Shown: positions 1 through 64,000 of the stretch, one piece after another
Layout of the letters: the number at the start of each line of letters is the position of its first letter
How positions within the stretch are numbered: position 1 is the stretch's first letter
Assembly (NCBI GenBank): GCA_963816185.1
Contig: CAWFJJ010000021.1
Coordinates: 53,269-117,268 of the forward strand
Reading direction: 5' to 3'
Source: Thermoanaerobaculia bacterium
GTDB taxonomy: Bacteria; Acidobacteriota; Thermoanaerobaculia; UBA5066
Length of the DNA: 64,000 nt
Position numbers and translations under genes: made by a program
The notes under the pieces: generated by a model
Databases searched by the model: none
Told to the model about the DNA's origin: nothing
What the model saw: the letters and a program-made list of their open reading frames with translations, nothing else

Positions 1-1567
1 TCCCGATCGACTCGGCGACCTTCTTCTTCGCCGCGAGCGAGCCGGCGATGCCGAGGAGCGGGATGATCATCAGGAATCGCCCGAAGAACATCGCGATGCC
101 GAGCGCCACGTTGTAGAAATCCGTGTTCGCGTTGAGGCCGGCGAACGCGCTGCCGTTGTTCCCGGTGGCGCTCGTGAAGGCGTAGAGGATCTCGGACAGC
201 CCGTGGGGTCCCTGGTTGTTCAGGCTTGCGAGGCCGGCTTTCGACGCGACTCCGAGCGCCGTCCCGACGAGGATGGAGAACGTCAGGATGAGGACGGAGA
301 GCATCGCGAGCTTCACTTCGTGCGCCTCGATCTTCTTGCCGAGGTACTCGGGCGTTCGCCCGACCATGAGGCCGGCGATGAAGACGGAGAGCACCACGAA
401 AAGCAGCATTCCGTAGAGCCCGGCGCCGACTCCGCCGAAGATGATCTCGCCGAGCTGGATGTTCAGGAGCGGCACGAGGCCGCCGAGCGGCGTGAAGGAG
501 TCGTGCATCGAGTTGACCGCGCCGCACGAGGCGTCGGTCGTGATCGTGGCGAAGAGGGCAGAGTCCGCCGGCCCGAACCGGACCTCCTTGCCTTCCATGT
601 TTCCCATCGCGGCCGAGACCCCGAGCCCGTGATGGATCGGGTTGCCGCGCACCTCGAAGAAGCCGGCCGTCAGCGCCCCGATGAGGAACAGGATCGCCAT
701 GGACCAGAAGACGGCCCAGCCGTGGCGGGTCTTGCCGGTCATCGAGCCGAGCGTGTACGTCAGCCCGCCTCCGATCGAGAAGATGAGAACCATCTCGAAG
801 AGATTCGTGAAGGGCGTCGGGTTCTCATACGGGTGCGCCGAGTTCGCGTTCACGAAGCCGCCGCCGTTCGTCCCGAGCTCCTTGATGGACTCCTGCGAGG
901 CGATGGGGCCCTGCGGGATCTTCTGGATCGCGCCTTCGAGCGTCGTCACGGCCTCGGAGGACTTGAAGTTCTGGATGACGCCCTGCGACATGAGGACGAT
1001 CGCGCCGGCGAAGCTGATCGGCAGGAGCACCCAGAGCGTTGCGCGCACGAGGTCGGACCAGAAGTTGCCGATGCCCTTCGACTCCGTTCGCGCGACCCCT
1101 CTCACGAAGGCGATCGCGATCGCGATGCCCGTGGCCGCCGACGCGAAGTTGTGGACGGCGAGCCCCGCCATCTGGGTGAACAGCGACATCGTCGATTCGC
1201 CCGAGTAGGCCTGCCAGTTCGTGTTCGTCGTGAACGAGACCGCCGTGCTCCAGGCGAGAGCGGCCGGGACGGCCGCCATCTTGTCGGGGTTCAGCGGCAG
1301 GAGATGCTGCAGGCGCTCCATCGCGTAGAGCACGACGAGGCTGACGACGTTGAAGATCATCATCGAGCCCGCGTACGCGACGAACCCCTGCTCCTTCGAG
1401 GCGTCGACGCCGCCGATGCGGTAGAGAAGGCGTTCGAGCGGAGCGAGCACCCCGTCCAGGAAAGTCTTCTCCTTCGAGAAGACCTTCTTCATGTAGACCC
1501 CGATCGGCTTGACGAGCGCGAGGACGATGAGGAAATAGATGCCGGTTTTCAGAACGACGTCGAGCAT
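1..1567 (-). CDS. kdpA: Potassium-transporting ATPase subunit A (3' end runs off the window)
   Basis: Manual minus-strand translation from ATG 1567 (not in the ORF track): MLDVVLKTGIYF...FTTNTNWQAYSGE...KELGTNGGGFVNANSAHPYENP...GRTPEYLGKKIE...NNGSAFAGL, all hallmark KdpA motifs. Confidence 0.97.
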   Translation of the reverse strand, partial: MLDVVLKTGIYFLIVLALVKPIGVYMKKVFSKEKTFLDGVLAPLERLLYRIGGVDASKEQGFVAYAGSMMIFNVVSLVVLYAMERLQHLLPLNPDKMAAVPAALAWSTAVSFTTNTNWQAYSGESTMSLFTQMAGLAVHNFASAATGIAIAIAFVRGVARTESKGIGNFWSDLVRATLWVLLPISFAGAIVLMSQGVIQNFKSSEAVTTLEGAIQKIPQGPIASQESIKELGTNGGGFVNANSAHPYENPTPFTNLFEMVLIFSIGGGLTYTLGSMTGKTRHGWAVFWSMAILFLIGALTAGFFEVRGNPIHHGLGVSAAMGNMEGKEVRFGPADSALFATITTDASCGAVNSMHDSFTPLGGLVPLLNIQLGEIIFGGVGAGLYGMLLFVVLSVFIAGLMVGRTPEYLGKKIEAHEVKLAMLSVLILTFSILVGTALGVASKAGLASLNNQGPHGLSEILYAFTSATGNNGSAFAGLNANTDFYNVALGIAMFFGRFLMIIPLLGIAGSLAAKKKVAESIG

Positions 1568-1574
1568 GGCGTTT

Positions 1575-1664
1575 TCACAGCTTCTCGGGCTTCAGGAGCG
1601 CGTAAAGGAGATAGGCGAGGGCGGCGACGGCGAGGACGAGGCCGAGGGTGGCTTCGAATGACAT
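1575..1664 (-). CDS. kdpF: K+-transporting ATPase small subunit F (29 aa)
   Basis: MSFEATLGLVLAVAALAYLLYALLKPEKL; single TM with the KdpF YLxYALLxPE signature, directly upstream of kdpA. Confidence 0.92.
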   Translation of the reverse strand: MSFEATLGLVLAVAALAYLLYALLKPEKL

Positions 1665-1675
1665 GTCGGCCCCGT

Positions 1676-1759
1676 TCAGATCTCGTCGCAGCGCTTGACG
1701 TACCAGAGCGACAGCGCCAGGAGACCGAGCGTCAGGAGGAGGAAGAGGGCGTCGAGCAT
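1676..1759 (-). CDS. Small hydrophobic kdp-associated peptide (27 aa)
   Basis: MLDALFLLLTLGLLALSLWYVKRCDEI; SD-like GGGAG upstream; between the porin gene and kdpF. Confidence 0.75.
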   Translation of the reverse strand: MLDALFLLLTLGLLALSLWYVKRCDEI

Positions 1760-1773
1760 GGATGGTTCTCCCT

Positions 1774-3222
1774 TCAAAAGAAGTAGAGCGCGTTCAGAAG
1801 GACGGTCGGCTGCTGCTTCTTCGTGAGAGCCCCGTCCCGGTCCTCGAAGACCTCCTTGTCGGAGAAGTCGACGCGAAGGTCGCCGCGGAGAACGACGTGG
1901 GAGCCCACCTTTAGCTCCGGCGTAAGAGTCGCTCCCTTGAGCTTCTGCACGACTCCCGTCCGCGCGCCGTCGCGGTCGTTGAAGTATTCACCCCTGAGAA
2001 TGAGCGCGAATGAGTCGGTGAGGCCGAACCGCGCGTAGCCCACGATCCCGTTCCACATCGCGGTCTCGCCTTGCGTCACGGCGTTCGGCTCGGTCCCGTA
2101 GACCGTGTCCACGGTGAGAACCGTCCGGTCCGTGACCTTCCACTGGGCGTTGACGTCGACTACGTTGCGGGCGTCGCGGTTGTTGCCGGTGCGCTCGGGC
2201 CCCCACATGTAGTTGGCGATGACCGTGACCGTCTTGGACGCTGTCCAGGTGAGCTGACCGCCGACCGACTTGCTGCTGTTGTTATCCTTCGCGTTGTCCC
2301 AGCCGTTGGCGATCATCAGCATCGCGGAGATCTGGTCGCTGAACGTGTAGCTGGCTTTGATCCCGGTGTGCGTGAAGGGGATCGCGAACCCGAAGAGGAA
2401 GGAGCGTGTGGCGTTGTCGTTGTAGCCGTCGTATCCGTCGATGACCTCGTAGCCGTGGTTCGTGACGTACTTCCCGACGTCGAGGCGCAGGCCGCTCCCG
2501 ACCGGGGCGATCCAGCTGACGAAGGCCTGTTTGAGGTCGAAGTCCTGGCCCTGGAAGAGCCCGTACGCGGCGGAGACGCGTGGAATGGAGGAGCCGGCTT
2601 CCGCATCGACGCGGAAGCCTGTTTCGCCCGGCTTTGACACGGCCTTCTGGAGGACGAGCTCGGCCACGTCCACCTTGAACGAGTTGTCGTCGAAATCGAA
2701 AACCCGGAACTGGTTCGTGCCCGAGGCCGGGCGATTCGTGTTGTACGAGTAGCTGGTGGAGAGGAACCCGTTCACGGCGATCTCCTCGTACCAGGGTTTC
2801 GGTGGCGGAGTCGGAGCTGGCGTGGGCGTCGGCGAGGGTGTCGTTGTCGCCTGCGGCGCCGATTCCTGCGCGAGCGAGGGACTTTCGACGGCGGTGAAGA
2901 CGGCGACGAGCGCCGCGGCCGCGACGACGTGATTGCGGTCGACGGGCTCTCCCGTCTTTCGGAGACGCGGTTCCTTCCGGATCTCGCCGTCGGGTCCCGG
3001 CCTTCCCTCGATGAGGACTTTCGGCAGGGCGATCCGGTGTAGCGCTCGGGCGAAGAAGAACACGTAGCCCCCGAACCCCGCAATGCCGAACACGAGCCGG
3101 ACCGCCCCCTCGAACGAAACGGCGAGGAGGGCTCCGCCGCCGAGGAAGGCGAGTGAGGTGCCGATCAGACCGAGAATCGAGCGGAGAGATTGCCGCCGGG
3201 AGCTAAGTGCAGAGTTTTTCAC
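1774..3222 (-). CDS. Outer-membrane beta-barrel porin (BBP2/OmpL-like) with N-terminal membrane extension
   Basis: Motifs GxxSxSYxxNxN, DVGKYVTNHGYEVID, PFTHTG, NGWD, RGEYFND; amphipathic strands; aromatic C-terminus LYFF; first gene of the kdp operon. Confidence 0.8.
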   Translation of the reverse strand: MKNSALSSRRQSLRSILGLIGTSLAFLGGGALLAVSFEGAVRLVFGIAGFGGYVFFFARALHRIALPKVLIEGRPGPDGEIRKEPRLRKTGEPVDRNHVVAAAALVAVFTAVESPSLAQESAPQATTTPSPTPTPAPTPPPKPWYEEIAVNGFLSTSYSYNTNRPASGTNQFRVFDFDDNSFKVDVAELVLQKAVSKPGETGFRVDAEAGSSIPRVSAAYGLFQGQDFDLKQAFVSWIAPVGSGLRLDVGKYVTNHGYEVIDGYDGYNDNATRSFLFGFAIPFTHTGIKASYTFSDQISAMLMIANGWDNAKDNNSSKSVGGQLTWTASKTVTVIANYMWGPERTGNNRDARNVVDVNAQWKVTDRTVLTVDTVYGTEPNAVTQGETAMWNGIVGYARFGLTDSFALILRGEYFNDRDGARTGVVQKLKGATLTPELKVGSHVVLRGDLRVDFSDKEVFEDRDGALTKKQQPTVLLNALYFF

Positions 3223-3245
3223 GGGGGGGAACGTGCCTCCCGGAC

Positions 3246-3287
3246 TCCAAGGAAGTCCGGAAAGACGTCTAAAGAAGTTCTAAAGAA
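3246..3287 (-). promoter_or_regulatory. 11-bp-phased direct repeats, probable KdpE (OmpR-family) binding site
   Basis: TCTAAAGAA at 3268 and 3279 plus TCCAAGGAA at 3246 (same 11-bp phase), upstream of a weak -10 (CACGTT, 3235-3230) lying 7 nt before the GTG at 3222. Confidence 0.6.
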
Positions 3288-3342
3288 ATGCAATCACTGG
3301 ACTAGACTCCCGCGGTGCTGCAGCAGAGATGGATGAACTGAG

Positions 3343-5322
3343 TTGTCTTCTGAACGCAACTCACTGACCCGCCTCGTCCTAGGGAAGCCCCGGGACGTCA
3401 ACGATCCGAAGATTTTTCACCGGGTTTCGCTTGTCGCGTTTCTTGCGTGGGTGGGGCTCGGCGCCGACGGACTTTCGTCGTCGGCATACGGACCCGACGA
3501 GGCTTTCCGGGCGCTCGGCGGCCACCGCTCGCTCGCGATCGTGCTCGTCGCGATGACAGCGATCACGATCGCCGTCATCTCGATCGCCTACTCGAACCTC
3601 ATCCAGCATTTCCCGGGCGGCGGCGGCGGGTACCTCGTCGCGACAAAACTCCTCGGCCGGAAGGCCGGGGTCGTCTCGGGTTGCGCTCTACTCGTGGACT
3701 ACGTCCTCACGATCACCGTGTCGATCGCCTCGGCATGCGACCAGGTCTGGAACTTCCTCGGGCCCGGGATGGCGCACTACAAGATGATCGCGGAGATCGC
3801 CGCGCTCATCTTCCTGATCGTCCTGAACCTCAGGGGCGTCAAGGAGTCCGTCACGTTCCTCGCGCCGATCTTCCTCGTCTTCATCGGGACGCACGCGTTC
3901 GCGATCCTGTACGTGTTTGCCGCCAATGCGACCGGCCTGCCGGAAGTGTTCGCCGGCGCCGCTCGGGAATACCATGCCTCGGCGGCGACGATTGGATTCT
4001 GGCCGCTCGCGTTCGTTCTTCTCCGCGCGTACTCGATGGGCGGCGGCACCTACACCGGTATCGAAGCCGTGTCGAACGGTGTGACGATGCTCCGCGAGCC
4101 GCGCGTGAAGACCGGCAAACACACGATGTTTCTCATGGCGGCGTCGCTGGCCTTTACCGCGGGAGGCATCCTGTTCGGCTATCTTCTCGTCGGAGCGCGC
4201 GCGCAACAGGGAAAGACGATGAACTTCGTCCTCTTCGACGCGCTCTTCGGGCATTGGAAGGTCGGAGGCATCGCCGTCGGGACGGCGTTCGTCCTCACGC
4301 TCCTCGTCGCGGAGGCGGCGCTCCTCTTCGTGGCGGCGCAGACGGGCTTCCTCGACGGGCCGCGCGTCCTCGGAAACATGGCTCTCGATTCCTGGATGCC
4401 GCATCGCTTCGCGCAGCTCTCGGACCGGCTCGTCACGAAGAACGGCGTCTTCCTGATGGGTCTTGCGGCGATCGCGGCGCTTCTCTATACGCGCGGCGAC
4501 ATCACGATGCTCGTCGTCATGTACTCGATCAACGTCTTCATCACGTTCTCGCTCACCGAGCTCGGCATGTCGCGTCACTGGATCGTGGACCGGCACAAGG
4601 AACCCCGCTGGAAGAGCCAACTCGCGATCCACGGCACCGGCCTCGTCATGTGCCTCACGATCCTTTGCGTCACCCTCTACGAGAAGTTCGCGGAGGGCGG
4701 CTGGATGACGTCGCTCGTGACGAGCGCGACGATCTTCGTCTGTTTCCTCATCCGGCGGCACTACGAGAACGTGCAGCGGGACCTCAAGCGTCTCGACGAC
4801 GTCCTCGTGCCGGTTCAGCCGGTTCCGGTCGCGAAGAACGCGCTCGAGGAGCTGGACCACAGGCTCCCGACCGCGATTCTCACCGTGGACCGGTTCTCCG
4901 GCTACGGGATCCACCAGATCCTGAGCATCCACACGCTGTTCCCGAACTACTACAAGAACTTCGTCTTCGTCTCCGTGGCGGTCGTCGACTCCGGCAACTT
5001 CAAGGGCAGCGACGAGATGGGGCACCTGGAAGCCGACGCCCGGCGGAACCTCGAGATGTACGTCGCGTGGTGCCGGGAGAAGGGCTGGAACGCCGGCTAC
5101 CGGATGGCGATCGCGACGGAAGCCGTCGCGAAGGTCGTCGAAATCTGCAAGGAGCTGCGCCAGGAATTTCCGCGCTCGGTCGTGTTCAGCGGCAAGCTCG
5201 TCTTCGAGAAGGAGGATTGGTACCATCGCCTTCTGCACAACGAGACGGCGATGTCGATCCAGCGGAAGCTCCAGTTCGAGGGCGTGCAGGCGATCGTCCT
5301 TCCGGTCCGGGCCGCGGTGTGA
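3343..5322 (+). CDS. APC-superfamily permease, KimA/YdaO-like potassium transporter
   Basis: GADGLSSSAYGPDE, YxNLIxxFPGGGGGY, ALLVDYVLTITVS, TGIEAVSNG; about 12 TM plus cytoplasmic C-terminal domain (LLHNETA); inside the kdp locus. TTG start uncertain. Confidence 0.85.
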   Translation: MSSERNSLTRLVLGKPRDVNDPKIFHRVSLVAFLAWVGLGADGLSSSAYGPDEAFRALGGHRSLAIVLVAMTAITIAVISIAYSNLIQHFPGGGGGYLVATKLLGRKAGVVSGCALLVDYVLTITVSIASACDQVWNFLGPGMAHYKMIAEIAALIFLIVLNLRGVKESVTFLAPIFLVFIGTHAFAILYVFAANATGLPEVFAGAAREYHASAATIGFWPLAFVLLRAYSMGGGTYTGIEAVSNGVTMLREPRVKTGKHTMFLMAASLAFTAGGILFGYLLVGARAQQGKTMNFVLFDALFGHWKVGGIAVGTAFVLTLLVAEAALLFVAAQTGFLDGPRVLGNMALDSWMPHRFAQLSDRLVTKNGVFLMGLAAIAALLYTRGDITMLVVMYSINVFITFSLTELGMSRHWIVDRHKEPRWKSQLAIHGTGLVMCLTILCVTLYEKFAEGGWMTSLVTSATIFVCFLIRRHYENVQRDLKRLDDVLVPVQPVPVAKNALEELDHRLPTAILTVDRFSGYGIHQILSIHTLFPNYYKNFVFVSVAVVDSGNFKGSDEMGHLEADARRNLEMYVAWCREKGWNAGYRMAIATEAVAKVVEICKELRQEFPRSVVFSGKLVFEKEDWYHRLLHNETAMSIQRKLQFEGVQAIVLPVRAAV

Positions 5323-5331
5323 GCGTCTAGA

Positions 5332-6030
5332 CTAGGGTTCCGCCACGAAGCGGTACCCCACCCACGGCTCCGTGACGATGTAACGCGGGCGGGCGGGATC
5401 AGGCTCGATCTTCTTGCGCAACGAGCCCACGTGGACGCGGACGGCGTCCGGGCTCGTGCCGGGCGCGCCGTGCCAGACGCGGCCGATGATCTGGCGGATC
5501 GTGATGGGCTTGCCCGCATGGGATGCGAGGAGGTCGAGGATCGCGAGCTCGGTCGGCGTGAGGTGGACCTCTTTGCCCTCGACGACGACACGCCGCCTCT
5601 CGCGGTCCAGCGTGAGGCCCGGAAACTCGAGGACGCCGCCCGCCTCTTCCTCCGCGTGGCGCCGAAGCTGCGCCCGCACACGCGCGAGGAGCTCCTGCAC
5701 CGAGAAGGGTTTGACGACATAGTCGTCGGCGCCGAGATCCAGCGCGCGGACCTTGTCCGCGTCGCCGCCGCGCACCGACAGGACGACGACGGGGGTGGCT
5801 CCGGCGCGCCGCACGCGCCCGACGAGGTCGAAGCCGTCCGTGACGGGCATCGCGAGATCGGTCAGGACGAGGTCGGGCTCGGTTTCCTCGAAACGACGAA
5901 AGCCCTCCGCTCCGTCGGCCGCCTCAAGGACCTCGTATCCCGAGGCCGAGAGCTCGGCCGCGAGCGCCCGGCGGATCGCCGGATCGTCGTCGACGACGAG
6001 AATGCGGGCGGCCCCCGGCGCGCGCGTCAA
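5332..6030 (-). CDS. kdpE: OmpR-family response regulator KdpE
   Basis: Receiver (VVDDD, DL, KPF) plus winged helix; C-terminus LRKKIEPDPARPRYIVTEPWVGYRF typical of KdpE. Confidence 0.9.
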   Translation of the reverse strand: MTRAPGAARILVVDDDPAIRRALAAELSASGYEVLEAADGAEGFRRFEETEPDLVLTDLAMPVTDGFDLVGRVRRAGATPVVVLSVRGGDADKVRALDLGADDYVVKPFSVQELLARVRAQLRRHAEEEAGGVLEFPGLTLDRERRRVVVEGKEVHLTPTELAILDLLASHAGKPITIRQIIGRVWHGAPGTSPDAVRVHVGSLRKKIEPDPARPRYIVTEPWVGYRFVAEP

Positions 6031-7427
6031 CCGATCTCCTCGGCCGGCGCTGCGGCGGCGGGGACTTCGAAGCGTGCGATCGTGCCGCCTCCCGGACGGT
6101 CCACGAGCGCGATCGACCCGCCCAGCGCGTGCGCGAGCGACTGGCAGATCGTCAGCCCCAGCCCGGCGCGGCCGGCATCGCCCGGCGCACCGCCCGCAGC
6201 GGCGCGCTTCACGTCGGGGGAGACGCCTGAACCGCGGTCGAGGACGTCGAGGCGGACGCGCGCGGCGTCACGCGGGCTCGGCGCGGCCGCCAGCTCCAGC
6301 GTCCCGGATGGGGCCGCGCGCGAGGCGTTTTCCAGAAGGTTCGCGAGGATCTCGACCGCGAGCGTCGGATCCACGTAAAGGTCCGGCGTCTGGGGCGCCA
6401 CGAAGACATCCACGGCGCGCCCCGCGAGGGCGAGCGGGAGGGCGTCGAGCGTCGCCCGGAACAGGTCTGCCGCAGGCGTCGGCTCGGGGTGCGGCACGAA
6501 CGTGCCCGCGTCGAGGCGCGCCATCGCGAGGAGGTTGTCGATCCGACGCGAAAGGCGCTCGGTCTCTCGTGCCACGTCCTCGACGATTTTCGCGGTCTCC
6601 GCGGGGAATCGCTTCAGGCGGTCGAGCCCGAGGCGAATGGACGTGATCGGCGTCCTCAGGTCGTGGGACACGGCGCGCAGGAGCGAGGTCTTGAGGGCGT
6701 CGCTCTCTTTGAGGGCGTCGAGGTGCGCCCGCTCCCCCAGGAACCGCTCCCGCTCGACGGCCAACGCCACCAGCCGTCCGACCGACTCCAGGGCGCCGCG
6801 GTCTGCGCGGGTCCCCCGGACGACGAGAACACCGCTGGTCTTCCCGCCGACGGCCAAAGGAAGATAGACGTCGCGCGCGCCACCCTCCGCGGGCACCTCG
6901 GCGGTCTCGCCGCGTCGTCCGACGGTCTCCACGAGCGGATCCTCGGCATGGAGGGCGTTCTCGCCCATCACGCCGACGATTTCTGCCCGGGTGGCCTCGT
7001 TGCGAAAGAGGGCGAGCCCGCCGGCCCGGGCCCCGAGCGTCTTCAGAGCTTTCCCCGCCGCCTCGCCGAGGGCCCCGACGCGGTTCGTGGCCGTGAAAAG
7101 GTCGATCGAGAGATCGTAGAGCGCCTCGATCTCCGCGCGCCGGGCGTCTGCGTCGGCGGCGCGCTGCTGCTCCCGTGCCACGAGCCGGCTCACGACGACG
7201 GACGTAATGAGAAAAGCGGCCAGGGCGACCCAATTCGCGGGGTCGGCGATCGTAAACGTGCCGATGGGGGGCAGGAAGAAGAAGTTGTAGCAGGCGGTCG
7301 CGGCGAGCGACGCGACGGTCGAGGCCACGAGGCCGAGCCTCAACGCGGCCAGGAGAACGACGACGAGGAAGACGAAACCGATCGTCGTGGCGTTGGCTCC
7401 CGTGAGCCGTCCGAGCGCCGTCGTCAC
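6027..7427 (-). CDS. kdpD: KdpD-like sensor kinase (DUF4118 TM, GAF, HisKA, HATPase) lacking N-terminal KdpD/Usp domains
   Basis: YNFFFLPPIGTFTIADPANW, SHDLRTP, NLLENA, DRGSG, GLGL; 4-nt overlap with kdpE. Confidence 0.85.
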   Translation of the reverse strand: MTTALGRLTGANATTIGFVFLVVVLLAALRLGLVASTVASLAATACYNFFFLPPIGTFTIADPANWVALAAFLITSVVVSRLVAREQQRAADADARRAEIEALYDLSIDLFTATNRVGALGEAAGKALKTLGARAGGLALFRNEATRAEIVGVMGENALHAEDPLVETVGRRGETAEVPAEGGARDVYLPLAVGGKTSGVLVVRGTRADRGALESVGRLVALAVERERFLGERAHLDALKESDALKTSLLRAVSHDLRTPITSIRLGLDRLKRFPAETAKIVEDVARETERLSRRIDNLLAMARLDAGTFVPHPEPTPAADLFRATLDALPLALAGRAVDVFVAPQTPDLYVDPTLAVEILANLLENASRAAPSGTLELAAAPSPRDAARVRLDVLDRGSGVSPDVKRAAAGGAPGDAGRAGLGLTICQSLAHALGGSIALVDRPGGGTIARFEVPAAAAPAEEIG

Positions 7428-7467
7428 GGCGACGGCGGCGAGCGCCGCCGCCGCCCGCGCAACTCCT

Positions 7468-8877
7468 CTAGCCGTGGATGTTGTGGCCGTGGACCGCCTC
7501 CGCCGCCTCGTGCATGGCTTCCGACAGCGTCGGGTGCGCGTGGATCGTGCGAATCATCTCCTCGGTCGTCGCTTCGAGGCGCAGGAGGGCGCCGCCCTCC
7601 GCGATGAGCTCGGTGGCATGCGGGCCGACGATGTGGACGCCGAGGATCTCATCGTACTTCGCGTCGGAAACGATCTTCACGAAGCCTTCCTGCGACGGCT
7701 CCATCATCGTCTTGGCGAGGACCGAGAAGTTGAACTTTCCGGTCTTCACGACGTAGCCGCGCTCTTTCGCCTTCGCTTCGCTGAGACCGATCGACGCGAC
7801 TTCGGGGTCGCAGTACGTGCAGCCCGGCACCTGGTCGCGGTTCACGGGCACCGTCGGATGGCCGGCCATCGTCTCGGCGGCCACGATGCCTTCGGCGGAC
7901 GCGACGTGCGCGAGCCAGATCGTGGGCGTGACGTCCCCGATCGCCCAGACGCCCGGCACGTTCGTGCGCTGGTTTGCGTCCACCTTCACGTAACCGCGGT
8001 CCGTCGCGACGCCCACGGCCTCGAGGCCGAGCCCCTCGGAGAGCGGCTTGCGGCCGACGGCGAGGAGCACTTTCTCGACGGACCACGACAGCGGGCCGCC
8101 GTCCGGCCCCTTCGCCTTCACCGTGACCGTCCCGTCCCCGTTCGGCGCCACGGACTCGACGCCCGTCTTCGTGCGCACCTCGATGCCGTGCTTCTTGAAG
8201 ACGCGCTCGACCTCTTTCGAGATCTCCTCGTCCTCCACGGGCAGGACGCGCGGCAGGACCTCGACGAGGACGGTCTTCGTGCCGTACCGCGAGAAGCAGG
8301 ACGCGAACTCGGCGCCCACCGCCCCCGAGCCGATCACGAGGAGCGACCTCGGGATCGACTGCGACTTCAGGATGTGGTCCGAGTTCAGGACGCTCTCGCC
8401 GTCGGCCTTGAGGAGCGGCAGGTCGCGGGGCACCGAGCCGGTTGCGATGAGGACGTTCTTCGTGTCCAGCTTGGTCTCGCCCGCGTCGCCTTTCACCGCG
8501 ACCTCGTGCGGCGAGACGATGCGCCCGAGCCCCGCGTGGACGTCGACCTTGTGTTTCTTCATGAGGTATTCGACGCCCTTGGCTCCCCGAAAGACGACCT
8601 TGTCGCGGAACTTCACCACGCCCGGAAAGTCGAGCTCGACGCCGGCGGCTCTCACGCCGAAGTCTGCGGCGCGGTTCTTCGCCTCGTCGTACAAAGAGGC
8701 CGACTTGAGCATCGCCTTCGTGGGGATGCAGCCTCGGTGAAGGCAGTTGCCGCCGAGTCCCACGTTCGAAACTTTAGCGTCTCTTTCGACGATCGCGGTC
8801 CTGAGGCCGAGCTGGGAGGCCCGGACGGCGGCGACGTAGCCGCCCGGTCCCGAGCCGATGACGACCAGGTCGTACAT
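7468..8877 (-). CDS. lpdA: Dihydrolipoyl dehydrogenase
   Basis: GSGPGG, redox CLHRGC, GSGAVG, HAHPTLSE; GGAG SD and TATAAT (8943-8938) upstream. Confidence 0.96.
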   Translation of the reverse strand: MYDLVVIGSGPGGYVAAVRASQLGLRTAIVERDAKVSNVGLGGNCLHRGCIPTKAMLKSASLYDEAKNRAADFGVRAAGVELDFPGVVKFRDKVVFRGAKGVEYLMKKHKVDVHAGLGRIVSPHEVAVKGDAGETKLDTKNVLIATGSVPRDLPLLKADGESVLNSDHILKSQSIPRSLLVIGSGAVGAEFASCFSRYGTKTVLVEVLPRVLPVEDEEISKEVERVFKKHGIEVRTKTGVESVAPNGDGTVTVKAKGPDGGPLSWSVEKVLLAVGRKPLSEGLGLEAVGVATDRGYVKVDANQRTNVPGVWAIGDVTPTIWLAHVASAEGIVAAETMAGHPTVPVNRDQVPGCTYCDPEVASIGLSEAKAKERGYVVKTGKFNFSVLAKTMMEPSQEGFVKIVSDAKYDEILGVHIVGPHATELIAEGGALLRLEATTEEMIRTIHAHPTLSEAMHEAAEAVHGHNIHG

Positions 8878-8954
8878 TCCAATCTCCTATAGGTCCGGCC
8901 GGCGCACGTGCGCGGAGGCGGCGCCGGAGCGAACGGAATTATAGGGGGAGTCTC

Positions 8955-10169
8955 TCACCCGAAAAGGACGCCGAGAAGCCCGCCTGCGAGGACGAGCCAG
9001 GCCGTGTTGATTCTCACGGCCGCGAGAATCGCGACGCTCACGAGAAAGAGCGCGATCGTCGGGCCGTTCGTCAGCGCGGGCCGCGCGAATTGAAGCGTCA
9101 CGGACCCCATCAGCGCGAGCGCCGCGACGTTCACGCCGTCGAGAAACGCACCCAGGACCTTCGACTGCCGCAGCCGGGGCACGAAAGGGCCCATGACGAA
9201 GACCAGGGCGAACGCGGGAAGGAAGATCCCGAGCGTCGCGACCCCGGCGCCCTTCAGACCCCCGAGCACGTAGCCGATGAACGTCGCGGTGGACAGCAGC
9301 GGCCCCGGCGTGAACTGGCCGACGGCGACGGCATCGAGGAGCTGCCCGCTCGTGAGCCAGTGCCAGCGCTCGACGAGATCGGCCTTCAGATAGGCGAGCA
9401 GCACGTAGCCGCTGCCGAACAGCACGGCACCGGTCTTCAGGAAGAAGAGGAAGAGGCTGGTAAGAGAGAAGGGCGAAAGAGGAGCGCCGAGGGAGAAGAG
9501 GGGGACGAAGAGGGATTTCTTGGAAAGAGGAAGAGAAGATTTCCTAGAAAGTGAATTGGGCGGGGCGCCGTCGACGCGCTCCGGCGCGTGCGGCGCAGCG
9601 GCACCGCCGCCTCTTCCCCTTCTAAGAAAATCCTCAGACACCATCGCCAGAATCGAGACACACCCTGAAACGAGCAGCAGGAGAAGCTCGTTGACGAAGA
9701 AAGTGGCGGCAAGGGCGGCGAGTCCCAATGCCAGAAGGAACCGGCTTTTCACCGCCGTGCGGCCGAGGCTGACGAGCGCCTGCGCGATGAGCGCGAGGAC
9801 CACGGGCTTGATGCCGTCGAAGAAATGCGGAAACGCGGGCAGAGAGCCGAAGCGCACGTAGGCCCACGCAAAGGCGGTCACGAGGAAGGTCGCGGGCAGA
9901 AGGAAGCCGACTCCGGCGACGAGAAGCCCCGCCCAACCTCCGCGTGCATGCCCGATGAAGAGCGCCATCTTGGTGGAGTTCGGTCCTGGCGCGAGGTTCG
10001 TCGCACCGAGGAGGTCGAGAAACTCCTCGCGTGTCATCCACGCGCGCCGCGTCACGACCTCGTGCTCCATCATCGAGATGTGGGCGGCGGGCCCGCCGAA
10101 GGCCGTCGCGCCGAGGCGCAGGAAGAGGATGGCGAGGTCCTTCAGGTCGGCGGGGTTCCCTCTCGCCAT
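8955..10169 (-). CDS. chrA: Chromate efflux transporter (long-chain CHR)
   Basis: AFGGP and FGSG motifs with two PGP motifs in duplicated CHR domains; unusually long inter-domain linker. Confidence 0.93.
   Translation of the reverse strand: MARGNPADLKDLAILFLRLGATAFGGPAAHISMMEHEVVTRRAWMTREEFLDLLGATNLAPGPNSTKMALFIGHARGGWAGLLVAGVGFLLPATFLVTAFAWAYVRFGSLPAFPHFFDGIKPVVLALIAQALVSLGRTAVKSRFLLALGLAALAATFFVNELLLLLVSGCVSILAMVSEDFLRRGRGGGAAAPHAPERVDGAPPNSLSRKSSLPLSKKSLFVPLFSLGAPLSPFSLTSLFLFFLKTGAVLFGSGYVLLAYLKADLVERWHWLTSGQLLDAVAVGQFTPGPLLSTATFIGYVLGGLKGAGVATLGIFLPAFALVFVMGPFVPRLRQSKVLGAFLDGVNVAALALMGSVTLQFARPALTNGPTIALFLVSVAILAAVRINTAWLVLAGGLLGVLFG
9514..9632. repeat. Three copies of the dispersed AT-rich motif inside the chrA linker
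   Basis: GATTTCTTGGAAAG (9514 +), GATTTCCTAGAAAG (9538 +), GATTTTCTTAGAAGG (9632-9618 -). Confidence 0.75.
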
Positions 10170-10221
10170 CGTCCCGATTATGGGCGGGCGGCGGCCGGCG
10201 CCGCCGCACTAAGATCCCACC

Positions 10222-12600
10222 GTGATCGGGGAAGTCCTCGCGCACTACCGCATCGCGGAGCGCCTCGGTGAAGGCGGGATGGGAGAGGTCTTCCGCGCCG
10301 AGGACCTCAAGCTCCGGCGACCCGTCGCCCTGAAGGTCCTGCGCGGCGCGGAGGATTCGGAAGGCCGCCTGTTGCGCGAGGCGCGTTTCGCGTCGCAGCT
10401 CAACCACCCGAACATCGCGGTCGTCTATGACGTCGACACCGTGGAGCGCGATGGACGGAGGCAGAGCTTCATTGCGATGGAGTATGTCGCGGGGCGCACG
10501 CTGTCGGCGCTCCTCAAGGAGCGCGCGCCGGATGTCTCCAAATCGGTCGACATCGTCCTGCAGGTCGCCGATGCCCTCGCGGCCGCGCACGCGCGAGGGG
10601 TCGTCCACCGCGATGTCAAGCCCGGCAACATCATGCTGGACGGGAGGGGGCGCGTGAAGGTCCTGGATTTCGGCCTCGCGGCCTTCCGCCCCGTGCCGGG
10701 CGAGGGGAGCGAGACCTGGAGCCCGATCGGCGCTGACCCGACGCGCTCGACCCCCGGCTCCGTGCTCGGGACCGTCGCGTACATGTCGCCCGAGCAGGCC
10801 CTGGGCCGCGACGTCGACGCGCGGACGGACGTCTTCTCGCTGGGCGTCGTGCTCTGGGAGCTGCTCGCCGGCCGGCGGCCGTTCGAGGGCGCGAACACGG
10901 TCGCCGTCATCGACGCGCTGCTTCACGCGGAGCCGCGTTCGCTGACGCGGCTCAATCCGGCGGTTCCTCGCGAGCTGGAAACCCTGGTCCTGAAGATGCT
11001 CGCGAAGGAACGCGACCGCCGCACGACGATGCGCGATGTCGCGCGTGAGCTCTCGGCTCTGGCGGGCGGCTCGCCGGGGGCGGTCGCGCCCCCGGTCTCC
11101 TCCTCCCCGGCCGAGAACGCGATCGCCGTCCTCGCGTTCTCCAACATCACGCAGAACGCCGAGGACAACTGGCTCGGAACCGGAATCATGGAGACGGTCA
11201 CCGCCGACATGAAGAACGTGCCCGGCCTTTCCGTGATCGGCTGCGAGCGCGTCTGCGAGGTGGAGAAGCGGCTGACCGGCGAAACGGCGCGGGGCGCGAG
11301 CGAGCTCGCGATCCGGCTCGGGCGCGAGGTGGGCGCGCGGCGCGTCGTGACGGGCGGCTTCCAGAGCGTCGGGGAGGTCATGCGGATCACGGCGCGCGTG
11401 ACGGACGTCGAGTCCGGCGAGGTCGTGACGACCGTGAAGGTGGACGGCGGCCGGAGCGATCTCTTCGCCCTGCAGGACCGGATCGTCACGGAGCTCGCCA
11501 AAGCCATGCACCTCGCGTCGAATCCCGCCGGGAAGGAGGCCGAGGAGACGCACGTGCTCGACGCGTACGAGGCGTATTCCAAGGGCCTCATCAACCTTCG
11601 GGCCGAGAGCCGGGAGTCCGTCGACCGGGCGATCCTCTTCTTCGAGCGTGCCGTGGCCCTCGATCCGCTCTATGCCCGCGCGTGGCTCTCGCTCGGCGAA
11701 GCCTACGAGGTGAAGGCCACGGACCTCGCGATGCCGGAGCTGCTCGAGAAGGCCATGGCGAGCTTCGGAAAATGCCTCGCCCTCCAGCCGCGCCTCGCGC
11801 GCGGGTGGAAGGAGCTCGGGGGCGCGCTCGTGGACATCGGCAGCGTGGACAAGGGGCTCGACGCGATTCGCCGGTCTCTGGAGCTCGACCCGGACGACGC
11901 CGCGGCGCATGCGGCGCTGGCGCGCGCCCACTTCATCGGCACCGGGCGGTTTCAGGACGCGGTGGAAGCCTTCGAACGGGCTCTCGCCCTGAATCCGCAG
12001 GGAGGCTGGTATGCGCTTCAGCTCGCACACGTCTCGGCTCTGCTGAGGGATTTCCCCCGCGCCGAGCGCGCGGCGAGGCAGGCCATCGAGCTCCAGGAGA
12101 GGGGGCTTTCGGGTCGCGAAGGGATCGTCATCGTGGGCTCTTACATGAAGCTCGGGCAGATCCGCGCCCTCCAGGGCCGGCCCGCGGAGGCCCTCGAAGC
12201 GTACGAGAAGGAGCTCTCCTTCCTGCGGCGCGTCGACCACGCGCTGAAGGACCGGGCGGTCATCGAGCTGCACACGCGAATTGGGAGCGCGCATCTCGCT
12301 CTGGGACATCCCGAGGACGCCCGCCGGGCGCTCATGCTCGCCGTCGGGGCCTTCGAGGACCGACTCCGGGCCGGCGCGGACGAGCCGTTTACGCGGTACT
12401 ACGTCGCCGCGGCGTGGGCCCTCCTCGGCGACGCGGAGCGCTCGCTGGACGTCCTCGAAGCCGCGGCGGCGATGCGTCGCGTCTACGTCGTGGAACGCGC
12501 CCGCATCGATCCGGATTTCGAGAGCCTGAGGAGCGAGCCGCGCTTCGTACGGCTTCTCGAAAGGTCACGCGACCCGGCGAACGGGGTGCGCAACCCGTGA
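10222..12600 (+). CDS. Hanks-type Ser/Thr kinase with TolB-N/FlgO-like domain and TPR repeats
   Basis: GEGGMG, VALK, HRDVKPGN, DFG, YMSPEQ; IAVLAFSN domain; TPRs; DPDFESLRSEPRF tail. Confidence 0.93.
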   Translation: MIGEVLAHYRIAERLGEGGMGEVFRAEDLKLRRPVALKVLRGAEDSEGRLLREARFASQLNHPNIAVVYDVDTVERDGRRQSFIAMEYVAGRTLSALLKERAPDVSKSVDIVLQVADALAAAHARGVVHRDVKPGNIMLDGRGRVKVLDFGLAAFRPVPGEGSETWSPIGADPTRSTPGSVLGTVAYMSPEQALGRDVDARTDVFSLGVVLWELLAGRRPFEGANTVAVIDALLHAEPRSLTRLNPAVPRELETLVLKMLAKERDRRTTMRDVARELSALAGGSPGAVAPPVSSSPAENAIAVLAFSNITQNAEDNWLGTGIMETVTADMKNVPGLSVIGCERVCEVEKRLTGETARGASELAIRLGREVGARRVVTGGFQSVGEVMRITARVTDVESGEVVTTVKVDGGRSDLFALQDRIVTELAKAMHLASNPAGKEAEETHVLDAYEAYSKGLINLRAESRESVDRAILFFERAVALDPLYARAWLSLGEAYEVKATDLAMPELLEKAMASFGKCLALQPRLARGWKELGGALVDIGSVDKGLDAIRRSLELDPDDAAAHAALARAHFIGTGRFQDAVEAFERALALNPQGGWYALQLAHVSALLRDFPRAERAARQAIELQERGLSGREGIVIVGSYMKLGQIRALQGRPAEALEAYEKELSFLRRVDHALKDRAVIELHTRIGSAHLALGHPEDARRALMLAVGAFEDRLRAGADEPFTRYYVAAAWALLGDAERSLDVLEAAAAMRRVYVVERARIDPDFESLRSEPRFVRLLERSRDPANGVRNP

Positions 12601-15266
12601 GCCTCACGCAGGGAACCCGGCTTGGCCCCTACGAGGTTCTGAGCCCGCTTGGCGCAGGCGGCATGGGCGAGGTGTACCGCGCGAGGGACTCGAAGTTGGG
12701 CCGCGAAGTGGCGATCAAGGTCCTCCCGGAGGAGTTCTTCGAAGAGGAGGAACGGATCGCCCGCTTCAAACAGGAGGCGAAGTCGCTGGCCGCGGTGAGC
12801 CACCCGCACATCGCGGCTCTCTACTCTTTCGAGGAGATCTCCGGGCGCCACCTTCTCGTCATGGAGCTGGTCGACGGAGAGACCCTGGCGGATCGGCTGC
12901 TGAAGGGGCCGCTCCCTCCGGATCGGGTTTTGAAAACCGGAATCGAGATCGCGTCGGCGCTGGACGCGGCTCATCGAGCGGGCATCATCCACCGGGACCT
13001 GAAACCGGGAAACGTCATGTTGACGAGGTCGGGCGTGAAGCTGCTCGACTTCGGTCTGGCGAAGGCGCTCGCTCCCGAGGGTCCGGTCGAGAGCCTCACG
13101 TCCGCCCCGACGACCGCCCGGGACGTGACGCGCGAGGGAGAGGTCCTCGGCACGCTTTCCTACATGGCGCCGGAGCAGCTGGAAGGGAGAAAGCCCGATT
13201 CGCGTACGGACATTTTCGCTCTCGGCGCGACGCTCTACGAGACGGCGACCAGCAGAAAGGCATTCACGGGAACGAGCCAGGCGTCTCTGATCACGGCGAT
13301 CATGACGTCGGAGCCGCAGGCGATCTCCGCCGTCCAGCCGATGACGCCGCCGGCGCTGGACCGCGTCGTGAAGACCTGCCTCGCCAAGGACCCCGACGAT
13401 CGCTGGCAGTCCGCGCACGACGTCAAGCTCCAGCTACAGTCGATCGCCGACGGCGGGTCACAGGCGGGATTCCCGGCGACTCTCGTCGCTCCGCGCAAGA
13501 GCCGGGGGCGGCTGGCCTGGTCCCTCGCGGGCATCTGCCTGGCTGCCGCGGTGGTTCTCGCCGTCGTTCACTTCCGGCAGGCCCCGATCGAGGCGCGTCC
13601 GACCCGCTTTTCCCTTTTGCCGCCGGAGCAGACGACTTTCGCCATCGGGCCAGCGGCTCCTCAGGCCGCCGTGTCACCCGACGGCCATTACGTTGCTTTC
13701 GCGGCCACGACCTCGGATCGGAAGACTTACCTCTGGCTTCGTCCGCTCGATTCGCTCGCTGCTCAGAAGCTGGCCGGAACGGAGGAAGCAGGCCTTCCAT
13801 TCTGGTCTCCGGATAGTCGCTTCATCGGGTTTTTCGCGCAGGGAAAGTTGAAGAAGATCGACATTTACGGAGGTGCTCCTCAGACCCTGTGCGATGCACC
13901 CGCGGCTAATGGCGGGACCTGGAACCACGAAGGGGTGATTGTCTTCGCCCCGCTTCGTGAAGGCGCACTGGCTCGCATCTCCGCCGCGGGTGGAATTCCG
14001 GCCGCCGCGACGGCACTCGACCGACGTCGGCAGGAGACCGGCCACGCGTGGCCCCAGTTTCTGCCGGATGGCCGCCGCTTCCTCTACCTCGCCTTGAGCG
14101 GACAACGAGAGAACCGCGGCCTCTACGTCGGTTCGCTCGGCTCCGAAGGGCCGCGACGCGTGCTGAAGACCGAAGTGAGGGCAGCTTATACACCCCCGGG
14201 ATATCTGCTCTTCCTGCAGCAGGGGACGCTGATGGCCCAGCGGTTCAATCCTGATCGCTTCCAGCTCACCGGCGAACCGGTCGCCGTCGCCGAAGGTGTG
14301 GCTTACAACTCGTTCAATGGCCGGAACACCTTCAACGTCTCGGAGAACGGCGTGCTCGTCTATCGGACTGGCCGCCCCGGGGGGCTGCCGACGAGCGAGC
14401 TGGTGTGGTTCGATCGCGGGGGAAAGCGGATCGGATCGGTCGAGGGACCCGGCTTGTACCTGCGTCCGGCGCTCTCACCGGACGGAAAACGCATCGCTGT
14501 GGAGCGCCTCGATCCCCGGACGGGGGCCTTCGATATTTGGCTCGTCGACCCGGCACGCTCCAGCGTTCTACGCCTCACGTTCGGTTCGTCCAACCAGACG
14601 CACCCTGTTTGGTCGCCGGACGGGAGTCGGATCGTCTTCACTTCCGACCGAGATGGCACGAGCAACCTGTATCTGAAGAACTCGAGCGGAGCCGGTAGCG
14701 AGGAGCTGCTGCTTCGGTCCGACGCGGCGAAATACGTCATGGACTGGTCTCCCGACGGGCGGTTCATCGCCTATGAGAGGCAGGATCCGAAAACCGGAAC
14801 GGATCTTTGGGTGTTGCCGCTTTTCGGAGATCGCAAACCGGTTCCGTTTCTGCAAACCGGGTCCAACGAAGGTCAAGGGCAATTCTCCCCGGATGGACGA
14901 TGGATGGCTTATGTCTCGGATGAGTCGGGAAGAGGAGAGGTTTACGTGCAGACCTTCCCTCCTTCCGGCGGCAAGTGGCAGATCTCGGCCGCCGGCGGTG
15001 CCTATCCGAGATGGCGGCGCGACGGGAAGGAGCTCTTCTATGTTGCCGCGGGCCAAAAGCTCATGGCGGTGGCGTTGCAGACCGGTTCTACGCTCCAGGC
15101 CGGTCGACCGCAGGCGCTCTGCGAGCCCCGTTTTTTTCAGCCCATAATTCCTTACACCGTTTCAGCCGACGGTCAGCGTTTTCTCGTCAACACTCCTCTC
15201 GAGGAGGACAACTCTTCACCGGTGACCGTGGTCCTGAACTGGACGGCGGAGCTGAAGAAGAGATGA
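12597..15266 (+). CDS. Hanks-type Ser/Thr kinase with one TM and PD40/TolB beta-propeller
   Basis: Start is the GTG at 12597 ([13 protein letters not shown]) overlapping the upstream stop; [20 protein letters not shown]; repeated WSPDG/SPDG. Confidence 0.93.
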
Positions 15267-15301
15267 CTCTCGTGCCGCGAAGGGCGTGAGAAGGGCGGTC
15301 G

Positions 15302-16288
15302 TCACGCCCCGAAGTCCACCTCGATCCCGCGACCCGCGGCCCGGGCCCTTTCGAAGGCGACCGACGCGGCCGCCGCGTCCTGGAGCGCCGTGCCCGTGCT
15401 GTCGAAGACGATGACCTCCTCCGCCGAGCGCCGGCCCGGCCTTCCGCCGGCGACGATCTCGCCGAGCTCGGCATGCACGTCCTCGCGCTTGACGAGACCG
15501 CTCGCGAGCGCGTGGTGCAGGTCGCCGAACGCGGCGCACTGCTCCGTCACGTCGGTGACGATCGTGGAGAACGCCATCAGAGAGGGATCCAGCTCCTGCT
15601 TTTCTTCGCTGTCGGCTCCGATCGCCGCGAGAAATGCGCCCGGGCGCAGGGAACCTTCGAAGAGCACCGGTTTCTTCGAAGGGGTGCAGGTGGCGACGAC
15701 ATCGCTCGCTTGCGCAGCGGATCTCAGATCGTGGGCGGCGGTCGCGCGGAGTCCCAGCTCGGTACCCATTTCTTTCGCGAAGTGACGCGCTCGTTCTTCC
15801 TTTTCATCGAAGCAAGAAACATGTTCGAAGGAAAACAAGCGCGCCAGAGCGCGGAGTTGAGCTCGCCCTTGTACCCCGCAGCCGCAGATCGCGACGGTCT
15901 TCGAGTCGGGCCGGGCGAGGTATTTCGCCGCGACCGCCGTCGCCGCCGCCGTCCTCAGCCTCGTGATCGCGATCGAATCCATGACCGCAAGGGTCTCGCC
16001 GGTCTCGCCGTCGGCGACGACGATGACGCCCTGGATCCTAGGCAGTCCGAATCTTTCGTTCTCGAAGAAGTTCCCGTTGACTTTTGCCGCGAAAAAGGGA
16101 GTCGGGCCGCCGAGGATCCCGGCCTTGATGTGAAACCCGCCGCCGGCCGCCCTTACGCCGAGCGCTCCCGGCCGCGGCGCCTCACCGGCCCCGTATCGGC
16201 GAAAGGCCTCCTCCACGGCCTGGAAGCAGGAGTCGAGGTCGAGCAGGCTCTCGACGTCGCTCCGTGAGAGGACGAGGGTCTTCGTCAT
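15302..16288 (-). CDS. Ornithine cyclodeaminase/mu-crystallin family (alanine dehydrogenase-like)
   Basis: ITRLRTAAA, GCGVQG, AIGAD, FDSTGTALQD; ATG 16288 overlaps the pepE stop. Confidence 0.9.
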   Translation of the reverse strand: MTKTLVLSRSDVESLLDLDSCFQAVEEAFRRYGAGEAPRPGALGVRAAGGGFHIKAGILGGPTPFFAAKVNGNFFENERFGLPRIQGVIVVADGETGETLAVMDSIAITRLRTAAATAVAAKYLARPDSKTVAICGCGVQGRAQLRALARLFSFEHVSCFDEKEERARHFAKEMGTELGLRATAAHDLRSAAQASDVVATCTPSKKPVLFEGSLRPGAFLAAIGADSEEKQELDPSLMAFSTIVTDVTEQCAAFGDLHHALASGLVKREDVHAELGEIVAGGRPGRRSAEEVIVFDSTGTALQDAAAASVAFERARAAGRGIEVDFGA

Positions 16289-16989
16289 GGCGCGAGCCAT
16301 CCTCCCACGTCCGCGACGGGAATCGTTTCCACGGGCAGCTTCCCTTTTCGGAAGAGGCGAGCACCCGCCGAGCCTTTCAGGACGACTGAGGCGCCTTCCA
16401 CGCGCAGCATCGCGCCCTCGCGGAGGCCGGCGACCGGCGTTTCGCTCTCCTCGTGGAATTGGAGGATCCGCTCTTCCTGGGTTTCCCCCATGTGCGTAGA
16501 TCGGGGATCGGGGTCGAGAAAGTGGGGGCTGAGCTGGAACGGCACGAGGGAGAGCGCGTCGAAGGACGGCGGCTCGACGATCGGCATGTCTTTCGTGGTC
16601 CGAATCGTGGGGCCGGCGACGATCGCGCCCGCGCTCGACCCGATGAATGCCATCCCGCCCTCGACCCTGCGCCGGATCGGAGCGAGGAGATACGCGCCGT
16701 AGAGAGCCTTGAGGAGACGAAACGTATTGCCGCCTCCGACGAAGATGGCTTCAGCCGACACAACTGCACCTTGCGGATCCGGCTCCTCGTGGACGGAGGT
16801 CAGGGCGATGCCCATCGAACCGAGGCGGCCACGCACCTTCGCAGCGTATGCGTCGACGTCGTGGAGGGCGTACGGTACGAAGAGGACCGTGCGGACACCG
16901 TCGAGCACGTCGCGAATCTCCTCCTCGGCGTGGTCGAGATAGCCGCGGCCGAAGAGCGTCGAGCTGCTGATGAGGAGGACGTGGGCCAT
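16285..16989 (-). CDS. pepE: Dipeptidase E (peptidase S51)
   Basis: LLISSST, FVPYA, GGGNTF, catalytic GSSAG, PH, HMGET. Confidence 0.93.
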   Translation of the reverse strand: MAHVLLISSSTLFGRGYLDHAEEEIRDVLDGVRTVLFVPYALHDVDAYAAKVRGRLGSMGIALTSVHEEPDPQGAVVSAEAIFVGGGNTFRLLKALYGAYLLAPIRRRVEGGMAFIGSSAGAIVAGPTIRTTKDMPIVEPPSFDALSLVPFQLSPHFLDPDPRSTHMGETQEERILQFHEESETPVAGLREGAMLRVEGASVVLKGSAGARLFRKGKLPVETIPVADVGGWLAP

Positions 16990-17017
16990 GGGTCTCGTGC
17001 GGCGGGCGGCCACGCTG

Positions 17018-17065
17018 GTTATCTATCAGATAACAGTTAATTATGTCAACTGCTATAATAACATG
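17018..17065 (+). promoter_or_regulatory. AT-rich promoter island: extended -10 plus two inverted repeats
   Basis: TGcTATAAT 17051-17059; GTTATCT-atc-AGATAAC 17018-17034; CAGTTAA-ttatg-TCAACTG 17034-17052; TTGACA on the minus strand. Confidence 0.7.
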
Positions 17066-17129
17066 ACGGGGGGGAGGGGGTCGCGGAATATTTTTCGAAC
17101 CCGGAGGATATTCTCGACGAGGCGGTTTG

Positions 17130-17915
17130 ATGTCGTCCTGTTTGTCCTTTCTTTCCAAGAAGATCTCTCTGACGGCGGCGCTCGTGCTCCTCGCCGGCTC
17201 GACACGCGGCGAGGGATCTCCGTCCGCCCGCGTCCCTGTCCTGGTCGAGCTGTTCACGTCAGAAGGCTGCTCGAGCTGTCCGCCCGCCGACGCTGCGCTC
17301 GCGCGTCTCGAGCGGACGCAGCCGGTCACCGGCGCCGAAATCGTCGCGCTGTCGCTGCACGTCGACTACTGGAACCGGCTCGGCTGGGCCGATCCGTTCT
17401 CGTCCGCCTCGTTCAGCGCGCGCCAGAGCGGCTACAGCCGCGCGTGGGGCGTGGACCGCGTCTACACGCCGCAGATCGTCGTGGATGGCCGCGTCGAGCT
17501 TCTGGGAAGTGACGAGGCCAAGGCTCGTCGGGTCGTCGAAGAAGCTGCGCGTCTGCCGAAGGCCGCGATCGAGCTCGCTTCGGCCCAGTCGGGAGGCCAT
17601 GCCGCGCTCCGGATTCGAGTGCGCGCCCTGCCGTCCGTGACGCCAGGCGATACGGCCGAGCTTCTCCTCGCGATCACGGAAGACCGGCTCGCGAACGACG
17701 TACCGCGGGGCGAGAACGCGGGACGGCGACTCGTTCACAGCGCCGTCGTGCGAGATCTCGCCGTCGTCGGTCCGCTCCAGCCGGGCGCTCCTTTCGAGAC
17801 GCAGCGTCCGCTACACCTCAAGGCGAACTGGAAGAGAAACGCGCTTCACGCCGTGGTCTTTGTTCAGGAGAGAAGGAGCCGGAAGGTTCTGGGCGTCGCG
17901 CGAATATCAATTTAG
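17130..17915 (+). CDS. Secreted DUF1223 thioredoxin-like protein
   Basis: Signal peptide, VELFTSEGCSSCPPAD, HVDYW, YTPQ, RGENAG. Confidence 0.9.
   Translation: MSSCLSFLSKKISLTAALVLLAGSTRGEGSPSARVPVLVELFTSEGCSSCPPADAALARLERTQPVTGAEIVALSLHVDYWNRLGWADPFSSASFSARQSGYSRAWGVDRVYTPQIVVDGRVELLGSDEAKARRVVEEAARLPKAAIELASAQSGGHAALRIRVRALPSVTPGDTAELLLAITEDRLANDVPRGENAGRRLVHSAVVRDLAVVGPLQPGAPFETQRPLHLKANWKRNALHAVVFVQERRSRKVLGVARISI
17151..17165 (-). repeat. Dispersed AT-rich motif copy in a signal-peptide region
   Basis: GATCTTCTTGGAAAG on the minus strand with purine-rich flanks. Confidence 0.65.
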
Positions 17916-17956
17916 GGGGAGGCCGGGATTTCAGGAAGCGCGCTAGTCTTTCTCAT

Positions 17957-20440
17957 ATGCGCATCTGGCTCTCTCTTTCCTTTCTAAGCAAACTCTCTTT
18001 CTTTCTTCTTCTTTCTTTTCCCCTTACCGCCGCCGACCGCATCATCCCGTCGCGCCTGCCGTCCGGCGAGATCCAGCTTCCGAACGGCCGCCTGCTGACC
18101 CCCACGGGCACGCAGACGGAGGTTTCGCCGTACCCGTTCGCGCTCACGCTCACCCCGGACGGAACCCGGCTCCTCGTCGCGTGCACGGGAGCGGACGACC
18201 AGTCTCTTCACCTTCTGAATGCCGCCTCAGGGAAGCCTCTTTTCAAGCAGCCGCTCCCGCACTCATGGCTCGGCCTCGCGCTGTCGCCGGACGGGGCGCG
18301 GGTCTACGTCGCGGGTGCCAAAGAGAGGAACGTCCTCGTCTATCGCCTCGAGCGGGATCGTTTCGTCGCGGAGGACCCGATCTCGCTGAAACGAGGCGAC
18401 GACCGGCCGAATCTCGACGCGACGCCGGGAGGCCTTGCGCTCTCGCCGGACGGCACCGCGCTCTGGGTCGCGCGCATTCTCGCGGATGACGTCGTGAAGA
18501 TCGATCTCGCGACGAAGAAGGTCGTCGCCATGGTTCCTGCGGGCGCCCATCCCTATCGGCCGGTCTTCTCTTCGGACGGGAAGATCCTCGCCCTCGCGGC
18601 TTGGGGCGGGGCGGCCGTGACCCTCATCGATCCGGTGAAGGCGATCGGGGCGGGCTCGGTGAAGACGGCGGATCACCCCGGGGATCTCGCCTTTTCGCCC
18701 GACTCGAAGACTCTTTTTGTCGCCGAGGCGAACCGGAACCTCGTCGCGGCCGTGGACGTCGCATCACGGTCCGTCGTCCGGCAGATCTCCGTCGCGTTCG
18801 GGCCGGACGGCCCGGGGACGCCCTCGGCCGAGTCGATGCCCGACGGCTCGACGCCGAATGCGCTTGCCCTTGCGCGCGACGGGAAGACCCTCTTCGTCGC
18901 GAACGCGGACGACGACGCGGTCGCGGTCGTGGATCTTTCCCCCGGCCCCGCTCGGGCACGCGCAAAGGGCTTCATTCCTTCAGGCTGGTATCCCGACGCG
19001 CTGGCCCTGTCGCGCGACGGGAAGACGCTGTGGGTCGCGAACGCCAAGGGCGGCGGCTCGTGGGAGAACTCGAAGGGCGGACCAAATCCGACGAAACCGA
19101 AGAACGGCAAACCGACGCGCCTCACGCGGATGATCCCAGGGACCGTCTCCCGCATTTCGGTTCCTCCCGCGGGAGAGCTCGCGGCGCTCACGACCCGGGC
19201 GTACGCGAACCGCCGGCCCGCGGCGCGTGGAGCGTTGCGGGCGCGTGCGTCGGCCGTCGTGCCGGCCGCGTCCGGCGGCGCCTCGCCGATCAAGCACGTC
19301 GTCTACGTCATCCGCGAGAACCGCACGTACGACCAGGTTCTCGGCGACCTCCCGAAAGGCAACGGCGATCCGTCGCTCGTCCTCTTCGGGCGCGACGTCA
19401 CGCCGAACGCGCACGCGCTCGCCGAGGAATACGTCACGCTGGACAACTTCTACTGCGACGCCGAGGTCTCCGCGGACGGCCACAACTGGTCGATGGGCGC
19501 GTACGCGACGGACTTCGTGGAGAAGGTCTGGCCTCCGAACTACGGCCACCACGGCTTCAGCTATCTCTTCGAGGGAAACGATCCCGCGGCGTATCCGACG
19601 AACGGCTACCTCTGGGACGCGGCGGCGCGCGCCGGACTCTCGTTGCGCAATTACGGGGAGTTCACGGGCATTGCGTCCGAGACGAACGTGCCTCAGGAGC
19701 TGGGGCTCACGCACGGGCAGGAGGGCGCGCTCAGGAGCAACACGAGTCCTTACTACCCGGGGTTCGACACGGAGGTCCTCGACAACGCGCGCGTCGACAT
19801 CTGGCTGAAGGAGTTCGCGCTCTTCGTGAAGAAGAAGGAGATGCCGCGCCTCATGATCGTGCGGCTCGGCAACGACCATACGGTGGGAACGAAGAGAGGC
19901 GGGAAGACGCCGCGCGCGATGGTGGCCGAGAACGACGTCGCCCTCGGCCGGCTCGTCGAGGCGCTCTCGCACTCGCCCTTCTGGAGCGAGACGGCGGTCT
20001 TCGTCGTCGAGGACGACGCCCAGAACGGCTCCGACCACGTGGACGCGCATCGCACGGTCGCTCTCGCCGTTTCGCCGTACACGCGGCGCGGGGCGGTGGA
20101 CTCGACGATGTATTCCACGACGTCCATGCTCCGCACGATGGAGCTCATCCTCGGGCTCAAGCCCATGTCGCAGCACGACGCGGGCGCGACGCCGATGTCG
20201 GCCGCGTTCACGGACGTGCCGAACGCGGCGCCCTTCGTCCATCGCGACACGGCGATCCCGTTCTACGAGATGAATCCTCCGGGCGCGCCGATGCAGGCGC
20301 TCGTGGACACGTGGGACTTCTCGAAAGAAGACGCCGCCCCCGACGTGCCGTTCAACGAAGCGATCTGGAGGAGCGTCAAGGGCGCGAATTCCGCGATGCC
20401 TCCCCCGGTCAACGCCGCGTTCGTGCGAAGCCGTCCCTGA
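17957..20440 (+). CDS. YncE-like beta-propeller / phosphoesterase (alkaline phosphatase superfamily) protein
   Basis: Signal peptide; YVTN-like repeats; HVVYVIRENRTYDQVLGD, SADGHNW, NDHT, EDDAQNGSDHVDAHR. Confidence 0.9.
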   Translation: MRIWLSLSFLSKLSFFLLLSFPLTAADRIIPSRLPSGEIQLPNGRLLTPTGTQTEVSPYPFALTLTPDGTRLLVACTGADDQSLHLLNAASGKPLFKQPLPHSWLGLALSPDGARVYVAGAKERNVLVYRLERDRFVAEDPISLKRGDDRPNLDATPGGLALSPDGTALWVARILADDVVKIDLATKKVVAMVPAGAHPYRPVFSSDGKILALAAWGGAAVTLIDPVKAIGAGSVKTADHPGDLAFSPDSKTLFVAEANRNLVAAVDVASRSVVRQISVAFGPDGPGTPSAESMPDGSTPNALALARDGKTLFVANADDDAVAVVDLSPGPARARAKGFIPSGWYPDALALSRDGKTLWVANAKGGGSWENSKGGPNPTKPKNGKPTRLTRMIPGTVSRISVPPAGELAALTTRAYANRRPAARGALRARASAVVPAASGGASPIKHVVYVIRENRTYDQVLGDLPKGNGDPSLVLFGRDVTPNAHALAEEYVTLDNFYCDAEVSADGHNWSMGAYATDFVEKVWPPNYGHHGFSYLFEGNDPAAYPTNGYLWDAAARAGLSLRNYGEFTGIASETNVPQELGLTHGQEGALRSNTSPYYPGFDTEVLDNARVDIWLKEFALFVKKKEMPRLMIVRLGNDHTVGTKRGGKTPRAMVAENDVALGRLVEALSHSPFWSETAVFVVEDDAQNGSDHVDAHRTVALAVSPYTRRGAVDSTMYSTTSMLRTMELILGLKPMSQHDAGATPMSAAFTDVPNAAPFVHRDTAIPFYEMNPPGAPMQALVDTWDFSKEDAAPDVPFNEAIWRSVKGANSAMPPPVNAAFVRSRP
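17979..17995 (-). repeat. Dispersed AT-rich motif copy in a signal-peptide region
   Basis: GAGTTTGCTTAGAAAGG (minus) embedded in a ~55-nt polypyrimidine tract. Confidence 0.6.
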
Positions 20441-20441
20441 A

Positions 20442-20489
20442 GCTAGCGCGCCGCGGGCTCCGCCCGCGACCGAAGAAGGGCGCGCTAGC
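20442..20489. repeat. Branched intergenic palindrome (REP-like or terminator) between convergent genes
   Basis: Outer stem GCTAGCGCGC/GCGCGCTAGC, inner CGCGGGC-TCC-GCCCGCG. Confidence 0.55.
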
Positions 20490-20563
20490 ATCTGTCATTT
20501 CGCAGGGAGTTTCCCTGCACTCTTCCTCGCGCCGGAGACCCGTGCTATTTCTCAGACGGGAGT

Positions 20564-21217
20564 CTAGGTCTCCACTTCGCGGTGCCGGTCGATCCAGACC
20601 GCCCAGGGAATCAGAAGAGCGAGCGCGAGGCCCATCCAGGCGACCGTCGCGATGTCGGGCGGCGGCGGCCCGAACGCCGCGCCCGCATAGGCGACCAGGA
20701 GGAACGCGACGATCGCGGCGAGGGCCCAGCGGCCGACCGCGTCCTTCGGGCGGGTCATGCGTACGTAGATCCAGACGCCGAGAGCGAAGAGCGACACCTC
20801 GACGGCGAGTGTCGCGGCCCGCGAGTTCCAGAGGCCCATGCCGATGAAGACCGTCCCGCCGGGCGTCAGCGGGAGGTCCGGACGGTGGACGACCGCGTCG
20901 CAGATCCAGTGGCTCACGACCCCGAGGGCCACGACGGCTCCCGCGGCGGCGCTGCGCAGGGCGAGGTGCACGAAGAAGCCGAAGATCGCGCCCCAGAGAA
21001 TGGCCGTCAGGAGGCTGTGGGACCAGGGATAGCTGTCGAACGCGATCGGCGTGAACACCGTGTTCCCGGGATCGATGCGGGCGCTCTCGACGCCCGTCAG
21101 CACGAAGACCGGCCAGAGAAGGTCCAGGAGGAACGGCGCGGCGAGGAGGACGCCGAGCGAAACGCGGGGAGCGACCGCCTTCGACGCGAATCCGACCGCG
21201 GCATGTCCGATGAACAT
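20564..21217 (-). CDS. Membrane-bound metal-dependent hydrolase (YdjM-like)
   Basis: MFIGH start, LLDLLWP, YPWSHSLL, SHWICDAVVHRPDLP; AGGAG SD upstream. Confidence 0.85.
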   Translation of the reverse strand: MFIGHAAVGFASKAVAPRVSLGVLLAAPFLLDLLWPVFVLTGVESARIDPGNTVFTPIAFDSYPWSHSLLTAILWGAIFGFFVHLALRSAAAGAVVALGVVSHWICDAVVHRPDLPLTPGGTVFIGMGLWNSRAATLAVEVSLFALGVWIYVRMTRPKDAVGRWALAAIVAFLLVAYAGAAFGPPPPDIATVAWMGLALALLIPWAVWIDRHREVET

Positions 21218-21237
21218 GTCGGCTCCTTTCCTCGCGC

Positions 21238-22899
21238 TCAGGCGAGGAGCTTTTTCACGAGCGCTCCGGTATCCGCGGAGCCGAGGCCTGTCGTCGGATC
21301 CCAGCCTTTCGTCGCCGGATAGCCCGAGACGCCGCCGTACGAATTGTCGCCCTGCGTGATGTCGCGGAAAGGAGAAGACCCCTGGTCCGCCGCATAGAGG
21401 GACGCGTTCGCGGCGCCGAGGCGGGATCGTCCGGCCGCCGCGCGCGCGGCATTGACGTGCGCGAGGATGCCGGACCAGATCGGCGCCGCCACGCTGGTCC
21501 CTCCGGCGGCAGTCCACTTCTTTCTCACGAAGATCGAGAGGCCGGGATCGGGCGACGCCACGGCCGCGACGTCTGGGATGCCTCGGCCGGTCACGCCGCG
21601 GCGCGTGCCGAGCGCCGCCTTCTGCCAGGCGGGAACGGCCACGAACCTCGAGAAGCCCCCGCCCGTCGCCCCGCGATTCGGGCCGTCGTTCCAGGCGCTC
21701 TCCGAAAAGGAGCTGCCTTTCGGAACGAGCTTCGTGCCCCCGACCGAAGTCACTTCCGGAACGACGCTTGGAAAATCCACGTGGCGCTGGCCGTCGAAAG
21801 CGGCGTCCTCCGGCAGGATGTCGCCCGCGCCGGCGTCGCCGGAGGCACAGACGAACGTGATGCCGAGGAGCGCGCAGGAGAGGAAGAGCTGGCGGGTCTG
21901 GTCGTACCTGCGGGACGTGGAGAAGCCGTCCTCGGGCATGCCCCACGAGATCGAGACGATCGAGGGACGGCGTGCGTCGGGCGCGTCGAGGAGCGCGTTC
22001 AGGAAATCGACCCAGCCCGTGTCCGTGTTCGGCGCCCACCACAGGTCGAGGTCCGCGCGCGGGGCGGTGCCCCGCACCCAGTCCATGTCGAGCGCGACCT
22101 CCACGTCGGCGTCGCCCGTCTTGCCCTGGAAGTCGTTCTTCGCGCCCGAGACGGAGACGTCCGTGACGTCGCCGGCGGGCAGGCCGTACTGCGTGCAGAA
22201 GGTCGCGAAGTCTTCGCTCGAGAAGCCCCCTCCGAACTCGAGGATGGCGACTCGTTCGCCGAGGCCGCCGGCCGCGGCCGGGTCGGGAAGGGAGTAGGCG
22301 GCGCGAATCTCGTCCGGTGTGAAGCCGCCGCCGGGCCCTCGCGTCTCGGCGGCACCGCGCCGCGGCACCTTCGAGCGGGGCGGGGCGAAGATCGGCGGGA
22401 AACGCCGGGCAGCCGGGAGCGTGTTGAGGCCCGCGACGCCGCGGATCACCGATGCGAGCGAGGCCGGAATGGTGGGGTCCCGCTCGGCCGCGACGGCTCG
22501 CCGCACGCGGGGAGAGAGCGCCCGCGGCAGGTCGTAAGCGCCGAGGGGGATATCGAAGGCGCGTGCGATTTTCTCTGCAGGGCCGTGGCCCTGAACCGCC
22601 GTGCGCGCTCCGGCGACCCCGTCGACCGCGAGTCCGGCATCCCTGAGAAACGCCAGCACCGCGTCGAGATCCTGATACCCGGGCGCGACGAGCGTGCGCA
22701 CCTCGTCGGGGGAGAGGTGGCGCCCATAGACGGAGCTCTTCGGATCTGCGACGGCGGCTGCGGCCTCGCGCAACATGCGCATGTCCTTCGCGTGGAGGAG
22801 AACCGTGAATCGGATGTCCTCGCCGGGCGGGCACGGCCCCGTCCGGCGGCAGAGCGGCAGGCGCCGCGAGACATGGCGGGGCAGGACGAATCGCTGCAC
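21238..22899 (-). CDS. S53 (sedolisin/kumamolisin) peptidase with prodomain
   Basis: EVALD (catalytic E/D), ASGDAG, GGTSVAAP, GWDPTTGLGS; start at GTG 22899 is approximate. Confidence 0.9.
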   Translation of the reverse strand: MQRFVLPRHVSRRLPLCRRTGPCPPGEDIRFTVLLHAKDMRMLREAAAAVADPKSSVYGRHLSPDEVRTLVAPGYQDLDAVLAFLRDAGLAVDGVAGARTAVQGHGPAEKIARAFDIPLGAYDLPRALSPRVRRAVAAERDPTIPASLASVIRGVAGLNTLPAARRFPPIFAPPRSKVPRRGAAETRGPGGGFTPDEIRAAYSLPDPAAAGGLGERVAILEFGGGFSSEDFATFCTQYGLPAGDVTDVSVSGAKNDFQGKTGDADVEVALDMDWVRGTAPRADLDLWWAPNTDTGWVDFLNALLDAPDARRPSIVSISWGMPEDGFSTSRRYDQTRQLFLSCALLGITFVCASGDAGAGDILPEDAAFDGQRHVDFPSVVPEVTSVGGTKLVPKGSSFSESAWNDGPNRGATGGGFSRFVAVPAWQKAALGTRRGVTGRGIPDVAAVASPDPGLSIFVRKKWTAAGGTSVAAPIWSGILAHVNAARAAAGRSRLGAANASLYAADQGSSPFRDITQGDNSYGGVSGYPATKGWDPTTGLGSADTGALVKKLLA

Positions 22900-22904
22900 G
22901 TTCG

Positions 22905-23351
22905 TCAGGACCCTGTAATGGGAGCGAGCCGCTCCCACACGAGCATCACATCCATGAGGTGGCCGCTCACCTGCTGCGTCGGCGCGCTCACGATGAGCCG
23001 GTCGCCGGAGATCCGGTAGAAGCGGACTTGATCCGTACCGACCCAGTTTGGGAAGAGGGACTGTGAGACGTGGTGCACGACGACACCGTGCGTCTCGTCC
23101 GCCACGTAAGTGCCCGCATAAGAGAGGTACCCGAAGAAGGCATCCCCGACCTCGGCCGGCGTGCCCAGCTGCTGGTCGTTCGCGGCGAACCGGGGGCGCT
23201 CTCGACGCATGATCTGGAGGGCCATGTAGCCGGTCGAGTCGTAAAGGCACAGGCCCAGGAAGTTCGTCCCGAACGGAAACACGACCTGTCCTTCGGAGCG
23301 GAATTCGAAGACGAGCAGCTTCCAGGCCCCGGCGAGCGAAGTCCCGTGCAT
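22905..23351 (-). CDS. Lipocalin-like domain protein
   Basis: LAGAWKL, G..YDSTGYM, YLSYAGTY, SLFPNWVG. Confidence 0.85.
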   Translation of the reverse strand: MHGTSLAGAWKLLVFEFRSEGQVVFPFGTNFLGLCLYDSTGYMALQIMRRERPRFAANDQQLGTPAEVGDAFFGYLSYAGTYVADETHGVVVHHVSQSLFPNWVGTDQVRFYRISGDRLIVSAPTQQVSGHLMDVMLVWERLAPITGS

Positions 23352-23479
23352 GGCGGAAGCGATCCTAACCCGGCTGGCCCCGGGCGCGGGCGTCCGCAAA
23401 AGGTGTCCGCCCGACGGTATGCTCCGTGCAAGGGGGGGAATTGAGGGTCTCCTCGCCGAGGAGTGCCGGAGGAACCATC

Positions 23480-24109
23480 TTGAATCCTTTCCCGCGGCGG
23501 TCCGCTGCAGCCTGGCTGGCGGTGGCCGCGTTTTTTCTCTTCGGTGTCGCGAAGGTGCACGCCGACCTCGACGCGCCGAACGTGAAGAAATTGGGCCGTA
23601 CCGTTGCGAGGTACAGGGACGACGTGCTCCAGGTCGTCATCGGATACAAGCACGCCCACTATCATCTCGACAGCCGCTGGATTCTGCTCGAAGCCTGCAT
23701 CTCCGCCACGGGCAACGAGCCGGTGGAGATCTATCGCGAAGACGTGGCGCTGTACGGGCCGGATGGAACGCGAATGCCGATGCCGAGCCAGAAAAAGATG
23801 GCGCACGGGATTCCCGACGTGAGCCGCATGCTGCTTCAGGCTCGCATCGTGCGCGATCCGCTCGGCGGCTATTTCCCGGGACGTATTCGAGAGGAACGGC
23901 TGGGGTTTTTCTGCGTGCCGGGCGAGGGAATCGTCTTCGATCAGGTCACCGTCGATCGCGATACGCTGGCCTGGGGCCACCTCTTCTTCGAATCTCCGAA
24001 GGGCCGCTTCGAGCCGGGAATCTACACGCTCGTCATGGAGAACAAGGTCGCCCACGTCCGGCTCCCGCTCGCGCTCGGAATCAACGGGCCGCTCGAGCGC
24101 ATCAAGTAA
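23480..24109 (+). CDS. Hypothetical exported protein
   Basis: GGAGG SD before TTG 23480; signal peptide ending VHA; host-like codon usage; no family recognised. Confidence 0.7.
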   Translation: MNPFPRRSAAAWLAVAAFFLFGVAKVHADLDAPNVKKLGRTVARYRDDVLQVVIGYKHAHYHLDSRWILLEACISATGNEPVEIYREDVALYGPDGTRMPMPSQKKMAHGIPDVSRMLLQARIVRDPLGGYFPGRIREERLGFFCVPGEGIVFDQVTVDRDTLAWGHLFFESPKGRFEPGIYTLVMENKVAHVRLPLALGINGPLERIK

Positions 24110-24151
24110 GCGGGGGAGTGTCCGCGGCCGCGGGCCGACGGTAGACTCGCC

Positions 24152-26020
24152 GTGGTGACCGTGAACGCCTTCTGGCTGCTCCTGGGCGCGCTCGGCGTCT
24201 ACGCGATCTCTTATCGTTTCTACAGCGGCTTTCTCGCGCGGAAGGTCGTCGGGCTCGACGACGCGCGCCCCACGCCGGCGCACACGCTCCGCGACGGCCA
24301 GAATTTCCACCCTACGAACCGGTGGGTCCTCTGGGGACATCACTTCGCCGCGATCTCGGGAGCGGGCCCGCTCATCGGGCCGGTCCTCGCGGCGCAGTTC
24401 GGCTGGCTTCCCGGCCTCCTGTGGCTCGTCTTCGGCGTCTGCCTCGCGGGCGCCGTACAGGACTTCGTGATCCTGGGGGCTTCCCTCCGCCGGGGCGGCC
24501 GCTCGCTGGCGGAGATCGCCCGCGACGAGATCAGCCCCTTGAGCGGCATCGTCGCCATGATCGCGATCCTCTTCATCGTCGTGGTCGCGATGGCGGTCCT
24601 CGGGTTCATCGTCGTCAAGGCGCTCGCCGAAAGCGCCTGGGGCACGTTCGCGATCGCCGCGTCGATCCCGATCGCGCTCCTCATGGGGCTTTACATGTAT
24701 CGGGTCCGGCCGGGCCGCGTGGGGGAAGCTTCGGCGATCGGCGTGTCGCTGCTCGTGACGTGCGTCGTCCTCGGCGGTCTCTTCGCGCCGGGCCATCCGT
24801 GGGCGGCAGCCGCGCACTTCTTCACGCTCTCGGAGACGTCCCTCACGGCCGCGATCGCCGCCTACGGCTTTCTCGCGTCGGTCCTGCCGGTGTGGATGCT
24901 CCTGTGTCCGCGCGATTACCTGTCGAGCTACATGAAAGTCGGGACGATCGCCGTCATCGTCCTCGCCGTGTTTCTCGTGCGTCCCGAGATGAAGGCGCCC
25001 GCCGTCAGCGCGTTCGCGTCCGGCGGAGGTCCGATCGTGCCGGGCGCCCTTTTCCCGTTCGTCTTCATCACGATCGCGTGCGGCGCCATCTCGGGCTTCC
25101 ACGCGCTCGTGTCCTCGGGAACGACCTCGAAGATGCTCGACAAGGAGAGCCACGCGCGCGCCATCGGCTACGGCGCGATGCTCATGGAGAGCCTCGTGGG
25201 CGTGACCGCGCTTGTCGCCGCATCGTCGCTCTTCCCGGCGGACTACTTCCGGATCAATCTGTCGCCCCAGGCGTTCCAGGCTCTCGCCGCGAAGATGAAT
25301 CTCGACGGCGGCCGCCTCTCGGAGCTGGCGGCGCTCGTGGGCGAGCCGCGCCTCGCGGGGCGTACGGGCGGCGGCGTCTCGCTTGCCGTCGGGATCGCCC
25401 AGATCTTCGGCGACCTGCCCGGCGCGAAGAGCCTCATGAGCTACTTCTACCACTTCGTCATCATGTTCGAGGCGCTCTTCGTTCTCACGACGATCGACAC
25501 GGGGACGCGCATCGGCCGATTCCTCGTGCAGGAGCTCCTGGGGCGCGCCGTTCCGCGCATGGCAAAGACGGACTGGCTGCCCGGCACCGTCTTCGCGACG
25601 GCGCTCATCGTGGGCGGGTGGAGCTGGTTCATCTTCACCGGCTCGATCCAGTCGCTCTGGCCCATGTTCGGCGTCGCGAACCAGCTCCTCGCCGTCGTGG
25701 CGCTCACGGTGGCGACGACGGTCATCGTGAACGAGGGCCGGTCGCGCTACGCGGCGACGACCATTTTGCCGCTTGTCTTCCTCGGGACGACGACGCTCGC
25801 GGGCGGGGCGCTGTCGATTCGTGACATCTTTCTGCCTCTGGCGCGTTCCGTTGGCTCCGGCGACGCCTTCAAGGGCTGGCTCAACTCCGGACTGACGGCC
25901 CTGATGATGGCCTCTGTTCTGCTGGTTCTCGCCGATGCGATCCCGCGCTGGGCGAGGCACTGGCGGACCGGTCGTGAGGAGACGAAGGCAACGCTGGCCT
26001 CGATCCCTCGGGCGGCCTGA
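24152..26020 (+). CDS. cstA: Carbon starvation protein A (peptide/pyruvate transporter)
   Basis: GHHFAAISGAGPLIGP, LPVWMLLCPRDYLS, ITIACGAISGFH, RTGGGVSLAVG, LWPMFGVANQLLA. Confidence 0.96.
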   Translation: MVTVNAFWLLLGALGVYAISYRFYSGFLARKVVGLDDARPTPAHTLRDGQNFHPTNRWVLWGHHFAAISGAGPLIGPVLAAQFGWLPGLLWLVFGVCLAGAVQDFVILGASLRRGGRSLAEIARDEISPLSGIVAMIAILFIVVVAMAVLGFIVVKALAESAWGTFAIAASIPIALLMGLYMYRVRPGRVGEASAIGVSLLVTCVVLGGLFAPGHPWAAAAHFFTLSETSLTAAIAAYGFLASVLPVWMLLCPRDYLSSYMKVGTIAVIVLAVFLVRPEMKAPAVSAFASGGGPIVPGALFPFVFITIACGAISGFHALVSSGTTSKMLDKESHARAIGYGAMLMESLVGVTALVAASSLFPADYFRINLSPQAFQALAAKMNLDGGRLSELAALVGEPRLAGRTGGGVSLAVGIAQIFGDLPGAKSLMSYFYHFVIMFEALFVLTTIDTGTRIGRFLVQELLGRAVPRMAKTDWLPGTVFATALIVGGWSWFIFTGSIQSLWPMFGVANQLLAVVALTVATTVIVNEGRSRYAATTILPLVFLGTTTLAGGALSIRDIFLPLARSVGSGDAFKGWLNSGLTALMMASVLLVLADAIPRWARHWRTGREETKATLASIPRAA

Positions 26021-26046
26021 GGGCGCGCGTCTCGCATAATCGCGGC

Positions 26047-28136
26047 ATGAGCGCCGCCGCACCGCCGCCCGCGCCGCGCGCCGCGCGCGGGGCTGCTCTC
26101 GCGGTGCTCGTCCTCCTGGTCGTGACCGTCGACACGCGCTCGTACGGCCTCATCCCCGACGGGAAAGAGATGCTCTCGGTTGCCGCGGCCGTGACGCGCT
26201 TTCTCGAGATCGGCGTGTCGCGAGACTTCGTCAACGCTCCGCGCCGGCCGGCGGGCGACGCCGTTTCACGCTATGGCATGGGGCTGTCCCTCGCCGAGGC
26301 CGTGCCCGCGACGGCGGCGCGTGTTCTTCGCGCGTTGGCACCCTCGGTTCCCTCGGCTCCCGTCTTCGTGATGCTGCCGATCGCATGCCTCGTCGCAGCC
26401 GCATGGGCGACGGCGCGTTCCTTGATTCACCTCCGCGCATCGCCTGGGTGGGCCGCGGCCTCGGGAGCGGGCCTCGTCGTCGCGACGCCGCTCTGGGGCT
26501 ACGCGGCGAGCGATTACGGCGAGCCGCTCCAGGCGCTGTGCGTCGCGCTCGCCGTCCTCGGCGTCGTCGAGCTGAGCGTGGAACCCGCGTCGCGGCGGTG
26601 GCAGATCGTCCTCGGAGTCGCCGCCGGCTTCGCGATTCTCACGAAGACGCTGCTGCTCGTCGTGGTCGCCCCGCTTCTTCTCGCAGCGATTGTTTCGCGC
26701 GCCGTGAGGTCCGAAGAGGATCTCTTAGAAGGGAAGAGAGAGAAGAGAAAGATTTCTTAGAGCGTAAGAGGGGAGACGGGAGTCGGCGTGCGAGTCCCGC
26801 AGCACGAGAGCGGCGGGCGCGGACGCGACGTGGCAAGAACGCGGCGGGCGGTCGCCTTGGGCCGCCATGGCCTTTGCTCATTTCATTCGCAGGAATTCTC
26901 CTTCTCTGGGCGTTCTTCGAATTCGTCCGCTTCGGCAAGCTTTTCGGAGGGTATGCGGGGGAGACGTTCACGTATCCCTTCTTCACGGGGCTCCTCAGGC
27001 TGACGGTCTTCCCGAACAAGGGGCTCATCTGGTACGCGCCGATCGTCCTCCTCGCGCCGTTCGGCTTTCTCGTCCTCCGCCGGCGCGACGCGCGGCTCGC
27101 GTTCGCCTGCCTTGCTTGCGCCGCCGCGCTTCTTCTCACCACGCCCGCGTGGTGGGCGTGGGACGGACAGGCGGGATGGGGGCCGCGCCTTCTCCTGCCC
27201 GCGTTGCCGCCGCTGCTCGTCTTCGCGGGTCTCGGGTGCTCGAGTTCAGCACGGCCGGGGCGCCTCGCCGGAGCGATCGCGCTCGTCCTGGGCGCCGGCG
27301 TGAATCTGCTCGGCGCCCTCGTGCCGTTTCCCGCCGTCTACGCGCTTTCGTCCGTCGTGCCGCCTCAGCCGATCTCCGAAGAGCGCGCGGCGGGCACCCA
27401 GTACGAGATCGAACGCGGACGGGATGGAATCCTCCGGGCGACGGCCCCCCATCACCTCTCGCTCACGCCGTCCTGGTCGCCGATCCGGGTTCACGCGCTG
27501 CTCCTTGCGGCGAAGCTGCGGGGCGGGGCGGCGGAGACTCTGGCGAAGGAAGGTCTCCCGGAGCTCGATCCGCCGTTCAGACCGATGTTGCCGAAGGAGC
27601 CCGCCCCCGCGCTCGTTCTCGCGCTGAGGCCCGTTCGCCTCGGGTGGGGACGCGAATTCTTCGAAAGGGAAGCGGGATCTTCGGATCCGTGGGGTGACGC
27701 GATTCGGGATCAGATCGTCCGGGCGATCGACATGAGGAACTTCAGCCGGGCGCAGGCAATCGGGGAAGAGCTGCTCGGGAAGAAGAAGGGCCCGGATTCG
27801 GATTCTTCGAATGACCCCCTCATAGTCGCCCTGGTCGCCGAGGCGCTGCGCCTCGGTGGCGGCAGGGGCGGGGACGCCGACAGCGACGCAGGCGACTCGG
27901 GCGCTGCAGCCGCCCTCTCTTACCTTTCCAAGAAATCTCTTTCTCTTTCTTCCTCTTCCGCGATCTCCTGCCACCCCTGGGTCCTCTTCGTTCGCTCGAT
28001 GGCCGCTCCTCCCGGCGATCTCTCGTGTCTGCCCGAGGGCCAACGCGGGAGCTTCGCGCGCAGCCTCGATCTCGCGCGCGTGCGCGCCTGGCCGCTCACG
28101 GCGTGGGTGCGGGCGGCCCGGACGGGGAGGCCGTAG
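26047..28136 (+). CDS. GT-C-fold membrane glycosyltransferase-like protein, split by a frameshift near 26740
   Basis: N-half in ORF 26047-26760 (SRYGMG, YGEP, TK), C-half in the frame ending 28136 (KGLIWYAP, WWAWDGQAGWGPRLLLP); removing one AG unit at 26735-26742 fuses them. Confidence 0.7.
26719..26764 (+). repeat. Tandem pair of the dispersed AT-rich motif
   Basis: GATCTCTTAGAAGG (26719) and GATTTCTTAGAGCG (26751) separated by a pure purine tract. Confidence 0.75.
27923..27937 (-). repeat. Dispersed AT-rich motif copy
   Basis: GATTTCTTGGAAAGG (minus) with pyrimidine-tract flanks on the plus strand. Confidence 0.7.
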
Positions 28137-29991
28137 GCGGCGCCGCCGGGCGGAGGCGCAACAAGAGCTGCGTGTCGCCGAAAGGCTCGATCGAAACGGC
28201 GCGCGCTTCGAGCCCCCTGCGGAGCGGCGGCAGCCAGCCGCGGAGCCAAACGAACTTCGGGTAGCTCTCGGTGTTTTTCTCGGCCGCGGCCGCCACGTCC
28301 CAGAGGAAGCGCGAAAAGAAGACCGCGTCGACCGGCGCATCTCCCGCCGTGACCTGCCCGGCGATCCCCACGGCGCGCGCGCCGGACTCGTCCACCATGA
28401 GCGAGGCGAGGCCGACACGCCCCAAATCGCCGCGCCGGACGCGCTCGAAAATCTTCCCCTCGTCCTGACCCCAGTCCACGTTCGAGTCCGAAAGAATCGC
28501 CGGGACACCGGCGGGACCTCCGCAAAAGAGGTTTCCGAACGAGATCTCCCGGCCGATTCGAAGCGCGCCCTCACCCGCCGCCGCGAGGACGACGGCGGCG
28601 AGCGCGATCGCGAGCGTATGGCGCCGGCGAACGAGAGTCCGGAGAGCTCCCGCCGCTGCGGCGATCGCGAAGGGGACCACGGGAAACGCGTGGCGAACGC
28701 CGATGTTCACGTTCGAGGCGCAAGCCGCGAAGAGGTAAGCGCCGCCGAGAGCGGCCGGAAGGCAGGCGCGCGCGGCGAGAAGACCGCGACTGCGCGCCCC
28801 CCTGGAGGCAAGAACGCCCGCTGCGACGAAAGCCGCCAGGACGAAGAGAACGGTCGCCGTCGTGAGCTTGATCCCGAGGGCGACCGGGAAATAGAGCGCG
28901 TAGCCCTTTCCGGAGATCTCGCCGAAGAAGTAATTGAAGCGCTCGCCGGGGCCGGCGACACCCTGCACGAAAAGCAGCCCCGCGCCGTAGGCCGCGACCG
29001 ACTTCGGAAGCATGCCTGCCAGCGCCAGGGCGGCTCGCTCCTGCGGCAGCCCGGCGAACTCGCGCGCGATTCCCGCGCGAAAAGCGGAATCGCTCGTCCC
29101 GGCGAACGTGAGGAACTGGATGAGAAAGAGGGTGACGAGGGCGGGTCCAACGAGAAATGCCAGAACAGAAGGGGAGGTTCGAAGAGAATTTCTTAGAAGG
29201 TGAAGAGGGCCGGAGGGGAGTGCGACCTCTTTTCTGAAATTCGGGGCTGCTGATGCAGCCCCGATAGTTGCAAATCTTCTTCCCGAATGGCCGATGTCAA
29301 GGGCGCGCTTCGCGCGCCGCGCAGCGGTCTTCGACCCTTGACGTCGATCATTCGGGAAATACGGTCTCCGACCAGAAAACCTCCCGGTGCTCTCTGACCC
29401 AAGGCGGACCACCGCAATGGCAGCGAAAACCGCGAGGAACGGGAAAGCAGAGTATTTCGACGCCGTCGCGAAGCCGTAGAGAACTCCGCTCCCGACGAGC
29501 CAGCGGAGGTCGGGCTTCCTTCTTCCCGTGCCCCGCGCGGCGTATTCCAGCGCGAGCGCCGCGGCCACGAGGAAGAACGTCACGAGGATGTCGCTCTGGA
29601 CGAGGGTACCGTGCCCGCGGAGAGTGGGCTCGATGGCGACGAGGGCCGCGGCGGCGAGGCCGGTAAGGTCGCCTGCGAAGGTACGCGCGAGGAGCCCGGT
29701 CGCCAGGACGAGGCCCGCGAAGATGAAAGGCATCGGCGCCCGGCCGGCGCGCGTTTCGTCGATCTCCATCGCCGGCGTCTCCCGCGGGAGGAAGACGCCG
29801 GCAAGCACCTTCATCAGGACGGGGTGCTCGAAGTTCGAGACCATGCCCGGCCCATAGCGCCACTCGCGGGCGGCCGTGAGGTGCGCGGGCTCGTCCGACG
29901 TCGTCCAGAGAGAGAACCGTGCGCGTTCGGCGCCGAGAAAGGCGAGGAGGACGACGGCGGCGAGAGCCGCCGCGAACCGCGCGCGCGACAT
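28096..29991 (-). CDS. ArnT/PMT_2-like GT-C glycosyltransferase with an internal ~80-aa insert
   Basis: TSDEPAH, NFEHPVLMK, HGTLVQSD, SKYSA, NIGVRH, DSNVDWGQD; start ATG 29991. Confidence 0.85.
   Translation of the reverse strand: MSRARFAAALAAVVLLAFLGAERARFSLWTTSDEPAHLTAAREWRYGPGMVSNFEHPVLMKVLAGVFLPRETPAMEIDETRAGRAPMPFIFAGLVLATGLLARTFAGDLTGLAAAALVAIEPTLRGHGTLVQSDILVTFFLVAAALALEYAARGTGRRKPDLRWLVGSGVLYGFATASKYSAFPFLAVFAAIAVVRLGSESTGRFSGRRPYFPNDRRQGSKTAARRAKRALDIGHSGRRFATIGAASAAPNFRKEVALPSGPLHLLRNSLRTSPSVLAFLVGPALVTLFLIQFLTFAGTSDSAFRAGIAREFAGLPQERAALALAGMLPKSVAAYGAGLLFVQGVAGPGERFNYFFGEISGKGYALYFPVALGIKLTTATVLFVLAAFVAAGVLASRGARSRGLLAARACLPAALGGAYLFAACASNVNIGVRHAFPVVPFAIAAAAGALRTLVRRRHTLAIALAAVVLAAAGEGALRIGREISFGNLFCGGPAGVPAILSDSNVDWGQDEGKIFERVRRGDLGRVGLASLMVDESGARAVGIAGQVTAGDAPVDAVFFSRFLWDVAAAAEKNTESYPKFVWLRGWLPPLRRGLEARAVSIEPFGDTQLLLRLRPAAPPTASPSGPPAPTP
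29186..29200 (+). repeat. Dispersed AT-rich motif copy
   Basis: GAATTTCTTAGAAGG followed by TGAAGAG. Confidence 0.75.
29241..29358. repeat. Intragenic palindromic element: perfect hairpin plus branched cruciform
   Basis: TCGGGGCTGC-tgat-GCAGCCCCGA (29241-29264); 24-bp outer stem 29280-29303/29335-29358 with 3 mismatches enclosing triloop hairpins. Confidence 0.8.
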
Positions 29992-29999
29992 TCGGTCGA

Positions 30000-31634
30000 T
30001 TATGCGTGGACTCCCGGGGCCTCGTGGCCCGTCCGCACCACCCATTCGCGGTAGGACCCGCCGTAGACGTGCGGCGCGGCGGTGCCGCCCTCGCCGGTGA
30101 GCTCGAGGACGCGGTTTGCGAGGCCTCGCAGGAACGTGCGGTCGTGCGAGACGAAAAGCATCGTCCCGTCGAACGTCGAGAGGGCCTTTACGAGCATCTC
30201 CTTCGTAGCGAGATCGAGGTGATTCGTGGGCTCGTCGAGGACGAGGAAATTCGGAGGATCGAACAGCATGCGCGCCATCACGAGGCGCGATTTCTCGCCG
30301 CCGGAAAGGAAGCGGACCCTCTTGTCCACGTCGTCGCCCGAGAACTGGAACGCGCCGACGAGCGCACGCAGGACGCCGAGGCCGGCGGCCGGAAAGTCCT
30401 TCTGGACCTGCTCGAGCACGGTCAGCTCCGGATCGAGGAGGTCCAGGGCCTGCTGCGAAAAGTAGCCGAGCTTCACGCTCGCCCCGAGGCGCACCGTGCC
30501 GCCGTCGGGTGAAAGGACTCCCGCGACCATTTTCAGAAGCGTCGTCTTCCCGGCGCCGTTGACGCCCATGACGCACCAGCGCTCGCCGCGCCGGACGAGG
30601 AAATCGAAATCCCTGTAGAGGCGTCGCATCCCGTAAGCCTTCGACAGCTTCTCGAGGATCGCCACGTCGTCGCCGGAGCGCGGCGGCGGCTTGAAGTCGA
30701 AACGCACGACGGCGCGTTTCTTCGGCAGCGCGATCGTCTCGATCTTCTCGAGCTTCTTGACGCGGCTCTGCACCTGGGCCGCCTTCGCGGCGTGCGTCTG
30801 GAAGCGCTCGATGAAGCGCTGCTCTTTCGCGAGCATCGCCTGCTGCCGCGCGAAGGCGGCTTCCCGCTGCGCCTCGCGCTGAGCCCTCTCCTTCTCGTAG
30901 AAGTCGTAGTTGCCCGAATACGCCACGAGCTCTCCGGAGTCGATGTCGACGACCTTCGAGACGACGCGGTTCATGAAGTCGCGGTCGTGGCACGTGATGA
31001 GCAGCGAGCCCGGGAAGGCCTCGAGGTATTCCTCGAGCCAGATGATGGATTCGATGTCGAGGTGGTTCGTGGGCTCGTCCATGAGGAGGACGTCGGGCCT
31101 GCCGAGGAGGACCTTCGCCATCGCGACGCGCATCTTCCAGCCGCCGGACAGGGCGCCGACGTCGGAGTCGATGCGCTCGTCGTCGAAGCCGAGCCCGTGG
31201 AGGACCTCGCGGGCGCGGGCCTCCAGGTCGTACCCTCCGCGCTGCTGGTATTCGGACTGCACGTCGCCGAACCGTGCCAGGATGCCTTCCGCCTCGCCGG
31301 CGCGCTCCGGGTCCGCGAGCGCGTGCTCGAGGCCGATCAGCTCGTGGTGGAGGTCGCCGAGGCGTCCGCTTCCCGCAATCGCCTCGTCGAGAACCGGCCA
31401 TCCCGCCATCTCGTCGATCTCCTGCCTGAAGTAGCCGATCGAGAGCTTCTTCGGGACGGTTACGTCGCCGTCGTCGGCGTGCTCTTCGCCCGTGATGAGC
31501 CGGAAGATCGTCGTCTTGCCGGCTCCGTTCGGGCCGACGAGGCCGATCTTCTCGCCCGGGTTGAGCTGAAAGGAGGCGTCGACGAAGAGGACCTGCCGGC
31601 CGTACTGTTTGCAGATGCCGGAAAGAGCGATCAC
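30000..31634 (-). CDS. ABC-F family ribosome-associated ATPase
   Basis: Two NBDs (GPNGAGKT/LSGGW/DEPTNHLD; GVNGAGKT/LSGGE/DEPTNHLD), inter-domain linker, no TM. Confidence 0.95.
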   Translation of the reverse strand: MIALSGICKQYGRQVLFVDASFQLNPGEKIGLVGPNGAGKTTIFRLITGEEHADDGDVTVPKKLSIGYFRQEIDEMAGWPVLDEAIAGSGRLGDLHHELIGLEHALADPERAGEAEGILARFGDVQSEYQQRGGYDLEARAREVLHGLGFDDERIDSDVGALSGGWKMRVAMAKVLLGRPDVLLMDEPTNHLDIESIIWLEEYLEAFPGSLLITCHDRDFMNRVVSKVVDIDSGELVAYSGNYDFYEKERAQREAQREAAFARQQAMLAKEQRFIERFQTHAAKAAQVQSRVKKLEKIETIALPKKRAVVRFDFKPPPRSGDDVAILEKLSKAYGMRRLYRDFDFLVRRGERWCVMGVNGAGKTTLLKMVAGVLSPDGGTVRLGASVKLGYFSQQALDLLDPELTVLEQVQKDFPAAGLGVLRALVGAFQFSGDDVDKRVRFLSGGEKSRLVMARMLFDPPNFLVLDEPTNHLDLATKEMLVKALSTFDGTMLFVSHDRTFLRGLANRVLELTGEGGTAAPHVYGGSYREWVVRTGHEAPGVHA

Positions 31635-31671
31635 ACCCGGCGCACGATAGCAGGACCGTGCGCGGGACGGA

Positions 31672-32109
31672 TCATTCGATCATCGCGATGCGGCGGGCGT
31701 GGCGTCCGCCTCCGGCACCCGGCTCGAACGGCGTCTCGAGGAAGATCCTGACGATCGTGAGCGCCATCTCGAGGGGGATCATCCTTTCGCCGAGCGAGAG
31801 GACGTTCGCGTCGTTGTGCTCGCGGCTGGCTTTCGCGGTGGCTTCGTTCCAGCACAGCGCGCAGCGCACGCCCCGGACCTTGTTCGCGACCATGGCTTCG
31901 CCGTTTCCCGAGCCGCCGAGGACGATGCCGCGCGCGCACTCGCCGAGGGCGACGGCCTCGGCGGCGGGCCGGACGTAGATCGGGTAATCGACCATGTCGG
32001 CCGCGAACGTGCCGCAATCCTTCACCTCGTGGCCCATCCCGAGGAGCATGGCCTTGATCTTCTCTTTGTATGCGAAACCGGCGTGGTCGCAGCCGAGGGA
32101 GATCTTCAT
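31672..32109 (-). CDS. rpiB: Ribose-5-phosphate isomerase B
   Basis: GCDHAG, DYP, GGSGNG, ANKVRG, HNDANVL, GGRHARR. Confidence 0.96.
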   Translation of the reverse strand: MKISLGCDHAGFAYKEKIKAMLLGMGHEVKDCGTFAADMVDYPIYVRPAAEAVALGECARGIVLGGSGNGEAMVANKVRGVRCALCWNEATAKASREHNDANVLSLGERMIPLEMALTIVRIFLETPFEPGAGGGRHARRIAMIE

Positions 32110-32120
32110 GACGGGGAAGT

Positions 32121-35100
32121 CTAGGGCACGAGCGCCGCCGGGAAGTAGCTGCCGTCGTTCGTCCGGTTGTCGACGAGCGTCGCCCAGGCCGTGGCGGAGC
32201 CGCCGTCGAGGACGTCGACGAGGAGGGATGCCTGCTCGAGCGGCGGCGTCGACATCGCGGCAAAGACGTCGTTCCACTGGACGGCCTCGTTCGGGCCCAG
32301 GGCGAGCGTGCGGGCCGCGACCGCCACGCCCGCCGGGTTCAGGAGCGAGACGCGGAGCGTCGTCGCCGCGCCACCCGTCTCGACGAACCCGACGTTCGTG
32401 CGCTGGAGCTCGGAGCTGGAAAGGAACGTGAGAGCGAGCGTTCGCCCGGGACCGGCGACGGCTGCCCCGGAGGACGGGTCGATCGCGACGCCGTAGCTCC
32501 GGGAGCCGTCCAGCGTGTACGTGCGGCTCGAGGCGAGGATGGCGGTCCCGTCGAGCGCGGTGAGGCGCAGCGCGCCCGAGACGTCGGAGACCGGAGCGAA
32601 GAGCTGGCCGAGTGCGTCGTCCAGGAAGCGTGTCTCGCCCCCCGCGAGCGTGACGAGCACCGGAGAGAAGATGCCGCCCGACGTCGGGAACAGAGACACT
32701 TTCACGCGCGCTGGAGAAGCTGCCGTGTTCGCGATCTTCAGGTCGGTCACGTAGCGCGCGCCGAAGCGGCCGTCGGCCCGCGCGACCGTGGGAAGCAGGA
32801 GGTCGGTCCCCGCGACCGCCGCCCCCGCGAACGCCCCGTCATTCGAGGAGTTGTCGACCGTCGTCGCGAAGGGAGCGATTCGCCCCCTGCCCGACACGAC
32901 GCGGATCTCGAGCCGGTCCGCGGCGTCGGGCAGGATATTCGCTGCCGTGTAGATGTCGTTCACCTGCAGGAGTCCGCCCGCCGGCACCGTCTCCGGAAGG
33001 ACGGCGCGCACGGCGCCGTGCGCGTCCTTCACGACGATCTCCGCCGTGGCGTCGTGGCCCGTGACCTCCGTGAGCCCGACGTTCACGCGAAAGCCGGTGT
33101 CGCGGAACACGGGCACGAGCGTGAGCGTCGTCCCCGCGCCGGCGGCCGCGGCAGGAGGCGCCGCGGGAATCGAGAGGCCGAAGGAGCCTCCTCGCACGGC
33201 GGTCGTGGCGGTGTGGGAGGCGGCGACCACCGAGGCCGGCGCGGAGAGGAACAGGGGCCCGTAACCGTCCGTGCGAAACGTGTTGCCGAGGACGTCGTCG
33301 AGCGCGCGCGTCGAGAGCGGCGGCAGCGTCAACGAGACGGTGCGTGCCGGTCCGGCTTCCGCCGGTTGGAATCTCATGGAGACCGTCGAGGAGTTCGCCG
33401 CGTCCGTGTTGAAGAGCCTGAGGTCCGTCGTGAAGAACGCGCCGAGCCTGCCGATCCTGTGGGCGGACGTCGGGATCACCGCGGTTGCGCCCGGGAAGGG
33501 CGCATTGCCGGTCGGCGCCTCCGGTTCGATGAGGAGCGCCCAGGAGACGAGACGTCCGGCGCCTGCGCCCGCCACGGCGTCGAGCACGCGAAGCCGCCAC
33601 GTGCCCGCGGCCTGCCGGCCCGCGAAGCTCGAAAGAGGCTCGAGAGGTTCGCGTGTGCGCCCGAAGACCTCGCGAAAAGCGTCGCCCGTGCGGCCGTCGC
33701 GGTTCATGAGCAGAACGTTCTCGCCGTCGGGGCCGCTCAGCGACACGATGAGCTGCGATACGTCGGGATGATCGATCGACAGCGCGACGGCCACCGAGGA
33801 CACGTGGCCCGTGAGCGCGGAGACGAACGCTTCGCAGACGAGCGTTTCTCCCGTACCGTCGGGAATCGCGGCGCCGCCGCAGGAGCCGATCGGGGTCGTG
33901 GCGCTCAGGGCCGCGGAAAGATCGAGACGCGGAGTGATCCGGCCCGTGCGGTTATCGAGCACGGGAACGCCCGTGGCGCGCAGAAGGTCGAATGCGAGCG
34001 CGGGGTCGGCGAGCGGCCGCGCCTGTCGGGTTAGGAGGACCGCGCCGGTCGCGGCCGGCGCCGAGGCGGAGGTGCCGGAGAAAACGGCCGTCCGGCCGCC
34101 GCCGGCGGCCGTCGTCGTCCAACCGACGCCCGGCGCGAGCATCGAAAGGCCGGGACCCGACGAGCTTGCACACGGCACGACGTCGGGTCCCGAGAGCGCG
34201 TCCTCGCACGCGGGGGGTCCGTTCCAGACGACGGAGCCCGAGGAGGCGGAGTACACCATCCCGACCGCGGCGACGTTCGAGAGGCAAGCCGGCCATGGCA
34301 GGCCGGACGACTTGCCGTCGTTTCCCGAGGCGGCCACGGCCGCGATGCCGGCCGCGCGCACGGCCGCGAACGCCGCCGCGCCGGCGGGGTCGACCGTGTC
34401 GCAGAAGGCGCTGTGCGAGGACTCGTCGGCGAGACTGAGGTTGATGGCCTCGATGTTCAAGGCGTCGCGGTTCGACACGGCCCAGTCCACGGCCCCGAGC
34501 ACGTCTGAGGCGCGCGCGCTGCGGCATCCGTCGCCGAGGCCGAAGACCTTGAGGACGACGAGGCCGGCCTCGGGGGCGATGCCTTGAGGTCCCGCCACGA
34601 CCCCGGCGACCTCCGTCCCGTGGCCGTTGCAATCTGCGAGATCGCCGTTGTTGTCGGCGAAGTTCCAGCCGGGCCAGCCCGAGGTCGACGGGGGCTTCAG
34701 GTCGGGATGGGCGAGGTCGATTCCGCTGTCCACGATCGCGACGCTCCGGCCCCGTCCCGTCACGCCGAGGCTGAGCAGCCTGTCCGCACCGATCTGAGCC
34801 GTTCCGATCTGTCCCGCGGGCCGCACGAGGCGATCGAACCCGACGTGAAGTACGTCCGAGCGCGCCGCAAGAGCGGCAATGTCGGCCGCCGTGGCCCAGC
34901 CCGCGGCGACAGGCGCATTTGCGAGGCGGCGCGTGATCGAGAAACCGGGCCGCTCGGCGTCCGCCCGGAGCGACACGAGGATCGGAATCTGCGCCTGCCC
35001 GGCCCTCACGCGCGCTTCGACCTCGGGCGACACGACCGCCGACCGAGCCGCGAGAGGCGCGAGGACGAGTGCGGCGGCCGCCGCGGATCGGAATAGCGCT

Positions 35101-35129
35101 TGAACGTTCATCCGGAAGACGGCGAGCAC
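32121..35129 (-). CDS. Secreted S8 subtilase with proprotein-convertase P domain and two repeated C-terminal domains
   Basis: DSG, HGT, GTSASAP triad; P-domain (IDHP...GTWRLRVLD); duplicated module. Start may be ATG 35111. Confidence 0.88.
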   Translation of the reverse strand: MLAVFRMNVQALFRSAAAAALVLAPLAARSAVVSPEVEARVRAGQAQIPILVSLRADAERPGFSITRRLANAPVAAGWATAADIAALAARSDVLHVGFDRLVRPAGQIGTAQIGADRLLSLGVTGRGRSVAIVDSGIDLAHPDLKPPSTSGWPGWNFADNNGDLADCNGHGTEVAGVVAGPQGIAPEAGLVVLKVFGLGDGCRSARASDVLGAVDWAVSNRDALNIEAINLSLADESSHSAFCDTVDPAGAAAFAAVRAAGIAAVAASGNDGKSSGLPWPACLSNVAAVGMVYSASSGSVVWNGPPACEDALSGPDVVPCASSSGPGLSMLAPGVGWTTTAAGGGRTAVFSGTSASAPAATGAVLLTRQARPLADPALAFDLLRATGVPVLDNRTGRITPRLDLSAALSATTPIGSCGGAAIPDGTGETLVCEAFVSALTGHVSSVAVALSIDHPDVSQLIVSLSGPDGENVLLMNRDGRTGDAFREVFGRTREPLEPLSSFAGRQAAGTWRLRVLDAVAGAGAGRLVSWALLIEPEAPTGNAPFPGATAVIPTSAHRIGRLGAFFTTDLRLFNTDAANSSTVSMRFQPAEAGPARTVSLTLPPLSTRALDDVLGNTFRTDGYGPLFLSAPASVVAASHTATTAVRGGSFGLSIPAAPPAAAAGAGTTLTLVPVFRDTGFRVNVGLTEVTGHDATAEIVVKDAHGAVRAVLPETVPAGGLLQVNDIYTAANILPDAADRLEIRVVSGRGRIAPFATTVDNSSNDGAFAGAAVAGTDLLLPTVARADGRFGARYVTDLKIANTAASPARVKVSLFPTSGGIFSPVLVTLAGGETRFLDDALGQLFAPVSDVSGALRLTALDGTAILASSRTYTLDGSRSYGVAIDPSSGAAVAGPGRTLALTFLSSSELQRTNVGFVETGGAATTLRVSLLNPAGVAVAARTLALGPNEAVQWNDVFAAMSTPPLEQASLLVDVLDGGSATAWATLVDNRTNDGSYFPAALVP

Positions 35130-35185
35130 TGTCGTCGGTGTGCAACTGGCGTGCCCGAAGTGATCGCAGCCGGTAAGATCTCACC

Positions 35186-36007
35186 GTGGCGCGCTTCCCT
35201 CAACCCCTGGAGGTGGCGGGCGGCGTGGCCGTCTTCGCCGATGCTCATCTCGGCCAGGTGGAACGGGATGCGGAGGATTTCCTGCATGCGCTCGAGGGGG
35301 TGAGGAGGCGCGGTTTTGCGACGGTGGTCCTCCTCGGAGACATCTTTCACGTCTTCATCGGCGACGCGAAGCTGGAGACGCCTCTCCTGAAAAGCACGTT
35401 GCGGGGCTTGCAGGAGGTCGGTTCACGCGGACTTTCGCTTCGGTACGTGGAGGGAAACCGCGATTTTTTCGTCGCCGGCACGGCTTACGCGGCTCCGTTT
35501 TCGTCCTGGGCGCTGGCGGACGGTCTCCGCGTCGGAGATTCGCGCTACGCCTTCGTCCACGGAGATCGCGTGAACACGGCCGACTTTCCCTACCGGTTCT
35601 GGCGCGCCGTCTCGAAGAATCCGGTCGCGCACGCCGTACTGAGGGCGATCCCAGGACCCCTCGCACGCGCGATCGTCGCGCGAACCGAAGCTCGGCTTTA
35701 CCGGTCCAACTTCAAGCACAAGAAGAAGCTTCCCGAGGCCGCTCTCCTCGCGGAGGGCCGTGCAGCGCGCCAGGCAGGATACGACGCTCTCCTCGTAGGC
35801 CACTTCCACGTTGAGAGGACGCTGAAAAGCGATGGGGGCGTCACGCACGTCCTGCCCGCGTGGCTCGAGGAGAGAAAGCACGCCGAGATCGCGCCGGACG
35901 GCAGGCTCACGATCGTCGAAGAAGAATCCGCCGGGCGAGCGGTGCGCCGCGGTTTCGGAGCGCTCGAAACGGGCGGCGCGGTTTCGGCCACAGCCGTGGG
36001 CTCTTGA
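35186..36007 (+). CDS. lpxH: UDP-2,3-diacylglucosamine hydrolase
   Basis: DAHL, LGDIF, GNRDF, HGD, GHFH calcineurin-like motifs with the LpxH-type NRD. Confidence 0.82.
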   Translation: MARFPQPLEVAGGVAVFADAHLGQVERDAEDFLHALEGVRRRGFATVVLLGDIFHVFIGDAKLETPLLKSTLRGLQEVGSRGLSLRYVEGNRDFFVAGTAYAAPFSSWALADGLRVGDSRYAFVHGDRVNTADFPYRFWRAVSKNPVAHAVLRAIPGPLARAIVARTEARLYRSNFKHKKKLPEAALLAEGRAARQAGYDALLVGHFHVERTLKSDGGVTHVLPAWLEERKHAEIAPDGRLTIVEEESAGRAVRRGFGALETGGAVSATAVGS

Positions 36008-37293
36008 GCGCTCCACGCCGCCTCCCGCGGGGCCGTCTTGCGGGAAATCTCCGCGTTCCGGGCAGCAAGAGCCTGACGAACCGCGCTCTCGTCGCGGCCG
36101 CGCTCGCGGAAGGGGAGAGCGAGCTGCTCGACCCGCTGGATTCCACGGATACCCGTGCGTTGGCTTCTGCGCTCGAGCTGCTCGGAGCGGAGATTTTCTT
36201 AGAAGGTGTGAGGTGGCGGGTCGTCGGACCGATCGGCTCGAGCGGCCACTCGAACTCGGAGGTTCGCATCGACGTCGGAGATGCCGGAACGCCGGCGCGT
36301 TTTCTTGCGCCCCTCCTCGCGGCCGTGCCGGGACGTTATGTTCTCGACGGCAGCGCCCGGATGCGGGAACGGCCGATGTCTCCCCTTTTCGAAGCAATTC
36401 AAGCCCTGGGAGCCGATGTCAGGTTTCTCGGGCGGGAAGGCTTTCTCCCCGCCGCGATCCGCGGCGGCTCGCTGCACGGCGGGCGGGTGAAGATTCGCGG
36501 CGACGTCTCCTCGCAATTCCTGTCGGCGCTCATGCTCGTCTCGCCCCTCGTGCCGGGCGGCATCGAGCTCGAGGTCGAAGGGCCGATCTCGTCGGCGTCC
36601 TACCTCGCTCTGACGCGCCGTGTCCTGGACGGCTTCGGAGCTTCTCCGGGAGGCGGTTACCGGCCGGCGCGCTTTCGCGTGAGCGGCGACGACTCGGCCG
36701 CCTGTTTTCCGATCGCGGGCGCGATCGTTTCTGGAGGACGCGTGACGCTGCGCGGTCTCGCGCGAGAGTCGGAGCAGCCGGACGCGGCGTTCCGTGCGTG
36801 GGCGGCTGCCGCGGGCGGAAGGCTCGAGTGGGAGAGAGCGCCGGACGGCGAGGCGGCGCTCACGGTGAGAGGGCCCGAGGGCGGCGCGAACACGCTCCTC
36901 CTCCCCGTCGACGCGGACATGGACGCCGCGCCGGATGCCGCGCTTCCTCTCGCAGCGCTCGTCGCGTTCGCCGCCGGCACGTCGCGCCTCGTGGGCGTCG
37001 CCCGCCTGCGAGGGAAGGAATCCGACCGCCTCGCCGCCGCGCTCGATCTCCTTGCGGGCGCGGGCTCGACCGCACGGGAGGAGAGAGACCGACACGGCCC
37101 CGTCCTCGTCGTGGACGGCCCGAGGGGAGTGCCGCGAGCCGCGAATTTCGTCGCGCACGGAGATCACCGAGTCGCCATGGCGGCCGCGGTTCTCGCGCTC
37201 GCCCTGCCCGCCGGCTCGACGCTGGACGACCCGGGCGTCGTGGCGAAATCGTGGCCGGGGTTCTGGGAAGCGTGGGAGGGTCTCATCGGGTAG
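36004..37293 (+). CDS. aroA: 3-phosphoshikimate 1-carboxyvinyltransferase
   Basis: PGSKSLTNR, AGTPARF, SSQFLS, KESDR, DHRVAM, KSWPGF; TTG 36004 overlaps the lpxH stop. Confidence 0.95.
   Translation: MSAPRRLPRGRLAGNLRVPGSKSLTNRALVAAALAEGESELLDPLDSTDTRALASALELLGAEIFLEGVRWRVVGPIGSSGHSNSEVRIDVGDAGTPARFLAPLLAAVPGRYVLDGSARMRERPMSPLFEAIQALGADVRFLGREGFLPAAIRGGSLHGGRVKIRGDVSSQFLSALMLVSPLVPGGIELEVEGPISSASYLALTRRVLDGFGASPGGGYRPARFRVSGDDSAACFPIAGAIVSGGRVTLRGLARESEQPDAAFRAWAAAAGGRLEWERAPDGEAALTVRGPEGGANTLLLPVDADMDAAPDAALPLAALVAFAAGTSRLVGVARLRGKESDRLAAALDLLAGAGSTAREERDRHGPVLVVDGPRGVPRAANFVAHGDHRVAMAAAVLALALPAGSTLDDPGVVAKSWPGFWEAWEGLIG
36192..36206 (+). repeat. Dispersed AT-rich motif copy inside aroA
   Basis: GATTTTCTTAGAAGG, identical to the copy at 9632-9618; forces a rare TTA codon (EIFLEG). 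Confidence 0.75.
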
Positions 37294-37328
37294 CGGCGCA
37301 CAGGCGGGAGGCGCAGCCGGTCGCGCCG

Positions 37329-38174
37329 TCAGGCGAGCGCGCCGAAGCTGACCGCCGCGATGCCGCGGGCGGCGAGCGCCGCGCCGATCGCGCCCGATTC
37401 CAGGGCTTCGGACTCCTCGCACCACGCGTACCCCCAGTGATAGCGCGCCCGCGTGACGTCGTCCTCGTCGCCGGGGTGGAGGGCAACCTCGTAGTCGCCC
37501 TCGGGCAGATTTGCGACGGCGCGCGCGAAACGCGCTGCGGCCATGCGGCCCGCCTCGGCGAGGCCGAGGACTCGCGGCGGCTCGGGGAGCCCGGCTTTCT
37601 CGAGAAGCCGACGGCCCCGGCCGCCGAGGCGCGCGAGGAGGCCGGCGCGAAAGCGCGCGCCGATCTGGGCATCGGGCCGCGACGGCGGATCGTCCGCCCG
37701 GGGCGCGCGGATGAATGGCACCTTGAAACGGCGCGCGAGCGCCACGGTGACGGGGAAGAGCAGCGGGTGAAGGTGCAGGTTCTGGTGCGAGTCGAGATGC
37801 GTGACGGCGAGTCCGGCGTTTGCAGCCCGCGCGATCTGTGCTTCCCACTCGCGCTCCACTTCGGCCCGTCGGATCCGGCCGGCCGCGAGCGCGGCGAGAA
37901 CGTGGAGCCAGTGCGGCCGGAAGGCGGAGCCCGCCAGCAGGGTCGGAACATCGCGCGGCGCTGAGACGGGCATCTCGCCACCGGTGATGCAAAGGTGAAC
38001 GCCGGTTTCTGAGATGCCGGCCCCCCGGAGGCCGGCGGCCGCCGCCTCGAATGAGAAGCCGTTCGCGAGAAGGCTCGTGTCCGTGAGGAGGCTCCTTGCG
38101 CGCAGCCCGGCGATGCGTCGCGTATGCGCCGGCGCGAGACCGAAGTCGTCCGCGTTCAGGACGAGCCGCGTCAA
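37329..38174 (-). CDS. YdjC/ChbG/HpnK-family carbohydrate deacetylase
   Basis: NADDFG, GVHL, THLDSHQNLHLHP, HPG; TTG 38174 overlaps the GT2 stop. Confidence 0.9.
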   Translation of the reverse strand: MTRLVLNADDFGLAPAHTRRIAGLRARSLLTDTSLLANGFSFEAAAAGLRGAGISETGVHLCITGGEMPVSAPRDVPTLLAGSAFRPHWLHVLAALAAGRIRRAEVEREWEAQIARAANAGLAVTHLDSHQNLHLHPLLFPVTVALARRFKVPFIRAPRADDPPSRPDAQIGARFRAGLLARLGGRGRRLLEKAGLPEPPRVLGLAEAGRMAAARFARAVANLPEGDYEVALHPGDEDDVTRARYHWGYAWCEESEALESGAIGAALAARGIAAVSFGALA

Positions 38175-38947
38175 CGCTTCGCCCGGCGGTCCGCGCGGAT
38201 GTCGGGCGCGAGAAGCGCCATCTCGCGGAGGATCGTCAGCACCGTGTGCGGAGACGACAGCGTCGAGAGCCCGCGCGTACGGGGAAAGTAGTCGAGGCCC
38301 ACCTGCTGGATCACGGCGCCGCGCGCGACGCAGCGCCCGAGGAGCTCGGCGTCGATGAAGGACCCCTCGCTCCTGAGCTTCAGCGCATCGAGAAGGCTTC
38401 GCCGGATGAGCTTGCACGAGAAGTTCACGTCGCGAAGCACGATTCCGAGGAAAAGGTGCACGAGGCCGTTGTAGACGAACGAGTAGAGCGAGCGCAGGAC
38501 TCCCTCTCCCGTGCGGTCGAGGCGGTACGCTGAGACGACGTCAGCGCCGGTGATCTCCGCGGCGCGGAAGAGGCGGCCCGTCTCGGCGAAATCCCAGGGC
38601 AGGTCGCAGTCGCTGTAGAGGATCCAGTCGCGCCGCGCGGCGGCAAAGCCGGTCCGGAGCGCGCCCCCGAGGCCCCGATTCGACGCGTGCGCGACGACGC
38701 GCAGTCGGGGCTCGCCTTCGGCGCGTGCCTGGGCGCGCGAAAGGGTTTCGTCCCTGGAGCCGTCGTCCACGAGAACGATCTCCCAATCGTCCGTATGCTC
38801 CTCGAGAGCCGGAATCGCGACGTCGAGGAGACGCGAGATGCTCTTCTCCTCGTTGAACATCGGGACGACGAGAGAGACGGAGCGGGCGGGGCGCACGCCG
38901 CACGCCGAGGCCGAGCCGGGGTCTTCCGGTGTCACGGAGCGGAGCAT
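38171..38947 (-). CDS. GT2 polyprenol-phosphate glycosyltransferase (DPM1/ArnC-like)
   Basis: VVPMFNEE, VDDGSRD, NRGLGGAL, DCD, FIDAELL. Confidence 0.92.
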   Translation of the reverse strand: MLRSVTPEDPGSASACGVRPARSVSLVVPMFNEEKSISRLLDVAIPALEEHTDDWEIVLVDDGSRDETLSRAQARAEGEPRLRVVAHASNRGLGGALRTGFAAARRDWILYSDCDLPWDFAETGRLFRAAEITGADVVSAYRLDRTGEGVLRSLYSFVYNGLVHLFLGIVLRDVNFSCKLIRRSLLDALKLRSEGSFIDAELLGRCVARGAVIQQVGLDYFPRTRGLSTLSSPHTVLTILREMALLAPDIRADRRAKR

Positions 38948-38968
38948 AACCGGCTTCAGCCGGCTCCA

Positions 38969-40060
38969 TCACGACACGAAGTGCCAGTTCACGAAGAAAG
39001 CGGCGCGCAGGAGGAGCAGCGCCGTCGAGAGCGCGAGTGCCGCGACGCGCAGGACGGGCCGGTGCTCGAAGAGCTCGAAGAGCAGGATGTGTCCGGGGAA
39101 GATCGTCGCGGTGTACCGCGGCACGCCGTTCGTCGTGCCCGTGAGGAATGCAAGGCCGAGGGCCCCCGCCGTCCACGCCGCGTCGGAATATCTGCGCCTG
39201 TGAAGCTGCACGGCGGCGAGAACGGCGAAAAGCGTGAAGTGCGCGAGCGGAGCGATCGCGCCCGGGTGCCGGAAGAGGGTGTCGCCCGAGAAGAGCGCGA
39301 CCTGCTCTCTCAGGAACGACACGGCCCCGTCGATGGGGCTCGTCGAGCGATGCTCCCAGGCTCCCATCGCGCGGAAGAAGAGCCCGGGTTCGCCCTTCCA
39401 CCATCCGATCCCGAGCACGTATGCGAGGACGCCCGCGAGCGGAGCGACGGCGAGGGCAGCCGCCGCCGGCGGCCTCTTCTTCGAGCCGGGGCGGAGGACG
39501 TACGCGAGCGCGAGCGCGGGGCCGACCGCGGCCGCCGGGGCGCGGGTCAGGCCGAGCAACAGGCCGACGAGGGCCGCCGCAAAAGGACGCTCCGTGCGGA
39601 TGAACCGGAAGGCGAGGAGCGCGAGCAGGAAGAAGAGCGACTCCGTGTACGCGGCCGCGAAGAAGAATGCCACGGGATAAAGGAGAAGAAACGGCAGCGG
39701 TCCACGTGCGCGGTCCGGCCCCAGGCGCGCGCGGCACTCCTCTCCGAAAAGAGGCAGCGCGAAGACGAATGCGGTCCACGAGACGCCCGTGAGCGCCCAA
39801 AGTGGGTTCAGGCCCGTGAGAAGGTAGAGGCCTCGCGCAAGCATCGGGTAGAGCGGGAAGAACGCGTGCGCCGCCTCCGCGCCCGGGGGCGGAGGCGGAC
39901 CGTACCCGTTGCGGGCGATGCTGAAATACCAACCCGAGTCGTAGCGTGCGAAATAGGGAATCGCCGCGTCGCCCCACGGCGAAGGGCGCGCGAGCGGCAG
40001 CACGTGGATGGCGAAGGCGGCCCAGAGGTGGAGAGCGGCGAGCCACGCGAGCGCGAGCAT
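38969..40060 (-). CDS. GT-C glycosyltransferase, PIG-V/Mannosyl_trans2-like
   Basis: RYDSGWYFSIARNGY, AFFPLYP, YTESLF, TR, PRY; many TM helices. Confidence 0.85.
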   Translation of the reverse strand: MLALAWLAALHLWAAFAIHVLPLARPSPWGDAAIPYFARYDSGWYFSIARNGYGPPPPPGAEAAHAFFPLYPMLARGLYLLTGLNPLWALTGVSWTAFVFALPLFGEECRARLGPDRARGPLPFLLLYPVAFFFAAAYTESLFFLLALLAFRFIRTERPFAAALVGLLLGLTRAPAAAVGPALALAYVLRPGSKKRPPAAAALAVAPLAGVLAYVLGIGWWKGEPGLFFRAMGAWEHRSTSPIDGAVSFLREQVALFSGDTLFRHPGAIAPLAHFTLFAVLAAVQLHRRRYSDAAWTAGALGLAFLTGTTNGVPRYTATIFPGHILLFELFEHRPVLRVAALALSTALLLLRAAFFVNWHFVS

Positions 40061-40150
40061 GGAGAGGCGCCTGTTCTCGACACCTCGAAAGGGCCACGGA
40101 AAAGCGGAGGAGGATTCAGGGGCGTTCGTGCCTGTAGTCTACGGGCGAAT

Positions 40151-40849
40151 ATGGAGAGGCGAAGCGAGACGACTGCGAAGGGTCTCCTCGCGCTGGGGCC
40201 CGGCGAATCGTCGGAGCTCTGGAAAGCCGCCTCCTCGCTCCCGCTACCCGAGCGCGTGCACCTCGCCCTGCGGTTTCGAAGCGCGCCCTGGACGAAGGTC
40301 GTCGGCGACCTCGAATCGGGCGGCGCGCTCGTGGATTTCGGGTGCGGTCCGGGCTTGCTCGCGCATCTCCTCGCCCGCACCGGCTTCTCGGGGACGTATC
40401 TCGGCCTCGATCCGGACCCGCGCAAGATCGACCGCGCGCGCCGCTGGCTTCCGGAAACCGCGGCGCGAAGGTTCGAGGTGGGCGGCGTGGAGGCCGCGCC
40501 TCCCGGCGCCTTCTCGCAGGCGGCCCTGATCGACGTTCTCTACCTCGTGCCGCCGGGCGAGAGGGTGGGCTTCGTCTCGCGCGCCGCGCACGCCCTCTTG
40601 CCGGGCGGGCGCATCGTCGCGCTGACGAGCGGAGGGGGCCCGCGCTGGAAGCGGCGGTTGGATTCTGCGCAGGAGCGGATCGCCGTCGGCCTCGGCCTCA
40701 CGCGGGGTGCGGCGGTCGCGACGTGCGACGGGGAGGAGATCGCAGCGCTCTTTTTTGGCATGGGTCTCGAGGCAGTCGGGATCGCCGACGTCGGACGCGG
40801 CCATCTCCACGGGTTCGAGCTCGTCACGGCGCGCCGCCCCTCCGCTTGA
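40151..40849 (+). CDS. Class I SAM-dependent methyltransferase
   Basis: LVDFGCGPG, GLDPD, IDVLYL; start ATG 40151. Confidence 0.85.
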   Translation: MERRSETTAKGLLALGPGESSELWKAASSLPLPERVHLALRFRSAPWTKVVGDLESGGALVDFGCGPGLLAHLLARTGFSGTYLGLDPDPRKIDRARRWLPETAARRFEVGGVEAAPPGAFSQAALIDVLYLVPPGERVGFVSRAAHALLPGGRIVALTSGGGPRWKRRLDSAQERIAVGLGLTRGAAVATCDGEEIAALFFGMGLEAVGIADVGRGHLHGFELVTARRPSA

Positions 40850-40855
40850 CGCCGC

Positions 40856-43800
40856 GTGCTTTTTCCGAAATCGTCCGGTGAAAGGCAGCCAGGCAACGGC
40901 TCTGCGGGAGGACGGACGGTGCCCTCGAAGGCGCTCCGGCAGTGGACGATTCCGCGCCGCGATCTTGCGGCTGGCGGGTCGGCGCTCGTGCGGCTCGCGC
41001 ATCCCCTGCTGCCCGTATTCGTTTCGGCTCGACCCGGGGCGAAAGGCCTCGTGCTCTCCGTCGAAGGAACGGGTCCCGCCCCGCTCACGCGTCTCGACGC
41101 ACCCGCACGCCGCGCGTACCTGGTGAGGCTGGGCTCTCTCGCGGGATTCCTGTCGTTTCACGGCCTCGGCCTCGCCCCCGAGGACCTCTCCCGTCTGGGC
41201 GCGCGCCACGGTGAACCGGAACGGCCGGCCCTGGGCGCCCCTCCCGTCGCCGCGTGGCGCGCGGTGTCGCCCGCTCTCGTGGTTGCCGGCGCCGCCGTTC
41301 GGCTCGGTGGTGGAAACGCCGGAGGCAAGGATCCGGAGTCGTTGCGCGGCGCGGTCGAGACGGCCCTCGACGGCGCGCTTCCCCGCGACGTTGCGGAGGA
41401 CGTCGTCACGGCTCTGCGAGCGGAGGACGCGCGTGGACGATCCGAGGGACTCGTCTCCGAGCTGGCGAGGCGGGGTGGCGTCGGGCGCGCGGTGTCACGG
41501 GACCTCCTGGGCCTTGCTCTTCCGGCTGCGTTCGCCACCGACGAGGGCAGGTCGGGCCCCGCGACGGCGGTAGGAGATGCGTCTCTCTGGCTCGCCCGGG
41601 GCGCTGCGCGCCGGGAGGAGCCGCCGGCGTTCGCCGAGTGCACGGCGGGCTCCGCGCTGGAGGAAGGGGGAGCCCTTCGGCGTCTCGCCTTCGCTCTCGG
41701 GGACGACCCGCGTGCGGCCGGCCTGCACTCTCTCGCAAATGGATCGCGGCCGGCTCGCCCTGCCGAGGGCCCCCCGATCGCCCTCGTCGCGATTTCTCTC
41801 GAGCGATGGGATGCGCGGTCGCGCCGTGCGTTCGAGAGGGACCTCTTCCGCTACGGCTTCCGCCTCCTCGCGACTCGGGCCGGCCGCCTCGAGCCCTGGG
41901 AGGACGTGCCGCTCCTCTCCTTCCGCCTCGGCGCCGGGGATGCGGCCTCGCTCCTCTGGCTTCCGTTTGCGTCCGTACACGATGCCGTGGCGGCCTGGGG
42001 CGAGGCGGAGGATTCCGCTCGAGCCGCGGCGGATGCCGGACGCATCCTCGAAGTGGCGCGGGATCTCGCCGCGCGGTTCGATCCGGGAGAGGGGCGTGTC
42101 GCGTCGGGGCGCGTGCGGCCCGCGAAGTCACGGCCCGGTCTCGTCCTCGAGGCGGCCTCCCTTCTCGCTCCGGGGTTCCGGGTTGCCGAGGCGGCCACGG
42201 CCGCAGGCGTCGCGCAGAAGACCGCGGAGGAGGCGCTTGCGAGCGCCGTCGACGAGGGAGTTCTCTTGCCCGCGCCGGAAGGGGAGCACGTGTATCGGGA
42301 CGACGACGAGCGCCGACGGATCGCCTCGCGTGTGCCGGCTTCCGCGCGGCGAGACGCGGTGGCCCGCCTCGAGTCGTCCGGCGCCGCGGGAGAGCGCTTC
42401 GCGATCGCCGCTCTTGCCAGAGGCAACGCCGTTGATCTCGCGGCGGCGCGGGCCGCTCTCGACGTGGCAGCCGCACGCGAGGACCTCGCCGTGGCGGCCG
42501 AAATCCTCGCGCGCGCCCCACGAAAAGCTCCCGACCTGGGCCGGCCTCTTCTCGCCGTTCGGGTTCTGCAGGCCGCGGGAAGGCCTCAGGCCGCGCGGCA
42601 AGCGGCGCGGCGGATTTCGGCCGGGACCTGGCGCGAGGTCTCGCTCGGCGAGCGTCTCGCGACGGCCCGAGCGCTCGTCTCCCTTCGCGAGGAGGAGCGC
42701 GCGCTGGCGCTCTGCCCCGGGGGAGCGCCCGACGAAGACGTCGCGCGCGCACGGGTTCTCGTGGAGTCCTGCCACGACGAGGCGGCCCGGCGGGTGCTCG
42801 CGCGCGCGGCGAAGCACCTCTCGGAGGCACCGGTTTCGCTCCGTCTCGATGAGAGGCTCCTTGCCGCGGAACTCCACGAGCGAGCCCACGACTATGGCGC
42901 CGCCTCCGCCGCGCTCGCCGAGGCCGGCGCCCTGCTGCCCGGCGTAGAAGAGCACGGGCTCGCACGCGAGCTCGCACGAACGGCGGGATACCTCGCGAAC
43001 GACCTCGGCCGGACGGACGAGGCGATCGCGCTGTTCCGCCGTGCGGAGGCGCTCTCGCGAAACGGCCTCGAACGGGCAGATGCGGCTTACGACGTCGCCC
43101 ATGCGGCTCTCGACGGCGGGCGCCTCGACGTCGCGGCTCGCGAGCTGGACGCCGCGCTCGGCCTTTACGCGGCGGGCCGGCACGAACAGCGTTACCTCTC
43201 GGCGCTCGGCAACCGCATCGACCTTCTCCTCAAGTCCGGCGATTTCTCCTCCGCGCGCGCCGTTCTCGGGCGCGTTCTGCCGCACGAGCGGGCGAGAGGG
43301 CGAAACCACCAAATTCTCTTCGCGATCCCGAGTTTGCAGGAGCTCGCGCTTCTCGACGGGGACGACGGCGAGGCCGCGGCGGCGTTCCGCGAAGCCCTGG
43401 AGCGCGGCACTTCAGACCCGTCGCACCCGGCCTGGCGGGAGATTCTCCTGCTCGAAGCCGAGCGCGTTCTCGCGGCGCAGGATCCCGACGAGGCGCTCGC
43501 GCTTCTCGCGCGGGCGGAGCGGATTCCGGACAACCGCTCCCGCACGGAGGGACGCCGCATGCGCCTCGAGGCCTCCGCCTCACGCGATGCAGGACGGCCG
43601 CTTCATGGGCGGCTCCCCGTCTGGAGCACCGAAGAGCTCGCCCTTCTCGACGCCGAGACGGCGCTTGCCTCGGGCCGTGCGCCCTCGGACGCCGTCAGCG
43701 CGGCGCTCGAGCGCGTCGCCTCTTCGGGTGCGGGCGCGGGTCTCGCCGTCCGCCGCGTTCTCGAATGGCGCGGCCGGTTTCCTTCCGTCTTCGCGACGTC

Positions 43801-44857
43801 GTCCGCCGGCCCCCTCGTGAGGCTCGCCCGCCGCCTCGCCGCGCGGGCGGGTCTCGCCCGCGCGGAGCAATGCTTCATTCGGTTGCTCGAACAGGGAGCA
43901 CCGGCCGAGGCTCACCCGCCTCCTTCGCCCGTGGCTTTTTCGATCGTGGCGGAAGATCCCGCCACGCGTGACGTCTTCGAGAAAGCGGCTCGCGTCGCGC
44001 GGTCGACGATCTTCGTGCTCCTCCTCGGCGAGAGCGGAACGGGCAAGGAGATCGTGGCCCGCGAGGTCCACCGGCTCTCGGGGCGGCGCGGACCCCTCGT
44101 CGCGGTGAACGTCGCCGCTCTTCCGGGGACGCTCGCGGAGGCGGAGCTGTTCGGACATGCCCGAGGGGCTTTCACGGGAGCCGACCGGGACCGCAAGGGG
44201 CTCGTCGAGGAATCTTCCGGAGGCACTCTCCTTCTCGACGAAATCGGAGACCTTCCGCAGGCGCTTCAGGGCAAGCTCCTGCGCGTTCTCCAGGAGAACG
44301 AAGTGCGCCGCCTCGGCGAAACCGCCGTGAGGCACGTGGATCTGCGCGTCGTCGCGGCGACACACAGGCCGCTCAAGGAGATGGCCGAGGCAGGGGTGTT
44401 TCGGGCCGATCTCTATTTCCGCCTCGCGGGTCTCGAGCTGGAGCTGCGCCCGCTCCGCGAGCGCCCAGCCGACCTCGTCCGCTTCATCGAAGAGGGCCTT
44501 CGCTCCCGTGCGACGCTGACGCGCGAGGCCTCGGCCGCCCTCCGCGCCTGGCCCTGGCCCGGCAACGTGCGCGAGCTTCTCGCCGCGCTCGAGGCGGCGG
44601 TTACGTTCGCCGCGCCCGGGCGCGTCGTCCGTCTCGAGCACCTTCCGCGAGCCCTGCGCGAGAGGTGCGCCGGGAAGGCCGCCCCGCACTCGTACAGGGA
44701 CGCGGTCAATGCCGCCCGCGTCGCGGCGATCGAGAACGCCCTCTTCGAAGCGGCCGGAAACCGGACTCGCGCCGCGCGCCTCCTGGGGATCTCGCGCCAG
44801 TCTCTGCTCTACGAGATGAAGAAGCTCCGGATCGGAGCGCCGCGCCTCGAACGCTAG
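40856..44857 (+). CDS. Giant sigma-54-dependent activator (degenerate kinase-like N-terminus, TPR-like repeats, AAA+, Fis HTH)
   Basis: [51 protein letters not shown]. Confidence 0.9.
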
Positions 44858-44866
44858 ACTCCGCGC

Positions 44867-46922
44867 GTGTCCCTCCGCCGGCGTCTGGGTCTTGCGCTCC
44901 TCGCGCTGCTGCCGTTCCTGAACGCGCTCCCGTACGACTTCACATACGACGACAAGCTGATCATCCGCGACGACGAGCGCATCGCGAAGCCTGCGAGCGT
45001 GGCCGAGATCTTCACGACGCAGTATTTCGGCGGGGCGCTCACCTCGGCGCAGAACTACCGCCCCGTCCTTCTCCTGACATACGCCGTGCAGGAGTGGATT
45101 CATGGGAACCGGCCGTGGCTGTTCCGGGCCGTGAACCTCGCGCTCCACGCGGCGGTGACCGTGTCGTTCGCGATCTGGCTCGTCGCGCTCGGCTTCGCCG
45201 CGGGGGAGGCTTCCGCCGCGGCCGCGCTCTTTGCGGTCGCCACGATCCACGTGGAGGCCGTCACGTCCCTCGTCGGACGGGCCGAGCTCCTCGCGGCCTG
45301 GGGCGTCTTCGTCGTGGCGCTCCTCTGGCTGGCCGCGACGCGCGAAGGCCGGCTCGCGAAGCGCCCGTACGCGGCGGCGCTCGCCGTCTTCCTTCTTGCC
45401 GTTTTCGTCAAGGAGAACGCGGTGGTGGCGCCGGGCGTCATCCTCCTCGGCGAGCTTTTCCGGGGCGGCCGCGGCCGGTCGCCCCGGGAGGCGTGGCGGG
45501 GCCTTTCGCGGCCCGCGAGGTGGGGCCTCGCGGGCTTCGCCCTGCCGCTCGCCGCACTTTTCGCCGTCCGATTCGTCGTCATCAAGGGGTTTCTCATCTC
45601 GAAGGAAGCGGGCATTTTCGAGCTCGAGAACCCGCTCGTCGTGCTGTCCCCTGCGGTGCGCGCGGCGAACGCGCTGAATCTCGCCCTTCGCTATCTCGGA
45701 AAGACCCTCCTGCCGATCCACCTCTCCGCCGACCACTCTGCTTACGCGCTGCCGCTCGTCCGCTCGCTGCGCGAGCCGGCGGCATGGCTGGGCCTCTCGG
45801 GCGCCCTTCTCATCGCCGTCCTCGCGCTTGCGCTCTGGAAGAGGCGGCCGCTCGCGGCGCTCGGGCTGTGCTTTTTTGCGGGCGCGCTCTTTCCCGTCTC
45901 GAACGTGCCCTTCGTGATCGGGACGATCTTCGCGGAGCGGCTCGCATACCTTCCGTCCGCCGGGCTCTTCTGCCTCGTGGTCGGTCTCCTCGCGGCCCCC
46001 GTGCGCGAGGTCCCGCGGCCCGCAAGACCCTGGCGCGAGTCGCTTCTCCTCGCCGTGGTCGTCGCGTACGCGGCCGCGACGGTCGTGCGCAATCGCGTCT
46101 GGAAGGACGACGTGACCCTCTACGCGGACATGGTCGCGAAGGTCCCGCGCTCGGCGAAGGCGCATTACAACGTCGCCTGGGACGCGCAGCGCGAGGGCCG
46201 CCGCGCCGAGGCCGAGACGCATCTCCGCGAGGCGATCGCGATTTTTCCGGGCTACTACGACGCGTGGGCGCTTCTCGGCAAGCAGCTCTGGGACGAGAAG
46301 AAATGGGACGAGGCGATCGCGTGCTATCGCAAGTCCGTGGAGATCTTCCCGGCCTACGAGAACGGGAACTGGGGTCTCGCCAAGACGCTGGAGGAATCCG
46401 GGCGCACCGAGGAGGCTCGCAAGGCGTTCGAGGTCGCGAATGACCGCTTTCCCGATTCCTATCCCGTCGCGTACCACCGCGCGGCTTTTCTCGAGGAGCA
46501 CGGAACCCTCGAGGAGGCGGAGGACGCGTGGGACGATGCGGTCGAGAACGGGGACGGGAGCCGTGGCGGCGCGCCTCGCGCATGCTCGCGTTCTCCGGAA
46601 GCTCGGGCGCGAGGAAGAGGCCTGGGACGAGGTGCGCTGGGCGCTCGTGAACGATCCGGCGAACGCGGAGGCCCGCCGGTTTCTCGCGGAAGGCTACGAG
46701 CGCACGGGGCGGACGATCGCCGCAGGCGCCGAGTGGACGCGCGCCGTGCGCGCGAATCCCCAGGATCAGGTCCTCGCGTCCGAGCTCCTCGAATATGCCG
46801 TGCGCCACCCGGCGTCGCACTTCCGCGCGTCGCTTCTCGTGCCTGGCATCCGGCGCAGCATTCCGAACCCCGACGCGCGCCTCGCGAAGGCGCTCGCGGC
46901 GTTCACGGCGACGGCGGGCTGA
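44867..46922 (+). CDS. TMTC-like GT-C (DUF1736-type) + TPR protein; +1 frameshift near 46557
   Basis: FTYDD, YRP, HVEAV..VGRAE, KE, LSADH, FAERLAYLPS, then TPRs; removing one G in GACGGGAGCC joins the frame ending 46922. Confidence 0.85.
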
Positions 46923-47430
46923 GCTCGGCGCGCGCGGCCTCCTCCCGCTCGCTCGCGGTCCCGCGGGCGGCGGCGAGCTTCGCCCGGTGATGGCGAATGA
47001 GGTTCACGAGGACCACGTATGTGAGAGACCCGACGATCACGGCGAGGAAGAAACACCCGACCGCCATCTGGATTCCGATGGCCTTCATCGCGGGTCCCGC
47101 GGTCGTCCAGAACGAGCGCCGGAACATCTCGCGCCAGGGCAGGTGCGCGATCGCTTCGCGCCGGGCCCTGAGCAGGAGGCGCCCGATCGGGATCGCCACC
47201 GCGGCGATCGCCGGAAGCGTCAACGGATTCACGACGAGGGTCCCGAGGAGGACGTCCACCTTGTTGAGCCTGAGGATCACCGCGAGGAGGAGCGCGATGA
47301 CCCAGTGAAGCCCGAAAAGAGGCGTGAAGGAGATCGCGACGCCGATCGCAAACGACGCGGCGACGACTTCGGGCGGCGAATCGCTCCCGAGCATGTGGAG
47401 AAACCGGTGTTTGAAGGGATCAGGCTGCAA
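46903..47430 (-). CDS. DUF2062-family membrane protein
   Basis: [32 protein letters not shown]; start uncertain (TTG 47430). Confidence 0.8.
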
Positions 47431-48452
47431 AGTGGTCGAAACCCGCGTCGGCAAGGGGGGCTCGCCGGCCGTCGCGCACGAGGCGGACGCCGGCGCCATC
47501 GTCGATCGTGCCGATTCGCCTCAGGGCGAAGCGGCCGGAGAGAGACTCGAGCACTGGCGAGCTTGCGCCGCGGCACCGTGAAGAGCAGCCCGTAATCTTC
47601 GCCCCCGTAGAGAGCCGTCGTCAGCGGGTCGAGGCCGAGCACGCCGCCGAGAGTGGAAAGAGCGGAGTCGGCCGGCAGAAGCGAGGCTTCGACGGTCGCG
47701 CCCACGTCCGAGGCGCGGCAGATCCGGTAGAGATCGCGCACGAGACCGTCCGAAACGTCGAGGGCCGCCGAGGCGAGCCCGCCGGCGGCGAGCGCGATGC
47801 CGAGCGCGAGCTGCGGGCGCGGATCGATCTGATGTCGGATGAGCCGCGCCTTCTCCGGCGCGCGCGGCGCCGGGACGCGGCGCCCCTTCGGATCGAGAAC
47901 CTCCTTCTCCGCGGAAAGACGATAGCCGGCCTCGAGCAGTTTCAGGCCTGCGGCGGCCGCGCCGAGCGTTCCCGAGACGTAGAGCGCGTCTCCCGGCTCT
48001 GCTCCGGAGCGCAGAAGCGGCTTCTCCGGCGCCTGCCCGAGCGCCGTCACGGTGACGAAGATCTTCTCGGACGCCGACAGGTCGCCGCCGACGACGGCCA
48101 GGCCGTGCTCGGCCGCCGCCTCGCGCATCCCCGAGACGAGCGCGTCGAGCCAGTCGGGTTGCGTCTTCTTCGGAAGCCCGAGCGCGAGGACGGCCCAGAG
48201 CGGGGTCGCCCCCATCGCGGCGAGGTCGGAGAGGTTCACGTTGATCGCCTTGCGCCCGAGCCGGCGGGGATCGGCGTCCCGGCGGAAGTCGTGCTCTTCG
48301 AGGAGCACGTCGGTCGTCACGGCGAGGCGCGAGGGCGCCGCGACGATGGCGGCGTCGTCGCCGATGCCCGTCTTCACGTCGCGCCGGCGCGTCGCGAATG
48401 CCGACGCCAGCCGTTGGACGATCGCGTCCTCGCGTGGCAGACCCGCCTTCAT
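47420..48452 (-). CDS. thiL: Thiamine-phosphate kinase; frameshift near 47540
   Basis: [35 protein letters not shown]; canonical C-terminus RIGTI...GFDHF lies in a shifted frame ending at TGA 47420. Confidence 0.92.
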
Positions 48453-50848
48453 GCCGTTTTCTTCCCATCCTCGGCAGGTCTCGCGAGCTTCAGCGCCCGG
48501 GCGGGTCCGAGCGCCGCCTTGAGGACGTCGTCCACGCGTGACGCGAAGACGAACTTCAGGTCGCGGCTCAGCTCTTTCGGGATCTCCGTCAGGTCGCGCG
48601 CGTTCGCCTTCGGGATCACGACGGTCCGAATCCCTGCGCGGCGCGCCGCGAGCACCTTCTCCTTCAGGCCGCCGATCGCGAGGACGTCTCCGCGCAGGGT
48701 GATCTCGCCGGTCATCGCGACGTCGCGGCGCACGGGCCGCCCCCCGAAGGCCGAGATCATGGCCGTGGCCATCGTGATGCCCGCGGAGGGCCCGTCCTTG
48801 GGGATCGCGCCCTCCGGGACGTGAACGTGGATGTCGTGCGTTTCGAAATAGTCGGCGGGCAGCCCGAGCGCGTCCGCCCGCGAGCGCGCGAAGGTGAGCG
48901 CGGCGTGCGCCGACTCCTTCATGACGTCCCCGAGCTGGCCCGTGAGCTGCAGGCGACCCTTGCCGCGCACGGCGCGCGCCTCGACGAGGAGGACGTCGCC
49001 GCCCACCGCCGTCCACGCGAGCCCGGTCGCCGTCCCGACCTGGTCGGTCCTGAGGAGCTCGTCGCGCTGAAACTTCGGGTTCCCGAGGAAGGCACGAACC
49101 TGCCTCGGCGTCACCGTGACGCTTTTCCTGCGGCCCGAGGCCCAGCGCACCGCCACCTTGCGGCAGCACGACCCGATCTCGCGCTCGAAGCTGCGCAGGC
49201 CCGCCTCGCGCGTGTGCCCTTCCACGATCGCCCGGAGCCCGGCGTCCGTGAACGTCACCGCCGACGCCGGAAGGCCGTTCTCCCGGAGCTGCTTCGGCAC
49301 GGTGTGCGCCTTCGCGATCGCGACCTTCTCCTCCAGCGTGTAGCCCGACAGCCGGATGACCTCCATGCGGTCGAGGAACGCGGGCTGGATCGTGTCGAGG
49401 ACGTTCGCGGTCGTGATGAAGAGAACCCTCGAGAGGTCGTAGTTCACGCCGAGGTAGTGGTCCCGGAACGTCTTGTTCTGCTCGGGGTCGAGGACCTCGA
49501 GGAGCGCGGACGACGGGTCGCCGCGGAAGTCGGCGCCGATCTTGTCGACCTCGTCGAGGATGTAAACGGGGTTCGACGTGCCGGCCTGCGAGATGCCCTG
49601 GACGATGCGGCCGGGCATCGCGCCTACGTACGTGCGGCGGTGGCCCCGGATCTCCGCTTCGTCACGCACGCCGCCCAGCGAGAGCCGCAGGAATTTCCGG
49701 TCGAGAGCGCGCGCGATCGATCGGCCGAGCGACGTCTTCCCGACGCCCGGCGGCCCCACGAAGCACAGGATCGGTCCCTTCGAGTCGGGCGCGAGCTTGC
49801 GCACGGCGAGGAACTCGATGATCCGCACCTTGATCTTCTCGAGGTCGTAGTGGTCTTCGTCGAGGATCTTCCGCGCCCGCGCGAGGTCGAGGTTGTCCTT
49901 GGAGACGTTCCCCCAGGGCAGGTTCGCGAGCCAGTCGAGGTACGTGCGCAGCATCGCGTTCTCGGCCGAGTCCGGGTTGCCGCGTTCGAGCCGCTTGACC
50001 TGCTTCTCGATCTCCTGGGCCGCCTCCTCGGGGATCTGCTTCTCCGTGATCTTCTTGCGGTAGGCCGCGATCTCCTCGGAGATGTCCTCGGTCTCGCCGA
50101 GCTCCTGCTGGATCGCCTTGAGCTGCTGCCTCAGGAAGTACTCGCGCTGGCTCTTGTCGATCTCTCCCTTGGCCGCGCCGGTGATCTCCTGCTGGACGGT
50201 CAGGACGCGGATTTCGCGGCGCAGGATCTCGAGCACCGTGCGCAGCCGGTCGACCGCGGGAATGGTCTCGAGGATCTTCTGGGACTCCTCGATCTTCAGA
50301 TCGAGGTTCGAGGCCGCGAGATCCGCGAGCCGCGCGGGCTCCTCGAGCCCCGCGGCCACGACCATGACCTCCGGCGAGATCGCCTTCCCGAGCGTGACCG
50401 TCTTCTCGAGCGCTTCCTTGACGCTTCGCGTGAGCGCCTCGGTCTCCTCGGAGGGAGGGGTCGGCTCCTCGGGCTCGGCGAGACGCGTCACCTTCGCGCG
50501 GAGCGCGGGCGTCTCGGCGAGGAACGAGTCGATCCTCACGCGCGCGAGTCCCTGCACGAGAAGGCGGATGCGTCCGTCCGGGAGCTTGAGCATCCGCATC
50601 ACGGCCGCCGCGGTCCCGATCGTGTAGAGGTCCTCCGGCTTCGGCTCTTCGACCGAGGAGTCCTTCTGCGCGACGAGAAGGAGGACTCGCTGCTCGGCGA
50701 GCGCCGCGTCGACCGCGGCGATGGACTTCTCGCGCGACACCGAAAGCGGCACGATGACGTACGGGAAGAGCACGACGTCCTTCAGCGGCAGCGCCGGGAG
50801 GATGTCGGGGATCGGGACCTTCTCGGTCGGGGGGGCTTCCGCGCTCAT
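48449..50848 (-). CDS. lon: Lon protease
   Basis: LON N-domain, [28 protein letters not shown]. Confidence 0.98.
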
Positions 50849-51245
50849 GCGCCTTTCTTTCCCTTCACGATCGGGATCGAGCGGCCGCTCTTCGCGGGAC
50901 GTTTCGGCACCTCGAGCACGAGCAGGCCGTCCGCGTAGGTCGCACGGGTGCGCTCGGGGTCGGGATCCTGCGGCAGCTCGAGGACGCGTTCGAAGGCGCC
51001 CGCCGCGCGCTCGACCCTCAGGAAGACGCCGCCGGCCCGGTCGGTGGCACGCCGCACCCCACGCAGCGTGAGCACGCGGCCCTGGACGTCCACGGAGATC
51101 TGGTCGGGATCGGCTCCCGGAATCTCGAATACGAGCCGCCAGCCCTGCGCGTCCTCGACGACGTCCACGGGAGCCTCGGGGGCGGGACGGTCGGCGGGCA
51201 GGGAGGCTTCCGTGCCGAAGACGAAAACGGGCCTCTCGCGGTCTT

Positions 51246-51249
<4 letters not shown>
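50845..51249 (-). CDS. Hsp20/alpha-crystallin small heat-shock protein
   Basis: PVDVVE, EIPG, ERAAGAFERVLELP, ATYADGLL; overlaps the lon start. Confidence 0.92.
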
Positions 51250-51722
<473 letters not shown>

Positions 51723-51754
51723 GGGACGGAGCCTAGCAGGAACGACGGGGCCGA

Positions 51755-54700
51755 TCAGGCCCCGCGGCTTCCGCGCAGCTCCTCGAGGGTGATCATCTGC
51801 TCGATCGTGCGCAGCGTCAGCTCCGCCTCGCCGAGCTCGCGGAGCCCCGACCAGTCGCGCCTGAGCTCGCGCGAGAGCGAATCGGGCAGCGTGCGGAGCC
51901 AGCCCTCGATCCTGAGGTCGACGAACTCGCGTTTCTCTTCGATCGTCAGCTCGCGCGCGAGCAGCAGGCGGCACGCCTCTTCGGCATCGATGACCGTCTG
52001 GAGCACGTTCCACCGGCTTCCGGGACGCTCCGCGCAGAGAGCGGAGAACGCGCTGCTGCTCGTCTCGCGGATCAGCTCCTCCTCGCGGGTCGTCACGCTC
52101 TCGTGCTCCTTCGGTTCGTCCCAGCTGTCGGAGTCTTCCGCGACGTAGCGCAGGTACAGCATGGCGAAGAGGCACGTCGGTTGGACGAGCTCCTCGCGCA
52201 CGCGGGCGTCGGCCCACAGCGCCGCGGCGGCGCGCAAGCACCTCTTCGCCGTCGTCTCGGCCAGGCGCTTCCCGAAGACGACCGCCACCGACTCGCGCAC
52301 GAAAAAGCTCAGCTCGCTCGCGATGATCTCCCGGTATCCCGGCACGTGCCGCTCCAGGAGCGTCGCGGCGCGCCGGTCGATCGCGGCGAGGTCGCTCACG
52401 ACGGCGGGGAGCCCGAGCGTCGTGCAGCCGAGGTTGTAATTGATCGCCCGCGGCAGCGTCACGCCCTCGGGCCACGCGTCGCGCAGATCGCGATTGCCCG
52501 GCAGCTCCCGGCCTCCGCCCCACTCCTCCGGGTACGTCGGGATCGAGCGGCCGTAGTTGACCGAGCCGGTCGCGCGGATCCGCACGCGCGTCTGCGGCAC
52601 GAGCCCGCTGAACGGCGCCAGGAGCGGGGCGATCCGGAGCAGCGTTTCGGTGTGCGCCTTGACGCCGGCCTCGAGGAGCCTGCACAGGGACTCCCGGTCC
52701 GCGGATCCGAGCGTCGGCGCCGCGCCCCTCGCCGCGACCGCGGCGCGGAACTTCGCCGCGAGGCGCTCGGCCTCGACCGGCGAGTCGGCCCGAATTCCCT
52801 GCATCGTCACGCCGTCCGCGCGCGCGAACTGCGCGATCACACCCTCGTGATCCGGCTCGAACCCGCCGCGGAAACCCGCCCGGCCCGCGCCGACGAGGAA
52901 CGTGACCTCTGGCGCCGGCTCTCCGATGCGCCTCGCGTGCGCGGCGAGACGGCCCTCGGCTTCGTCTCGGCCCGCAACCGTCAGCGCGTAGGCCGCGTCC
53001 GTCGCGATCTTGCCGCTCTGCTCGGCCGTATCGGACATCGCGACGAACACCCTCACGGTCGCTCCGGACCCGTCGAAGCGCGTCCGGAAGCCGCAAGGCC
53101 CCGGGAGGTCCGCGGCACCGCGGCTTCTTTCGAGAGCCTGGTAGTAGGCCTCGAGGAGGTCGGCAATGTGCGCGAGAGCGCCGACGTTCTCGACGAGAGG
53201 CACGAGGCGGACACGAGACACCTTTGCGGACAGCTCCGCGCGGCGGGCCTCGGGGATGCGCTCCGAGAGGAAAGAATCGATCCGCTCCGCCGGGCCGCTG
53301 AAGAGGCCCTCGACGGCCTGGAGATAGAGCGTCCCGATCTTGACGACGGCACCGAGCTCCGTCTGCGAGTTGACCTGCGGCACGGTCAGCTCGTAGATCG
53401 CGTTCTGGACGGGTTGAATCCCCAGCCGCTCGCAGGCGAGGAGGAACAGGAAGTTGGCCCGCGCGACGGCCGCGAGGATCTTGGAGATCTTCTCCTCGTC
53501 CTGCTCGAGCCACGGATTCGGCACGCGGAAGAGGAGGTGGCGGTCCTGGCCGGGGATGACGCCGTGCCGGAGCAGCGTGAGAACGACCTTCTCGGGGACC
53601 TCGAGCCAGTCGGGGCTGATCTGCCGACCCTCGTAATCGAGGAGGACCTCCGAGCACGGCCCGAGAAGGTCGGCGATCGTCTCCTCGAACTCCTGGCGCG
53701 CCTCGACGAGCGGGTTCCACTCGAGGTGGGTCAGAGCGCGTTCCGCGCGGTCCGGCGTCCCTTCCGGAGCGGAGCGCAGGGCGCGCTCGAGCTGCTCGGC
53801 GCGGTGCTTCGTGGAGTCCGGGTGCTTCGTTCCGGTCAGGCGGAGCGTCTCGAGGCGCGGATGCTCGAGGAAGCGGCGCCGCTCCGCCGCGAAGGCCGGA
53901 ACGTCGAGGGCGTCGAGAGCGTCGTACCCGGATTCCGTGCACACGCTGAACCAGACGCCCTCCTCGATCGATCGCGCCTCCCGGAGGGGCCGAGGCGCGC
54001 TCGAGCCCGCACGACCGCAGCTCTCGATTCGCGTCCGCACGCGGTCCATGAAGACCGCAAGCTCGCTCACGTCCTTCGAGCCGTAGGACAGGCGCTGCCA
54101 GGTTCCGTACCGGGCCGGGTCGCTGCCCGCGAACGCCGCGAACGGGATGCCTCCGACGCCGCCCGTAAGAAGGAAGTCGAAAGCATCCGCGGAGGTCTTC
54201 ACGACCGCCCGCTCGCTCACGCCGTTCCGGAGGCGTTTGAACGACTCGCCGACGAGCCCGGGAAACGCGAGCGGCGAGTAGAACGTGCCGCCGAAGTCGG
54301 TGCGCTCGACGCCGAGAGACGCGAGGGCGTCCGCGGCGTGAATCATGAAGTCGCGGCGTTCGCGCATGTACGGGGAGGGGCGCCGGAGCGCCGCGAGCGG
54401 GCTCTGGAGCGCGGCGAGGGCCCAGTCCTGCGCGAGCGTCGAGGGTGTCGCGACGAGCCACGCCGAGAGGTTCGCGACGATCTCCCGGGCCCGTACGCCG
54501 CCGGTCTTGATCTGGTCGGACAGAACCATCCAGCACGCGCGCGCGCCGGTCGACGCCCCGAACATGTCCATCTTCGACAGGCCGGACAGCGTGACGACCC
54601 AATCGCGCCACTCGGGGTCGGCGAACGCCGGGTTGACGAACGAGCCGACGTAGTCGAGGCGCTGGTAAACCGAGTCGTAGAGCACGTAGACGAAGTGCTT

Positions 54701-55372
54701 CGACGCGACACGCACGAGCTCCTCGACGAGCTCGCGGGGGTAGACGCGTCCGGTCGGATTGTGCGGGTTGTTGACGATGACCGAGGAGATCCCGCCGCCC
54801 TCGAGGAGGCGCTCGAACTCCGCCGGGTCGGGCAGGAAATCAGGCGACGTGGTCGGCAGCTCGACGACGTGCTTGCCGGCGCGCTCGATGAACCAGTCGT
54901 ATTCCCAGCTCGGGCGCGGGACGACGACGCCCGAGCCGTCGGCGCCGAGCACCTCGAGCACCGTCGCGAGGGCCGATCGCGTGCCGGGCGTGAAGATGAC
55001 TTCGTCGGGCAGGAAGCGGACGTCCGAGGAAGGGTAGTCGAGGAGGCCGTCGCGGTTGAAGAACTCGGCGATCTCGCTGCGCACGTCCATCCGGCCGACG
55101 GCGGGCCCGTAGCTGTGGACCGTGTTGCGCGTGATGCGCTGCGCCGCCCGGACGACCTCGGGGTGCGGTGCGAAGTCGGAGTTCTTGTAGTCGCCCTGCG
55201 TGAGATCGAGAGCGCCCTCCTGCTGCACGCGGCGCGAGTAGGCGCGCACGAGCGGCTCGGGGGTCGAGAGCGCGCGGGCGGCGAGTCTTTGGGGTTGGGG
55301 AGAGGGAACGATCTTTCGAGCGGTCTTCGCCGGGCTCGAGGCACTGATGGGCGTGGAGCTCATGGGCCGCAT
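51755..55372 (-). CDS. Fusion: class I/II PLP aminotransferase + archaeal-type phosphoenolpyruvate carboxylase (PpcA-like)
   Basis: N-half: NNPHNPTG, DSVY, SGLSK, RLSY. C-half: TKHPD, DYEG, RVPNP, PLVE, AMSD, GAG..FRG, LPRAI, matching PpcA motif order. Start ATG 55372 or 55363. Confidence 0.82.
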   Translation of the reverse strand: MRPMSSTPISASSPAKTARKIVPSPQPQRLAARALSTPEPLVRAYSRRVQQEGALDLTQGDYKNSDFAPHPEVVRAAQRITRNTVHSYGPAVGRMDVRSEIAEFFNRDGLLDYPSSDVRFLPDEVIFTPGTRSALATVLEVLGADGSGVVVPRPSWEYDWFIERAGKHVVELPTTSPDFLPDPAEFERLLEGGGISSVIVNNPHNPTGRVYPRELVEELVRVASKHFVYVLYDSVYQRLDYVGSFVNPAFADPEWRDWVVTLSGLSKMDMFGASTGARACWMVLSDQIKTGGVRAREIVANLSAWLVATPSTLAQDWALAALQSPLAALRRPSPYMRERRDFMIHAADALASLGVERTDFGGTFYSPLAFPGLVGESFKRLRNGVSERAVVKTSADAFDFLLTGGVGGIPFAAFAGSDPARYGTWQRLSYGSKDVSELAVFMDRVRTRIESCGRAGSSAPRPLREARSIEEGVWFSVCTESGYDALDALDVPAFAAERRRFLEHPRLETLRLTGTKHPDSTKHRAEQLERALRSAPEGTPDRAERALTHLEWNPLVEARQEFEETIADLLGPCSEVLLDYEGRQISPDWLEVPEKVVLTLLRHGVIPGQDRHLLFRVPNPWLEQDEEKISKILAAVARANFLFLLACERLGIQPVQNAIYELTVPQVNSQTELGAVVKIGTLYLQAVEGLFSGPAERIDSFLSERIPEARRAELSAKVSRVRLVPLVENVGALAHIADLLEAYYQALERSRGAADLPGPCGFRTRFDGSGATVRVFVAMSDTAEQSGKIATDAAYALTVAGRDEAEGRLAAHARRIGEPAPEVTFLVGAGRAGFRGGFEPDHEGVIAQFARADGVTMQGIRADSPVEAERLAAKFRAAVAARGAAPTLGSADRESLCRLLEAGVKAHTETLLRIAPLLAPFSGLVPQTRVRIRATGSVNYGRSIPTYPEEWGGGRELPGNRDLRDAWPEGVTLPRAINYNLGCTTLGLPAVVSDLAAIDRRAATLLERHVPGYREIIASELSFFVRESVAVVFGKRLAETTAKRCLRAAAALWADARVREELVQPTCLFAMLYLRYVAEDSDSWDEPKEHESVTTREEELIRETSSSAFSALCAERPGSRWNVLQTVIDAEEACRLLLARELTIEEKREFVDLRIEGWLRTLPDSLSRELRRDWSGLRELGEAELTLRTIEQMITLEELRGSRGA

Positions 55373-55379
55373 TCCGAGG

Positions 55380-55985
55380 TCAGGTGCGGCCGAACGGGAA
55401 CGGGATGACGTCGCCGTCACCGGGCGTCTCGGGCTGCTCCACGGCGGCGGGGCGGTCGGCGCGCGAGCCGCGCCGCACCTCGAGGATGAGATCGCAGAGC
55501 TCGCGCACGGCTCCGGCGCCGCCCGGCTTCGTGAGCTGAAGGGCGGCCGCCTCGCGGACGATTCCGATCGCGTCGGCCGGCGCCGCTCCGACGCCGGCGC
55601 GCCGGAGCATGCCGAGGTCCGGGAGGTCGTCTCCGACGGCCACGATCTCGATCGCATCGAGCCCCCAGCGTCTCGCGAGGAGGTCGAACGCGGCCACCTT
55701 GTCCCGCTCGCCCTGCAGGACGTGCTCCTCGGGGATCTTCAGCTCGGCGCAGCGGTGTGCCACGACCTTGGACGTGCGGCTCGAGACGACGCCGATCCGA
55801 TAGCCGAGATCGCGGAGAAGGACGAGGCCGAGGCCGTCCTTCACGTCGAACGTCTTCGTCTCGTGTCCGTTCTCGTCGAACGTCATCGAGCCGTCCGTCA
55901 GGACGCCGTCCACGTCGAGGACGAGCCCGCGAAGGCGGGCGAGACGACTCCTCAGGTCCTCGGGGACGATCGGGGCGGCCGGCAT
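55380..55985 (-). CDS. kdsC: KDO 8-phosphate phosphatase (HAD)
   Basis: DVDGVLTDG, FDVKDG, K, GDDLPD, GGAGAVRE. Confidence 0.93.
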   Translation of the reverse strand: MPAAPIVPEDLRSRLARLRGLVLDVDGVLTDGSMTFDENGHETKTFDVKDGLGLVLLRDLGYRIGVVSSRTSKVVAHRCAELKIPEEHVLQGERDKVAAFDLLARRWGLDAIEIVAVGDDLPDLGMLRRAGVGAAPADAIGIVREAAALQLTKPGGAGAVRELCDLILEVRRGSRADRPAAVEQPETPGDGDVIPFPFGRT

Positions 55986-56063
55986 GTCGGCGAATTATGC
56001 GCGTGAAGACGAAGCTCCGAAAGACCGCGTGCGAGTGCTCAACCGGGCTGCTAGCCTGTCAGG

Positions 56064-57101
56064 ATGAGCCTCGCCGACGACGTGCCCGCGCCGGATCTCG
56101 GGAGGGGCGGCGTGCGCGGGCTTCTCGACGCCGCGCGTGCCCGCCGCTCCGCGGGGCATTCGCTCGTCCTCGCGGCCGTCGTCGGCACGGAGGGCTCCAC
56201 GTACGTCAAGCGCGGCGCGTTCGCGCTCTTCGGTGAGCGCGGGCTCCTCGCGGGCACGTTGAGCGGGGGCTGCCTCGAGCCCGAGGTCGAACGGCGCGCG
56301 CGGGACGTGCTCGAATCCGGCCGGGCGGCGCTCGTCCTCCTCGACACGACCGAACCCGGCGACCGCGTGTTCGGCTCCGGCCTCGGCTGCCGCGGGCGGC
56401 TGGACGTGCTCCTCCTCGCCGCGCCGCCGCCTTCGGGCGGGGCGCTCGGAACGCTCCTTCGCGCGAGTGACGGGAACAGCGGAGTCTCGCTGACCCTCTC
56501 TCTCGCGCCCGAGTCTCTCGGCGCGGGAGTCGCGTCGGGAGCTAGCTGGAAAGAGGCATTCGGTCCCGACGGTCGACGCATCGACGCGGCAGATGCGGGC
56601 GAGCCGTCCCCGCCGGTCGTGCGGCTCGACGTGCCGCCTCCCGTCACGCTGCTCCTCCTCGGCGCCGGCCCGGAGACGCCCGCCTTCCTCTCGATCGCGA
56701 GAACCCTCGGCTGGACGACGGTCGTCGTGGATCACCGCGCTCGCTGGAGCGAGCCGGCGCGGCGCGCGGGGGCGGACGAGGTTCATGCGGTCCGCCCGGC
56801 CGAGGCGCACGCGGCGCTTTCGGCACGGCGCTTCGACGCGATCCTTTTCGCGAGCCATTCCGTCGAGCTCGACCACGAGCACCTCGCGGCCTGGAAAGAC
56901 GCAGCGGCGGAATACGTGGCCCTCCTCGGGCCGGCGGCGCGCACGCGCGACCTCTTCGACGAGGCGGGCCTCGCGGACTCTCCGCTCGCGCAACGTCTCC
57001 ACGCTCCCGCGGGCGTGTCGCTCGGTACGTACGGCGCCGAGGCGGTCGCCCTCTCCATGGCCGCGGGACTCGAGCGCTTCCTCGGAGAACGAAGGCGATG
57101 A
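56064..57101 (+). CDS. xdhC: XdhC/CoxI-family molybdenum cofactor insertion chaperone
   Basis: GSTY, GTLSGGCLE, GLGCRG, LGAG, YVALLGP, LHAPAG. Confidence 0.9.
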   Translation: MSLADDVPAPDLGRGGVRGLLDAARARRSAGHSLVLAAVVGTEGSTYVKRGAFALFGERGLLAGTLSGGCLEPEVERRARDVLESGRAALVLLDTTEPGDRVFGSGLGCRGRLDVLLLAAPPPSGGALGTLLRASDGNSGVSLTLSLAPESLGAGVASGASWKEAFGPDGRRIDAADAGEPSPPVVRLDVPPPVTLLLLGAGPETPAFLSIARTLGWTTVVVDHRARWSEPARRAGADEVHAVRPAEAHAALSARRFDAILFASHSVELDHEHLAAWKDAAAEYVALLGPAARTRDLFDEAGLADSPLAQRLHAPAGVSLGTYGAEAVALSMAAGLERFLGERRR

Positions 57102-57682
57102 GACGAGTCGCACGGCACGGCATCGTGCTCCTCGCGGCCGGACGCGCGCGGCGACTGGGGATCTCCAAGCAGCTTCTCGAGACCGAGGGCGAGACGCTCG
57201 TGCGGCGCGCCGCGCGTCTCGCCCTCGCGACGTTGCCCGTCGATGCCGTCGTCGTGACCGGCGCCCACGCGAAGGCCGTCGAGGAAGCGGTTCGCGGCCT
57301 CGCCGTCCGCTGCGTCGGCGCGGAGGATTTCGACGAGGGCATGGGCCGATCTCTCGCGGCCGGTCTCCGGCATCTCGATCCCGTCTGCGCCGGCGCGCTC
57401 GTCGTCCTCTGCGATCAGCCCGCCCTCACCGCCGGGCACCTCGCGCGGCTCGTCGAGGCCTGGCAGGCGGCGCCGGCCTTCGCGGCGGCATCGGGCTACG
57501 CCGGGACCGTTGGTGTCCCGGCTGTCCTCCCGCGCGCGTGGTTTCCGCGATTGACGGCGGCTCACGGCGACCGGGGCGCGCGCGATCTCTTGAGAGAAGG
57601 CGCCGGAGAGGTCCGAGTCGTCCAGGATGAACGCCTGGCGCACGACGTGGATCGCCCGGAAGAAGCGGCCGGCCTTTCCTGA
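57098..57682 (+). CDS. mocA: Molybdenum cofactor cytidylyltransferase-like nucleotidyltransferase
   Basis: LAAG..RRLG..KQLL, GMGRSL, LCDQP, GDRGAR, DVD. Confidence 0.85.
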   Translation: MRRVARHGIVLLAAGRARRLGISKQLLETEGETLVRRAARLALATLPVDAVVVTGAHAKAVEEAVRGLAVRCVGAEDFDEGMGRSLAAGLRHLDPVCAGALVVLCDQPALTAGHLARLVEAWQAAPAFAAASGYAGTVGVPAVLPRAWFPRLTAAHGDRGARDLLREGAGEVRVVQDERLAHDVDRPEEAAGLS

Positions 57683-57787
57683 TTTCCCGTTCTTGATTTT
57701 CTTCGAAGACGAAGGTCGGTCCCGCTCTCCGTTCTGGACTGAGAATCGGTCTAGAGGCTAGACTCCCCGGCGCCGCGAGGTGAAGGC

Positions 57788-58243
57788 ATGAAGCTCACCG
57801 TCAACGGGAATGTCCACGACGTCGCGATCCCCGAAGACATGCCGCTTCTCTGGGCGATCCGGGACGCCCTCGGGCTGACCGGAACGAAGTTCGGATGCGG
57901 CATGGCGCAATGCGGTGCCTGCACGGTGCTCGTCGACGGCGAGCCGGTGCGCTCGTGCGTGAGGCCGGCCGCGTCCGTCGTGGGGAAGTCCATCACGACG
58001 ATCGAAGGCCTCAGCCTCGCCGGCGAGAATCCGGTGCAGAAGGCATGGGCCGAGCTCGACGTCGTGCAATGCGGCTTCTGCCAGTCCGGCCAGATCCTCG
58101 CCGCGGTCGCCCTCCTGAAGGCGAAGCCGCAGCCGACGGACGGCGACATCGATGCGGCCCTCAGCGGCAACATCTGCCGCTGCGGGACCTACCAGCGCAT
58201 TCGCGGCGCCGTGCACCAGGCCGCGGCGCTCATGAAGGGCTGA
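57788..58243 (+). CDS. 2Fe-2S small subunit of an isoquinoline/aldehyde oxidoreductase (IorA-like)
   Basis: [32 protein letters not shown]; GAGGTG SD. Confidence 0.95.
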
Positions 58244-58246
58244 GCC

Positions 58247-60412
58247 ATGAGAGCGCGATCGCCTCTCGCGACCCCCGTTTCCCGCCGGAGCTTCATCCGC
58301 ACGTCCGCCGCGCTCGGCGGAGGCCTCGTCGTGGGGTTCTACGTGCCGGGCGCCGGCAAGCGGCTCTTCGCCCAGGCGGCCGCCCCGAAGCCGCTGCCGA
58401 ACCCGAACTCGTTCCTCAGGATCGGGTCCGACGAGAGCGTGACCGTCCTCCTCGCGCACTCCGAGATGGGGCAGGGGATCTGGACGACTCTTCCGATGCT
58501 CATCAACGAGGAGCTCGGCGCCGACTGGAAGCGGATCCGCGTGGAGCACGCGCCCGCGGCGCCCGCGTACGCGCACGCGCTCTTCGGCATTCAGATGACG
58601 GGCGGATCCTCGACGACGTACTCGGAGATGGACCGTTACCGCCAGGCGGGAGCCGCCGCGCGCATGCTGCTCGTCGCGGCCGCCGCGAAGCGCTGGGGCG
58701 TCACCGAGGACTCGTGCCGGGTCGAGAACGGCTGGGTCACAAGCGGCGCGAACCGGCTGAGCTTCGGTTCGCTCGCGGAGGAAGCCGCCGCGCTGCCGGC
58801 ACCCACCTCGGTGACCCTGAAGGAACCGTCCAAATGGACCGTGATCGGCAAGGACACGCGCCGCCTCGACACGCCCGAGAAGATCACGGGCAAGGCGATT
58901 TTCGGGCTGGACGTGAAGCTGCCTGATCTCGCCACGGCCGTCGTCGCCCGCCCGCCCGTCTTCGGCGGGACGATGAAGGGCTTCGACGACAACAAGGCGA
59001 AGGCCGTGCCGGGCGTGCGGGCCGTTTTCGCGGTTCCCTCCGGCGTCGCGGTCGTGGCGGACGATTTCTGGTCCGCGAAGAAGGGCCGCGACGCTCTGAC
59101 GGTGGACTGGGAGAAGGGGCCGAACGCGGCGCTCGAGAGCGCGAAGCTGCGCGAGGAGTACCTCGCCCTCTCGAAGACTCCCGGAAAGACTGCGAAGGCC
59201 GAAGGCGACGTCGCGGCGGCGTTCGATCGCGCCGCGAAGAAAGTGACCGCGACGTACACCGTCCCATACCTCGCGCACGCGCCCATGGAGCCGCTGAACT
59301 GCACCGTCAAAAGAACGCCCGGCGGTTGCGAGATCTGGACGGGCACGCAGTTCCAGACGGTGGACCAGGGCGCCACGTCGAAGATCCTCGGCATCGAGCC
59401 GAAGAACGTCCTGATCCACACGACGTTCCTCGGGGGCGGCTTCGGCCGGCGCGCGAACCCGACGTCGGATTTCGTCGCGGAGGCTGTGCACGTCGCGAAG
59501 GGCTTCGACCGGCCCGTCAAGCTCGTCTGGACGCGCGACGACGACATCCGCGGCGGCTATTACCGCCCGATGGCCGTGCACCGGATCGAGGGCGCGCTCG
59601 ACGCGGAGGGAAAGCCGACGGCCTGGCGGCAGCGGATCGTCTCGACGTCCATCCTGGAGGGGACGCCGTTCGCGGCGATGATGGTGAAGAACGGGATCGA
59701 CGAGACGTCGGTGGAGGGCGCGGCCGACTCGCCTTACGTCCTCGCGATCCCGAGCCACCTCGTGGAGCTCCACACGCCGAAGAAGAGCGTGCCCGTCCTG
59801 TGGTGGCGGTCGGTCGGGCACTCACACACCGCGTTCGCCGTGGAGTCGTTTCTCGACGAGATGGCGCACGCGGCCGGGAAGGATCCCCTCGCGTTCCGGC
59901 TCGCGCTCCTCTCGAAGGCGCCGCGCCTCCACGCCGCGCTGAAGCTCGCGGCCGAGAAAGCCGGCTGGGGCAAGCCGCTTCCGAAGGGCCACGGTCTCGG
60001 CCTCGCGGTCCACGAATCGTTCCAGAGCATCGTCGCCCAGGTGGCGGAAGTGACCGTCGAGAAGGGGCGGATCCGCGTGCCGCGGGTCGTGTGCGTCGTC
60101 GACTGCGGGACGGCCGTGAACCCTCTCGCCGTGCGGGCCCAGATGGAATCCGCGATCGCGTTCGGCCTCGGCGCGGCACTGAAGAGTCGGCTCACACTCA
60201 AAGAGGGACGCGTCGTCGAGAGCAACTTCCACGATTACGAGGTCCTGAGGATGTCGGAGATGCCGCACGTCGAGGTGCACATCCTGAATAGCCACGAGAA
60301 GACCGGCGGCGTCGGCGAGCCCGGGACGCCTCCGATCGCACCCGCCGTCGCGAACGCGGTCTTCGCGGCGACGGGGAAGAGGCTGCGCGACCTGCCGCTG
60401 AGGCTCGCATGA
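58247..60412 (+). CDS. Molybdopterin-binding subunit (IorB-like) with Tat signal
   Basis: SRRSFI Tat motif, SEMGQG, TGGS, GGGFGRR, WWRSVG, GGVGEPG. Confidence 0.95.
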   Translation: MRARSPLATPVSRRSFIRTSAALGGGLVVGFYVPGAGKRLFAQAAAPKPLPNPNSFLRIGSDESVTVLLAHSEMGQGIWTTLPMLINEELGADWKRIRVEHAPAAPAYAHALFGIQMTGGSSTTYSEMDRYRQAGAAARMLLVAAAAKRWGVTEDSCRVENGWVTSGANRLSFGSLAEEAAALPAPTSVTLKEPSKWTVIGKDTRRLDTPEKITGKAIFGLDVKLPDLATAVVARPPVFGGTMKGFDDNKAKAVPGVRAVFAVPSGVAVVADDFWSAKKGRDALTVDWEKGPNAALESAKLREEYLALSKTPGKTAKAEGDVAAAFDRAAKKVTATYTVPYLAHAPMEPLNCTVKRTPGGCEIWTGTQFQTVDQGATSKILGIEPKNVLIHTTFLGGGFGRRANPTSDFVAEAVHVAKGFDRPVKLVWTRDDDIRGGYYRPMAVHRIEGALDAEGKPTAWRQRIVSTSILEGTPFAAMMVKNGIDETSVEGAADSPYVLAIPSHLVELHTPKKSVPVLWWRSVGHSHTAFAVESFLDEMAHAAGKDPLAFRLALLSKAPRLHAALKLAAEKAGWGKPLPKGHGLGLAVHESFQSIVAQVAEVTVEKGRIRVPRVVCVVDCGTAVNPLAVRAQMESAIAFGLGAALKSRLTLKEGRVVESNFHDYEVLRMSEMPHVEVHILNSHEKTGGVGEPGTPPIAPAVANAVFAATGKRLRDLPLRLA

Positions 60413-61038
60413 GTGCCGTGCCGCGCGTCTTCGTGCTCCTCTCGTCCGGGGCCCTCGCCGCGATTCTTCCTTTCGCCGTGCGTGCGCCCGCCGCCGGAAA
60501 GGCCGCACCCGCGCGCGCCGAGGGGCTCGCCGCATTCGACACGGTCGCGAAGGTGCTCCAGCACCCGCGCTGCCGGAACTGCCACATCCCGGGCGACGCA
60601 CCTCTTCAGTTCGACGCCGGTCTCCCGCACGCGCAGAACGTGGTACGAGGACCGGGGGGATATGGAGTGCCGGGACTCCCGTGCGCGACGTGCCACGGCG
60701 CTGCGAACCCGCCCGCGAGTTACGGGCCGCACACGCCGCCCGGGGCGCCTGGCTGGGAGCTTCCACCGCCGGGCCTCGAGATGGTCTTCATCGGGCTCTC
60801 GGAAGGGGAGCTCTGCGAGCGCCTGAAGGACAAGTCCCGAAACGGCGGGCGCGACCTTTCGGCCCTGGTTCACCACATCGACGACAAGATCGTGCGCTGG
60901 GGCTGGGATCCGGGCGTCGGCCGTGCGCCGGTGCCGATTCCTTACGAGGAGTTCGTCGCGAAGTTCAAGACCTGGGCGGATGCCGGCGGCCCGTGCCCGG
61001 CGGTCACGAAGGCGAAGACCGCGAGCCTCGCGCCCTGA
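60409..61038 (+). CDS. Exported diheme c-type cytochrome subunit
   Basis: Signal peptide, CRNCH and CATCH; overlaps the molybdopterin subunit stop. Confidence 0.85.
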   Translation: MSAVPRVFVLLSSGALAAILPFAVRAPAAGKAAPARAEGLAAFDTVAKVLQHPRCRNCHIPGDAPLQFDAGLPHAQNVVRGPGGYGVPGLPCATCHGAANPPASYGPHTPPGAPGWELPPPGLEMVFIGLSEGELCERLKDKSRNGGRDLSALVHHIDDKIVRWGWDPGVGRAPVPIPYEEFVAKFKTWADAGGPCPAVTKAKTASLAP

Positions 61039-61044
61039 GGCAGA

Positions 61045-62022
61045 CTAAATCGACTCGAGGCCCCACAGGTCGTGCAGGTGGAGGATTCCCGCGGGAGCCC
61101 CCGCCCCGTCGAGGACGAAGAGCGACGTGATCTTCCGCTCTTCCATGAGGCGCAGCGCCTCGGCGGCGAATGCGCTTCCGACGATCGTCTTCGGGCTCCG
61201 GCTCATGGCATCCGCGGCCGTGTCCCCCATGATCTTCGGCCCGTCGCGCTCGAGCAGGCGGCGCAGGTCGCCGTCCGAGACGACGCCCACGAGCTTCCCG
61301 GCCGGGTCCGTGACGCCCGTGATGCCGAGGCGCTTGTGAGACATTTCGTAGACGACGTCCTTCATGGCCGCTCCCTGGGGAACGAGCGGAATCGCGTCGC
61401 CCGTGTGCATGAGGTCCGCGACCTTGAGAAAGCGCTTGCCGAGCTTGCCTCCCGGGTGGAGCGCGGCGAAGTCCTCCGGCTGGAACCCCTTCTCCACGGA
61501 CAGAGCCATCGCGAGCGCGTCGCCGAGGACGAGCTGGGCCGTCGTTGAGGCCGTGGGGGCGAGATTGAGCGGGCAGGCCTCCTCGCGGATGACGACGCGG
61601 ACCACGATGTCCGCGCCCTTGCCGAGCGTCGAGTCGCGACGGCCCGTCATCGCGATGAGCGTCGCCCCCCGGCGCTTGACGTGCGGGACGAGCGCGACAA
61701 CCTCTTCCGTTTCCCCCGAGTGCGACAGCGCGAGGACGACGTCGCCTTCGAGGATCATCCCGAGGTCGCCGTGGATCGCCTCGGACGGGTGCAGGAAGAA
61801 CGAGGCCGTACCGGTCGACGCGAGCGTCGCGGCGATCTTCTGGGCCACGATCCCGCTCTTGCCGATGCCCGTCACGACGACGCGGCAGGAGGTCGCCGCC
61901 GTCGCCTTCATCGCCGCCACGGCGCGGTCGAAGCCCTCGTCGAGGCCGGCGAGGAGGCCGCGCACGGCTTCCGCCTCGGTTTCGATCACGCGGCGCGCTT
62001 CCCGCCGTGCGGACGTGGTCAT
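61045..62022 (-). CDS. kdsD: Arabinose-5-phosphate isomerase (KdsD/GutQ; SIS + CBS)
   Basis: GIGKSG, STGT, HGDLG, EACP.NLAPTAST, HPGGKLG, CBS pair. Confidence 0.95.
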   Translation of the reverse strand: MTTSARREARRVIETEAEAVRGLLAGLDEGFDRAVAAMKATAATSCRVVVTGIGKSGIVAQKIAATLASTGTASFFLHPSEAIHGDLGMILEGDVVLALSHSGETEEVVALVPHVKRRGATLIAMTGRRDSTLGKGADIVVRVVIREEACPLNLAPTASTTAQLVLGDALAMALSVEKGFQPEDFAALHPGGKLGKRFLKVADLMHTGDAIPLVPQGAAMKDVVYEMSHKRLGITGVTDPAGKLVGVVSDGDLRRLLERDGPKIMGDTAADAMSRSPKTIVGSAFAAEALRLMEERKITSLFVLDGAGAPAGILHLHDLWGLESI

Positions 62023-62032
62023 GGGGCGGATC

Positions 62033-63952
62033 TTAGCGTCTGCCGCCGAGGAGGATCTCCTGCTTTCCCGTCGCGGGATCGAGGCGCACGAGGGCGCCGG
62101 AGGCGTCGAGGAAGAGCCTCGAGGCGGGAAGCCCGGCCTCGGCGGGCGGAAGGACGGGGGACCACGAGAATCGGTCTGCCGGGACTAGGCCATCCGCAAG
62201 ATGAGAGACCGCGCCCGTCACCACGTCCACGGCTGCGACCTCCCAGGAGCGTTCGTCATTGTTTCGAAAGGGACTTAGGGAAATGGCGACGCGCCGGGGC
62301 GCGACTTCGCCCCCGAGGGCGACCGCGCTCGCGGGGCCCAGCTCCACATGGCGCGAGGGTGTTCTCTCACCTTCTAAGAAGATCTTGAGAACTCCCCTCC
62401 CGCCCGCGACGCCGGCGACGGCCATGCGCCCGCCCGACAAGAAGCGCATTTCCGGTCTCTCGAGGTCCTCTGAGAGAGTGGCGAGGAGCGTGCCTGTCCG
62501 GCCGTCGTGGAGTGTGAGCCGTTTCTTTTCCCTTCCGACGAGATACCTCCCGTCCTCGCTCAGGTACAGGTAGGAGAAGTACTCGCGCTCGAGGTGGCCT
62601 GTCACGAGAGATTTCTTCGAGGGCAGGGAGATTTCGTCGATCTCGAGAGGTTCCGGCGGGCTGATCGTGAACGGGTATCGTCGAAGGACGTCCTCGCCGA
62701 CGAATGTAATGAGCCTCGTGGGTCTCCTTTCGACCCGAAGAGCCAAGACCTGTCGCGCGTGCGAGGGATTGGAGATGTCGTAGGCGGCGAGGTTTTGTCC
62801 GTCGAGGACTGCGAGCCGTCGGCCCGAGGGGGACAGCGCGAAATTCGCCCAGACGTTCGTTTCGATATCCGAAACGGCTACAGCGGGTTTGGTCGCGTCG
62901 AGAGCCGCAATCCGAACGGCGCCGGTCCTCGTCCATTCGAAGAATCCCGGATCCGCTTGGAAGAATGCCCCGCGGGTGCCATCGGCGGAGAAGGCAGTGG
63001 TCTGCAGTAACGAGTGCGGACGCTTGATGAACCGGCCCGAGGTCGTGTCATAGAGAAACATGCCCTCTGCGGAGCCGCGCGCGGGGACACGTCCGGAGAT
63101 GCTCACCCACGTGCCGTGCGGGGCCGCCTGAATGCTGTCGACCACGCTGAGGTCTTTCGGCGCCGCCGCGTTCACCCACCAGGCGAGGCCGGCAAGCGGA
63201 AGGGTGAGGAGAGCCACGACCCCCCAGAGCGTCGCCGAGAGCGCGCCGTGCGAGCGGCGCGCATCCGTGCGCCCGTCCGCTACCTGCACGTAGCTCGCAG
63301 CGAGGAGAATCGCAATCAGGGCGACAGGCAGCCACCAGAGAGCGCGCTCGGGCGAACGCCATTGCTCGTAGAAGCTCCAAAACCCGGAAAGGAAAAGACT
63401 TCGAAGGCAGAGTGTGATCGCGACGGCGAAGAACGCGGCAAGGACGAAGTCCAGAACGATCCATGCGGACTTCAGGCGCGCCATCGAGGCCACGACGTGC
63501 GCGAAGAGGAGCAGAAGGAGAATTCCTAGAATGGTCGAGACGAGTGGCTTTGGCGTGTCGAGGCGGACCGTCGCGAACGAGAACGCCCTGTTGCCTTCCA
63601 CGAAGAAAACCGGCGCCGCGGCGAGTAGAGCGCAACCGATGGAGATCAGGAGCGCGGCGAGTAGCTTTCCGGCCCAGATCGAGGCGGCGGGCAGAGGCCG
63701 GGAAAAGTAGAAGCTGAGGCGTTTTTCGGCGATGTCGCCGACGAGGATCGTCGCTCCGAAAACGAGCGGAAAAGCCACCGCGATCGTGATCGTCAGAAGG
63801 AGCATGGCCACGGACCGTGCGTCGTGCGCGTTTCCCCGCAAGGCGGGAAGGAGCGGAAATCCGAGCGGGAGGACCCCCGCGACGAATGCCCCGAGAAAGA
63901 GGAGCTTCCGCTCCGCGATCTCCCGCGCCGCGACGGCGAGAGTGCCTTTCAT
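62033..63952 (-). CDS. Membrane protein: ABC-2 permease-like N-terminus fused to a beta-propeller-like domain
   Basis: About 7 TM with FYFSRP...WAGKL permease-like motif, then FSADG/LSPSG/LSEDG repeats; coupled to an upstream ORF. Confidence 0.7.
   Translation of the reverse strand: MKGTLAVAAREIAERKLLFLGAFVAGVLPLGFPLLPALRGNAHDARSVAMLLLTITIAVAFPLVFGATILVGDIAEKRLSFYFSRPLPAASIWAGKLLAALLISIGCALLAAAPVFFVEGNRAFSFATVRLDTPKPLVSTILGILLLLLFAHVVASMARLKSAWIVLDFVLAAFFAVAITLCLRSLFLSGFWSFYEQWRSPERALWWLPVALIAILLAASYVQVADGRTDARRSHGALSATLWGVVALLTLPLAGLAWWVNAAAPKDLSVVDSIQAAPHGTWVSISGRVPARGSAEGMFLYDTTSGRFIKRPHSLLQTTAFSADGTRGAFFQADPGFFEWTRTGAVRIAALDATKPAVAVSDIETNVWANFALSPSGRRLAVLDGQNLAAYDISNPSHARQVLALRVERRPTRLITFVGEDVLRRYPFTISPPEPLEIDEISLPSKKSLVTGHLEREYFSYLYLSEDGRYLVGREKKRLTLHDGRTGTLLATLSEDLERPEMRFLSGGRMAVAGVAGGRGVLKIFLEGERTPSRHVELGPASAVALGGEVAPRRVAISLSPFRNNDERSWEVAAVDVVTGAVSHLADGLVPADRFSWSPVLPPAEAGLPASRLFLDASGALVRLDPATGKQEILLGGRR
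62370..62384 (-). repeat. Dispersed AT-rich motif copy
   Basis: GATCTTCTTAGAAGG followed by TGAGAG (minus); encodes KIFLEGE with a TTA codon. Confidence 0.75.
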
Positions 63953-64000
63953 GCAGTCCCCTTTGCTGAGGGAGACGCCTCTCCCACGACCGCGACGAAG
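63949..64000 (-). CDS. 3' end of an upstream gene, probably an ABC transporter ATP-binding protein (partial)
   Basis: ...FVAVVGEASPSAKGTA* with ATGA overlap; resembles the LEEIFVA tail of ABC-2 ATPases. Only 16 codons visible. Confidence 0.45.
   Translation of the reverse strand, partial: FVAVVGEASPSAKGTA

Follow-up and report, generated by a model that had tools for sequence, protein, structure and literature searches.

Facing pairs of an abundant DNA word in an uncultured genus of soil Acidobacteria

The window analyzed here, a stretch of 64,000 nucleotides from a Thermoanaerobaculia bacterium, carries dispersed copies of one short DNA word in otherwise unrelated genes, which raises the question of what placed the word there and what keeps it. 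At least 11 copies had been listed in a sequence-only reading of the window, and all 11 were confirmed at 20–40 bits on a 26-nt matrix derived from the genome's own copies (Table 1). The exact 11-mer TTCTTAGAAGG occurs four times, as had been counted, compared with none in 100 dinucleotide shuffles, and TTCTNAGAA is also found four times (shuffle mean 0.34, maximum 2). The membership of a further variant at 27657 is uncertain, as TTCTTCGAAAG is also produced by ordinary FFE coding, and the weaker copy suggested near 63520 is probably not a member, because matches to the reversed control matrix are just as frequent in its score range. The consensus consists of a purine-rich tract followed by GATTTCTTAGAAGGTGAAGAGGG, with an asymmetric core of ∼16–18 bp (GATTTCTTAGAAGGTGA), a purine-rich 5′ flank, and no dyad symmetry (GAT..TTCTTAGAA..GGTGAA). 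As a word of 14–18 bases it is present in hundreds of copies per genome across one genus of uncultured soil Acidobacteria, usually as two copies facing each other, both in the present genome (G000) and in other genomes of the genus.

Table 1. Matches to the word in the window, with scores on the 26-nt matrix
Position	Strand	Bits	Copy	Context
9517..9527	+	24.6	variant TTCTTGGAAAG	outer left arm of chrA-loop unit
9541..9551	+	29.6	variant TTCCTAGAAAG	inner left arm of chrA-loop unit
9618..9628	-	37.3	exact	right arm of chrA-loop unit, ORF 8955-10169(-)
17151..17161	-	20.1	variant, read ..LSFLSKKISL..	5′ end of DUF1223 gene (Pfam)
17980..17990	-	28.0	TTGCTTAGAAAG, long pyrimidine tail, read MRIWLSLSFLSKLSFFLLLSFP	
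26722..26732	+	25.6	CTCTTAGAAGG	3′ end of ORF 26104-26760, translation ending ..EEDLLEGKREKRKIS and stop
26754..26764	+	20.8	TTCTTAGAGCG	tandem second copy
27657..27667	+	14.5	weak variant TTCTTCGAAAG	additional to the 11 listed earlier
27924..27934	-	28.1	TTCTTGGAAAG, purine-rich flank	gene junction, no coding signal nearby
29190..29200	+	40.4	exact, full consensus	PMT_2-type membrane glycosyltransferase ORF
36196..36206	+	33.1	exact	aroA; GAG ATT TTC TTA GAA GGT = E I F L E G
62370..62380	-	34.3	exact	in frame K I F L E G E R, ORF 62033-63952(-)
63523..63533	+	9.9	"weaker" copy TTCCTAGAATG	probably not a member

The 5.09-Mb genome contains 201 exact copies of TTCTTAGAAGG (98 on the plus and 103 on the minus strand), where an order-4 Markov model predicts 1.1 and the reversed word, used as a control, occurs 11 times. 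The matrix identifies 714 sites that group into 451 clusters, ∼1 cluster per 11 kb, with a mean gap of 10.8 kb between the 398 clusters on large contigs; the spacing is clumped (CV 1.42 versus 1.13–1.19 in nulls), with gaps of up to 131–143 kb. The sign of the GC skew reveals no orientation bias (97/97 and 40/36), and a polar chromosome word of the Chi or KOPS type was rejected because orientation does not follow the direction of replication. Within predicted genes, 101 copies were counted, whereas 20 synonymous-codon shuffles averaged 1.35 and never exceeded 3, so that counts remain far above a codon-preserving expectation, a comparison by which the earlier proposal could have failed. Thus, the excess persists when codons are shuffled with all proteins unchanged, gene strands carry the word about equally (37 in-frame intragenic copies on the same strand and 35 on the opposite one), and the aroA copy is made of rare codons that are retained in relatives. 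Taken together, these data support the conclusion, already drawn from the window as regards protein, that the word is maintained by pressure on DNA and not on protein or RNA.

The claim that all copies lie inside coding sequences stands in part. Long ORFs do run throughout, but the pure purine or pyrimidine tracts permit no stop codon on either strand and a long ORF over them is therefore not evidence of coding; the composition of the word is itself stop-free in two of the three frames per strand. One uninterrupted Pfam match over the site supports the aroA copy as truly coding, and the location of the copies at 9517, 9541, and 9618, in a loop between two chromate-transporter halves, supports the same for these. 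A coding role is plausible for the copies at 17151 and 17980, both of which read as signal-peptide N termini, the latter that of a phosphoesterase/β-propeller gene where the frame plot gives no coding signal. For the copy at 62370, the backing is the open frame of a 639-residue ORF with no Pfam hit. The copies at 26722/26754, 27924, and 29190 are located at junctions where no coding signal was detected by frame plot or orthologue comparison; the TAG of the copy at 26754 provides the stop codon of ORF 26104-26760, and the copy at 29190 sits between two conserved coding segments of its ORF. The use of several reading frames was borne out (FLEG, xLRR/K, PSKK, and LLR(N/K)), as was the forcing of rare codons (TTA 0.26, CTA 0.64, and AGA 2.16 per 1000), with 32 of the 326 in-frame TTA codons lying within TTC-TTA-GAA.

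Comparison of orthologous loci, which had been proposed as a means to separate substitution from insertion, gave one answer at aroA and the other at chrA. The aroA site contains no insertion, the Pfam EPSP_synthase match spanning residues 9–423 in one stretch, and the exact word is present in 12 of the 29 aligned genomes of the genus. By hand count on this alignment, the rare codons are found in most members (ATT in 22, GAA in 24, and GGT in 25 of 29), where a motif-poor genome of the sister genus has GAG GTT CTC TTC GAG GGC. A TsaC-like gene likewise carries the word without insertion. As judged from these alignments, new intragenic copies arise by point substitution against codon bias. In the chrA loop, the copies at 9517 and 9541 face that at 9618 between two Chromate_transp stretches (Pfam), 9517 being an extra arm copy on its side (orthologues carry one or two, in gene orientation). 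The ORF is open through this unit in 16 of 18 orthologues (species) and both arms are recognizable in 15, with an interior that varies in sequence and length; the linkers of outgroup proteins are short and lack the motif, so the unit is an insertion relative to the outgroups. Of 23 loci orthologous to the PMT_2 locus, 20 have a recognizable copy, interiors vary, and some loci carry extra tandem copies; in the other three an arm plus the interior is absent. The boundaries of these presence/absence differences at chrA and PMT_2 are not clean.

The arrangement of the sites, which had been overlooked in the earlier reading, follows a strict rule. Facing pairs were found in 197 of the 451 clusters and a back-to-back arrangement in only one; 233 clusters are single sites. 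The modal distance within pairs is 72–74 bp (24 pairs) and recurs across the genus; of 75 pairs listed from 14 other genomes of the genus, 37 measure 83–86 bp overall (allowed range 62–92). Arms may also be duplicated in tandem (++ or --) at 25–51 bp. A ∼20-bp period is present in the spacings and is marginal after removal of the main peak. Facing pairs with a fixed modal spacing are predicted by neither an uptake-signal nor a nucleoid-type model.

The explanation we favor, if only tentatively, is that the word is recognized by a DNA-binding protein peculiar to this lineage, which would bring two sites together head to head. A sequence-specific protein, restricted to the genus and part of the sister genus, would read the word on double-stranded DNA, with one molecule per asymmetric site, and two bound molecules could contact each other over the ∼60 bp between sites. 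The DNA would be bent or wrapped, such that each unit forms a small fixed fold or chromosome boundary. Units would tend toward the edges of genes or protein domains, where the purine/pyrimidine side, translatable without stops, would face the gene and the stop-rich GGTGAATAG side would face away. In favor of such a site are the excess at the level of DNA on both strands, the facing geometry with interiors that are unrelated and fold no more than shuffles, the asymmetric consensus, and the lack of signs of mobility (target duplications, RAYT genes in most of the genus); moreover, alignments show the word held at orthologous positions in aroA, chrA, and PMT_2. Against it, about half of the clusters are single, outgroups lack the inserted region that holds the chrA pair, as expected of a mobile element, and the spacings lack a 10.5-bp helical period. 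Moreover, every property except pair geometry is equally expected of an uptake signal, and we know of no nucleoid protein with ∼450 high-information asymmetric sites.

The established sites of this kind, Noc NBS, SlmA SBS, MatP matS, and ParB parS, are dyad-symmetric, 12–16 bp long, present in tens per genome, and bound by known proteins. The present word resembles them in being a specific site dispersed through genes and read on double-stranded DNA regardless of gene orientation, but differs in its asymmetry, its hundreds of copies, mostly in facing pairs, and a protein that is only putative. We take the half ATTTC..GAAA of the word to resemble the halves of parS and NBS; a dyad-symmetric nucleoid or partition site was nevertheless rejected because the consensus is asymmetric. 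A ParB paralogue was rejected as the cognate protein because such paralogues are not limited to motif-bearing genomes: the number of ParB_N paralogues, the family examined for a candidate reader, does not track the motif (across the ten genera, most genomes have two), and no candidate emerged from it.

Across genomes, the word fills all 29 members of the genus, is sparse in the sister genus, and is absent elsewhere. Exact copies range from 37 to 267 per genome within the genus, a 7-fold variation more in keeping with drive or a selfish element than with a constant structural function, and vary 30-fold in the sister genus.

A DNA uptake signal, comparable with the DUS of Neisseriaceae or the USS of Pasteurellaceae, is nearly as likely as the paired binding site and must be held as a possibility of similarly modest standing. 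A surface receptor of the competence machinery would prefer DNA that bears the word, homologous recombination of the favored imported alleles would spread copies and keep them where tolerated, and facing pairs at gene ends would be a secondary use. The strong excess over both the Markov and the synonymous-shuffle expectations, the equality of strands without replication bias, the genus-restricted occurrence with variable copy number, and the intragenic copies built from rare codons in several frames at tolerated positions, with aroA and the TsaC-like gene lacking any insertion, all agree with this reading, as do the positions conserved among species. With DUS and USS the word shares clade specificity, a short length, an excess of ∼100-fold or greater, occurrence in both orientations, copies accommodated in genes by codon choice, a consensus that runs into the flanks, and inverted pairs at gene ends. 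The com genes that were to be sought are also present: the genome encodes ComEC, two ComEA-like loci, and DprA, and the motif occurs at both ComEA-like loci, as a facing pair upstream of one (pair at C29:11904) and, at the other, as a copy that separates the two HHH_3 domains. However, 57 of the 63 genomes of the family have ComEC whether or not they carry the motif, and the gene therefore does not track it. Classical uptake signals occur about once per 1–2 kb and are evenly spaced, whereas the present word is ∼10–20 times less dense and clumped; their flanks are AT tracts rather than a purine/pyrimidine strand asymmetry, and the sharp spacing and the 197:1 facing rule have no role in uptake. 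The literature searched yielded no report of natural transformation in the phylum, and we know of none.

Alternatively, the facing copies could be terminal inverted repeats that a transposase formerly mobilized, marking the ends of a non-autonomous element of the MITE or REPIN type; the majority would now be old, with randomized interiors, and some ends may have been taken over by the host. Such an origin appears unlikely. Discrete length classes of the facing pairs, tandem arm duplication with arm numbers that differ between orthologues, clumping, variation in copy number, and the apparent gain or loss of units at chrA and PMT_2 are consistent with it, and the stop-free composition means that insertions could survive in genes, as they do in Rickettsia. 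As to the ends of known IS elements or MITEs, which would have overturned the original proposal, none were found, nor were target duplications or a RAYT: direct repeats of 2–9 nt are unenriched at 16 offsets (15 pairs), more widely separated facing copies enclose no transposase, judged by gene sizes alone, and a RAYT/Y1 gene is absent from G000 (94.9% complete). Y1/RAYT genes occur in 4 of 29 genomes of the genus versus 17 of 17 in a motif-free genus (g18). Orthologous arms are conserved while interiors decay, unlike neutral relics, and the aroA and TsaC-like copies arose without insertion.

The homologous interior expected of a MITE is also lacking: 190 of the 211 interiors have no similar partner, and the 21 that do comprise paralogous kinase genes, a nested repeat of 140 bp, and a small number of duplicates. 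With REP/REPIN-RAYT systems the word has in common hundreds of copies, inverted doublets of preferred spacing with a less conserved middle, singles beside doublets, and a copy number that differs between relatives. It departs from them in that 25 of the 29 genomes have no RAYT, the core is not a hairpin, and many copies lie in frame within genes, some through point substitution; the extragenic location expected of REP/REPIN is contradicted by 72 single sites and 13 pairs whose coding flanks share one frame, and by the copies in chrA, aroA, and kinase domains. Rickettsia palindromic elements, repeats of ∼100–150 bp inserted in frame at tolerated sites in genes and kept among species, are matched in appearance by the chrA loop unit; here, in contrast, ∼25 bp at each end are conserved, interiors are unrelated, and some copies came without insertion. 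HIP1 of cyanobacteria, an 8-bp palindrome found about once per kb with no settled function, is likewise a hyper-abundant lineage-specific word that occurs also in genes without features of a mobile element, but has neither pair architecture nor flank asymmetry.

The pairs could also be recombination sites, either inverted repeats at which a site-specific recombinase flips a short segment, as in invertons outside or inside genes, or tyrosine-recombinase half-sites. Many facing repeats of one consensus flank short variable segments, several of them inside genes whose products are membrane or secreted proteins, or ahead of such genes; in-frame pairs leave the ORF open (13 in frame versus 9 out of frame among pairs with co-directional flanks), and the core presumably resembles Xer-type half-sites. 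This reading is nevertheless very improbable. Each of the 18 chrA orthologues, and each PMT_2 orthologue that could be aligned, has its interior in the same orientation, in consensus assemblies that would hide minority forms, and the ∼62 bp between cores are at or under what we take to be the lower limit for such recombination.

Slightly less probable again is an action in RNA, where a transcribed pair would form a long hairpin followed by a pyrimidine-rich tract, terminating transcription in both directions, offering a site to RNase III, or signaling to translation. In each of the 44 pairs folded, the arms base-pair with each other (on average over 10.5 of the 11 core bases), a purine tract precedes the pair and a pyrimidine tract follows it in whichever direction it is read, and some forward copies lie 8–20 nt ahead of a start codon, where GAAGAGG could be a ribosome-binding site; the word also resembles the complement of the 16S 3′ end. 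Intragenic copies are, however, equal on both strands, single sites are alike at gene starts (54) and gene ends (58), pairs between convergent genes are not enriched (1 of 25 with both flanks called), and pairs also occur inside the conserved ORFs of chrA and kinase domains. The interiors fold no more strongly than shuffles (mean z −0.57, n = 44), and no Rfam match was obtained. Between 9401 and 29400 of the window, terminator-like sites are not in excess over shuffles (16 versus 12.3) and never coincide with the motif. An intrinsic terminator was rejected on the absence of such sites at the motif, the unstructured interiors, and the mixed orientation to genes.

Words that are hyper-abundant in one clade have repeatedly led to basic machinery: uptake receptors, RecBCD and Chi, FtsK and KOPS, and RAYTs. 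To our knowledge, no such word has been described in the Acidobacteriota, a phylum that is dominant in soil and largely uncultured. The present word, with its core of ∼18 bp, orientation rule, and preferred spacing, is sharp enough to fish for its partner, and its restriction to one genus and part of another permits phyletic profiling. Its purine/pyrimidine flanks also create stop-free ORFs by which gene calling is misled in these MAGs. On a bold and rather doubtful view, the facing pairs would be a new chromosomal "bracket," in which asymmetric sites are clamped head to head over ∼73 bp by the putative lineage-specific protein, at gene or domain boundaries and tolerated or translated in frame, with several hundred built after loss of RAYT/REP; it would be no less bold to see here the first uptake signals beyond the Proteobacteria. 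If the word is an uptake signal, it would imply that soil Acidobacteriota undergo natural transformation and exchange genes in a species-selective manner; if it is a paired binding site, it would be a new means of marking gene boundaries.

Across the genome to which the window belongs (G000; 5,088,052 bases in 30 contigs, 67% G+C; the window is C21:53269–117268), the word TTCTTAGAAGG was found in 201 copies, 98 on the forward and 103 on the reverse strand, where an order-4 Markov model predicts 1.1; the same letters read backwards occur 11 times. Within the window the four exact copies counted in the sequence-only reading were recovered, with none in 100 dinucleotide-preserving shuffles, and TTCTNAGAA has four occurrences, where the shuffles average 0.34. 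The related 11-mer ATTTCTTAGAA was observed 133 times in G000 with 0.25 expected under the same model, and for 11-mers with a count of 40 or more, the word family provides most of the top observed/expected ratios, the others being only homopolymeric A/T (1073 versus 2.27) and one unrelated repeat family. The 11-nt A (or T) runs, at 1073 versus about 2.3 expected, reveal long homopolymer runs somewhere in the G000 assembly, and the ranking also includes a word family, GCAATGGGAATTG, with ∼40 occurrences.

Alignment of the 201 copies gave a consensus of 10–20 purine-rich nucleotides followed by GATTTCTTAGAAGG and then (T/G)GAAGAGGG. A matrix of 26 nt derived from 294 copies identified 714 sites in G000 at a threshold of 14 bits, compared with 94 for a reversed control matrix. 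All 11 copies listed in the sequence-only reading score 20–40 bits; a further one, which it described as weaker, reaches 9.9 bits, and the scan revealed an additional variant copy at 27657. When reverse-complemented, the motif (TCACCTTCTAAGAAATC) resembles the 3′ end of 16S rRNA and its spacer (GGATCACCTCCTTTCTAAGGGATC) barring a 3-base gap and two changes, a resemblance that may be due to chance.

The proposal that the pressure acts on DNA and not on protein was upheld when the 101 exact copies in predicted genes were compared with 20 synonymous shuffles, in which codons are exchanged within each gene and every protein is unchanged (mean 1.35, maximum 3), and with a codon-order shuffle (0.05 copies). 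The rare codons said to be forced by the copies are indeed the rarest of the genome (TTA 0.26, CTA 0.64, and AGA 2.16 per 1000), with TTC-TTA-GAA accounting for 32 of the 326 in-frame TTA codons in G000. Neither protein sequence nor codon usage accounts for the excess of the word. The analysis as a whole shows that a directional force at the level of DNA creates and keeps copies of the word, and that this force is independent of strand and of transcription.

The gene finder used here, a codon log-odds model self-trained on G000, is crude, with over-extended starts and some non-coding stretches called as genes, and the division of the 201 copies into 108 "genic" and 92 intergenic is therefore a rough one. 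A tract made up solely of purines or solely of pyrimidines has no TAA, TAG, or TGA on either of its strands, and at the sites stops are possible within the word alone, in one frame in three per strand; consequently, ORFs span these regions whether translated or not. Coding signal was absent from frame plots at 9500–9650, 17100–17300, 17920–18040, 26710–26880, and 27900–28070. In a gene-context set of 339 units, collected with a looser pattern that also admitted some ordinary coding words, single sites with both flanks coding on one strand were in frame in 72 cases and out of frame in 4, whereas for pairs the corresponding numbers were 13 and 9. The in-frame predominance of the single sites indicates that a real minority is embedded in ORFs; the earlier view that all copies lie inside coding sequences is partly right. 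The embedded copies use either strand (37 sense and 35 antisense) and several frames (readings FLEG, xLRR/K, PSKK, and LLR(N/K)), as had been described. The remaining single sites of this set are located at gene ends, with the purine-flank side toward the gene 112 times (58 ends and 54 starts) and the GGTGAA side 49 times. Window 9401–29400 contains a single sigma-70-like promoter match (ATAACA-18-TATAAT with TG), located in an AT-rich stretch directly upstream of a DUF1223 gene, which has a motif copy at its 5′ end.

Exact cores in G000 that are neighbors within 250 bp are mostly arranged head to head (48 +−, against 1 −+, 8 ++, and 3 −−), and of 451 clusters of matrix sites, 197 contain a facing pair, 1 is back to back only, 233 are single, and 20 are of other types. 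The distance within pairs has its mode at 72–74 bp (24 pairs) and a second peak at 91 bp, the latter largely contributed by Ser/Thr kinase paralogues, where variant copies encode FFEGEE and SFEEIPG within the catalytic domain. These kinase-domain pairs (..EFFEGEERRQRFEREAKLLASLNHPNIAAIHSFEEIPG..) consist of variant words, with the exact word in two members, and the family inflates the counts of TTCTTCGAAGG variants. All genomes of the genus but one (28 of 29) display the same pair pattern, the remaining one being 56% complete, and among 75 distinct pairs listed from 14 other genomes of the genus, two of them partly represented, 37 have a total length of 83–86 bp within an allowed range of 62–92 bp. 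Thus, two copies favor a fixed head-to-head geometry. The arms continue weakly inward as GGTGAAT(G/A)GGG ... CCC(C)A(C/T)TCACC, and the interiors are GC-rich and, other than 21 of 211 with a similar partner, unrelated. Pair distances have neither a 10.5-bp nor a 3-bp period; a ∼20-bp period has p < 0.001 overall (T = 20) and is marginal at distances of at least 100 bp (p about 0.02–0.08), both values being uncorrected over the 25 periods tried.

Facing arms might also act at the level of RNA, yet the interiors fold no more strongly than shuffled sequences (mean z −0.57, n = 44) and the force is independent of transcription, and we consider this the least probable of the readings. A search of the window against Rfam at the gathering threshold gave no matches. 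Terminators were rejected, as no terminator-like site coincides with any motif site in window 9401–29400, where such sites are not above shuffles, and intervals between convergent genes show no enrichment of pairs.

Coordinates of motif copies and neighboring features (contigs are those of G000)
Feature	Sequence	Position	Strand	Description
chrA unit	window	9517-9628		between two transporter halves; 18 orthologues compared
aroA copy	window	36196	+	exact; Pfam match unbroken across site
PMT_2 copy	window	29190	+	exact
Further exact copies	window	9618; 62370	-; -	
Promoter match	window	17030-17059	+	sigma-70-like
Segment with ORF	window	20441-21237		ORF 20564-21217 (-), 217 aa, Pfam-negative
Repeat of ~140 bp	window	29229-29370		two hairpins
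Two-domain ORF	window	51755-55249	-	1163 aa
Kinase paralogues with pair	C24	near 602899, 605666, 616381, 620204		variant words 91 bp apart
Kinase paralogues with pair	C23	2635, 5304		
Kinase paralogue with pair	C28	51683		
Kinase paralogue with pair	C8	329058		
Kinase paralogue with pair	C6	41511		
16S rRNA 3′ end and spacer	C1	445508 onward		

Comparison of orthologous sites shows how individual copies arose. In aroA, 12 of the 29 genomes of the genus carry the exact word, and the rare codons ATT, GAA, and GGT are found at this site in 22, 24, and 25, respectively, whereas a sister-genus (g12) genome poor in the motif has GAG GTT CTC TTC GAG GGC, at equal length, and more distant relatives have other residues and GC-rich codons. 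The aroA copy was therefore made by substitutions against codon bias and then retained. A TsaC/Sua5-like gene follows the same pattern (..FWPGPLTLILSKKSSVPSSVTAGLDTVA.. with CTT TCT AAG AAA TCT), in a segment that we take to be conserved in the family.

The unit in chrA, a chromate-transporter ORF with two halves, comprises a forward arm, an indel-rich variable interior, and either one or two pyrimidine-tailed reverse arms; CTTAGAA is found in the left arm in 15 of the 18 orthologues, TTCTAAGAA in the right arm in 15, and the reading frame stays open across the whole unit in 16. In outgroup genera the linker is ∼50 nt and without the word; the unit is thus an insertion or expansion within the genus and is translated as a loop. 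At the locus of PMT_2, a membrane glycosyltransferase-type ORF, a copy is recognizable in 20 of 23 orthologues, 11 of them exact, with extra tandem copies in some and the left arm and interior absent in three; the right arm is the variant ..CACCTTCGAAGAAAA... 

Such gains and losses of arms might be expected of old mobile-element ends. No target duplication was found at the pairs, however, the interiors have no common sequence, and where facing copies lie farther apart the intervening genes have ordinary sizes, which rejects a classical MITE; the copies were thus not traced to the ends of a known IS or MITE, the outcome that would have spoken against the sequence-only reading, and an origin from old ends is unlikely. 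Facing pairs might also serve as recombination sites, a reading that we regard as highly improbable. Contigs of four DNA runs compared with window 9401–29400, at a depth of about 1–6 and in short pieces, list no strand-changing joint at motif pairs, a result that carries no information on inversion or excision.

In one contig of run X1, position 20440 is joined to 21238, omitting 797 bp; a related strain differs from the window in lacking this segment. The ∼140-bp repeat contains the hairpins ..TTCGGGGCTGCTGATGCAGCCCCGATAG.. and ..CCCGAATGGCCGATGTCAAGGGCGCGC..GACCCTTGACGTCGATCATTCGGG.., has 50 BLAST matches in G000 at 78–100% identity, about 20 of them with a motif copy within 110 nt, and is missing at the PMT_2 site in all 23 orthologous loci. 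Further copies are spread over no fewer than 11 additional genomes of the genus, with most in G007, G012, G052, and G054, and the repeat has the appearance of a true, young MITE or of a gene for a structured RNA. The two-domain ORF combines an aminotransferase class I/II (13–309) with a PEPcase_2 phosphoenolpyruvate carboxylase (512–994), an unusual fusion if this is a single gene.

The word is largely confined to the genus, with 37–267 exact copies in each of its 28 other genomes, 1–31 in the eight genomes of g12, 0–1 in the 26 genomes representing the eight remaining genera of the family, and 0–2 in 16 genomes drawn from two further families of the order, among which G030 (one match) is an unpublished genome. 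In 400 kb of a copy-rich g12 genome the word is again among the top-ranked 11-mers, in 400 kb of a one-copy g12 genome a different palindromic word family dominates, and the 11-mer ranking of a genome from g18, a motif-free genus of the same family, contains no comparable over-represented family. The motif-poor g12 genome G050 (C1:1–400000, loci L258–L277) has its own palindromic family around AACTGATGGACGTCCATCAGTT, with 24 occurrences of CGTCCATCAGT in 400 kb. It also has three genes for Y1 transposases, and family and genes together may constitute a REP/RAYT system. Single matches to a 17-mer of the motif in each of 47 viral contigs are likely chance in AT-rich phages. Among the publications listed as matching motif 11-mers, none concerns a bacterial repeat.

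REP/RAYT elements were rejected for the word itself, the Y1 transposase being absent from G000. Of the 29 genomes in the genus, 4 have Y1/RAYT-like genes, compared with 7 of 8 in g12 and 17 of 17 in g18, an inverse relation to the word across the family, the loss of RAYT in the genus coinciding with the increase of the motif. The RAYT locus of G055 is preceded by a motif copy at 456 nt and followed by a pair at 1.1 kb, unlike REPs, which tightly flank the RAYT gene, and the loci of G014 and G049 revealed no convincing motif association.

The finding is real and not ordinary. Of the uptake or nucleoid-organizing role originally suggested, the DNA-level nature is confirmed and the function is plausible only. 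A directional, strand-independent force on DNA is the classical signature of an uptake signal, but it is equally expected for the sites of a DNA-binding protein. ComEC, a ComEA-like protein, and DprA are present, as looked for under the uptake proposal, but ComEC is family-wide (57 of 63 genomes) and does not track the motif; no paper joining Acidobacteria, natural competence, and uptake sequences was found in the library searched. A polar word was rejected, as orientation is not tied to GC skew (97/97 and 40/36), and so was even spacing, the clusters being clumped (CV 1.42 versus 1.13–1.19 (±0.07) in two nulls) with gaps of up to 131–143 kb. ParB_N was discarded as a motif-tracking partner, since the majority of genomes in every genus have two copies of it.

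The fixed pair geometry, low density, and clumping fit a site-joining protein better than an uptake signal, and paired binding is therefore ranked slightly above uptake, neither being more likely than not. Beyond the DNA-level force, its independence of strand and transcription, and the geometry of the pairs, we infer the role of the word, and tentatively propose that it would be the recognition site for a putative protein that pairs two asymmetric sites head to head. Facing pairs with a fixed spacing are a feature new to the description of this motif, and the finding thereby becomes more specific and testable.

What the first reader, a model, noticed from the sequence alone, without database searches (positions are those of the whole stretch)
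51755..55372. Aminotransferase fused to an archaeal-type PEP carboxylase: a one-chain PEP -> oxaloacetate -> aspartate enzyme?
Seen: one uninterrupted ~1205-aa ORF. The N-half (~55250-54030) is a complete fold-type I PLP aminotransferase (NPHNPTG, DxxY, SGLSK lysine, C-terminal RLSY arginine). From ~53840 the motifs follow archaeal-type PEPC (PpcA) in order: TKHPD (cf. TQHPD catalytic His), DYEG, RVPNP, IYEL.VP, VPLVE and AMSD (cf. PLFE and ARSD metal ligands), GAG..FRG, NYGRS, LPRAI, and a terminal R...G. Established: PEPC makes oxaloacetate from PEP and bicarbonate, AspAT converts it to aspartate, oxaloacetate is unstable, and aspartate inhibits many PEPCs. Inference: a channelling anaplerotic CO2-fixing fusion I do not recognise as described. 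Substitutions (Q->K, R->M, altered basic loop) and a C-terminal insert could mean altered regulation or different chemistry. It lies 7 nt after kdsC and before nrdR-hsp20-lon, i.e. in core genome.
Basis: partly seen in the sequence, partly recalled or inferred. Interest (0 to 1): 0.85.

Follow-up and report, generated by a model that had tools for sequence, protein, structure and literature searches.

The report
Natural aminotransferase–PEP carboxylase fusion enzyme
This gene joins an aspartate-aminotransferase-like enzyme and a divergent archaeal-type PEP carboxylase in one conserved 1205-residue protein found only in uncultured bacteria, mostly soil Acidobacteriota, and it may turn PEP, bicarbonate and an amino donor into aspartate, though nobody has tested this.

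Summary
Window 51755-55372 (minus strand) is one uninterrupted 1205-aa ORF with Pfam Aminotran_1_2 in the N half and PEPcase_2 in the C half.

It is not an assembly artefact. 41 of 55 related loci from species-representative genomes carry the same stop-free AT-to-PEPC frame. Both halves evolve under purifying selection, with dN/dS 0.07-0.19 against 0.47-0.68 in the linker.

The C half folds confidently (pLDDT 90.7) into the PEPC fold; the best PDB match is C. perfringens archaeal-type PEPC, E 3e-21. It keeps 42 of 57 near-invariant PepcA columns, including the TxHPD histidine, the conserved acidic E/D pair and the arginines. It still forms its own clade, far from canonical PepcA and below NCBIfam's equivalog cut-off.

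The AT half keeps every PLP-site residue checked in 42 of 42 sequences and is closest to subgroup-Ib aspartate aminotransferases.

This is the only PEPC-family gene in the genome.

The family is patchy: 6 of 401 phylum genomes, every hit a MAG, and no conserved neighbours.

Seven literature searches found no description.

PEP to oxaloacetate to aspartate is the best reading, but it is inferred. Channelling is untested.

The parts
51755..55372 (-). Whole ORF (1205 aa plus stop): aminotransferase-PEPC fusion protein (P0001)
   Evidence: Searches show an uninterrupted frame. One search gives both Pfam domains. One search finds the same stop-free frame in 41 related loci.
55286..55372 (-). Variable N-terminal tail (residues 1-29); start codon uncertain (M1 or M4)
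   Evidence: In related loci, similarity to the query mostly begins at about residue 25-30. There is no clear Shine-Dalgarno sequence; ATGs lie at codons 1 and 4. pLDDT is below 50 at the start of the full-length model, which begins at residue 30.
54023..55285 (-). Class-I (fold-type I) PLP aminotransferase domain, residues 30-450; Schiff-base Lys K267 at 54572-54574
   Evidence: Pfam PF00155, E 8.6e-33. T. thermophilus AspAT 1bjw, E 6e-28. Foldseek 1gck, E 3.1e-21, TMt 0.86. Y88, R132, W156, N205, D233, Y236, K267, R278 and R427 are invariant in 42 of 42 sequences, and 207 of 421 positions are invariant. dN/dS 0.07-0.13.
53837..54022 (-). Interdomain linker, residues 451-512
   Evidence: Only 8 of 62 positions are invariant. 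dN/dS 0.47-0.68. pLDDT dips to 61-65 over model residues 421-440, which are residues 450-469 of the protein.
52265..53836 (-). Divergent archaeal-type PEPC catalytic core, residues 513-1036; TKHPD His517 at 53822-53824; E728, D781, R616, R835, R929, R931, R942, R975
   Evidence: Pfam PF14010, 126.6 bits. 42 of 57 canonical near-invariant columns are kept. AF2 pLDDT 90.7. Foldseek 3odm, E 3e-21, TMt 0.72-0.78. dN/dS 0.14-0.19.
51758..52264 (-). Extended all-helical C-terminal region, residues 1037-1205, ending in the conserved ...RGSRGA (R1200, G1204)
   Evidence: PRAI to the C-terminus is 232 aa against a canonical median of 134. R1200 and G1204 align with the canonical terminal R and G. 40 of 42 intact loci end RGSxGA and two end RGGxGA. 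dN/dS 0.06-0.17.
55380..55985 (-). Upstream neighbour: KdsC-subfamily HAD phosphatase (context only; not conserved with the fusion beyond near relatives)
   Evidence: The neighbour is present only in the loci whose fusion halves are at least 91% identical to the window's.
51246..51728 (-). Downstream neighbour: NrdR (context only)
   Evidence: Conserved only in the nearest relatives.

Best explanation
The gene encodes a bifunctional enzyme. The C-terminal domain is a divergent member of the archaeal-type PEPC lineage. It carboxylates PEP with bicarbonate to give oxaloacetate and phosphate. The N-terminal domain is a subgroup-Ib aspartate-aminotransferase-like PLP enzyme. It transaminates that oxaloacetate, most likely with glutamate as donor, to give aspartate. 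The irreversible carboxylation would pull the near-equilibrium transamination, and unstable oxaloacetate would be consumed next to where it is made.

Shown here:
- The architecture and the fold of both halves.
- Conservation of the residues that canonical members of both families keep.
- Purifying selection on both halves.
- This is the only PEPC-family gene in the genome.

Inferred:
- Both activities.
- Oxaloacetate as the shared intermediate.
- The amino donor.
- Any direct channelling. I rate true channelling, as opposed to mere proximity, at about 0.2.

By analogy with the two families (dimeric aminotransferases, tetrameric archaeal-type PEPC), a tetramer carrying two aminotransferase dimers is expected. 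This was not tested.
For: 1. Both Pfam domains lie in one open frame.

2. The fusion is obligate and conserved.
- 106 of the 120 best homologues carry both domains; the other 14 are shorter pieces.
- 41 of 55 genome loci have a continuous stop-free AT-to-PEPC frame.
- Every close relative of either half alone looks like a partial or split copy of the fusion. Beyond those, identity drops to 24-35% for canonical PepcA and 25-39% for free-standing aminotransferases.

3. The PEPC domain looks competent.
- AF2 gives pLDDT 90.7 and pTM 0.90.
- The best PDB match is 3odm archaeal-type PEPC (E 3e-21, TMt 0.72-0.78), followed only by bacterial and plant PEPCs.
- 42 of 57 columns that are near-invariant in 24 canonical PepcA are identical and invariant in 44 fused sequences. 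These include H517, E728, D781, R616, R835, R929, R931, R942, R975, R1200 and G1204.

4. The AT domain looks competent and dicarboxylate-oriented.
- All PLP-site residues checked are invariant in 42 of 42 sequences.
- R132 sits at the position of Lys101 of T. thermophilus AspAT in the alignment. From memory, this is the Lys109 of the literature that binds the distal carboxylate.
- In the alignment, only 3 of the 8 comparison aminotransferases also carry K or R there (L069, L079, P0327). L069 and L079 are AspAT-like.
- The best structural matches are Thermus AspAT and aspartate/prephenate aminotransferases, TMt 0.82-0.87.

5. dN/dS is 0.07-0.13 for the AT domain and 0.14-0.19 for PEPC, against 0.47-0.68 for the linker.

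6. No PF00311 PEPC and no second PF14010 gene were found in this 94.9%-complete genome. None was found in the 5 other fusion-bearing genomes searched either. In the phylum sample, 95 of 401 genomes have PF00311.

7. The full-length model has pTM 0.82, which suggests a defined arrangement of the two domains.

8. Contigs from soil metatranscriptome libraries of close relatives cover all 30 bins of the gene and bridge the domain junction without gaps.
Against: - No activity data exist for any member.
- The PEPC half fails NCBIfam's PepcA equivalog cut-off (120.2 against 146.05). It scores 110-127 bits on PF14010, where canonical enzymes score 360-540. It sits on a long stem outside the canonical clade.
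- 15 of 57 canonical near-invariant columns differ. They include the residue beside the catalytic His (Q->K), EGK->EGR and the Gly-rich loop. The R of ARSD is M in this protein.
- The AT half is far below every NCBIfam equivalog cut-off. Its top hits are mixed: GntC 108.9 bits, AlaAT 99.1, archaeal AspAT 87.4. It also carries an unusual invariant GDYKNSDF loop where typical enzymes have G-x-P-x-F. Specificity is therefore not settled.
- The genome has a separate AspAT-like gene and 11 other strong class-I/II PLP enzymes, plus GTP-PEPCK and a carboxyltransferase of the PYC/OadA type. The fusion is therefore not obviously required for aspartate or for anaplerosis.
- The absence of PF00311 in 6 of 6 fusion genomes is not significant against a 24% background. 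My own arithmetic gives 0.76^6, about 0.19, and the genomes are kin.
- Coordinates and PAE were not available, so the distance between the two active sites is unknown.
- RNA-library contigs do not prove transcription.
Confidence: 0.5

Rival explanations
1. Both domains are active enzymes but are not coupled through oxaloacetate. The AT domain works on another keto acid. Examples are pyruvate (which PEPC-type enzymes also release from PEP in a side reaction; recalled), prephenate, or another 2-oxo acid. The fusion then serves co-regulation or stoichiometric co-expression rather than a two-step pathway.
For: - NCBIfam's top hits for the AT half are mixed and all far below cut-off: GntC 108.9, AlaAT 99.1, generic aminotransferase 97.9, archaeal AspAT 87.4 bits.
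- Structural neighbours include prephenate, kynurenine, alanine and methionine aminotransferases at TMt 0.77-0.87.
- The invariant GDYKNSDF substrate-loop insertion is atypical.
- The genome already has an AspAT-like gene.
Against: - The best sequence and structure matches are aspartate aminotransferases.
- R132 occupies the position of the distal-carboxylate-binding Lys of Thermus AspAT (alignment; the role is recalled). In the alignment, 3 of 8 comparison aminotransferases also have K or R there, two of them AspAT-like.
- An obligate fusion conserved at 65-96% identity, with no free-standing orthologue of either half seen in these searches, is most simply explained by consecutive reactions.
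Confidence: 0.2
2. The AT-like domain is a PLP-dependent sensor, not a pathway enzyme. It binds an amino acid such as aspartate or glutamate and regulates the attached PEPC. This would give an archaeal-type PEPC the effector control that the family otherwise lacks.
For: [quoted passage not shown] It also states that aspartate inhibits competitively with PEP.
- AT-fold domains that keep the PLP lysine serve as effector-binding modules in MocR/GabR regulators (established knowledge, recalled). MocR-type models do match this domain weakly (YczR 56.3 bits).
- pTM 0.82 suggests that the two domains pack together.
Against: - No DNA-binding domain or other regulator hallmark is present.
- The full catalytic set is invariant in 42 of 42 sequences, including Y88, N205, R427 and R132. 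The AT half is the most conserved part of the protein (49% invariant positions, dN/dS 0.07-0.13).
- The nearest relatives by sequence and fold are working aminotransferases.
Confidence: 0.12
3. The PEPC-like domain has diverged to a different reaction on PEP or on a related enol-phosphate or keto-acid substrate. The protein then makes an amino acid other than aspartate.
For: - It lies on a long stem outside canonical PepcA (2.57 substitutions per site, SH-aLRT 100).
- It falls below the TIGR02751 cut-off.
- 15 of 57 canonical near-invariant columns are changed, with all 44 fused sequences carrying the same new residue in at least six of them. Examples are Q516K beside the catalytic His, K583R, P833G in the Gly-rich loop and Y907H.
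- There are about 80 extra residues within the core and about 100 in the C-terminal region.
Against: - The conserved histidine, acidic E/D pair and arginines that the family keeps are retained and invariant in the fused clade. Their catalytic roles are recalled from the family literature, not tested here.
- After 3odm, Foldseek's listed matches are all PEPCs.
- I recall no PEPC-family enzyme with another chemistry.
- This is the only PEPC-family gene in six genomes that lack PF00311.
Confidence: 0.12
4. The fusion is an artefact: an assembly chimera, or two genes joined by a sequencing error at a stop codon.
For: - Seven of the 55 related loci show broken frames: L022, L042, L045, L063, L066, L067 and L068.
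- Several short free-standing AT or PEPC gene calls exist in the protein databases.
Against: - 41 related loci have the same stop-free frame across the junction.
- A DNA contig identical to the window and two RNA-library contigs bridge the junction without gaps (records 4, 13, 23).
- The linker evolves as coding sequence, with dN/dS below 1.
- The short database proteins mostly come from short contigs or are labelled partial.
Confidence: 0.01

Closest known systems
Archaeal-type PEP carboxylase (PepcA/atPEPC; Pfam PF14010, TIGR02751; structure 3odm, Clostridium perfringens)
   Same: - The fold matches (Foldseek E 3e-21, TMt 0.72-0.78).
- It passes the Pfam gathering score.
- It keeps the TxHPD His, the conserved acidic Glu/Asp pair, the FRG loop Arg, PxxRxR, PRAI and the terminal R..G. 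In all, 42 of 57 near-invariant columns are kept.
   Different: - It is below the TIGR02751 equivalog cut-off.
- Identity to canonical members is 24-35%.
- It forms a separate clade with the 'long' forms P0164/P0165.
- Changes fixed in the clade include Q->K beside the His, EGK->EGR and a GAGRAGFRGG loop; the R of ARSD is M in this protein and in the family consensus.
- It has about 80 extra core residues and about 100 extra C-terminal residues.
- In canonical enzymes TQHPD lies within the first 2-21 residues. Here it lies at residue 515, behind a whole aminotransferase.
- Canonical atPEPC monomers are 55-60 kDa (PMC8100219, passages read). This chain has 1205 residues.
Subgroup-Ib aspartate aminotransferases (Thermus thermophilus AspAT 1bjw/1gck; bacterial and plant aspartate/prephenate aminotransferases 6f77, 5wmh)
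   Same: - Sequence E 6e-28.
- Fold TMt 0.82-0.87.
- The PLP-site residues are conserved: Tyr, Trp, Asn, Asp, Tyr, Lys and two Arg.
- A basic residue sits at the position of the distal-carboxylate-binding Lys (alignment).
   Different: - Only about 26% identical.
- Far below every NCBIfam AspAT cut-off (87 against 550 bits).
- Arg replaces Lys at that position.
- It carries a GDYKNSDF loop insertion, a longer stretch after the PLP lysine and an enlarged small domain.
- No clear free-standing form was seen; the closer hits all look like partial or split copies of the fusion.
PEPC followed by aspartate aminotransferase in aspartate-forming C4 photosynthesis and in bacterial anaplerosis (separate enzymes)
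   Same: The same two reactions in the same order are proposed: PEP plus HCO3- to oxaloacetate, then to aspartate (established pathway knowledge).
   Different: There the enzymes are separate polypeptides and the PEPC belongs to the other family (PF00311). Here one chain carries an archaeal-type-like PEPC. The review of the PEP-pyruvate-oxaloacetate node lists four PEPC types. A term search of its main text found 'fusion' 0 times, and neither of the 2 'aminotransferase' passages concerns a fusion (PMC8100219; passages only).
Uncharacterised 'long' PEPcase_2 proteins (P0164, 905 aa; P0165, 930 aa)
   Same: They share TKHPD, DYEGR and a terminal RGxxG, and they are the sister group of the fused clade (SH-aLRT 88, quick tree).
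   Different: They have no aminotransferase domain, are only 28-30% identical, and have other insertions and an N-terminal extension of unknown nature.

Membership tests
Archaeal-type PEPC (PF14010 / TIGR02751 PepcA) | Matches the Pfam PEPcase_2 model above its gathering score | tested here: met
   126.6 bits against a cut-off of 25; residues 554-1036 on model positions 22-438 of 493. Canonical members score 360-540 bits.
Archaeal-type PEPC (PF14010 / TIGR02751 PepcA) | Reaches NCBIfam's equivalog cut-off for PEPCase_arch (same function presumed) | tested here: not met
   120.2 bits against a cut-off of 146.05.
Archaeal-type PEPC (PF14010 / TIGR02751 PepcA) | PEPC fold | tested here: met
   AF2 pLDDT 90.7 and pTM 0.90. 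Foldseek finds seven 3odm chains at E 3e-21 to 2e-19 and TMt 0.72-0.78, then bacterial and plant PEPCs at about E 1e-7.
Archaeal-type PEPC (PF14010 / TIGR02751 PepcA) | Conserved active-site-type residues (TxHPD His, the acidic Glu/Asp pair, loop and phosphate-binding Arg, terminal R..G) | tested here: met
   42 of 57 columns near-invariant in 24 canonical sequences are identical and invariant in 44 fused sequences. They include H517, E728, D781, R616, R835, R929, R931, R942, R975, R1200 and G1204. 15 columns differ. The catalytic roles of individual residues are recalled, not read; the structure paper was not held.
Archaeal-type PEPC (PF14010 / TIGR02751 PepcA) | Branches within the clade of canonical 500-545-aa PepcA | tested here: not met
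   In a quick ML tree of 52 rows, the canonical sequences and the fused-plus-long sequences are separated by branches with SH-aLRT 100. The fused clade sits on a stem of 2.57 substitutions per site. The careful search did not finish, and long-branch warnings apply.
Archaeal-type PEPC (PF14010 / TIGR02751 PepcA) | 55-60 kDa monomer forming a homotetramer | tested here: not met
   The size criterion is not met. The chain has 1205 aa, and the PEPC part alone is about 690 aa, against 55-60 kDa in PMC8100219. Oligomeric state is not testable with these tools.
Archaeal-type PEPC (PF14010 / TIGR02751 PepcA) | Bicarbonate-dependent carboxylation of PEP to oxaloacetate | not testable with these tools
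   Needs an enzyme assay.
Class-I aminotransferase, subgroup Ib aspartate aminotransferase | Pfam Aminotran_1_2 match and fold-type I fold | tested here: met
   114.4 bits against a cut-off of 19.7. Foldseek 1gck, E 3.1e-21, TMt 0.86.
Class-I aminotransferase, subgroup Ib aspartate aminotransferase | PLP-binding and alpha-carboxylate-binding residues (Schiff-base Lys, Asp, Tyr, Asn, Trp, phosphate Arg, C-terminal Arg, Tyr from the partner subunit) | tested here: met
   By counting along the alignment, these residues align with T. thermophilus AspAT Y64, W125, N175, D203, Y206, K234 and R242. Y88, W156, N205, D233, Y236, K267, R278 and R427 are invariant in 42 of 42 sequences. The roles of the residues are recalled.
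Class-I aminotransferase, subgroup Ib aspartate aminotransferase | Basic residue that binds the distal carboxylate (Lys109 of the literature, which is Lys101 in the 1bjw sequence) | tested here: inconclusive
   R132 aligns with that Lys and is invariant in 42 of 42 sequences. In the alignment, 3 of 8 comparison aminotransferases have K or R there. Arg in place of Lys is compatible with the role but has not been shown to do the same job.
Class-I aminotransferase, subgroup Ib aspartate aminotransferase | Reaches an NCBIfam AspAT equivalog cut-off | tested here: not met
   asp_aminotase_Arch 87.4 bits against 550; PRK06107 68.1 against 617. The top hit is GntC at 108.9 against 415.
Class-I aminotransferase, subgroup Ib aspartate aminotransferase | Aspartate:2-oxoglutarate transamination | not testable with these tools
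   Needs an enzyme assay.
MocR/GabR-type PLP sensor domains (considered for the regulatory rival) | AT-fold domain joined to a winged-helix DNA-binding domain | tested here: not met
   No HTH or GntR family appears among the Pfam hits down to E 1. The MocR-like YczR model scores only 56.3 bits against a cut-off of 487. This rules out membership of the family, not a sensor-like mode of action.

The most novel reading that the evidence does not exclude
The protein is a dedicated one-chain 'aspartate synthase' that fixes bicarbonate onto PEP. It hands the unstable oxaloacetate directly to a fused aminotransferase active site inside a fixed AT-dimer/PEPC-tetramer assembly, so that little free oxaloacetate escapes. 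The module has spread horizontally as a self-contained unit among uncultured soil bacteria (Acidobacteriota, Myxococcota, Eisenbacteria). In these hosts it replaces the classical PEPC.
Probability: 0.2. Interest if true: 0.75.

Novelty: new variant of a known kind. Interest (0 to 1): 0.6.

Why it matters
PEPC and aspartate aminotransferase are textbook neighbours at the PEP-pyruvate-oxaloacetate node, and they carry out the first two steps of aspartate-type C4 carbon fixation. A natural, strongly conserved single-chain version has not been described in the literature I could search. The 2020 review passages I read name four PEPC types, and a term search of its text found no mention of a fusion.

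If both halves work in series, the protein would be:
- a ready-made test case for channelling of a labile metabolite;
- a compact module that turns CO2 into an amino acid, of interest for metabolic engineering;
- a correction to metabolic reconstructions of abundant uncultured soil Acidobacteriota, where automated pipelines call it simply 'phosphoenolpyruvate carboxylase' or 'aspartate aminotransferase'.

It also exposes a deep, unstudied branch of the PEPcase_2 family (the fused clade plus the 'long' forms), whose altered residues could carry different regulation.

If instead the aminotransferase domain is a sensor, this would be the first effector-controlled archaeal-type PEPC.

Tried and rejected
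- Literature: seven full-text searches found nothing on an aminotransferase-PEPC fusion. The structure paper on C. perfringens PepcA and the two 2004 discovery papers were not held. The roles of individual PEPC residues therefore rest on recall and on conservation counted here.
- Conserved gene neighbourhood: no neighbour cluster occurs in more than 8 of the 55 loci. The kdsC/nrdR/hsp20/lon context occurs only in the nearest relatives. A functional link to KDO synthesis or to the HAD phosphatase was therefore dropped.
- Rosetta-stone check: no aminotransferase lies within the 1.5-kb flanks of the two canonical PepcA genes found in the phylum. The sample is too small to mean much.
- Complementary distribution with classical PEPC: 0 of 6 fusion genomes against 95 of 401 is in the right direction but not significant, and the genomes are kin.
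- P0312 and P0323 (46% and 34% identical to the AT half) looked like intermediate forms. They give only fragmentary Pfam matches and were set aside as probably error-laden sequences.
- Active-site distance or a tunnel between the domains: model coordinates and PAE are not available to the script machine, so this was not measured.
- Habitat: the sequencing-run listing shows mostly soil metagenomes. The best share of words was only 0.41 and most were below 0.2, so I make no habitat claim beyond what the four laid runs show.
- RNA-library contigs cover the gene, but the tool warns that this does not prove transcription.

Full report
**Observation.** Window 51755-55372 on the minus strand is one open frame of 1205 codons.
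- The frame stays open upstream to 55657, but that part overlaps the preceding gene.
- The ATG at 55372 lies 7 nt after that gene's TGA, and a second ATG follows at codon 4.
- Pfam finds Aminotran_1_2 at residues 55-351 (E 8.6e-33) and PEPcase_2 at residues 554-1036 (E 1.3e-36, 126.6 bits).
- The best PDB sequence matches are Thermus thermophilus aspartate aminotransferase for the N half (E 6e-28) and Clostridium perfringens archaeal-type PEPC 3odm for the C half (E 3.6e-11).
Upstream is a KdsC-subfamily HAD phosphatase. Downstream are NrdR, Hsp20 and Lon.

**Is the fusion real?** Yes.
- A word-indexed search with the C half found 420 proteins among 8000 scored candidates. Of the 120 listed, 106 carry both Pfam domains. 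The other 14 are shorter (726-1070 aa).
- A scan of one genome per species (185,579 species) gave 55 loci. Every record title is a MAG.
- An aminotransferase match abuts the PEPC match in 54 of the 55 loci. The remaining locus (L064) begins inside the PEPC part.
- 42 loci have an intact frame of at least 1150 aa. Forty of these end ...RGSxGA and two end ...RGGxGA.
- 41 loci have a continuous stop-free frame from the aminotransferase match to the stop codon.
- Seven loci are frame-broken: L022, L042, L045, L063, L066, L067 and L068. Most come from one long-read MAG series.
- Contigs of four public runs were laid on the gene. A DNA contig identical to the window and two contigs from soil metatranscriptome libraries bridge the domain junction without gaps. 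The two RNA-library runs cover all 30 bins at 88-99% identity. The tool warns that this does not prove transcription.

**Both halves exist only in the fused form, as far as these searches see.**
- The exhaustive search of 1.84 billion cluster representatives with the C half returned 131 hits.
- One was a full-length representative (P0122, 1196 aa, 65% identical), and many were fragments.
- Next came three 'long' PEPcase_2-only proteins: P0164 (905 aa), P0165 (930 aa) and P0235 (1037 aa), all at 28-30% identity.
- Last came the canonical 500-545-aa PepcA proteins at 24-35% identity.
- The N half behaves the same way. Every hit above 45% identity looks like a partial or split copy of the fusion. 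Free-standing aminotransferases follow at 25-39%.

**The PEPC half.**
- With a 52-sequence alignment, AlphaFold2 gives pLDDT 90.7 and pTM 0.90.
- Foldseek's best PDB matches are the seven chains of 3odm (E 3e-21 to 2e-19, TMt 0.72-0.78). All the other matches listed are bacterial and plant PEPCs.
- I aligned 24 canonical PepcA, 3 long forms and 44 fused sequences. Of 57 columns near-invariant in the canonical set, 42 are identical and invariant in the fused set.
- These include the TxHPD histidine (H517), the conserved acidic pair E728 and D781, R616, R835 in the FRG loop, R929 and R931, R942, R975 of PRAI, and the terminal R1200 and G1204.
- Fifteen columns differ, with all 44 fused sequences carrying the same new residue in at least six of them. 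Examples are Q516K beside the histidine, K583R, P833G, Y907H and P990A.
- The domain is clearly not a standard PepcA. It scores 120 bits against NCBIfam's equivalog cut-off of 146. It scores 110-127 bits on PF14010, where canonical proteins score 360-540.
- It has about 80 extra residues between TKHPD and PRAI and about 100 extra after PRAI.
- In a quick maximum-likelihood tree (52 rows; the careful search did not finish), the fused sequences form one clade (SH-aLRT 100). The clade has a long stem (2.57 substitutions per site) and a very shallow crown. Its sister is P0164/P0165 (support 88). The clade is separated from all canonical PepcA (support 100).

**The aminotransferase half.**
- Counting along the alignment, the protein has Y88, W156, N205, D233, Y236, K267 and R278 at the positions of Thermus AspAT Y64, W125, N175, D203, Y206, K234 and R242. 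It also has a C-terminal R427.
- All of these residues are invariant in 42 of 42 fused sequences.
- R132 aligns with Lys101 of the Thermus sequence. From memory, this is the 'Lys109' that binds the substrate's distal carboxylate.
- In an alignment with eight other aminotransferases, only L069, L079 and P0327 also have K or R there. L069 and L079 are AspAT-like.
- In the full-length model (pLDDT 86.5, pTM 0.82), the N half matches Thermus AspAT (E 3.1e-21, TMt 0.86) and aspartate/prephenate aminotransferases best.
- Specificity is still not settled. All NCBIfam equivalog cut-offs are missed by a wide margin and the top hits are mixed. An invariant GDYKNSDF loop replaces the usual G-x-P-x-F.

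**Selection.**
- Among 42 fused sequences, 388 of 1176 positions are invariant. The fractions are 49% in the aminotransferase domain, 27% in the PEPC core, 18% in the C-terminal region and 13% in the linker.
- Pairwise Nei-Gojobori dN/dS was computed against six relatives. It is 0.07-0.13 for the aminotransferase domain, 0.14-0.19 for PEPC, 0.06-0.17 for the C-terminal region and 0.47-0.68 for the linker.
- Both domains are therefore maintained, and the linker behaves as a linker.

**Genomic and metabolic setting.**
- The window's genome is 5.09 Mb in 30 contigs and 94.9% complete.
- This is its only PF14010 match, and it has no PF00311 PEPC.
- It does have a GTP-PEPCK and a PYC/OadA-type carboxyltransferase that stays below every NCBIfam cut-off.
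- It has twelve other strong class-I/II PLP enzymes, including an AspAT-like one. The fusion is therefore not the only conceivable route to oxaloacetate or aspartate.
- In an even sample of 401 genomes of the phylum, the fused type occurs in 6: all 4 searched genomes of the genus (the window's own included), plus one each in two other families. A canonical PepcA occurs in 2.
- Classical PEPC occurs in 95 of the 401 genomes and in none of the 6 fusion genomes. One of the 95 is the unpublished genome G049. The trend fits replacement but is not significant, and the genomes are kin.
- No neighbouring gene family recurs in more than 8 of the 55 loci. The kdsC/nrdR/hsp20/lon context is limited to the closest relatives, at 91% identity or more. 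The gene is therefore a self-contained unit, not 'core genome'.
- Record titles place it mainly in Acidobacteriota (Thermoanaerobaculia, Holophagales, Vicinamibacteria). Some are labelled Eisenbacteria or Myxococcota, and a few Chloroflexota or Proteobacteria.
- The shallow crown of the tree across these labels suggests horizontal spread, slow evolution, or mislabelled bins.

**Mechanism.** The best-supported reading is two consecutive reactions on one chain. PEP plus bicarbonate gives oxaloacetate, and oxaloacetate plus an amino donor gives aspartate.
- Shown: the architecture, the folds, the conserved residues of both halves, and selection.
- Inferred: both activities, the shared intermediate and the donor.
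- I put this reading at 0.5, and true channelling within it at about 0.2.
- Rivals: uncoupled activities with another keto acid (0.2); the aminotransferase domain as a PLP sensor regulating an otherwise effector-less archaeal-type PEPC (0.12; compare the review passage); altered chemistry of the PEPC-like domain (0.12); an artefact (0.01).

**Comparison with what is known.** The protein works like an archaeal-type PEPC joined to a subgroup-Ib aspartate aminotransferase.
- It is a member of both Pfam families.
- It fails the equivalog-level tests for both, and it lies outside the canonical PepcA clade.
- The 2020 review of the PEP-pyruvate-oxaloacetate node lists four PEPC types. A term search of its main text found 'fusion' 0 times (PMC8100219, passages only).
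- A 2022 review of aminotransferase evolution mentions PEPC only in passing (PMC9309667, passages only).
- Seven full-text searches found no paper on such a fusion. Subscription journals are mostly outside that library.
- Automated pipelines already label the proteins 'phosphoenolpyruvate carboxylase' or 'aminotransferase/phosphoenolpyruvate carboxylase'. The ESM Atlas holds a 98-member cluster with both domains. The architecture is therefore visible in databases but, as far as I can tell, unstudied.

**Verdict.** This is a real, conserved and uncharacterised domain fusion, a new variant of known kinds. Interest 0.6.

Noticed in passing
P0164 (905 aa), P0165 (930 aa), P0235 (1037 aa); no loci fetched: These are 'long' PEPcase_2-only proteins. 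P0164 and P0165 are Lys/Asn/Ile-rich, which hints at low-GC hosts. They share the fused clade's TKHPD and DYEGR variants and a terminal RGWVG. They have large insertions and an N-terminal extension with no Pfam match. They are the sister group of the fused clade in the quick tree. This looks like an unstudied deep branch of the archaeal-type PEPC family.
   Followed up: partly
window 48449-55985, minus strand: A tightly packed same-strand run: KdsC-like HAD phosphatase, the fusion gene, nrdR, hsp20 and lon. The nrdR-hsp20 and hsp20-lon coordinates overlap by a few bases (51246-51249 and 50845-50848). The arrangement is kept only in relatives whose fusion halves are at least 91% identical to the window's.
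   Followed up: partly
window 56064-60412, plus strand: Divergently transcribed cluster: XdhC-family maturation factor, MobA-like NTP transferase, a 2Fe-2S subunit and a molybdopterin-binding subunit. This is an aldehyde-oxidase/xanthine-dehydrogenase-type molybdoenzyme with its cofactor-insertion genes.
   Followed up: no
L079 (G000:C30:424720-425841): A free-standing aminotransferase of the same genome, only 25% identical. It shares the fused domain's unusual features: a GD[FY] loop with a three-residue insertion, PSW followed by a one-residue deletion, Arg at the Lys109-equivalent position, and an xRLSxG tail. It may represent the free-standing lineage from which the fused domain came.
   Followed up: partly
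L018, L021, L029, L030, L045, L057, L062, L066: Fusion genes 75-84% identical to the window sit in MAGs labelled Gammaproteobacteria, Proteobacteria, Chloroflexia or Chloroflexota, and they nest among Acidobacteriota sequences in the tree. This means either horizontal transfer or mislabelled bins.
   Followed up: no
L022, L042, L045, L063, L066, L067, L068: Copies with broken frames (frameshifts or premature stops). Most come from one long-read MAG series, so they are probably sequencing indels rather than pseudogenes.
   Followed up: no
ESM Atlas clusters, ranks 2-3: Clusters of 1610-aa and 1871-aa 'PLP-dependent aminotransferase family' proteins with only PF00155 annotated. These are other giant aminotransferase fusions of unknown make-up.
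   Followed up: no
G000:C30:58513-59118 (L002): A 566-aa PYC_OADA carboxyltransferase that stays below the cut-offs of all pyruvate carboxylase, OadA and transcarboxylase 5S models. Its partner subunits and role at the C3-C4 node were not examined.
   Followed up: no
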